From the NCBI RefSeq assembly GCF_963576615.1, contig NC_088717.1, forward strand, positions 57,954,749-58,018,748: 64,000 nucleotides of DNA. Reading direction: 5' to 3'. The translations under genes were made by a program, and so were the position numbers. Within the stretch, counting starts at the first letter, position 1. Every line of letters starts with the position of its first letter. The notes beneath the pieces were generated by a model, which did not search any database, was not told where the DNA came from, and saw nothing but the letters and a program-made list of their open reading frames with translations. Shown one piece after another: positions 1 to 64,000 of the stretch. The DNA is from Watersipora subatra. Taxonomy: Eukaryota.

Positions 1-947
1 CACACAACTTACGAAAATTATTCATCAACAACGTCGAAATCCTTGCATCGAAATCTCATCCACAAATTTAACCATTTTTTTGTAGATTCGTTAAAGTATA
101 ATAACGATACAAAACACATACAACCCTATTTAAACATGTTACCAAGTCTTTGAAAGGTTACCGCAATATCTTAAAACTAACCCATCTGATCGGATTATAC
201 ATAAATGAACAGATTAATTTGGCCGAAAATCGTTATTAAAACTGGCCAAGCCTTACTTTTGTCAACATTAAGACCGGCAAACGAAACGCCGAGCGACAGA
301 GAATAGAACGATTAAGTCATGCGCATTTCACGAAAAAATAATGTGCACATTTCACCAGTCTATAGCATTGTCGAATTGGCGATGGTTTCTGTAATTAACG
401 TAGAAGTACAGAAATCGTTTCTCTTTTGCTGATTTCAAAGTAACTGACATTTTGAAAACTTTTGAGTACTTTGGTATTCTAACTGATGCCCAAAGCAGTG
501 AAAGTAAAGGTAATGACGATGATATTTTTTTCTAACGATTCTAATGAGATTATTACAATATTTAATTATAAGTTTGGATATTCTTCTTGATACTTCTTGA
601 TATTGTTAGCTATGACATTTTGAAATGTAAACAAAATTGTGCATTGGTTTTTTATTATTACTGTATTAATAATATTGGTTATTCTAATAATATCAGTGCA
701 TTTTACTTCCAATATTGCATGTCTCCTATTGCGGAGGGAAAGATATAAACATATAATCTTTTCCTTTCATTATTGCTGTTTGTTGTATATAATAACACCC
801 ACACCCAGTACATTACAGCTACCAATGCAGTTATCCTATTGCACTGCAGTACCATTTGACTGCTAATATTGCATTTCTCAACCATCAGTACCATTTCTTT
901 TTTCCAATATCACTTTGGTCGTGGGCTGTATGACAGTGGAATTTCTA
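1..947 (-). mobile_element. Copy A of a roughly 1.5 kb non-autonomous repeat family. It is truncated by the window edge and lies in reverse orientation relative to copies B and C.
   Basis: Positions 1-72 are the reverse complement of 16044-16115 and 24466-24540. Positions 170-230 are the reverse complement of 24300-24360. Positions 861-947 are the reverse complement of 23064-23150. The terminus is actagaaattccactgtcatacagcccacgacc. Confidence 0.75.
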
Positions 948-3900
948 GTATAGTATTTGTTTCAGATATATAGGTAAGTCTCCAAGAGGGTACTTGGTCA
1001 TTGTAGGGTACAAAAGCAAATGGCTCTGGTCTATTAAGCTCCCAAAATTGCAGCCTTTTCTCGGCCCTTGTATTTCTACGCAAGGGCCGCTGCGGATTGG
1101 CTGCCACTGTCAATAACCATGCCCACCGGTCTGGTTGTCGAGTGATCCGCGTAGTCTGAGGGTTGTGCAGAGTGACACCAGGTGCCTTTAGTGTCGGACT
1201 CAAGAGTCGGACTTGCTTTCCTGAGGTATCGCATCCTCGTTCTTTTAGTTGCCATTGGAGTTCCTTGAACCGAGCCTCGAGTTCTTGGCTCAACTCTGGG
1301 CCCTTGGTAACTTTAGCTTTTGGTTTTGCCAGTTTCAACACTGCTCTCAACTTGGCTTAAACTTCTTGTTTTCTGGCCAAGGCCCCTTTTATATTAGGGC
1401 CTCTGCGAGGTTTTATCGTTGCCAGTGTTCGACCTAACTCCTCGTTCTTCCAGTTGCCATTGGAGTTCCTTGAACTGAGCCTCGAGTTCTTGGCTAAACT
1501 CCGGGTCCTTGAGGAGTCCTCCGAAGACTGTCCTTGATGCTCAATCAGGCAAATGTGGTTGGGCCAGGCTTTAATTGACTTGGTACTGTTCCACAAACTT
1601 TGCCTGGAGCTTTGAGTTATCTCGTTATTGGCGTCTTTTATTCCAAAGTCAAACCTAATCTTATGGGGCATAGAGTTGGGCTTCTCTCTGTCTTCTTGCT
1701 GGATGGCCAGTTGCTCCTCCTTGAGGGCTGCACACACTTTTTCTAGCTTCTTTAGCGTTTCTACCACATTCATGTATGGGCTGTACCTCCGTGGGTGGTC
1801 AGCTGATCTAGCAGATGTGATTTTTGGTCGAGCTTCAGCAAACTGCTTGTCTCCTTGATTGCAGAGTGAGGTGTGCCTTGGTTTGCGCTCATTAGCTGAG
1901 GGAGCAGCTCTTTCCACTTCTTCTTGCTCAGCAGGAGTGCTCAAAGGGCACTCCAGCTGAGTGCCCTTTGAGCATGTCAGTCTCAAGGGCACTGTGGAAG
2001 GCAACAACAGACCCAGCTGTCTGTTGTTGCCTTTCACCATAATGTTAGCTTGAGGGTGGTAGGAGTGGTGTACGTCTTTTCTACCCCCAAAGCTGGCACA
2101 GCTCGGTTATTAGCTAATTTTCAAACTGTGCTCTCTGGCTAGTATAGACTTTCTCCAGCAGGCCCATATAGCAGAACACTCGCTCAGCTAGGGTATTAGC
2201 TACTACTGGGCCTATGGCCTCTGGGAGAGCCAAAGCATCCTGCCAACTTGTGAAGTGGTCCGCTAATACCAGGATCTACTGATTCCCTCATGCCGTTGTT
2301 GACATCAGTCGCACCAGGTCCACGACCACCTTCTGCTAAGGGCATCCTGCACATAGCCTCTCCTTGCAGCCAGCCGTACTTGTGCCTCCATGCTTCACCG
2401 CTTAGTAGACCTCGCAACTCTTAATCAGTCTCCTCACCGTGGCTGTCATTCTTGGCCAATACCAGGTCAGTCACAGTCGACTGGTCATCCCACTCACCCC
2501 AAAGTTAGCAAATGTGTGAGTATGCTAAATGGTTGTCTCTCTTATGGCTGGTTGGCAGACTGGGCACCATCAAGATTGGCCATGGGGATGTCCAAGCCTT
2601 CAGTACTTCATTCGGTCACAGCAGAATGAGTAGCTGGATCTCATGTAGTTGCCGGAGTTCCCGATCTCCCAACTCTAGCTGATTCTGGGTCAATTCCTTT
2701 GCTCAAGCGATGGCTTGGTATATGGTGGCCACCGGTCCCCTGCCTGCATTCGAGCTACATTAGTTTCTTGTTGGCGTCACCTCAAGTCATCCAAGCTGTG
2801 TCGGCTGAGTTGGTTGGTCCTGCGTCAACTTCCCTAATTGCCATGTTGGCAGCAGGCAGGTCCATACAACCAACCGCCTCGCGTGTGGCTTTGGTGACCT
2901 CTAACACGGCTGATGAGCTCCCCTCGAATCTACCAGACAAAGCTTGACTTTCCATAACGCGCTCTTTTCGAGTCGGTCTTTGGTCTCTCAGCTCGATAAC
3001 TCACATTGCTGGCAGTTCTCACTGAGCTATCTGCTGAGCCCATTGGAATTCCCATGGCGGAGTCTGGTTCAGTGTTTCAGAGTACTAAAAATGGCTAAAA
3101 TCTTTACCCACTTGGCTACATGGTTTGAGAGTTCCTTCTTTCTGCATAGCTATTGGAGAAAAGCGTGGTCTGTGCAGAAAAGGAATTATCGTTCGTAGAG
3201 GTAAGGCCGGAGGTGCTTCACGGCCCTAACCGTGGCCAACAGTTCCCTCCAAAGAATACAGTAGTTTCTTTCTCTCGGTGCCAGAGTTTTGCTGCAGAAA
3301 GCGATGACCCTTTTGGTCCTATCCTGTACTTGCGACAGCCCTGCACCGACTCCACAGCCGCTAACATCCGTTTCCAGGATGTACGGCTGGCTTGGATTGG
3401 GGTAGCCCAGCACAGGTGCCGAGGACAGGTGCTTATTCAGCTCCTCAAAGGCCATCCTGTTCTTCCTCATCCCATGTCTACTTTTCCCCATTTTTCTGTC
3501 AGCCAGTACAGAGTCTGTGCTGTGGTAACTCAGGATATATTGCCGGTAGTAGCCTACCATGCTCAGAAAGCCTTGCAACTCTTTGAACCCTCTAAGGGTC
3601 AGTCATTTTCGGACAGCCATCATTTTTTTTTGAGTCAGTAAATACATCTTCAGCGCTAACCACATGGCCTAAGTAACGTACCTATGACTAGAATAGCTCA
3701 CCCTTGTAGCTTTAGTCCGGCTTCTTTCAGTTGCTGAATTACTTTTTTCAACCGGTGTAGGTGGGTATCAAGTCAGGCGCAATGACGATGATGCCATTCA
3801 AGTAGAGTAACAAGGTCTATTAATGCGAGCTGTGTAGTACACACTACATCAGCCTTTGGAAGGTGGTCGGGGCAGAGGTGAGTTTAAAGGGCAGGACCTT

Positions 3901-6330
3901 TCATTTCTGAAGCTGGAGCAGGTAGCAAACGCCGATTTCTTTTGAGCATTGGTGTCCAAGGACACTTACCAATAGCCACTGACTAGATCTAGTGGGCTAA
4001 AGAGCCTGCTGCTAGAGAGGGCATCAAGGCTGTTGTTGATCTGCGAAAGGGGTATGCATACTTCTCAGTAATGGCATTCAGCCGTCGGTAGTCAACGCAG
4101 AAAGCCGTTTTTGTACTCTGCGGTGCGGTACTCAAACTAGAAACAGGTGGTTCGTCATCCACCTGGTGGTCCTCTCCTCCCATTGATTGTGATGCCGGTT
4201 CAGAAATGTTAAAGGTTGATCCGTGGTGTGACTACGCTTCCTTTTGGCCAAGACGCGTTCAAGCTCATTGCCAGCAGTGAGCCCTCTCAGGCAATCTTCT
4301 ATCAGCTTCAACGAGCAGTAGTTCCTTGTAGTGACTTGACACGGAACGGCCATCTCGGTCCCCTCTGGCACCACCATATCCTGCAGTACCTGCACTTTGC
4401 TGAGCAGCAGCTGCCCATGTCTGTCCATACAGGTCAGGGGCTGACCATCCACGGAGACCACAGGCTGCTGGAACTCTAGCTGGAATACGGGCTGCGGGAA
4501 GGGCATCCTAGGATGCCCCTTTTGGTGGCACTAATGTGCCACCAAGAGAGACATCTCTAGAATAGCATCCTTGCTAATGTGACTCGCCACAAAGACCTTC
4601 TCGGTCTTTACATCACAGAGCTGTATGGGCAGACGCATGGCTTTGTAGAGTGGCCGCCAGGTCCCATTGGCCATGAAACTGACTGTCACTCTTTTTGAGC
4701 AAATCCTTCACGCTTTGAGTAAGCTTGTCAAACACTTGTTTGCTTAGCAAGTTCGTGGTTCATATGGTGTCAATGAGAAACTGGATAGGCTGCACTTCCA
4801 GCTTCACGGGGAGCAAGTAGCTTGTAGAGTGGGGCTGGTCCAAAGATTGTGCCCCGATCGGTTTTGTACTATCCTTGCCTCGCGAGGCAAGATCCATGGC
4901 CCTGAATATCCTGAATCTGTTGGGGCAGTCTTTTGAAGTGTCTTTCGAGTATGAAAAGGGGACGTAAGTCAAGTCGGCCTGCCGCTTTTATGGTAAGCTT
5001 TCGATTATTCACCGGCCGGGGTTTTTTGTACTGGGTCTCCTGGGTAACCTCAGGGAAAACATTCTTGGAGCAAGCTTCTAATGTTTTGGTTCAATGTTCG
5101 CATTTCAGCCTTTCCACTTTTAAGGCAGGTTTCTGACAGTGGACCGGCTGGGGTCCATCTAGCTGACTCCAGAGCTCACTCTTGGCAACGCCGTCCGATG
5201 TGGTACAATCTGAGCTGAAGCATGTTTCCATGTCCGTGTTGCCCTCCAGTCATCTGGGTTCCAGCTTTTCTAAGGTCTTGTAGTAATTTTGAAGAGCTAA
5301 GGCCAGGGTCTCCTTCATTGCCATCTCGTCCAGTGTTATAGGCGCAGACCTGCTCTGTCTTGTCTCTCCATTACTCTTTGAGCTCTTTTGGGCTGGAGTC
5401 CCTTCTGGCAGGAGGTCTCCTACCAGTGGGTCAAAGTGCCTTTTGCTGGAGTAGGATTGGTTTGGTTCCTTAGTGCAACCAGTAGTCGGTACTAAGGTTG
5501 CGGCTCTGCCTTTTTTCCCGTTTGGTAGCTTCCGACTGGGGCAGTCATTACGAACGTGTCCCTATTCTCTGCTCTCCAGCATTGTAGAGGCTTTTTCTCA
5601 GTGGCCTCTTGCGGCTGACTCTTCTTTTGCTGTAGCTGCTTGACTTGCTTTGTCAGCTGCCTCATGAGTAGTGCCAACTGACTGTCGATTTGATCTTGGA
5701 CTATAGCAGTCCTCTCCATCTGGGCCTTCTCCATGGACCTGCCAGCCATCGACTGGCATCCCTCAGACTTAACTTTGAGGAACTTGTTGTTTCAGCTCAA
5801 ACTGCATTGGTCAATGTGAGGGTCGGCACTGCCGACAGATGGCCCTGTAGTTCCTAGTGGTTAATGGCGCTTTGAAATAACTCCTTGCCATGTCCTATAG
5901 GCCGCAAGCAAGTTTCCGCAAGCCACTCAGACTAGGCGCTCCACTTGGCAGGCATGCTTCTGGAGGGTAGTGGCTGTGTTTTTTTCAGGGTGCTCAGTTC
6001 ACACTTGCCTGCCCGCCTTTGAGAGAGGTCGAACCAAGCTTGCAGCGCGTCAAAAATGGCCTCTACTCAATCGGCCTCCACTCACCTCCACTCCTCTTGC
6101 AAAACTTTTCGGAGGTGGAGTAGACTGGTGGCTTCTGTCCAGCCGTTTGCTTCTTCCATTTCTTGAAGTCGGCTGAGGAAATACTCCAGGTCTGCCGATC
6201 CAGAGTAGTGAGATGATTTAAACTGACGAAAATGGCTTGTGGGACCACCATCATTCTCTCTAGTACCTCGGCAAGACGGTCTGTACCTCGGTTCATGACA
6301 GCATGCGAACTGAGGTTCAGACAGCACATT
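948..6330 (-). mobile_element. Degenerate Ty3/gypsy-like LTR-retrotransposon internal region. The gene order is gag, PR, RT, RNase H. It is frameshifted and interrupted, and no clear LTRs were found.
   Basis: Minus-strand ORF fragments cover four regions. 6082-6329 has a retrotransposon-gag-like motif (FSGSADLEYFLSRLQEMEEANGW). 5492-5749 is a Gln-rich region with a degraded CCHC zinc knuckle. 3989-4183 has the RT motif CVDYRRLNAITEKYAYPFRR. 3186-3578 is an RT-RNase H junction with YILETDVSGCGVGAGLSQ...IAFCSKTL...ERNYCILWRELLATVRAVKHLRPYL. Stop codons and frameshifts separate the pieces. Confidence 0.8.
3186..4506 (-). pseudogene. Fragmented pol (protease, RT and RNase H pieces) of the gypsy-like element
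   Basis: Three minus-strand ORFs at 4132-4506, 3989-4183 and 3186-3578 sit in different frames and carry canonical RT and RNase H motifs. No intact pol is present. Confidence 0.7.
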
Positions 6331-9300
6331 CGGAGTTCATCCTAGTATCAATTTTTATGAGAATACCTTGCAGACCCTTGAAGGCGGTCTGCCCTTTGGG
6401 CAGCTAAGGCTCTCTATGATCAGGAGATGATCTTGCCTCGGAGCACTCTTTTCTTTGGCACTCTCCCCTTACTATCACTTGATTAGCGTCGGTTCGAGCA
6501 GTTCTCTTACTATCACTAGGATAGTCTCTGTTAGAGCATCCATTCTGTCGCTTCTTGTGGAATCGGGATCCCCGATTCCACTGCTACCACCAGTGTATAG
6601 GCAACTGACCTGTTCCCTTTACTGCTCCGCAAGAACCAAAACAATTAAGTGCAAGGCAATAGAGACATACATTTATTAATATATAAGCATAGGCCTACAA
6701 GCAATTCAAAGTTTGCGCATACATTGAACAGCATGCAAGAGACTGCCAGGGATCTGTCTTTCTTGGCTCATCTGGACTCCTTTTATACTCGTTCGTCGTT
6801 GGCTGCTCCTACTGCTCCTACGACACCAGCTTTTTTGACGCCACTGCCTTGCACGGCGTCAGAGCAGGCTGTGGCTTGGCTCAGTCATGGCGTCGGTCCT
6901 GAGGCTGGCTAGGCAGCCAGCCCTTGCCTCGGCGATCTTCCGCCACACTTGCACGATTGAGTAAGCAAATCCTACTGTACATGTAACTCCCGATACAAAT
7001 CACAAAGACTAGTACTACAAGGTATAACACTAAGGTGATGCTACAATAGATATGACACTAAATTTGCTGCTTTTCCACTTCAACTTGAGAAGCTTTATGT
7101 AGACGGTTAACCTGACACTTGAATTTATAAGTTACTCAGGATAATGCTTGTCTGTGAAGACTTGCTACAGTAAAGAACTATTTACTAGATTACCTGACTT
7201 GCAAACAACATGCTGTGGTTTTATTTTTGGAGAGGCTTACACGTGTAGGCAAAAAGGGCGTCCAACCATAAATTGTTTTCTCTGCCAGCATACCGAAGTT
7301 GGGGCTCCATCTAAGGCATTTTGGTTGATCACTGATATCAAATGTGACAGTGCTTCCACTGATGCCCTCTTTCAGATATTTCGGCACCGCGTTTCTTCTG
7401 ATGCTAAAAGAGTTGCAGCAAGTTAATCGCTTGGTAAATGCAAGAACAACCTAAGCATGCTTTCATATCTCTGCAGAGTTTTGAATGGAACTCTCCTGCG
7501 TGTACACCTAAACAGATTCGTGTCTAAACTAAATTAGAGACATGTTTAATCAGAGCCTGTGAAAAAAGACTGCGTGTCTCAAAATCATAGTTGTGGTTGG
7601 TGTAAGCAGCTAAAAAATTTTGTTCATCAACTACATGTATTTGGTTTGTTGCAGGATTTTGTAAGCACATAGAATGGTATCACCAACACTCATTCAAGAT
7701 GAGAGAATGAGCACAAAACTGAAAACAAGGGATTTGAGGAACCCATCCTTAAAATCCCCAGCTGGTAGGTCAAGGCTACTCCAGTGTGTTAGCCATTTTC
7801 ACAAAACTTGTGCAGCTGTGTCGAAGTAACAATGTTGAAACAAAGTATGTAGCGTGTTTGAGTCTCTTGTTGTTGTTATGACATTAAGTTGAATAGTTAA
7901 GATGGATGTGAGCAGGTCATAACATTTATATTGTGTTCAGCGATTCTTTAAAGCAGTCATAGATCTGTTAATTTTTAATTTTAATTTGTAAGGTTATACA
8001 ATGGTACTCTATTGGCTGCAGTTGTCTTGTGGGCATGTCTGTTTGGAATGAGGTGCTGCATCTTATTATCGGTTGTCGTTAATTTACATAGATAGAATTC
8101 AATGTGTACAAGTGGACAAATAGAGGTATCTGATGGCTATAGACCTGGATGCCTGCCATAGACATGTATACTGGCCAATGCTCATAGAAACTGATTGAGA
8201 CACAATTCAATATGCTGTTGCTAGAAACATTTCATTCTTTGATTTTAGAAAATTAGTGAACATTTTGTTGTATTTGTGTGTAGGCTCACTCTTGCAAGGT
8301 CACAGCCTGAGTCTCTCAGTGAAAGCTGCTCCACGAGAGACAGTAGCGGATAGGCTAAGAATAACTTCAAGTAGGGTCAAGGCTCGATCTCCTTCAGACT
8401 TGGCGAACCCTCTGCTTGAGTCCTCTACAGTCATCACAAGTAGGCAGCCTTTTTTTATTTTACCTCTTTGCAACTCTAAAAGACAATTACAATTTTTTAT
8501 TTATGGTTGGTATTGTAAAATAGTAGCAGTCAGCGGCAATGACCTTATATGATATTGATACCCTCTGGCATGATGTCATTCAGGTATCAGTTATAAGACT
8601 AATGAAGATTGCACACCTAATCTGGCATTAGTTTTATTTCTGCTAGGATGAAAGGAATGGAGTAAAACTTAATCTTTCTTAAAATGCTAGGATATTAATG
8701 TCAATACCAAGTGACTCCAGATGTGCATGTAGAATCTCTGTTTATGAAGAGGCCTGCTGTAAGATACAAAGATCATAACACACGCTCTACGCTACAGTGA
8801 GAATGAAACCGCTTAGTTGCGTCTATTTTAAGGTTTGTAGCAACAACTTTTATGAAACCACAGGAGTCCCTCGATACTTTGCGGTGTAGCTTTCGTGGCT
8901 TCAGTACATGGCTGGGCAAAAAATACGTTAAAAGTATTAAAAAGTTATTACATTATTATTACGTTATTATTATTACGTTATTATTATTACGTTATTACGT
9001 TAAAATATTGAAAAGTTAAAAACAAAAGAAAAAAAAACACTCAAATACAGAAATCTCTCATACTCAGTGAGATCTCTCTGCAAGGGTTATTGTCATAGCA
9101 GTCGTAAAAGTTCACTGTTTTCCTGTTATGTTTTGTGAAGCGTAAAAGTGCCAAGTACCTGTGACACCCTTCATCATGAATCTTAAAGACCTTTGACCAT
9201 CTAAATTGTCTAATTAACTTAAGAAAAATATGAAAATACTTATGATTAATGAAAAGTGATTTTATTAGGTATGAGTTTGTTAGTTTCTATCCCCAGATTT

Positions 9301-10824
9301 TCACTTTTAGAGGAGTGGTGCCATTCCCGATTAGTTACGAAAAATGAAAGATTACTATAAACAAAATCTTTGAAATCATTTGCTGCTACTGTATCGATTA
9401 TGGCCTCTTGAGCATTGGTTTTGCCAACTTGTGGTTTAATTAGCTAGATTTCTTAGCACTTCTAAAACTACAACATTTACCATTTGATAGAGTGAATTTC
9501 TTGTTGCTTTGGTAGAAGGCAGAAAGGGTGGTTACAACACCGCAACGAGTAGTTTGAAAACTTGTCACAAGTTGTCATCAACTGACAAGCCAAGTCTGAC
9601 CAACAAGCTGCTGACCAACCATGCCACAAATACGCTGGGTCTTTCTGCTAGCGCAAGACAGGTTACGAGGCTTGCTTCCACTCTGACCTCCACCCTTGCT
9701 ATCAACCTAAAGGTAAGCACTGTTTAACAGCTGACGCAAATAACCATTTTGCCAACCATTGCCTGATTCTATCCATCTGCTCGCTAGATGACCTTCACCT
9801 TTCCTGCACCTACTACCTGTTTGATTACCCTATCTGCTTTACCAAAAACATAATTATGCTTGTATTCTGCTTACCTGTGGTTTTCTTCTGTATCTGCCTT
9901 TCTCTTCAGTTTTTACAAAATTTGTTCTGTGTCATCCAGCCGACAGTCTAGTCAGGTTATGTAGTAATCACACTAGTTGTCTAGGAAAATCCCACCAATT
10001 AAAAACACGAATGTATGTTAGCTCCCTTATTAAACTGAAGCGTTACTCCTATGTAGATCATAGAAATACTGGGACCCTTTGTAGCCTTTTGTTGACCCCT
10101 TGATGACCTTTCATTAGCATGTTTATACTACTTGGCAGCCATTTTACAAGAGGTGTGTTGGGATAACCTAACTGTTTTTAAGACACATAATTTTCTTCTC
10201 ATGATTTATGCTAAAAGTTAAATAAGGAGTTACCCATCCTTGCCTTTTGTTTACTTGTCAAAATGTTCAAGTTTTTCCTGCTTGTTTATACATTAATTCA
10301 TAACATTTAGATGTTTTCTTATATGTGAAAGAGCTGAAACAAAAATTTATGCATTTTTTGTCTTTTATAAAATTTGGATCTGTAACATTGAAAACCTGCA
10401 ATGGAATACCAATAACCTCTCCTGATATCCAAACTGTTCCAATCTGAGATGGCTCACAGAGACGGCAGCAGAAGACAAAATAAACCTGAATATGACTGCG
10501 TTATGCAACCAAAAAGTTTGGGTCACCTAAAAAAGTGCGTGGCATGTAGAGAGTTGTAACTTGACTAGAGTTTACCAACATAAACAATGTTCTGCTGTGG
10601 AATCAAATTTCAAAAGTGGCAGACATAATACACATATTCATCTACAAATTAAAATAATTTTTGAGCTAGGATTATTTTGAATTAAACAGCGGTCTGCCCA
10701 CAGTAATTGTTCTCTCTTTCTCTGCCTTATGATCAGGTCTCTCAGGTCTCTCACACACAAATAATAATGAGTTCAAATGTTTTTAGCCTTCCTATACCGC
10801 TGACCTTACCACTGACCTTACCAG

Positions 10825-10960
10825 CAACATGTCTGCCCACCTCTCCCAAACTGTGGAAGTTCCTTCTTCACTCCAAAAGAATTTGCACATTCAAAAGAAA
10901 ACCAATTTTATAGAGAGACCAAAAGTGGAGAAAAAATCTAGAAAGCGAGCAACAACAGAG
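10825..10960 (+). CDS. TEP1: TEP1-like exon B. It contains the candidate start codon at 10829, or it is joined in phase 2 from an upstream exon.
   Basis: The acceptor is ccag|caacATG and the donor is gag|gtttgt. Peptide MSAHLSQTVEVPSSLQKNLHIQKKTNFIERPKVEKKSRKRATTE. Its end phase of 0 matches exon C. Confidence 0.5.
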
Positions 10961-11328
10961 GTTTGTTTACATTTGATTCCATTTAGAGCAAGGTATGACA
11001 ACTATGAGTGACAACATTGAATGACTTGGCATCTACAGCACTACACCTGTTGCACAGGGACCTCGTGTAACATTTATGATTAGTTTTCCAAGGTCATTTT
11101 CTTAATGGTGTCTACTTGAAATCGGATGGATTGCTGTGATCAACTAAATAACTCATTCAAAATCTTGAAATTTGCTTTGGCAGTTTGCACCTAAAACCCA
11201 GACAGGTTTGAACTTTGGTAAAACAGTTTCATTCTAAATGGCTATCAACCTAATCGTCCTGGAGAGTAAATACATTTTTATAACAAGTAATGCAATTAAC
11301 AATCATCTCTTGCACAAACTACCTGCAG

Positions 11329-11487
11329 TTGCTGGAAGACACGTTACCTAAGATGCCAAGGTACAGTCTAGACTGCAGCTCGGTGAGAGTTCCTGGTGAC
11401 GATAAAGAGGTGATGATGGAGTTCACATCTCCACCCTCAGCGGAGCCGGTGCCGGCCCAGAAGACCGATCACCTTGACAAGACCAAG
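11329..11487 (+). CDS. TEP1: TEP1-like exon C
   Basis: Splice sites cag|ttg ... aag|gttcta. Peptide LLEDTLPKMPRYSLDCSSVRVPGDDKEVMMEFTSPPSAEPVPAQKTDHLDKTK, which resembles human MPSYSLSLGEESEVEDLAV. Confidence 0.6.
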
Positions 11488-11796
11488 GTTCTAGTATAGT
11501 TGCTTTTCTGACATACTTGAATTAATTTTCATGCCAAATTAAATGGTTGGTGTTGACGCTAGCTTTGCTGCGATTTTCCGGTAAAAACACATATTCTATT
11601 TGAAGGTATTGAAGCAGCAAGTTGGTGTACTAGCAATTAAATACAGGGTTTACACATGAATGCGAGTGCACTCGGCTACACTTGCTATGGGTGTTTGATC
11701 AGTACACAGCGCAAGGGTTGAAGCTATTTTAGTTTAATTCTTAGTTGCGTGTTTAGGTTGGCAGCAGAGAATGAAATATTTTCCCTTTTTTTACAG

Positions 11797-11931
11797 CGCC
11801 AATTTATCAATGCCATGAGTGCAGCTCTTCTCATGTCACCCAACTTCAAGTGCGTCTCTGATAAAACTCGCACCTCATTTGTCAGCTTGTGTGACAGCAT
11901 CGCTGACATTGATCCAGAGTTCATTCTTAAG
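11797..11931 (+). CDS. TEP1: TEP1-like exon D, the start of the TROVE domain
   Basis: Splice sites tttacag|cgc ... taag|gttggt. Peptide RQFINAMSAALLMSPNFKCVSDKTRTSFVSLCDSIADIDPEFILK. Human has ...ELALLEPEFILK at this point. Confidence 0.7.
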
Positions 11932-12548
11932 GTTGGTATTAGTCGACAGACCTTTCAGTCTGCATCTAAGCATTCATTTTGTTTATTACTGCTCTACAGG
12001 CATTGAGTGTATTTGTATTCTCTCACACTTCAGGCTTTTTACTTAAAAAGGGAATTCCTTGCTGTTTAATTCTGTTCATCTGTTTATCACTCTGTAAGAG
12101 AGATATGGATTAGGAGTTGTGTGCACATTGAGTTGCTGTGTGATAAGTGTTGCAATGGACCCTCACATGTTGCGAACTAATGTGGGCGCTTTATTAAAAT
12201 AAGGATTTTTATGCCAACGGTCATGGCGGCACACTCGGAACTGCTCAACTCAAAATAGTAATGACTAAAGCGTGAAAATGTCTCAATAGTTTGCAAGTAA
12301 CAAAACTCACAGATGTTTGCTTCATTCCATTTTGCGAATGAAAACAGTTTGTATAACTGTTTGCCAAAGGTACGATTTTGTATGATGTAATATGCTGTAA
12401 AATGTTGTCACAACCAGCCGTTGGACAAATCTCGCATTTGCTCAGGCTTGTGCATAATATTCTTTTGCATGAGGAGAGTTTTCAAGTCAATTGACACAAG
12501 ATTGTACATATAAAGAAACGATGCTTGCAGCACCCTATTTATTGCTAG

Positions 12549-12710
12549 GTTGCCATATACAGTCGCAAGGATCTGAACATAAGAGCAGTAAGCAATTTCC
12601 TGCTGGCGGATGCAGCCCATCGTCCTGTATGCAGGCCATTCTTGAAGAAGTACTTCAAAAGTACAGTTATGCTGCCTTCCGACTGGATAGAGGTGGCTGA
12701 GATTTATCAG
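12549..12710 (+). CDS. TEP1: TEP1-like exon E, TROVE domain
   Basis: Splice sites ttgctag|gtt ... atcag|gtctgc. Peptide VAIYSRKDLNIRAVSNFLLADAAHRPVCRPFLKKYFKSTVMLPSDWIEVAEIYQ, which is about 50% identical to human ASLYARQQLNVRNV...LPSDWIQVAELYQ. Confidence 0.85.
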
Positions 12711-12774
12711 GTCTGCCAATTACAATGAATTGTCTCCTCTTGTGCATACATATATTTCTATAAGAAGCTGAAAC

Positions 12775-14815
12775 ACTAAATGTCAGTCTGTAGAGTATCT
12801 GCTGTCAGTCTGTGGAGTATCCGCTGTCAGTCTGTAGAGTATCTGCTGTCAGTTTGTAGAGTATCTGCTGTCTGTCTGTAGAGTATATGCTGTCAGTCTG
12901 TAGAGTATATGCTGTCAGTCTGTAGAGTATCTGCTGTCTGTTTGTAGAGTATCTGCTGTCTGTCTGTAGAGTATCTGCTGTCAGTTTGTAGAGTATCTGC
13001 TGTCAGTTTGTAGAGTATCTGCTGTCAGTCTGTAGAGTATCTGCTGTCAGTTTGTAGAGTATCTGCTGTCTGTCTGTAGAGTATTATGCTGTCTGTCTGT
13101 AGAGTATATGCTGTCAGTCTGTAAAGTATCTGCTGTCTGTTTGTAGAGTATCTGCTGTCTGTTTATAGAGTATCTGCTGCCAGTCTGTAGAGTATTTGCT
13201 CTCAGTTTGTAGAGTATCTGCTGTCAGTTTGTGGAGTATCTGCTGTCAGTCTGTAGAGTATCTGCTGTCAGTTTGTAGAGTATTTGCTGTCAGTTTGTAG
13301 AGTATCTGCTGTCAGTTTGTAGAGTATCCGCTGTCAGTCTGTAGAGTATCTGCTGTCAGTCTGTAGAGTATCTGCTGTCTGTCTGTAGAGTATATGCTCT
13401 CAGTTTGTAGAGTATCTGCTGTCTGTTTATAGAGTATCTGCTGTCAGTTTGTAGAGTATTTGCTGTCAGTTTGTAGAGTATTTGCTGTCAGTTTGTAGAG
13501 TATCTGCTGTCAGTTTGTAGAGTATCCGCTGTCAGTCTGTAGAGTATCTGCTGTCTGTCTGTAGAGTATATGCTCTCAGTTTGTAGAGTATCTGCTGTCT
13601 GTTTATAGAGTATCTGCTGTCAGTCTGTAGAGTATATGCTGTCAGTTAGTAGAGTATCCGCTGTCAGTCTGTAGAGTATCCGCTGTCTGTCTGTAGAGTA
13701 TATGCTCTCAGTTTGTAGAGTATATGCTCTCAGTTTGTAGAGTATCTGCTGTCTGTTTATAGAGTATCTGCTGTCTGTTTATAGAGTATCTGCTGTCAGT
13801 TTGTAGAGTATCTGCTGTCTGTCTGTAGAGTATATGCTCTCAGTTTGTAGAGTATCTGCTGTCTGTTTATAGAGTATCTGCTGTCAGTTTGTAGAGTATA
13901 TGCTCTCAGTTTGTAGAGTATCTGCTGTTTGTTTATAGTGTATCTGCTGTCAGTTTGTAGAGTATATGCTCTCAGTTTGTAGAGTATCTGCTGTCTGTTA
14001 ATAGAGTATCTGCTGCCAGTCTGTAGAGTATATGCTCTCAGTTTGTAGAGTATCTGCTGTCTGTTTATAGAGTATTTGCTGTCAGTTTGTAGAGTATCTG
14101 CTGTCAGTTTTTAGAGTATCCGCTGTCAGTCTGTAGAGTATCTGCTGTCTGTCTGTAGAGTATCTGCTGTCAATCTGTAGAATATCTGCTGTCAGTCTGT
14201 AGATTATCTGCTGTCAGTCTATCAAGTATCCGCTGTCAGTTTGTAGAGTATCTGCTGTCAATCTGTAGAGTATTTGCTGTCAGTTTGTAGACCTTTTGCT
14301 GTCAGTCTGTAGAGTATCCGCTGTCAGTTTGTAGAATATCTGCTGTCAGTCTGTAGATTATCTGCTGTCTGTCTGTAGAGTATCTGCTGTCAATCTGTAG
14401 AGTATCTGCTGTCAGTCTGTAGATTATCTGCTGTCAGTCTGTCAAGTATCCGCTGTCAGTTTGTAGAGTATCTGCTGTCAGTCTGTAGATTATCTGCTGT
14501 CAGTCTGTCAAGTATCCGCTGTCAGTTTGCAGAGTATCTGCTGTCTGTCTGTAGAGTATCTGCTGTCTGTCTGTAGAGTATCTGCTGTCAGTCTGTAGAG
14601 TATATGCTGTCAGTCTGTAGAGTATCTGCTGTCTGTCTGTAGAGTATCCGCTGTCAGTCTGTAGAGTATCTGCTGTCAGTCTGTAGAGTATCTGCTGTCA
14701 ATCTGTAGAGTATTTGCTGTCAGTTTGTAGACCTTTTGCTGTCAGTCTGTAGAGTATCCGCTGTCAGTTTGTAGAATATCTGCTGTCAGTCTGTAGAGTA
14801 TCTGCTGTCTGTTAA
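12775..14815. repeat. Minisatellite, 22 bp unit ctgtagagtatctgctgtcagt, about 92 copies (about 2.0 kb), in the TEP1 intron between exons E and F
   Basis: Direct visual periodicity with minor unit variants (cag/ctg/cca, tatc/tata). Confidence 0.95.
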
Positions 14816-14955
14816 ACATAGTAAAACAAAATATGAATTTGCTTATGAAAACATCAGTTGTGACATTTCTAACTTGTTTCAGTTCACACATAGTATGTAG
14901 AAAACTATTAGTGGTATAGATGTAATTAACGATAGTTATGCTGCAATTTTTTTAG

Positions 14956-15052
14956 ACTTTTCAAGACCACAACTTGAACTTTGGGTCATTGCCAACTGCA
15001 TTGAGGAAAGTTATGGTGGAGAAGTTTGCAGATTTTGACAAGTATCAGCTTG
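14956..15052 (+). CDS. TEP1: TEP1-like exon F, TROVE domain
   Basis: Splice sites ttttag|act ... cttg|gtgagt. Peptide TFQDHNLNFGSLPTALRKVMVEKFADFDKYQL. Human has LPACLRTAMTDKFAQFDEYQL. Confidence 0.75.
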
Positions 15053-15398
15053 GTGAGTAATGGATACTTGCACTGTTGCAAAGGTGTGACTTCTATCTCC
15101 CATGCTTGCACAGTCAATGGCTTTGGTAGTTGTGACATGTGTCAGTCGTTGTGACATGTGTCAGTTGTTATGACACGTGTCAGTTGTCGGGGCATGTGTT
15201 AGCTGTTATGGCATGTGTCAACTGCAGCATTTGTTAGCTGTGTGAGCATGAATTTTATAGCTTGGATTGGCTTTTGCAGTCTGTTGTCACATGAACCGGA
15301 TGTCATGGCATAGGTCACCTGTTGTGGCATGGGTTTCCTGTTGTAGTAATTGAGTTGCCATTATTAATATGTAAGCAGAAGAGACAGCAATAAAATAT

Positions 15399-16168
15399 AC
15401 TAGAAATTCCCCTGCCATACAGCCCACGACCTGATAATGGAATAAGTGATAACGGAAAAAAGAAATGGCAGTGCAGGTTGTTGAAAAAGTAGTTGTCGGC
15501 AGGAATTGGCAGAGTATAGTGTAAATGAAAGTTGTTCGAGATGACATAAAATAAATTTGACATAAAATTAATTTAAGTTGTAAGCCTAACCTACTGTAAT
15601 GTATGTAATTTAAAAACAACAATAAGGAAATATGTTTATTATAACTCTGAAATGCAAAATTAGAAGTAAAATGGCAAGCTACTGTGTACCATACACAGTT
15701 TGAAAGTTGGTTGTGTTGAATGTAGAATGATTTTGATAGTGATCTTTAACAGAAAGCAAGTATGAGCTTTCACGCGTCTGGAAGTTTTCTGCAAACTGCA
15801 GCAAAATAAAAAAATGTTTTCGTCATAATGGGGCATTGTAGTTCGGCCGTGGCTTGTACATAAGTTGTAAAGGATTTCGGCTAACGTTTTAAATAATTTA
15901 ATGAAAACTTTGTGGACAAAAAAACATAGGCTGATAAACTGTGTACCACAATTTCGTACCTGTAAACCGGTCTACGCCTCAAACGGTCTACGTTTATTAC
16001 AGAAACCGTTGTTATACTTTAACGGCTCTACAAAACGATAGTTAAATTTGTTGATGAGATTTCAAAACAAGGGTTTGCGACGTTGTTGATGAATAATTTT
16101 CGTAAGTTGTGTGCACATGCATTTATCATAAAAACTCTCAAACTTCGCTTCGCTTGTTTGGTCGTGGG
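15399..16168 (+). mobile_element. Copy C of the roughly 1.5 kb repeat family, with an internal deletion, inside a TEP1 intron
   Basis: It shares the 5' terminus actagaaattcc(c)ctg(c)catacagcccacgacc and the 3' terminus ...cgcttgtttggtcgtggg. Positions 15590-16170 are collinear with 23700-24590. Confidence 0.75.
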
Positions 16169-16332
16169 ATAAAACTGTAGCTTAAAGCATTCAACAGCGT
16201 GTTTGTCGCTCTTTTTGTTTGTCAGTCATCTCTCCTGTACCGTTCAAATAAGGTAACTCTTCTGCTATACAGGCTACATAAAATATTTAAAAACAATCTA
16301 CTGTTTGTCACTTGGCTGTGTTGGTTTTGCAG

Positions 16333-16419
16333 GAAAATACAACAAGGATAAGAAGCAGACTAAAAGGAAGCCATTGTCCTCTAAAGAGAAAAATAGGATT
16401 GATCGGCATCGGCAGTCAG
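16333..16419 (+). CDS. TEP1: TEP1-like exon G, a basic linker
   Basis: Splice sites tttgcag|gaa ... gtcag|gtgagt. Peptide GKYNKDKKQTKRKPLSSKEKNRIDRHRQS. Human has AKYNPRKHRAKRHPRR. Phase runs 1 to 1. Confidence 0.6.
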
Positions 16420-16499
16420 GTGAGTCCTCAGAGCAATCACCTTGGCTGTTTCCTGTTTCATATGAGGATAAAGCGTGTCCATATGCTTGTCTCATACAG

Positions 16500-16688
16500 G
16501 CATACAACCCTCACAGCTTGTCAGCGATGAGAGCAGTGACGATGAGTCTGAGATACACCTTAAAACCTTCACCCTGAAGCAGCTGATAAGACAACTCCAC
16601 ATCAGCTCGCCAGCTGACAATGTTTTGTGTCTCATTGGCAAGAAGTATCCTCAGACCAGGGAGGAATTTTACAGAATGAAACTGCCAG
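16500..16688 (+). CDS. TEP1: TEP1-like exon G2
   Basis: Splice sites tcatacag|gca ... gccag|gtattt. Peptide IQPSQLVSDESSDDESEIHLKTFTLKQLIRQLHISSPADNVLCLIGKKYPQTREEFYRMKLP. Human has PRFTLKKLVQRLHIHKPAQHVQALLGYRYP...RMKL. Confidence 0.75.
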
Positions 16689-17053
16689 GTATTTATATGA
16701 AGTTATGGAGAGGAGGTAGCTGGTTAATCTTGGAGTTGCTCTCAGACACTTGGATTCCACGCAGTGGCCATGCTCGCTGATGATATTTACATATCAGTAA
16801 AGTTGGCAGCACCCAAAAAACCGTAGATCCAAAGTTTCTGAAATGGGTAAATCTCTACTGAAGCAACAAAAATCTGCAAAATGAGGCCACACTGGTTAAA
16901 ACTGAACATGAAATATTAGCACCATTCCTGCCGTTTGTTGTTGAATGGTGGCGCAAGTTTCTTTGTTGTTTTGGATCACTATAGCATCGATTGTTGGTGT
17001 TGTTAAAGGTTGACTTGCAACAAAATTCGCATTACAGTTATTTGGTATCAAAA

Positions 17054-17866
17054 GGTTCATCATGTTTTACTCTGCTGTGTTGTAGGTGCAAAATACGTGG
17101 AAATGTGATTACAAGCTCATGAAAGCTCAAAAACAAAGTTAATCGCAGCCATTTTGAAAACGCCGTGAATTGGAATCCCTCTCCAAAACGTTTCAAATGG
17201 GACATAGTTAAACACGATGTGCTTCTGTTTACACTTTCATGCAACTTCATTCGTCGAAATCTTTTCACAAATATGCTTCACTCATTCAATAAAACCATGT
17301 CTATTGTCCTCATGCGACTCTTTCATCATCATTGTAATGCTGTCACTTTGAGCACTGATATCTCAAAACCTACCCTAAAAATTAGTTTAATTTATTAACC
17401 TTAGCCCGAAGAAGTGCATATCATCCTCTGATAAACATGAGGAGCCTGTTGATCACCTGTGATAGTCGAAACATGCTGCAGAAATTGTTCGCACCATTTG
17501 GCAAGAAGTATGGGTCACATGATCAGATTACGACTAGATGATTAGACCAAACCAAAATGAATCTGTAAACTAGTGAGCATCTATATTTGATAAGAGTTTT
17601 CTGGTAGAACTCGAAGTGTTTGTCATAAATTAGCACTACGAGACGTTTTATTTTGAACATTTTATTGACCTTTAATTTCACGTGATAACATCATGTGTCA
17701 AAACAATAACCACGTCGCGTTGAGTATGTCATCGAAATAAAAAGATTCCAACCTACGGCGTTTTTGTGATGGATGCGATTACCTGTTTGTTTTTGAGCTT
17801 TTAAGAGCTTGTAATCACATTTCAACATATTTTGGATCTACAACACAGCAGAATAAAACATGGTGA
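17054..17866. mobile_element. Foldback / TIR element, about 810 bp, with terminal inverted repeats of about 100-110 bp, intronic
   Basis: Positions 17054-17165 are the reverse complement of 17750-17866. For example ggttcatcatgttttactctgctgtgttgtaggtgcaaaatacgtggaaatgtgattacaagctc matches the reverse complement of gagcttgtaatcacatttcaacatattttggatctacaacacagcagaataaaacatggtgaacc. Confidence 0.7.
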
Positions 17867-19652
17867 ACCTTTTAATATCAAATAACTTTAATGTGAATCT
17901 AGTTGCAAGTCAAACTAACAAATTTATTGTCCAATCAAATGCAAGCTTCAATTATGCCTTACAGAACTAAATTGAGCATGGTCGAAGTTGGTTGGTTGCA
18001 GGTCTTCAAGGTTCTGTTACTTAGCTGCCTTATTCAACTGAAGCTTTTGAAACCAAAAGCTTACCTTTTTGTGTGGCCCCTCCCTTAAGCTATACCCTAG
18101 GACACTTATGTATTCGCCTCATCTAACTTTCGCATTTTCGCGGAGTCTTTCTCTCGCGAAAGTTTCATGTGCGAAACTAAACTATCATAACGAACGAGCG
18201 AAAACGCGAAATTAAATAGCTTTGTTCATTGATAGTCCAAGAAACAAATGGCAGCAAGCTATCAAATTGCATTATCGACCTCGCCCACACCATTCTACCT
18301 GCGGTTCACAATTACAAACTAGTCCCAATTGAATTTTTTTTTTATCGGTGAACTAGGCCCGTATTCCCTGGGGCAGCTGGCCGGCTGAGCCGTCCCAACT
18401 TTTTAGGAGCTTTCCGCGGCTAAGTACAGTCAAACTCGGATAGCTCGCCCTCGGATAAAATGTAACATTTCATCTCAAACACAAGGTTAACTCGAACGGA
18501 TTTGTTTGGTCCGTTCCCACGCAATGATAAATTGCTTCAGATAACTCGACCTCAACATCATTTATTCGAAAAGCTATTTGCCCAACGGCTATGGAGACGG
18601 TTTTTATCGCTGTAGAATATCACTTTATTCGAAGCCATAGAGACAAACATCAACTTTTAGTAGTTCTTAGGCGTCATTATTATCATCATCAGTAGCAAAA
18701 TATTCTTGTTAACGACCTTTATAAAGGTTTGCAAAATATCAAGTTTTACCAAACATCAGCTTGGCCATAAACTTCCGTATGAACTTAAAATAAAATCGGC
18801 AAAATTGATGTTTGTTAAAACGCTCAAAAGAAAAAGATGTCTTTTTTCTGAGCGTTTTAACTGCGGTCAAGTTTTGCCTATTTTAATTTAAAAATATCTC
18901 GTCAGTCACATCACTTAAAACAAAACTAATCTCACAAAAATAGAAAAATGTTGATACTTTCCGATAAAATTTTTTAAAACTTCACATGAGAGGCCCAGCT
19001 GAGGCCTACATAAGAAAAACCTGTTGGGGGCTTACACCGCCCCTCAACACTCCCAGGTGTTCATAACTAGTCGCCTAACATTAGCCGCCCCAACTTGCAA
19101 CCAGTGAATGCAGGCCTGCAGTGAACTGAACCTGAGGAATCTAATTATGTTTGTTCCACTGCATTTATTTTCACATCACTATATTTTTGCACTCATCAGA
19201 GCTGCGAAATTAAGGTGCAGTGAAATTTTACTCTGTATGCTACTCACGAAACTAAATACTAGCGAAATATAAGTGTCCTAGGGTATGTAGTGTTTCAGGG
19301 CCTGACTTTCAGGCTATGCCTTTTAGACTCATTATTATGGAATAATGTTTAATAGGAGAGTTTGATGAGATGCAAGCTGGAAAAAGGATGCGGCTGCCCA
19401 TTCCTGAAACCTGGGAGACGCAAGTATCACTCAGGGGAAACAAGGCAGAAGTATGGGAATCGCTAATAGGTGAGCTGGTTATTACTGACAGATGTCGGTG
19501 GGTATAGTGGTTAGTGCAGGTCAACTGAATTAGTTAATGGGGTGTGAGTTAGTATTACTAGCGGTAACTAGTAGGTAAGTCGGTAGTACCGATGGTAACT
19601 GATAAATTAGTCAGGTGGTACTGATAGTACTTGAGTTAAGTGCTTCTCCTAA

Positions 19653-19976
19653 GGCTGGTTCACACTATATCACCTTTTTCAGCTCTGTCCTCGGTGATTA
19701 TTCATCGACCATGTGCATTGTCAACTGACGGTATCGTCGATGCGACGATTTCCTGATAGTTTTTCAAGCATCCACAGCAGTCTGTGCAATGTGTAACACT
19801 TTGGTAATGGTGATTGGTCATCACAGATTGCTTGATCCATATCTTCATGGCAGTTGCTGTGAGACTGCATAGTATAATGAGAAGGCTTAGCCACGGATTA
19901 TTCACGGATGGAAACATTGTTCTCACAGACGATCACCGAAGTGTTGTGTGATTAATACTGATATAGTGTGAACCAG
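19653..19976. mobile_element. MITE copy 1, about 324 bp, with TIRs ggctggttcacactatatc and gatatagtgtgaaccag
   Basis: Perfect 17 bp terminal inverted repeat. The internal motif gacggtatcgtcgatgcgacgatttcc is shared with copy 2. It lies in a TEP1 intron. Confidence 0.75.
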
Positions 19977-20212
19977 TCTCTAGCAACTGAGAAGTTAACC
20001 AAGTGTAATTTAGAGTTTTTGATAGCTCAGTGAATTGCTGCTGTTCTATAATCACAGAGTGGTTTAAGTTTTTTAAAGGTCCCAAGTACTGTTTGAAGGG
20101 CTACTATAGTAATTTTCCTGTTGCAGCTAAGTTTTGCGAGCCTACAGTTAATGTCTTCTAATACTAATAGCTGCTTTACCAATACTACCAATTACTTGTG
20201 ATGAATATACAG

Positions 20213-20413
20213 ACCACAGAAAGCTGCCCTTCATGGCTATGTTGAGAAACATACGAAACATGCTAAAGGCTGGTATCTCTGAAAAGCACCATCAGTGGGT
20301 CATCGGCAAGTTGACTGATGAAGGAGCAATAGCTAATAGCAAGCAATTTCCCTTCAGATTTTTCTCTGCTTACGCAGTCCTGACTGAACTCGACTCTGAC
20401 TACGACAAATACC
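20213..20413 (+). CDS. TEP1: TEP1-like exon H
   Basis: Splice sites tatacag|acc ... tacc|gtaagt. Peptide HRKLPFMAMLRNIRNMLKAGISEKHHQWVIGKLTDEGAIANSKQFPFRFFSAYAVLTELDSDYDKY. Human has GKLPFMAMLRNLCNLLRVGISSRHHELILQRL...SRQFPFRFLNAHDAI. Confidence 0.8.
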
Positions 20414-22084
20414 GTAAGTCCACATCTTTGCTTGTTTTTATGCCACCCAACAAATTAGGATTGCTCTCTAGAAATCAGGAGCCATGGCATTTGTGAGAAA
20501 TTATGCATTTGAAAATATACGCATGTCTTGAGTTGCATTATTTTCTGTTAACTGAAATGTTGTGTAAAGAAGTTTGGAGGCAAATTAACCACCGCTGGTA
20601 TCTTGCTCTTAAATGTATCTGTTAGTTCTGTCAGGACTATTGTAGGAGGTCTGAAGATTAAAAGTAGTTGTGAAGTTCTCAGGTTCGAATGAGTCAGCTG
20701 ATTTAGCAGAACTGAACTAGCAGTGGACTGTCGATGAAAAAATATACTTGGTTTTTTTTCTGTTAAGTTACCCTATCAGGGGGATGTGCAGACGTAAACC
20801 CAAAGTTTGGAAAGTTGTTGATGATATGAATAAGCTGCTAGCTTGAACAGTAATATACCGTAATAGTGGTTTCAACAACATTCTTCATTTGAACTAAGTG
20901 TTGGTCTACATGTTTAAGTTTGTGATGGTTGAAAGTTCGCAAGTATTTGTTTGACTTGTGGTTTTTGATCATTTTATTTATCACAAAAAATAATTTCAAC
21001 GTGAGATAGTTCGCACCATAGACCTATTAACTATACTATAGTTAATAGTTCTATGGTTATATATAGTATAGTTATATATAGTGTAGTTAATAGGTCTATG
21101 GTTCACACAGACTACCAGTTAGAAAAGACTCTGCTGTTCAAATTATTTCACCATTTTAACATTGTTGTCTGAGTTAGTGACCTTATTGCAAAAGTAATTT
21201 GCTTTCATAAAAGTAGTCATGCTTGTCAATTTTTGTGCAAATGCTGTACATTGATGATATGGAATCATTCTAGGTTGAGGGCTTGTAACAGAAAAACTTT
21301 GCCAGGGTAATACAGTGGAACCTCTATTTACAAAAGACTCAACACGCAAAATTTTTTAGTTGCAAAATGTCTTGTGGTAAATGATTTGCGTTGACTTACG
21401 AAGGATATTTCTAGATATGAAAAGCTGAAAGGCCTTTTGTATTTTGGTCTGTTTGTTTGTTTCATGTTTTGGCCTGTTTGCTTTACGTGGGTACGACATA
21501 CCGCTTATCTTACTCAGTTCATTAATAACGAAAATCAGTAAATGACAAGTGTTGTTTTCATTTGTTGTATAATTTTGAGTTATTGCTTATCACATACAGA
21601 GTAGGACAACTTTAGTTTTCAGCAATTTAATTTCTGATGATGACATGGTTTTTCAGTTCATGCCGAAGTAAATAAATATTTTTCCTTACTGTCTTAGAAA
21701 ATTTATTCTGAGCAACACATGAAATAACAATATAACATCCACCTCTTCTGACTGCCACCCACTTCCACATTCCACGATCTTCGCTCAGCGTCGTCCATAC
21801 GACCAACATAAAAAGTAAACAAACAAACATACCTTTAGTAGTTGTTATTTTTTATTTCTCTGTTCTATCTTCTTTCCAAGTGTGCTTTTTTATTTATTAC
21901 TTAGTAATATAATTATAACATGCATTTGTTATAGGTTTTTATCATTATATGTATTTATAATTTATATAAATGTTATTTCCGAGTGTTGTGGGAGCTTGGA
22001 ACGAATTACAGAACTTATATGGTAAAATCGGTTTCGACACAAAATTTTCTACTTACGAAGCGGCTTCCTGCAAGAATCTATTTT

Positions 22085-22265
22085 GTAAGTGAAGGTTCCA
22101 CTGTAAGCAGATGTTCCACTGTAAGCAGAGGTTCCACTGTAAGCAGAGGTTCTACTGTAAGCAGAGGTTCCACTGTAAGTAGAGGGTCCACTGTAAGTAG
22201 AGGTTCCACTGTAAGTAGAGGTTCCACTGTAAGTAGAGGTTCCACTGTAAGCAGATGTTCCACTG
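22085..22265. repeat. Tandem repeat, 18 bp unit gttccactgtaagcagag, about 10 copies
   Basis: Visual periodicity. It gives rise to the stop-free ORFs at 21983-22336 on both strands. Confidence 0.9.
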
Positions 22266-22638
22266 TTAAGTGTATACAATATAATAAATTCTGCTAGGCC
22301 AGCAAATTTAGTATATGCACAGGTCATGGACGACAATGTGCATGTGTTACAAAGGCCATATGTAGGTCACGTGTAGGTTACGTGTAGGTCATGTGTAGGT
22401 CATATGTATGTTGTGAACAAGTTGAAAATCATCTAGCGATCAAATACAAGGTTTTGAAAATTGCTAAAGCATGAAAATAAGTCTTCTTCTTATTTTCATA
22501 GAGTTCTCAGCAATCGTTTTACAAAGTTAAAGCTCTTGAACCATAAACAGGGAGAATGTTATGAGTTTTGTTATGATTCCAGCATAATTATAATCACAGT
22601 TTGCAGCTGTTGAAAGTGCACGCATTCATTGCATACAG

Positions 22639-22786
22639 AAGAAAAGCTGATATCTCTGGCGACTAAGCTGGAAGACGCGGCCAACAAGGAAGAGTCACAG
22701 CTTGGTTATAAACGCAGAAAGAAGAAAACAAAAGAGCAGCGGCGATCTGATCAAAAGAAAAACGGGATGAGGAAGCAGTTGAAACA
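22639..22786 (+). CDS. TEP1: TEP1-like exon I, basic region
   Basis: Splice sites catacag|aag ... aaaca|gtgagt. Peptide EKLISLATKLEDAANKEESQLGYKRRKKKTKEQRRSDQKKNGMRKQLK. Phase runs 1 to 2. Confidence 0.55.
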
Positions 22787-23063
22787 GTGAGTTCAGGGTT
22801 TTTAGATACCAACTATCGGGTAAGGAGTGGGGTGGGTTTGCATCCTGAAACTCTGTGCAAAGTTACAATGGTTATGTGAATTGCTAAACTTGTGTGTGCT
22901 AGTGAATGTCACTCTTTTACATAGACATCTGAATAAAACAACTCGTATGATTATCAGTTATAAATATTGTAAAGGATTCGCTGCTTTGCTTCTCCAGACT
23001 TGAGCGAACCAGCCACTTTGAGTTGAGAGAATAAATATATTTAATCAATAGTGATAATAATCA

Positions 23064-24591
23064 CTAGAAATTCCACTGTCATACAGCCCACGACCAAAGA
23101 GATGGCCAGAGATATTGGCAAAAAAATAAAGGGTACTGATGGTTGAGAAATGCAATATTAGCAATCAAATGGCTCTGCAGTGCAATAGGATAACTGCAAT
23201 GGTAGCTGTAATGTACTGCGTGTGGGTGTTATTATATACAACAATAAGCAATAATGAATGGAAAAGATGTTTATATTTTCCCCCTGCAATAGGAGAAATG
23301 CAATATTGGCCAATATTAGAAGTAAAATGCACTGATATTCTTAGAATAATCAATTTTATTAATATAGTAATAATAGAAAAACAATACACAATTTTGTTTT
23401 CATTCCAAAACATCATAGGTAGCAATATCGAGAAGTTGTGGTATTTATATAGTTTTTAGAAAATTTATTTAAAAAGTGTTTGGTCATGACACACAACAAC
23501 AATGAAAGGAAAATATTACACGTTTATATCTCTCCCTTGCAATAGGAGAAATGCAATGTTGGCAAATATTATAAGTAAAATGCACTGATATTATTAAAAT
23601 AACCAATATTGTTAATATAGTAATACAGCAATAATAGAAAACCTATGAGCGGTCATGCGTCTCGAAGATTTCTGCAAACTGCAGCAAAATAAAATCTGTT
23701 ATAAAAGTGTTATAAAGCTGTAGGCCTAATTTACTGTAATGTATGTAATTCAACAACAATAAAGAAATATGTTTATTATAACTCTGAAATGCAAAATTAG
23801 AAGTAAAATGGCAAGCTACTGTGTACTATACACAGTTTGAAAGTTGGTTGCGTTGAATGTAGAATGGTTTTGATAAGCGATCTTTAACAGAAAGCGAGTA
23901 AGAATATTCACGCGTATAAAACTGTAGCAAAATAAAAAATGTTCTCGTCATGAAGGGGCGTTGTAGTTCGGCCCTAGCTTGTACATAAGTTGTAAAGAAT
24001 TTCGGCTAACGTTTCAAATAATGAAACCTTCGGTGATTGGACAAAAAACACAGGCTGATAAACTGTGTACCACAATTTCGTACCTGTAAATCAGTCTACG
24101 CCTCAAACGGTCTACGTTTATTACAGAAACCTTCGAATAAATTCGATTACAAGTAAAAAATGCCATAGACTGATGAAATGAGCACGGTTTTCTCGTGAAA
24201 TGCGCACTGCTAAATAGTTCTACAATCGGTCGCACGGCTTTATTGGTGTTTCAATTATCGGTCTTAACTTTTATTAAACCGAGCTTTTCAAGCTTTTTGT
24301 GGCGATTTTCGTTGAAATTAATCTGTCTATTTGTGTATAATCCGATCAGATGGGTAAGTTTTAAGATATTATCGTAGGTTTACAAAGACTTGGTAACATA
24401 TTTAAATAGGTTTAAATGTGTTTTGTATCGTTTTTATACTTTAACGACTTTAAATTCCGATGCTTAAATTTTTTGATGAAATTTCTTGACGAGGGTTCGT
24501 CTCATTGTTGATGAATAATTTTCGTAAGTTGTGTGCACATGCATTTATCATAAAAACTCCCACACTTCCGCTCCGCTCGTGTGGTCGTGTG
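23064..24591 (+). mobile_element. Copy B (the longest) of the roughly 1.5 kb repeat family, in the TEP1 intron between exons I and J. Short imperfect terminal inverted repeats, cagcccacgacc and ggtcgtg(t/g)g.
   Basis: Long collinear matches to copies A and C. The internal segment 23500-23640 duplicates 23270-23400. The overlapping ORFs at 23139-23459 and 703-894 are homologous repeat artefacts. Confidence 0.75.
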
Positions 24592-25069
24592 AATATATTT
24601 AATAAATAATAATCATTATATTTGATAAATAATAATCAATATATTTAATAAAGATTACTAAAGTACTAGCAGAGTGTATTACGGTATAGAAAGCAGTATT
24701 ATGCCAGCACTCCTGATGCCGTGCCTCTTGTTCGGCTCCTGCGTGTTCTTATATACTAGAGGGCCGCCCCTCTGGCTCGTGGCTGAACGTTCATTTTTCT
24801 TCCGGCTCGTCTCCGGCTGGCTCGGTTAAGCTGAAGTCATTCTCTCAGTTCGGCTGGGCTGAGTCCTAGGTCAGCCAACATCTCTAGTGTCAGGCTGGGA
24901 AGTGGGCCTGATGGTGTCCAGCACATTATAGTAGCTAATGAATGCTTCCCCAAATACAGCTGTTTGAGTTGAGCTATAATTGTAGTTCTTTCTTGAGCAT
25001 TATAGATAACCCGTCATGTAGACGTATGGTTGGAGTATTATAATCACTGATAGCCCGTGATTCTTACAG

Positions 25070-49049: not shown

Positions 49050-49214
49050 TCCGTAGGAGGGGTATCTCTAACACCCCAAACCAATATATCTCAAGCTCAC
49101 GCTGATTGGATAACCTGTCTCTCTTGGTCGGATTCTGTACAACAGTTGGCTTCAGGGTCTAATGACTGCGTTGTCAAGTTGTGGGACTTTACAAAGTCTG
49201 CTCCACCTACTGAC
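49050..49214 (+). CDS. TEP1: TEP1-like exon AJ, WD40
   Basis: Splice sites tcctgcag|tcc ... actgac|gtacgt. Peptide SVGGVSLTPQTNISQAHADWITCLSWSDSVQQLASGSNDCVVKLWDFTKSAPPTD. Confidence 0.85.
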
Positions 49215-49484
49215 GTACGTAGTATATTTTATGGTGATGAAGTATGTGTGGCCATGATATAGTATTTCTAGCAATTAAGTGAGATACAAAGCAATGATTA
49301 TACTTACAACATTGCTAGCCTAGTACTAGAATTCAGCTTATGGTTAATTATCTTATGGACGCAGAACTTCAAAGACATAGTGGGTAGGCAAAGTTGCAAC
49401 ACAAAGTAGTTTTGGAAAAATCATGCGCAAATGGCCGAGTCTACAATTCATTATAACTAAGTCTTTGCCCTAGCTCTATTAGCA

Positions 49485-49925
49485 TGTACATGTCAGGAAT
49501 TTATAATCCATCAGTTTGCCTGTACACCACATCTGTTTGCCTGTACATTATATTTGTTTGCCTGTACATCATATCTGTTTGCCTGTACATCATATCTGTT
49601 TGCCTGTACATCACATCTGTTTGCCTGTACATCACATCTGTTTGCCTGTACATCATATCTGTTTGCCTGTACATCATATCTGTTTGCCTGTACATTATAT
49701 CTGTTTGCATGTACATCATATATGTTTGCCTGTACATCATATCTGTTTGCCTGTACATATTTGGCTTGTGCAAACATTAGAATTAGTGAATCGATTTAAA
49801 CCGCTTGATCGTATGTGTACTAACATATGTACTGCCATGTGTACTAACATGTGCACTAACATGTGCACTAACACATGTGTACTAACACATGTACTAACAT
49901 GTGTACTGACATGTGTTGTTTACTC
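49485..49925. repeat. Two arrays. A 21 bp unit tctgtttgcctgtacatcata in about 13 copies runs from 49485 to 49760. A 12 bp unit atgtgtactaac in about 9 copies runs from 49800 to 49925.
   Basis: Visual periodicity. It generates the spurious multi-frame ORFs at 49484-49950. Confidence 0.95.
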
Positions 49926-51370
49926 TGAACATGCATTGCCGGCTTTCTAGGCTACTGAATAAAACATGTTGTATTAATTGTAGTGACTGTAATTACTTTT
50001 GAGAAGTTTCCTGCAGTTTGAACTCCTAAATGTTGGCAAAAAGTAGAAGTAATTGGTTCAGCTGTTATGGATTAAAGCATGTCTTTTATTCTGAGGCATT
50101 TAATTGGTTCAGCTGTTATGGATTAAAGCATGTCTTTTATTCTGAGGCATTTATTAGTCTGCTTAGGCTGGTTTTTAACAAATCTTTATATGAACTCGAT
50201 AGATAGATTTGCACACCGGCCAACCTGGAGTTTTATGACGATGAAATACGACTGTATGAACTCGATAGATAGATTTGCACACCGGCCAACCTGGAGTTTT
50301 ATGACGATGAAATACGACTGACTACTAAGCGTAGCTCAGACCTCAGATAGAGTTCTATGAAAGAGCTAGCAAACAAGCAACTATCGTGCATCTGCAGTAG
50401 CAATCTTACAAAATATAAAATTCATGGACTTGAGCAATTGGCGATGATAAGCTTGCAGCTAAAAATATGTAAGTGTTAGAGGTGGTTGTGACATTCTGTC
50501 ACCTCCATTTCTGTTCTGCTGCTTATTCTTTTGCCTCGCTTTGCTGAATTCAAATGGTTCTAATATTTTTTCAATTCGCAATTCAACATGTAGTCTGCTG
50601 TACTAAAATTATTGCTTGACAGCATTATAAGAAAAATAAGTTAAGCTAAAACAATGGCTAAATCAAGTAGTATCTCATTACAATGCCCTCCTTACTACAT
50701 TGTGACATTTATATATAATGACTTTCTCTATCTTTCTTAATGTGACATCCCAGGTGGTTCACTTTCAATTTTCATCCCCAAGGGCTCGGCGAAAAAAGCA
50801 CGTTTTAGGGGTGTTTTTGGTGGCCAGACACTCTAGAGTGTTTTCCTAAAAAAGGGTATGTGTTTTTAGCTTGGTGCAGTGGATAGGGGCCAAATCTGTC
50901 TCATTGAGTTCCACACCGTGTAAAGGGGTATTCATGAGCAAAAAAGGGGGCAATTAGTCTGTAGTGATAAAGTGATAAGGGGTAGGTTTGTATTAATGTG
51001 TAAGTCAGTGGAAAGGGTGCATTTTATAACATCTCAGACTAGCTCTAGGGGATGTATAGAAGAGAGTGAACTCCCTGGGTGTGACATGCAAGGACCTCTT
51101 CTTTGCACTTGTTGTGTCGTGTGCAATGACTTGCTCACTAGATATCCCGTGTCATATACTAGAACCTCCTCTGTACATTTCTTAATGTACAAAGACCTCT
51201 TATTGGCAAGGTGTGATATGCTTCATGAATTACAAGCCGTATTGTCTGTTGATCACGGATGACACACAAAGTTCTCTGTAACTCGAATCAAATGGCTGTG
51301 CAAAGCTTACAGCATCTAGAAAACTTTTTGTATCGTTATTGGTTACTGTACGAGTTTTGATTGGTTGCAG

Positions 51371-51546
51371 GCTAAACATGAGCTCAAGGGACACGGTGCC
51401 GCCATCACCTCCGTCTCGTACAAAGCAGGCTGTATCGTCTCTGCTGCTATGAACGGAGAGTTCAAGGTATGGAGTCATAAGGGAAGTGAAGTCACATCTG
51501 TCAAATGCAAATCGGGAGCTTTGAATGCCTGCTCGTTGGGAATACG
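51371..51546 (+). CDS. TEP1: TEP1-like exon AK, WD40
   Basis: Splice sites ggttgcag|gct ... atacg|gtgagt. Peptide AKHELKGHGAAITSVSYKAGCIVSAAMNGEFKVWSHKGSEVTSVKCKSGALNACSLGI. Human has LGHQSAVSAV...DGTLKVWDHQGVELTSIPAHSGPISHC. Confidence 0.85.
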
Positions 51547-51784
51547 GTGAGTTGTTGCGTCGAGTTTAACAACCTCTGTTGGAGAAATGAAACCTTAACA
51601 AGTGAAAAAGTGGATTTTCTTTATGATACTCTATTGTAAGCTCATTTGGCAATAAATCATTCCTGCCTTTTCATGTATTTCAATATTTATGTTCTTGAAT
51701 ACAATGTGCTGTAAACACCTAAAAGTATACCCAACAATAATGGTGCATTTATTTTGTGACGATGACAACATTTGTATACTTTAG

Positions 51785-51999
51785 AATGGCATCCAAGGGT
51801 GGTGACGAGGCCACACCAGACTGGGTGAGTCAGATGGATTGGGACGATGTAGAGAGTAGTAAGCCCAAGGCTGCCACAAGTAAGGCAAAATCAGACATTC
51901 TGAAGGAGGTGTTGGTTGCGATTGGCTCTACAGATGGAGAAGTTCAGCTTTGGCAGCCACTCAAAGCCAATGAACAGGAAGAGTTCATCAGCACGTCAA
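51785..51999 (+). CDS. TEP1: TEP1-like exon AL, WD40
   Basis: Splice sites tactttag|aat ... gtcaa|gtcagt. Peptide MASKGGDEATPDWVSQMDWDDVESSKPKAATSKAKSDILKEVLVAIGSTDGEVQLWQPLKANEQEEFISTS. Confidence 0.7.
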
Positions 52000-52074
52000 G
52001 TCAGTGTATTTGCTGCCGTCAGCAGTCAACAGCCTTATTTACATGCCTACTTATTATATATGTAGGTGTATTTT

Positions 52075-52300
52075 ATTGTAGCTACATGTACATGTAGGTT
52101 TACTCTATTGTAGCTACATGTAGGTGTACTCTTCTGTAACTACATGTAGGTGTACTCTATTGTAACTACATGTAGGTGTACTCTAGGGTAACTACATGTA
52201 GGTGTACTCTAGGGTAACTACATGTAGGTGTACTCTATTGTAACTACACCTAGGTGTACTCTATTGTAACTACACGTAGGTGTACTCTATTGCTTTGCTC
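52075..52300. repeat. 26 bp tandem repeat, ctacatgtaggtgtactctattgtaa, about 8 copies
   Basis: Visual periodicity, directly after exon AL. Confidence 0.9.
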
Positions 52301-52499
52301 GCCCTTTTAGCTCAGCTAATATTGAGAACTATGATTAGTTGCATATTTTCTACAAGACTTATTTTACTCACAAAGTTCAAATTGGGTCAATTTTAACCTG
52401 TTACAACCTGTTGTGGTATGCCGCCAGCCAAGATACATGGACATAGCCCATATACATACTACTGCTGGTTAGACTATGAACTACATTTTGGCATTACAG

Positions 52500-52682
52500 G
52501 TGCCCTTTCTGTCTGTAATAATTCTAACAGACTGGTATCCACCCACCTCGATGAGTCAGTACGGATGTGGACCCTTCCTAGCGCAAAGCAAGTGAAGGCT
52601 AGCACAGAGAGATCAGTGGACCTGAAGCCTAACTACAACCAGATAACGCAGATTGCTGAAACTGAGATGTTTCTTCTTGCTG
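52500..52682 (+). CDS. TEP1: TEP1-like exon AM, WD40
   Basis: Splice sites cattacag|gtg ... ttgctg|gtgagc. Peptide ALSVCNNSNRLVSTHLDESVRMWTLPSAKQVKASTERSVDLKPNYNQITQIAETEMFLLA. Human has GPVRAAAVSETSGLMLTASEDGSVRLWQVPKEADD. Confidence 0.75.
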
Positions 52683-53016
52683 GTGAGCTATATAGCTAGG
52701 TATTCACATTATAGTGACTAAAGATGGTGGCGCGGGTAAACTTGTTTTTAGAGATTACAAAAGTTCAAGCACCTAGACTACAATGTGCTTGCACAGGTGA
52801 TACCAACTACCGGTAACTGGAGGAATTGTGTTTCCATGATCACTTGGGTCTCCTTACCCGGAGAAGAGTTCTCCTACCAAGTAAAGCTTCATTTAAATTG
52901 TGACCTTGGAGTTTACATAATCTATGTTAAATCATCCCCAGTGTTGTGCACGTTTAATAACACTTGTAGGGTTTGATTGACTGTAAAGTCTTAAGGTTTT
53001 ATATTGTCCTTTTCAG

Positions 53017-53249
53017 GCTCATTTGATGGAAGCTTAGCTGTGTGGCGTCGCACTGAAGGACGCCCCATTTGGCTCCGTCAGATTAACTGCAGTTCCACAG
53101 CTATATCTGCTATCAATGTACCTTTGGAGGACAAGCTTCCTATGAAGATATTTGTTGGTGCAGAAGACGGCACGTTGGCTATTGTAAATCTGAACTGGGA
53201 CGGTGCAAGAGTTTGGCTAGACCTGCTTAGTTCTACCCAGGAATGTCCG
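53017..53249 (+). CDS. TEP1: TEP1-like exon AN, WD40
   Basis: Splice sites cttttcag|gct ... gtccg|gtacgt. Peptide SFDGSLAVWRRTEGRPIWLRQINCSSTAISAINVPLEDKLPMKIFVGAEDGTLAIVNLNWDGARVWLDLLSSTQECP. Confidence 0.75.
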
Positions 53250-53955
53250 GTACGTACTTCATAAGCATGTAAATGATATGGCAATGGTACAGGTGCTGGT
53301 ATACGACTGACACGTAACTGTTAGACTTTAACTTGCCGTGTATGACATGCTCCTCACGGCTCTATGACCACCATTTGACAATAATGCATAGCTGATGATT
53401 ATGTTGATGAATGGTTGACGTATGGCTGGTACCCGACTGACACAAAACCTTCTAATGATTGACATCATGTCTGATGTATGATCAGCGCATAAATAATCTC
53501 TGATCGGGACATGACTGATGCATGATTGGGACATGACTGGTGTATGATCGGGACATGCCATATGTATGTTTGGGTCATGACTGATGCATGATCGACATGC
53601 AACCGCTTCATGATCGGCGTGTGATCGGCTCATCTAAAGCTCTAGCTTTCAAAAGGTTTCTGTGTTAGTATTTTCATGCTGAGTTCTTCGCGTTATTGGT
53701 AAACCAAGTGGTTATAAAGTCTCGGACTGAGAGCGCGCAACATTACTGGCACCTGATGAATAATTTGCGTTATCTGCTGTTGTATCAGGATATTCTTTTT
53801 GACTACCAATTTTGTTTAAATTTATATTCACAATTTTGAATTAAACTTATAATGTAAGAGACATGTCATGCAGTATAATGAAGTAATAGTGAAGTAATAC
53901 CCTAGTGTATTGGTGTATGAAATAGCCTTAGCACCTAAGCTCTTGTTTGTAGCAG

Positions 53956-54057
53956 AATGCAGACTCTGTCAGAAGCCGCCCCATTGTAAGCATCCAAATT
54001 GACAGGACATCTGAGGAAATTGGTCTTATATTTGGTGACCACAGAGGACTTAGCCTG
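53956..54057 (+). CDS. TEP1: TEP1-like exon AO. An alternative acceptor lies 3 nt upstream.
   Basis: Splice sites ttgtagcag|aat ... gcctg|gttagt. Peptide NADSVRSRPIVSIQIDRTSEEIGLIFGDHRGLSL. It is in frame and stop-free. Homology is weak. Confidence 0.45.
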
Positions 54058-54613
54058 GTTAGTTACTAAATGATTAGACTACTAGGGGTGTCGCATTAAT
54101 AATTACTAGTTTAAATACCTGTGTAACACTCATCTGGATTCTCTAAAGTCCCATCTCGAGCTACTTGTAGATTGCTGAGAACTAAATTTATATAGACTGG
54201 TGCAATGGCATGGTTTTACCTAACTAGTCAATTCACTCTGTGTAATTTCGTCTAAAGCTTTTGACTGGCTATGTATAAGGGATCAGTCTAGCATGTTCGT
54301 GTCCTTATTCTAGAAGTTAGTCAAAATGTATCCACCTACAACAGTGTCATGTAACATCTACACATGCCCATGCATCTTCTCATCCGCACGCATTTGGTGA
54401 CAGCTTGTCTTCACGATGCCTCTTGTGATTGTTTTTCAAGTATTCCAATGTTTATTCAGTAGGTTTCCTTTCATGGCTGCAAGCTTTAGTTCATCAGATC
54501 TTCTGTACCATTCTCATCTAACATTATATATCTTCTACGGTATTTAACTTAAAAAACAATTATAGGTTTTCTTCATAGAAACATGTTCAAAAAAAGAAAA
54601 TGTTTTACTTTAG

Positions 54614-54700
54614 GGCTCTGCAAATGACAAGACTCTCTCTATGAAGGGCAGCTGCAGCTATGCGCTTAGGATGAACATCAGTGAAATCAAAACTCTAAAG
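54614..54700 (+). CDS. TEP1: TEP1-like exon AP
   Basis: Splice sites tactttag|ggc ... ctaaag|gtgaga. Peptide GSANDKTLSMKGSCSYALRMNISEIKTLK. Confidence 0.45.
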
Positions 54701-55096
54701 GTGAGACGCCTTTATTCTCACTCTTTAGCTTCCTTGAGAGCTTTTCGTTAACATTTCTTAACAGTTTTCTTAACATTTCTCCATGTTGTATATCTCTACT
54801 GATTACTGTATACTTCTCACCATCTGTAGGGCTGCTAAGCTTTATATCAGAATATAAAACAAACCATGTGATCCTGCCTAGATTCTTCAATTAGCAATAG
54901 CCTGTGATCCAGGCTTCTTAAACTTGAGATTCTTGCTTCGTACCAAACTCTGTCTTCTTCAAAAATTCTCATGCTTGTTTTATCGAACCTGACATAGTGA
55001 AAAGCTAAATTCCTTCAAGGGAAATTTGTTGAAACTAGCTGAGGCCTATTGCACTGATGCTAACATGGTGACAGCAATCTGTTAGTATGTTTCTAG

Positions 55097-55339
55097 GCTT
55101 ATGAACTGAGCAAAACCCTCGATGATGGAGAATTGATAACAAGCTGCGCTTCTTCATCATTTGTCTGCACAGGAACAAGCAAAGGTCGGGTTCTATTGAG
55201 CTCTAAAGAGCATGTGCAGCAGCGCATGCAGGCTCATAACATGAGAGTCACCTGCCTCATCATCGTTGACAGAATTCTTATTTCTGCTGGAGCGGACTCA
55301 TTTGTTAAGCTGTGGAGGGTTGATCACAATGGTTTCCAG
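55097..55339 (+). CDS. TEP1: TEP1-like exon AQ, WD40
   Basis: Splice sites tttctag|gct ... ttccag|gtaaat. Peptide ...ITSCASSSFVCTGTSKGRVLLSSKEHVQQRMQAHNMRVTCLIIVDRILISAGADSFVKLWRVDHNGFQ. Human has SGSVTALHVLPELLVTASKDRDVKLWERPSMQ. Confidence 0.75.
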
Positions 55340-55364
55340 GTAAATGGCTGTTGACATACATTGT

Positions 55365-55810
55365 AACCAGTAACCAGCAGTACACTTGTAAGTACACTTC
55401 ATCTTTCACTTAGCATCGTGTCTGTACATAGACTAAACTATAACCAGTAACCAGCAGTACACTTGTAAGTACACTTCATCTTTCACTTAGCATCGTGTCT
55501 GTACATAGACTAAACCATAACTAGTAACCAGCAGTACACTTGTAAGTACACTTCATTTTTCACTCAGCATCGTGTCTGTACATAGACTAAACTATAACCA
55601 GTAACCAGCAATACACTTGTAAGTACACTTCATCTTTCACTTAGCATCGTCTCTGTACATAGACTAAACTATAACCAGCAGTACACTTGTAAGTACACTT
55701 CATCTTTCACTTAGCATCGTGTCTGTACATAGACTAAACTATAACCAGTAACCAGCAGTACACTTGTAAGTACACCTCATCTTTCACTTAGCATCGTGTC
55801 TGTACATAGA
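55365..55810. repeat. About 75-80 bp tandem repeat, about 5 copies (aaccagtaaccagcagtacacttgtaagtacacttcatctttcacttagcatcgtgtctgtacatagactaaacta)
   Basis: Visual periodicity. It starts about 25 nt after the exon AQ donor. Confidence 0.9.
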
Positions 55811-56001
55811 CTAAACTAACCTACAGATTGGAAGCGCATTTACATTCTAACTGATCTACCGACGGCCATGCTTGGTCGATTGTTCTATGATGTTACTGTA
55901 AACGAAAACTAAATCCATTTCAGTGTTCTATGAACAACTATTAATGCTTTCAACGGTGCTGCAATGTGACATTCTTTCCTAAAATCTATATTGTATTACA
56001 G

Positions 56002-56145
56002 CTGCTGAGCAAGCATATAGCCTTGGCTCCAGTTACCAGCTTATCATGCAGTGGGGTCAACAACCTACAAGCTAACAGACCTGTATATGAAGTGTATTGT
56101 GGAGACGTTCTTGGTGGGGTACACAGACTTGATTTCCATCTCTAA
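56002..56145 (+). CDS. TEP1: TEP1-like terminal coding exon, with stop TAA at 56143-56145
   Basis: The acceptor is gtattacag|ctg. Peptide LLSKHIALAPVTSLSCSGVNNLQANRPVYEVYCGDVLGGVHRLDFHL*. Human C-terminus is LLGLFRCEGSVSCLEPWLGANSTLQLAVGDVQGNVYFLNWE*. Confidence 0.7.
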   Translation: MLSKHIALAPVTSLSCSGVNNLQANRPVYEVYCGDVLGGVHRLDFHL

Positions 56146-56305
56146 TGGTAGAAGACTGACTATCTACCGTAGTAATTGCTATTTCTGTTCGATCAATTGA
56201 TTTATTTTTCTATCTTCAAAGTTGACAATCCTAATCAAAAGCAATCATCAGTAATCTTTATTTTATGTAAACAATCTACTCATCTAGTGAACGACAGAGT
56301 TTAAC

Positions 56306-56311
56306 AATAAA
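56306..56311 (+). terminator. Putative polyadenylation signal AATAAA for TEP1-like, about 160 nt after the stop codon
   Basis: The hexamer caATAAAaat is the first canonical one downstream of the terminal exon. Confidence 0.35.
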
Positions 56312-58332
56312 AATATGACTTGAGCCTTGCACGATGACAGCTGAAAATCGAGCATACTGTCTGATATAACCAGCAGGCGACAAAGTGTCCCTATATTGTA
56401 AATTTCACTGGAATGTACAGTAAATGCACTAAAGATAAGAATCGACAAAGATTACACCCGAGTGCTCTCATGCCTAAATATTGCTGGGAGAGGGGTTTGG
56501 GTGGCAGAGCATGAAGTAGACACCCCCACTGGGATTGAGCCATACAGATACATCATCCTTGGGACTCAGAGTGCCTATGAAACTGCCTGTAATAAATGTT
56601 AGACGATGTGAATTGGCAGCACTCTTATCTATCAACTGATAACTACAGGAATGAATATGCTTATAGAAGGCTCTTAGCTGAGATTATAGAATGTCAGGGA
56701 TCATAGATTATGACTCCTATGTAGTTTTGCAAACAGCTTTAGGAACTTTCAGATTTTCTACACGTACCCTTCTAGCCACGCATGTGAAATATCTATTCTT
56801 TGGTAGATTAAAAGTTACAGCTTGCTCGCACCCTAAAATTTGAAGTGATCCTCTACATGCCACTTTTGACAATAATCAATCATAAGACTTTAATAACGTT
56901 TTTATGATTTGTTTAATAAAAATGTTTGCTATGTGGTGAGTGATCTGCCGTCGCCGCATACGATTATTTAAAATAGATGACAATCTCAGACTACATTTTT
57001 CAAATGATGTGTTGTATAATACATGTTCTCAAATGTTCACAAATGATCTGTTGTTCTCAATGAATAGTTGCTAACACGTGATGAACATTAACACGGATGT
57101 ACATCTCAGACTACATATTTCAATGATGTGTTGTAAAGACACAGGTACTTACAATCAATCTCAGACTACATATTTCAATAATGTGTCGTAAAGACATAGG
57201 TACCTACAATCAATCTCAGACTACATATTTCAATGATGTGTCGTAAAGACATAGGTACCTACAATCAATCTCAGACTACATATTTCAATGATGTGTTGTA
57301 AAGACATAGGTACCTACAGTCAAAATAGTCTCAATAAATAGTTGCTAACACATCCTGCTGCACATTATTAATCGTAAGCAAGCTATCATAATTTTCCTAT
57401 AACTGTAAGGGGGTAGAATTCAAGTTTGTCGGATATGTGCATGCTGCATATGTAACAAGGAACTGGAGGTATCCAATTAATAAAATAATCTATACTATAA
57501 ACAGTGACCATCTGAAGCCACACCAAGAGTATCAGGAACAAAGCTGCCTCGTGCGGGATCTGAACTCAGGTATGCCGATTAATGGTCCAGCGCTCTGACC
57601 AGTGCACCACTAAATTACTTTATCACATCTGTATTTAAACAAAAGGAATCCATTATCTGCACACATTGAGTCAATAAAAATATGTTACTAACCCATTCTG
57701 AGCGTAGTTTTGCTTTGTAAAATCTTTTTTAAAGCAATTTATTTTTAGCAATGACAAGTCATGCTAGACGCATTAAAGCTACAAATTTTTGCTAATTTCA
57801 GATATATAAACTTTAGGTGAACGTTTGTTATTGAACAATAATACTAATGAAAGTTATTACTCATATTTTATAGGTACTAAGAATGCCATAAACTAATAAT
57901 ATTGTTTAATCGTCCAACTCGAACGTGCTCGTGGTCTTTTTGAAAATGGCTGAAAAAGTGTTCGTTCTCATTCTGCAACGCATATGTGGTGTTTTTCATG
58001 GTTTTGGCTAATGTAAAATTTTGGGATGATTAATTTGGTATTAAAATATATTTTATAGACCATTTGGTTTAAAAGTCATAACGTTTATACGCGCCCCTGA
58101 TAAATATTATGTTTTATCGAACTAGAGAAGAGCTTTAGAAAAAAAGATTGCCTCGCACGGAAATCACACCCAGGGTGCACAATTGAAACGCACGCGCGCT
58201 GCTATTACACCACTCAGTACTCCTAACAATAAACTGGATAGTTCCCGATATACTGATTACTCATGACGATCTCTCAAAGTACACAAGACTGGCGAATGTA
58301 CTAGTCTGTCTAAAGCTACACGAGTATGCAAG

Positions 58333-58581
58333 TTATATCTTCAATGGGTGTGCGTCATTTGCTGTTCGTAACGTCTCTGAAACATAAAAACTCATACATA
58401 GTTGGATACAATACTCACCTTCGAAAACTTCATAGCAGTCATAGCTGGTAGCAACAGATAGCCCTAAATCTTCTAGTGACCTGTTGATCTTTACTGGGGT
58501 GGGACCATCTGTCGTCCTAAGTAGCGCCACAGCCATGGAGTTACCTTTCAGTTCCCTGATGTACGTCTCTATGATCGTTCC
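58333..58581 (-). CDS. GH27-like terminal coding exon, with stop at 58333-58335. It is read as one exon like human GLA exon 7.
   Basis: The acceptor is tgtgcacag|GGAACG. Peptide GTIIETYIRELKGNSMAVALLRTTDGPTPVKINRSLEDLGLSVATSYDCYEVFEGEYCIQLCMSFYVSETLRTANDAHPLKI*. Human GLA has [49 protein letters not shown]... Confidence 0.7.
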   Translation of the reverse strand, partial: GTIIETYIRELKGNSMAVALLRTTDGPTPVKINRSLEDLGLSVATSYDCYEVFEGEYCIQLCMSFYVSETLRTANDAHPLKI

Positions 58582-59332
58582 CTGTGCACATGAGAAATAC
58601 AGTAGGTGGGAGTAATAAAACTGCTGATTTCATCTATCAGTACAGTTTCTCCATAGTTCTATGAAGGAAGACTATTTTCTTCTTATTGCTTCCTATTATA
58701 GCTTCCCTTAACCTTCATTTCCTGAAATCTCTCAGCTAAACATGTTTCTGAAGATATTAGATCCTACTTACATATCGTATTAGGAACAGTAAATAAAACC
58801 CAAAAGCTTTTTGCTAAGATAAAGCGCCGATGCAATGTATTGCATCTGTTACAGCCATATAGTTTTCTTTCAGCTCCTTATGGATGTCTCTATAACCTTT
58901 CCCTGTGCAGGTAAGAGATACAAGGGTGAGTAATAATACTGCTTGCTTCAGGCTCCATTAACATATCTTAGCAAATGTTTCAATGAATATCTCCGTATTT
59001 TCATGAGAGTCGTATGCTCCCTCCTTAGTCCTACCTATTATAGCTATACTCAACCGTTTCTTTCATCACTGAACCAAACAGACATGTGTCTCATGATCTC
59101 TCTTCAAACCTGCACATCGTACCAGAAACAGTGAATGAAACCCAAAATATTTTTTTAGCGTAAAAGCATAGATGCCATGCCTCGCTTCACCCCAGCAGAT
59201 ACACTTCAAATGAAAATAACCAACAGTGTTATAACTGGAACAGCTCTGTTGAGTTCTAAAGTTGATAGGAAAGCCCACCAGGACACCCAGGTGCTCTCTG
59301 ATAACCAATGAGAGTTTGTAGCTAAGATATAC

Positions 59333-59530
59333 CTTGAAAACTCTCCTGCCTTGCTTGCCAAGAGGGTCTTGATTGACAGCGATGACATTTCGGTTAAGAA
59401 GAATTTTTGCGGCGGAGGGGTCTATGTTCCTAAGGTCAACTGACATGATCAGAGGTGATGCGTATATAGCCCAGAGAGCCATTTGTGCACGCCACTGATC
59501 ATAAGTTATGCCAAAGTCCCCAATGATTAG
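59333..59530 (-). CDS. GH27-like exon, 198 nt, the same length as human GLA exon 6
   Basis: Splice sites atttacag|CTAATC ... ttcaag|gtatat. Peptide [66 protein letters not shown]. Human GLA has [66 protein letters not shown]. Confidence 0.9.
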
Positions 59531-59840
59531 CTGTAAATAGGCAGAGATGTACAGAATATGCCTTTAATATCTCAGAATAATGCAAAGTTTAACTGCCCGA
59601 GATCACAAACCAAAGATATTGCAGAGAACAAGCAGAAATCTTTCTGATAGGCTTCTGGCCATATTATAATAGAACCCAAAACTTTGCCATAACTAATGAT
59701 TAACACAAACAAAATAAAATCATGGAAACGCTCAGAGGCCGATTGTGAAACAAATATAATTTGGTTATTTGTGACAAAACTTTTCTCTAGAACTCAACTT
59801 TTAGGCAGAAACAAAACAAAGTAGTGATAACTAGTCACAC

Positions 59841-60002
59841 CTCATCAGGATCGTTGTATTGCCCAGGACCAGCTATCTCAGCGAATTTGTCGGTATTGTT
59901 GCCATAGTGATCTATAATCGAGTATACGCTGCTCCAGTTATCCTGTATGTCTCCATAATTTCTCCAAATGTTGCAGTACTTGGCAATCGTATCATAGGGC
60001 GG
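59841..60002 (-). CDS. GH27-like exon, 162 nt, the same length as human GLA exon 5
   Basis: Splice sites ttttag|CCGCCC ... gatgag|gtgtga. Peptide PPYDTIAKYCNIWRNYGDIQDNWSSVYSIIDHYGNNTDKFAEIAGPGQYNDPDE. Human GLA has [54 protein letters not shown]. Confidence 0.85.
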
Positions 60003-60479
60003 CTAAAATTTACAAACATGTCTCTATAAGTCAGAAATACAATAGCACATCTGTTCCAAAAACAATGCAGTTTTGTAAACCAATAAATGCGCACTTTCGC
60101 AGTTCTGCTTTACATGGTGTTGAAAGAGTATTAAACCTTTCTTTTTTAAATTTAAAGCCATCGATTCCAAGGAAACTAGAGTAAATGATGAAAATAACAA
60201 AGACAATGCTTTTTTAGAACTAAGCAAGAAATTACAAAACGCAAGCAAACATCTTCGGATTATGTCATTAAAAAAATCTCCGAGGTCGTCAAGTAATTAT
60301 CGAGAATAAAATGAAAATGTGAACAAAATGACAGTCTGAAGCCAGTGAAAATGGAGAGGCGTTATGACTGGAACAGCTCTGTTGAGGTCTAAAGTTGATA
60401 GAACCCATCAGGACACCCAGGTGCTCCCTGATAACCGATGAGAGTTTATAGCTAAGATGTACTAGCTGATACTAGCTAA

Positions 60480-62390
60480 GATATACTAGGTGATGTCTAA
60501 AACAAAATGTGAAAAAATACAGCATATAAAATACCACATATAAAACACAGCATATAGAATACCACATATAAAACACAGCATATAAAATACCACATATAAA
60601 ACACAGCATATAAAATACCACATATAAAAAACAGCATATAAAATACCACATATAAAACACAGCATATAGAATACCACATATAAAACACAGCATATAAAAT
60701 ACCACATATAAAACACAGCATATAAAATACCACATATAAAACACAGCATATAAAATACCACATATAAAACACAGCATATAGAATACCACATATAAAACAC
60801 AGCATATAGAATACCACATATAAAACACAGCATATAAAATACCACATATAAAACACAGCATATAGAATACCACATATAAAACACAGCATATAGAATACCA
60901 CATATAAAACACAGCATATAAAATACCACATATAGAATACCACATATAAAACACAGCATATAGAATACCACATATAAAACACAGCATATAAAATACCACA
61001 TATAAAACACAGCATATAAAATACCACATATAAAACACAGCATATAAAATACCACATATAAAACACAGCATATAGAATACCACATATAAAACACAGCATA
61101 TAAAATACCACATATAGAATACCACATATAAAACACAGCATATAGAATACCACATATAAAACACAGCATATAAAACACAGCATATAAAACACAGCATATA
61201 AAACACAGCATATAAAATACCACATATAAAACACAGCATATAAAATACCACATATAAAACACAGCATATAAAATACCACATATAAAACACAGCATATAGA
61301 ATACCACATATAAAACACAGCATATAAAATACCACATATAAAACACAGCATATAAAACACAGCATATAGAATACCACATATAAAACACAGCATATAAAAT
61401 ACCACATATAAAACACAGCATATAAAATACCACATATAAAACACAGCATATAGAATACCACATATAAAACACAGCATATAAAATACCACATATAAAACAC
61501 AGCATATAAAATACCACATATAAAACACAGCATATAAAATACCACATATAAAACACAGCATATAAAACACAGCATATAGAATACCACATATAAAACACAG
61601 CATATAGAATACCACATATAAAACACAGCATATAAAACACAGCATATAAAACACAGCATATAAAACACAGCATATAAAACATAGCATATAAAACACAGCA
61701 TATAAAACACAGCATATAAAATACCACATATAAAACACAGCATATAAAATACCAAAATAAAACACAGCATATAAAATACCACATATAAAACACAGCATAT
61801 AGAATACCACATATAAAACACAGCATATAAAATACCACATATAAAACACAGCATATAAAATACCACATATAAAACACAGCATATAGAATACCACATATAA
61901 AACACAGCATATAAAATACCACATATAAAACACAGCATATAAAATACCACATATAAAACACAGCATATAAAATACCACATATAAAACACAGCATATAAAA
62001 CACAGCATATAAAACACAGCATATAAAACACAGCATATAAAACACAGCATATAAAACACAGCATATAAAACACAGCATATAAAATACCACATATAAAACA
62101 CAGCATATAAAATACCACATATAAAACACAGCATATAAAATACCACATATAAAACACAGCATATAAAACACAGCATATAGAATACCACATATAAAACACA
62201 GCATATAAAACACAGCATATAAAACACAGCATATAAAATACCACATATAAAACACAGCATATAAAATACCACATATAAAACACAGCATATAGAATACCAC
62301 ATATAAAACACAGCATATAAAATACTACATATAAAACACAGCATATAAAATACTACATATAAAACACAGCATATAAAATATCAAAGATAT
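60480..62390. repeat. Minisatellite, 28 bp unit acacagcatataaaataccacatataaa (with 14 bp sub-units), about 68 copies (about 1.9 kb), in an intron of the GH27-like gene
   Basis: Visual periodicity. It is the source of the 604-615 aa stop-free minus-strand ORFs. Confidence 0.95.
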
Positions 62391-62439
62391 CCCTAAGTTA
62401 ATTTAAAGTTTATGTAGGTTAGACAAGCTCTGTATCTTT

Positions 62440-63170
62440 ATCCCTACCATTAGACTATGCACCACCCATCTCCTGTATCTCCTGTGACACCAAAGCTACA
62501 CCCCTATACAGCCAACTCTAACGTAAAGACAACCTGACCATACACCACCATTACCTATGCACCACCCATCTCCTGTATCTCCTGTGACACCAAAGCTACA
62601 CCCCTATACAGCCAACTCTAACGTAAAGACAACCTGACCATACACTACCATTACCTATGCACCACCCATCTCCTGTATCTCCTGTGACACCAAAGCTACA
62701 CCCCTATACAGCCAACTCTAACGTAAAGACAACCTGACCATACACCACCATTACCTATGCACCACCCATCTCCTGTATCTCCTGTGACACCGAAGCTACA
62801 TCCCTATACAGCCATCTCTAACGTAAAGACAACCTGACCATACACCACCATTAGCCTATGCACCACCCATCTCCTGTATCTCCTGTATCTCCTGTGACAC
62901 CAAAGCTACACCCCTGTACAGCCAACTCTAACGTAAAGATAATCTGACCATACACCACCATTAGCCTATGCACCGTCCATCTCCTGTATCTCCTGTGACA
63001 CCAAAGCTACACCCCTATACAGCCAACTCTAACGTAAAGACAATCTGACCATACACCACCATTAGCCTATGCACCACCCATCTCCTGTATCTCCTGGATC
63101 TCCTGTGACACCAAAGCTACACACCTGTACAGCCAACTCTAACGTAAAGACAACCTGACCATAAAAACCT
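62440..63170. repeat. About 100 bp tandem repeat, about 7 copies (ctatgcaccacccatctcctgtatctcctgtgacaccaaagctacacccctatacagccaactctaacgtaaagacaacctgaccatacaccaccattac)
   Basis: The ctatgc anchor recurs at 62455, 62555, 62655, 62755, 62856, 62956 and 63067. Confidence 0.9.
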
Positions 63171-63452
63171 TTTTATTTCTAGCGACTATTACTCTATTTA
63201 GTTTGTTTCTAGGAATCTAGTTTTTACATCCTTATAGAAAGCATTTGTTAAATTATCTATGTAATTACTTGAAGGTCTTTGGGCTGTAAAACGAATTAAA
63301 TGAAGTATTTGCACCAACATACGAAACAAATCACAAAATGAGTTAAATTCAGATACGATCGTGGACCAAAAACGAATCAACAGTTATAATAACAAGCTAA
63401 CAACATCTACACAGATAAGGGTTTAAGGTACTAAAATATCTAAATAACTCAC

Positions 63453-63535
63453 AGTTTGGATATATGCTGGCCAGCTGCAAGAGTACATTATTGGTCGTCC
63501 AGTTTTGTTCAGGGCCTTTGACATTGCCGGGTATC
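63453..63535 (-). CDS. GH27 alpha-galactosidase / alpha-N-acetylgalactosaminidase-like exon, equivalent to human GLA exon 4
   Basis: Minus strand. The acceptor is gaattcag|GATACC in phase 1 and the donor is caaact|gtgagt. Peptide (G)[27 protein letters not shown]. Human GLA has [31 protein letters not shown]. The intron positions and phases are identical to human. Confidence 0.75.
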
Positions 63536-63759
63536 CTGAATTCATACCATGTAATTGGTGTGAGTAGAAGGCATGAAATCTTATATGAAAGAGATAATCG
63601 GATAAAAAGTACTTAAAGTGTCTATATTCTAAATTATTATAGTTCCCTTTCAAGCACCTGATAATTGCACAAACATGTAACAAACTTTAGTGCTAGCTTG
63701 TGACACTCTACCTAATTTGCTGCTCTTATTACTCAACTATTATCCAGGGATTACGTGTT

Positions 63760-64000
63760 TGTCACAATTTCCATTTCTATAACATTTCCATAATTCATTT
63801 TCATATTATTTCCATTTCCATAACATTTCCATAATCTATTTCCATATTATTTCCATTTCCATAACATTTCCATAATTCATTTTCATATTATTTCCATTTC
63901 CATAACATTTCCATAATCTATTTCCATATTATTTCCATTTCCATAACATTTCCATAATTCATTTCCATATTATTTCCATTTCCATAACATTTCCATAATT
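63760..64000. repeat. About 31 bp unit (ataacatttccataat[t/c][c/t]attt[t/c]catattatttccatttcc) in two alternating variants, at least 7 copies, running to the window edge
   Basis: Visual periodicity. Confidence 0.85.

Follow-up and report, generated by a model that had tools for sequence, protein, structure and literature searches.

The window (the whole stretch of 64,000 nucleotides that was analysed) very probably carries an intact gene for TEP1 (telomerase protein component 1 / vault-associated), which is predicted to be expressed and to encode a protein of ~2,437 residues. TEP1 is a vault-particle subunit that binds RNA and acts as an NADase/NTPase. The exons were modelled using our own exon chainer followed by curation, and the model of the original prediction was not used as input. 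The resulting model contains 46 exons at positions 10829-56145 of the plus strand, not the 47 first proposed, and all of the junctions are GT-AG. The coding sequence of 7,314 nt was found to encode 2,437 aa in a single frame with 0 internal stops, as had been claimed for the frame across the junctions, and examination of all junctions revealed no stops or non-canonical splice sites within the 46-exon model. The stop codon TAA (56143-56145) is followed 161 nt 3′ by AATAAA at 56306, in agreement with the ~160 nt given earlier. The quoted peptides were all located (9/9) on the plus strand in their stated order, starting at 12549 (VAIYSRKDLNIR), 12672 (LPSDWIEVAEIYQ), 26317 (IDNVIVLSDG...), 27965 (FISSTF), 27986 (DMHGERD), 32197 (GEMGIGKTAF), 33147 (LIIMIDGLD), 34809 (DESPFNNQ), and 35826 (NPLYLMLACEQLRF). 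The peptides, frame, stop, polyadenylation signal, and Pfam scores together confirm the gene observation. The exon placed at 32047-32229 with an uncertainty of 1-2 nt is exactly exon 20, and the original lettering implies at least three exons that differ from the 46-exon model, with one fewer before the FISSTF exon and two more after NPLYL.

The assignment of the gene as TEP1 is supported by the content and order of the predicted domains, by the best database relatives, and by two TEP1-specific propeller families, in agreement with the original identification. The Pfam matches to TROVE (354 bits, E 3e-105), PF25047 (Beta-prop_TEP1_2nd; 180 bits, E 5e-53, aa 1802-2032), and PF25048 (Beta-prop_TEP1_C; 95 bits, E 3e-27, aa 2356-2434, profile positions 1-72 of 73) rule out a chance resemblance. 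These matches are above the curated cut-offs, as are those to DUF5920 (PF19334; 40 bits over aa 539-713), DUF4062 (PF13271; 43 bits), NACHT (34 bits), and APAF1_C (PF17908; 43 bits over aa 1345-1474). TROVE, NACHT, and WD40 profiles were all matched by a concatenated translation that is free of internal stops. The exon count, the open frame, and the domain order, with the WD40 blades in three propellers, are read directly from the DNA. Using BLASTP, residues 1-2089 of P0241, a metagenomic/metatranscriptomic "telomerase protein component 1", were aligned with aa 380-2436 of the model in a single colinear HSP (30% identity, 901 bits). Similarity support is weak for the predicted exons 10, 17, 18, 26, 43, and 44.

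The exons for the 5′ end, TROVE, and the vWA-like module are as follows.
10829-10960 (+): exon 1, aa 1-44, putative start ATG 10829; ab initio only
11329-11487 (+): exon 2, aa 45-97; ab initio; Pfam TROVE match starts at aa 82
11797-11931 (+): exon 3, TROVE; tblastn with TEP1 homologues, lowest E 8e-9
12549-12710 (+): exon 4, TROVE (VAIYSRKDLNIR...AEIYQ); tblastn, 57-67% identity to TEP1 proteins
14956-15052 (+): exon 5, TROVE; tblastn, 57-62% identity
16333-16419 (+): exon 6, Lys-rich insert in TROVE; ab initio, frame-required, inside the Pfam TROVE envelope
16500-16688 (+): exon 7, TROVE; tblastn, 41-61%; donor picked to match the homologue junction
19356-19469 (+): exon 8, TROVE; tblastn, 55-78% identity
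20213-20413 (+): exon 9, TROVE (KLPFMAMLRN...); tblastn up to 73%; 57% to P0241
22639-22786 (+): exon 10, charged linker within TROVE; ab initio; 1 mod 3 length frame-required; 16% to P0241
25070-25250 (+): exon 11, TROVE end; tblastn; 51% to P0241
25649-25867 (+): exon 12, DUF5920 / vWA-like; tblastn; PF19334
26317-26462 (+): exon 13, DUF5920 / vWA-like (IDNVIVLSDG...); peptide, tblastn, Pfam
26581-26817 (+): exon 14, DUF5920 / vWA-like; tblastn, Pfam; 44% to P0241

The claim of a complete gene spanning 10825-56145 holds from TROVE to the stop codon, and its 3′ end is exact. Exons 1 and 2, together with the start codon, were predicted ab initio and have no homology support among the TEP1 homologues compared; the start lies at 10829 rather than 10825. 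ATG 10829 is the first ATG of its open frame, and exon 1 ends with the donor GAG|gtttgt; an alternative start, ATG 11290, was picked in the first-pass model. The region preceding TROVE is 97 aa here versus 180-300 aa in homologues. TEP1_N (PF05386) was absent from the model protein in the Pfam search. This absence is expected and is no refutation, since among the homologue matches PF05386 is confined to mammalian proteins. TROVE had been assigned to three exons (D-F); the domain is present but it covers exons 2-11, with an intron of 80 nt after exon 6. The proposed vWA-like fold corresponds to the DUF5920 match in exons 12-14.

The exons for the DUF4062/NIR domain follow.
27946-28122 (+): exon 15, NIR start (FISSTFLDMHGERD); PF13271; 11gz_A; 60% to P0241
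28814-29047 (+): exon 16, NIR core; aligned to human TEP1 via 11gz and gorilla TEP1
29304-29397 (+): exon 17, NIR; 11gz_A alignment; weak to P0241
29503-29540 (+): exon 18 (38 nt), NIR; ab initio; frame restored jointly with exon 17
31658-31778 (+): exon 19, NIR end (YPASWAGV...LEMF); tblastn; 11gz alignment

The 1.1-kb intron at the exon 14/15 junction is where a TROVE-vWA gene (p80/Ro-like) could have been falsely fused to an adjacent NIR-NACHT-WD40 gene (NWD1-like), and both TROVE-only "telomerase p80-like" proteins and TROVE-less NIR-NACHT-WD40 proteins exist. We consider such a fusion extremely improbable. TROVE, DUF5920, DUF4062, and NACHT are found by Pfam in one protein in many homologues, the single P0241 HSP runs from the end of TROVE to the last propeller, and the junction keeps the frame and needs neither a stop nor a start signal.

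Within the TEP1 gene, the "FISSTF-DMHGERD box" is present as described, but its nature was missed: it belongs to the DUF4062/NIR NADase domain, which spans aa ~737-942 and is matched by the solved human TEP1 DUF4062 domain (PDB 11gz, 11gz_A) at E 2e-32. The DUF4062/NIR domain of human TEP1 is a TIR-like NADase, and an APAF-1-like activation model is available for TEP1 (2026 preprints, bioRxiv 10.64898/2026.05.01.722283 and 10.64898/2026.09.04.749371). Alignment via 11gz and gorilla TEP1 demonstrated that the catalytic glutamate is kept (E849, 28974-28976; human E1008), and human R976 is kept as R817 (28878-28880) in exon 16. The other two of the three active-site arginines are replaced, R908 by L749 in exon 15 and R954 by G795, and the NADase activity may therefore be lower or differently regulated. 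Leucine at the R908 position is common to only some relatives (P0009 and P0016). Exon 18, the least certain of the internal exons, gives ...VFDG before YPASW, where human TEP1 is 6 residues shorter in the 11gz alignment.

The exons for NACHT and the helical region are listed below.
32047-32229 (+): exon 20, Walker A GEMGIGKT (32197-32226); peptide, Pfam, motif conservation
32818-32972 (+): exon 21, NACHT; exon model, Pfam, P0241 comparison
33086-33233 (+): exon 22, Walker B LIIMIDGLD (33147-33173); peptide, tblastn, motif conservation
34653-34832 (+): exon 23, NACHT (KALDESPFNNQ); tblastn; TEP1-specific signature kept
35793-35885 (+): exon 24 (NPLYLMLACEQLRF); tblastn, 53-63% identity; 71% to P0241
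36891-37023 (+): exon 25, winged-helix/helical region; tblastn P0016; P0241 comparison
37253-37436 (+): exon 26, helical region; weak, 21% to P0241
38266-38443 (+): exon 27, APAF1_C-type helical domain; PF17908
39404-39624 (+): exon 28, APAF1_C-type helical domain; Pfam, P0241 comparison

All of the NACHT elements named earlier (Walker A and B, DESPFNNQ, and NPLYLMLACEQLRF) were found. Both Walker motifs and the TEP1-specific signatures LDESPFNNQM and NPLYLxLACEELR are conserved relative to homologues in a model without stops, and this agrees with the view that the NTPase motifs are intact and the gene is probably functional.

The exons for the WD40 propellers and the 3′ end complete the model.
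39854-40112 (+): exon 29, last part of the helical domain plus first WD40 blade; tblastn P0016; blade HMM E 1e-13
40356-40480 (+): exon 30, WD40; blade HMM E 7e-14; 50% to P0241
40909-41049 (+): exon 31, WD40; blade HMM E 2e-13
43039-43147 (+): exon 32, WD40; exon model, P0241 comparison
44421-44540 (+): exon 33, WD40; blade HMM E 9e-16; 52% to P0241
45608-45706 (+): exon 34, WD40; blade HMM E 1e-14
46137-46420 (+): exon 35, WD40, TEP1 second propeller begins; PF25047
46828-46961 (+): exon 36, second propeller; PF25047 match unbroken across junction
48734-48882 (+): exon 37, second propeller; blade HMM E 5e-17; PF25047
49050-49214 (+): exon 38, second propeller; blade HMM E 3e-18; PF25047
51371-51546 (+): exon 39, second propeller; blade HMM E 3e-14; blade-by-blade P0241 match
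51785-51999 (+): exon 40, WD40 with acidic/Lys-rich loop; P0241 comparison
52500-52682 (+): exon 41, WD40; blade HMM E 1e-9 and 7e-7
53017-53249 (+): exon 42, WD40; exon model, P0241 comparison
53956-54057 (+): exon 43, divergent blade; 24% to P0241
54614-54700 (+): exon 44, divergent blade; 21% to P0241
55097-55339 (+): exon 45, WD40, C-terminal propeller family match begins; blade HMM E 1e-15; PF25048
56002-56145 (+): exon 46, last coding exon, TAA 56143-56145; PF25048; P0241 alignment reaches the penultimate residue
56306-56311 (+): AATAAA polyadenylation signal candidate, 161 nt after the stop

WD40 repeats are present as predicted, but they number ~20 WD40-like blades, with both PF25047 and PF25048 included, and not 14. 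No WD40 exons are hidden in the 2-kb gaps that had been singled out (~41-43, 49-51, and 53-55 kb).

One quarter of the intron sequence is minisatellite, and three "mirage" arrays span exon-intron boundaries.
28446-28835 (+): 78-bp x5, 3′ end of intron 15 and 22 nt at the start of exon 16; five acceptor copies
32220-32532 (+): 39-bp x8, last 10 nt of exon 20 and donor GTATAG; eight donor copies
35657-35796 (+): 35-bp x4, acceptor of exon 24 and its first 4 nt

The splice-site copies in these arrays could permit aberrant splicing. The units of the amphioxus mirages (Adh3 and globin genes) and of the human F7 intron 7 VNTR also span an exon-intron boundary, and in these arrays, as in the present ones, the splice site is multiplied and the copy joined to the remainder of the exon would be the one that gives the correct product. 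Here, however, a single gene carries three arrays, and two of these fall within its NADase/NACHT coding region. Such unstable, splice-site-duplicating sequence and the loss of two NADase active-site arginines might be expected of an unprocessed pseudogene, a gene copy that was inactivated recently or is not expressed and has kept an intact appearance. This is very unlikely: the 7.3-kb coding sequence is carried through 46 exons without a stop or frameshift, with GT-AG at all junctions, the catalytic glutamate, Walker A/B, and family signatures have been retained, and like arrays are reported to be harmless to splicing in amphioxus genes (PMC3087553).

When 5.8 billion proteins were searched, the top matches to the probably functional TEP1 were annotated TEP1 proteins from amphioxus, molluscs, and sharks (30-41% identity). 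The best relatives, TEP1 of Branchiostoma belcheri, Elysia marginata, and Solemya velum, are 36-41% identical over the N-terminal half, and P0241 follows the model colinearly and blade by blade through 2,057 residues. The second propeller of P0241 has a ~50-residue linker insertion that the present gene lacks. None of these four is similar enough to come from the same species or genus as the present gene. The best named match (B. belcheri) is only ~41% identical overall, a second Branchiostoma TEP1-like protein, P0060, is listed separately, which indicates multiple TEP1-like genes in at least one invertebrate lineage, and L749 is shared only with P0009 and P0016. The gene might then be a lineage-specific paralogue among several TEP1-like genes, possibly with a diverged role, and not the 1:1 vertebrate orthologue. 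We regard this as unlikely, although the least so of the alternatives, since the TEP1-defining domains are all present, including both TEP1-specific propeller families, there is no sign of duplication within the window, and the identity levels fit simple phylum-level divergence.

Finding TEP1 in an invertebrate is no novelty. Annotated TEP1 or TROVE proteins exist for amphioxus, mollusc, spider, barnacle, and other invertebrates, and TEP1 has been called ubiquitous (PMC3762200). The gene is unsurprising because TEP1 is a widely conserved animal family known across Metazoa; its value lies in the TEP1 gene model of an ordinary family member. The statement that TEP1 is absent from nematodes needs caution, given a Plectus TROVE protein with 48% identity over the TROVE core.

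By homology with mammalian TEP1, from which we infer the biochemical steps, the TROVE and vWA-like module would bind small structured RNAs, namely vault RNA and telomerase RNA, and would anchor TEP1 inside the vault particle. The NACHT NTPase and WD40 propellers may form an APAF-1-like STAND switch, in which the propellers are thought to sense a signal, NACHT would then oligomerise, and the clustered NADase domains would become activated.

Vertebrate TEP1 proteins are ~29-31% identical to the model, and human TEP1 is 2,627 aa in length (model, 2,437 aa). Human/mammalian TEP1 (Q99973) shares the order TROVE, vWA-like, DUF4062/NIR, NACHT, APAF1-like helical, and WD40 including PF25047/PF25048. 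It also has in common with the model the catalytic glutamate and R976, both Walker motifs, and the two signatures LDESPFNNQM and NPLYL. The model differs from mammalian TEP1 in lacking the TEP1_N repeats (PF05386) and in its shorter N-terminal tail, leucine at R908, and glycine at R954. NWD1/NWD2 and APAF-1 share the STAND logic of an N-terminal effector, NTPase, helical domain, and WD40 sensor propellers, and the APAF1_C helical domain is matched in the present protein; however, they are without the TROVE and vWA-like RNA-binding module, and APAF-1 has a CARD instead of NIR. NADase activity was absent for purified human NWD1/NWD2 (bioRxiv preprint). Tetrahymena p80 and Ro60 have TROVE followed by a vWA-like fold, as here, but not NIR, NACHT, or WD40, and many TROVE-only "p80-like" proteins are found in the match list.

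The window is eukaryotic DNA of 39% G+C, free of ambiguous bases. From about 10.8 to 56.1 kb its plus strand contains many short protein-like open stretches that lie between tracts of tandem-repeat-rich non-coding DNA. The original prediction had assigned this region to a gene for TEP1, the vault-associated telomerase protein component 1, and all nine of the peptides quoted in its support were found on the plus strand, in the stated order, from 12549 to 35867. The exons were joined with a dynamic-programming exon chainer that combined codon log-odds, trained on the tblastn-supported segments, with generic donor and acceptor matrices, checks of open frame and split codons, repeat masking, and a bonus for homology. 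Before curation, the chainer returned 47 GT-AG exons, and homology led to three corrections: two exons were trimmed and one 3' exon was removed. The over-long exons 16500-16715 and 20171-20413, obtained from the retrained chainer, were shortened to 16500-16688 and 20213-20413 using the homologue junctions defined by overlapping tblastn HSPs. The additional 3' exon at 56421-56602, spliced from a donor at 56113, was discarded because the alignments of both the Pfam profile PF25048 and P0241, a TEP1 protein of metagenomic or metatranscriptomic origin, run to the end of the reading frame closed by the stop at 56145. A 12/60-bp array at 34845-35068, which starts 13 nt past the exon 23 donor and is open in all three plus-strand frames, was read as coding in the first pass and was removed by repeat masking.

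The curated TEP1 model consists of 46 exons of 38-284 nt (median 152) and 45 introns of 80-2,667 nt (median 588). The coding sequence of 7,314 nt encodes 2,437 amino acids with no internal stop codon, and ends at a TAA at 56143-56145 that is followed by an AATAAA at 56306. The exon predicted to carry the Walker A motif (32047-32229), the position of the stop codon, and the polyadenylation signal were reproduced exactly by the independent chainer model, and the putative start of the gene was moved from 10825 to an ATG at 10829. The 47 exons of the original prediction are close in number to the 46 of the curated model. This agreement is partly coincidental, since the two divide the exons differently: the earlier lettering implies one exon fewer before the exon with the FISSTF motif and two more after the exon with the NPLYL motif.

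The gene is uninterrupted and encodes the full TEP1 domain set, with the catalytic and nucleotide-binding residues in place, and its identification as TEP1, an ordinary gene, is correct. The domains identified in a Pfam search of the model protein are listed here in order.

Pfam domains of the curated TEP1 model protein (plus-strand gene, 10829-56145); every domain exceeds its curated cut-off
aa 82-508: TROVE (PF05731), 353.6-356.9 bits, E ~1e-105, profile (442 positions) covered without a break from 5 to 442
aa 539-713: DUF5920, vWA-like, after TROVE (PF19334), 40.2 bits, cut-off 27
aa 741-826: DUF4062 (PF13271), 42.9 bits, cut-off 24.7
aa 1004-1162: NACHT (PF05729), 33.9 bits, cut-off 26.7
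aa 1345-1474: APAF1_C helical domain, after NACHT (PF17908), 43.4 bits, cut-off 22.8
aa 1802-2032: Beta-prop_TEP1_2nd (PF25047), 180 bits, cut-off 89
aa 2356-2434: Beta-prop_TEP1_C (PF25048), 95 bits, cut-off 32, profile position 72 of 73 reached at the stop

The propeller families PF25047 and PF25048 are specific to TEP1. Generic WD40 matches are also numerous, and about 20 WD40 blades were counted from the sequence. The joined exons match the TROVE, NACHT, and WD40 profiles, as had been predicted, but the TEP1_N repeats (PF05386) that were expected with them gave no match in the model protein at E <= 0.1. Among the database matches, PF05386 was found in mammalian TEP1 only, so that this profile defines mammalian TEP1 and not the whole family.

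The closest relatives among 5.8 billion proteins are the TEP1 proteins of Branchiostoma belcheri, Elysia marginata, Solemya velum, sharks, and mammals, with sequence identities of 29-41%. P0241, which is annotated as 'telomerase protein component 1' and is 2,090 residues in length, aligns in a single BLASTP HSP from residue 1 to 2089 with residues 380-2436 of the model, and the tblastn matches of 12 TEP1 proteins are colinear along the gene. The Walker A (GEMGIGKT) and Walker B (LIIMIDGLD) sequences align with the corresponding motifs of the homologues, as do the TEP1-specific signatures KxLDESPFNNQM and NPLYLxLACEELR.

The conserved FISSTF-DMHGERD box singled out in the original prediction is present and forms the beginning of the DUF4062 domain. 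This region matches the solved TIR-like domain of a human TEP1 fragment (PDB 11gz_A) with an E value of 1.7e-32 across 206 residues. The DUF4062 domain of TEP1, also denoted NIR, is a TIR-like NADase for which an APAF-1-like model of activation has been proposed; in the human protein E1008 is catalytic, the active site is lined by R908, R954, and R976, and the R908A and R976A substitutions reduce the activity and are not reported to abolish it (bioRxiv 10.64898/2026.05.01.722283, 10.64898/2026.09.04.749371). In an alignment of 14 sequences, the equivalents of E1008 and R976 in the model are E849 and R817, and both positions are invariant. The equivalent of R908 is L749 (27983-27985), and a leucine is also found here in two of the database proteins (P0009 and P0016). 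The equivalent of R954 is G795, and every other relative has either lysine or arginine at this position. The codon for G795 is split across the exon 15/16 junction (28122/28814), beside a 78-bp tandem array. Since E849 and R817 are retained and the equivalents of R908 and R954 are changed, the NADase of the model is probably active, with active-site surroundings that differ from those of the human protein.

By analogy with the mammalian protein, the TROVE and vWA-like module would bind vault RNA and telomerase RNA and dock the protein in the vault. The NACHT domain and the WD40 propellers would function as a STAND switch, and the oligomerisation of this switch would activate the NIR NADase.

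Exons had been suspected to be missing from gaps in the gene at 41-43, 49-51, and 53-55 kb, and a hidden WD40 exon was found in none of them. The gap at 41-43 kb is nearly all a 26-bp array of 59 copies. With a blade HMM constructed from the repeats of the gene itself, all significant matches fall within the modelled exons and no intronic WD40-like ORF was detected (best intronic match, E ~0.6); a relaxed tblastn search of the long introns with P0241 gave no match. The BLASTP alignment of the model with P0241 has a gap of 45 residues near the exon 38/39 junction that could be taken for a missing WD40 exon, but it is a register artefact, and on visual comparison each blade of one protein has a single partner in the other. 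An extra blade at the exon 36/37 junction was rejected as well: P0241 instead has a linker insertion of about 50 residues in the second propeller. PF25047 aligns with the model in one unbroken stretch over both junctions.

The weak point of the TEP1 model is the 5' end. The pre-TROVE tail is 97 amino acids in length, compared with 180-300 in the homologues. The N-terminal 330 amino acids of 12 homologues gave no homology support for exons 1 and 2 and no match upstream of 11746, because the homologues diverge too far in their N-terminal tails. Three speculative upstream coding exons from the chainer (7674-7764, 8284-8439, and 9516-9712) have no support and were not adopted. Exons 10, 17, 18, 26, 43, and 44 were placed mainly by frame and splice-site logic.

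The features that flank the gene are as follows.

Features on either side of TEP1
~913-6341, minus strand: decayed, frame-broken retroelement, G+C-rich (~50%), RT_RNaseH_2 at 101 bits
3189-3602, minus strand: RT_RNaseH_2 domain of the retroelement
near 5253-5561, minus strand: CCHC-like gag piece of the retroelement
~58336-63686, running past the right edge, minus strand: 3' half of a GH27 alpha-N-acetylgalactosaminidase-like gene, Melibiase_2 at 206 bits

The reading frame of the retroelement remnant is broken several times, and within 1-10800 no pair of LTRs of at least 80 nt was found. The GH27 gene lies downstream of TEP1 in a tail-to-tail arrangement, and its product is 50-62% identical to its best relatives. 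The introns of this gene contain a 28-bp array of 67 copies at 60514-62378, which accounts for the strong AT skew of that interval, and a 100-bp array of 7 copies at 62446-63163. The nearest sequence found to a GH27 exon (59330-59536) is P0207, a database protein match encoded at 588-794 of a 1.2-kb Logan contig (L001, run SRR25569779). Over this one exon the identity is 90% for amino acids and 78% for nucleotides, and the contig is probably from a related species. No Rfam family, vault RNA included, and no tRNA was found within the 64-kb window.

According to the literature, TEP1 is ubiquitous in Metazoa and Amoebozoa, and insects, fungi, and probably plants have lost their vaults (PMC3762200). 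The database matches show that invertebrate TEP1 proteins have been annotated before. The present model thus leaves existing knowledge unchanged, and its added value is a careful gene model together with a few minor curiosities. Among the matches, TROVE/TEP1-like proteins occur in spiders, a barnacle, an ostracod, a centipede, and the nematode Plectus sambesii, whose protein is 48% identical over the TROVE core. The original prediction held that neither insects nor nematodes have TEP1; for insects this agrees with the match list, which contains no insect TROVE/TEP1-like protein, and for nematodes it conflicts with the Plectus sambesii match. Judged from this sequence match, the usual view that nematodes lack TEP1 may need to be qualified. 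Recent interest in TEP1 stems from the active TIR-like NADase that it carries within the vault and from its resemblance in build to APAF-1-type immune switches (bioRxiv 10.64898/2026.05.01.722283, 10.64898/2026.09.04.749371). A curated invertebrate model with all of the intron positions and a map of the NADase and NTPase residues is a modest resource for studies on the evolution of vault and NLR-like proteins, and the comparison shows that the catalytic glutamate is kept while two flanking arginines vary.

Tandem repeats account for 25% of the intron sequence of TEP1 (9.5 kb, in 27 arrays). For eight of these arrays an end lies no more than 25 nt from a splice junction, compared with an expectation of 3.5 (P ~0.02 in a post-hoc test with 5,000 random placements). 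A purine-rich GA/G array at 29050-29146 starts 3 nt past the exon 16 donor. Three arrays that span an exon-intron boundary were read copy by copy, in register.

Boundary-spanning arrays in TEP1 (plus strand)
28446-28835: 78-bp array of 5 copies, in which the exon 16 acceptor occurs five times, with 22 nt of the exon
32220-32532: 39-bp array of 8 copies, in which the exon 20 donor occurs eight times, with the final 10 nt of the exon
35657-35796: 35-bp array of 4 copies, in which the exon 24 acceptor occurs four times

For exon 16, the last acceptor copy alone yields the homologous protein. The 78-bp unit is exactly 26 codons; use of the penultimate copy would leave the frame open and lengthen the protein by 26 residues, and the earlier copies run into stop codons. 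These minisatellites could be thought non-neutral, with the exon 16 array providing length-polymorphic alternative 3' splice sites and 26-residue insertions in the BB-loop region of the NADase, so that, together with the loss of the equivalents of R908 and R954, this lineage would tune or gate the TEP1 NADase in a manner unlike that of mammals. We regard this as very improbable. The minisatellites that duplicate splice sites are a curiosity with known precedent. Tandem repeats whose unit crosses an exon-intron boundary and carries the splice signal have been termed 'mirages', and in amphioxus genes they leave normal splicing undisturbed (PMC3087553). A further precedent is the VNTR in intron 7 of human F7 (PMC1557585). 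Each of the three TEP1 arrays has a boundary-spanning unit with its splice signal, and they are the same type of structure as the amphioxus 'mirages'.
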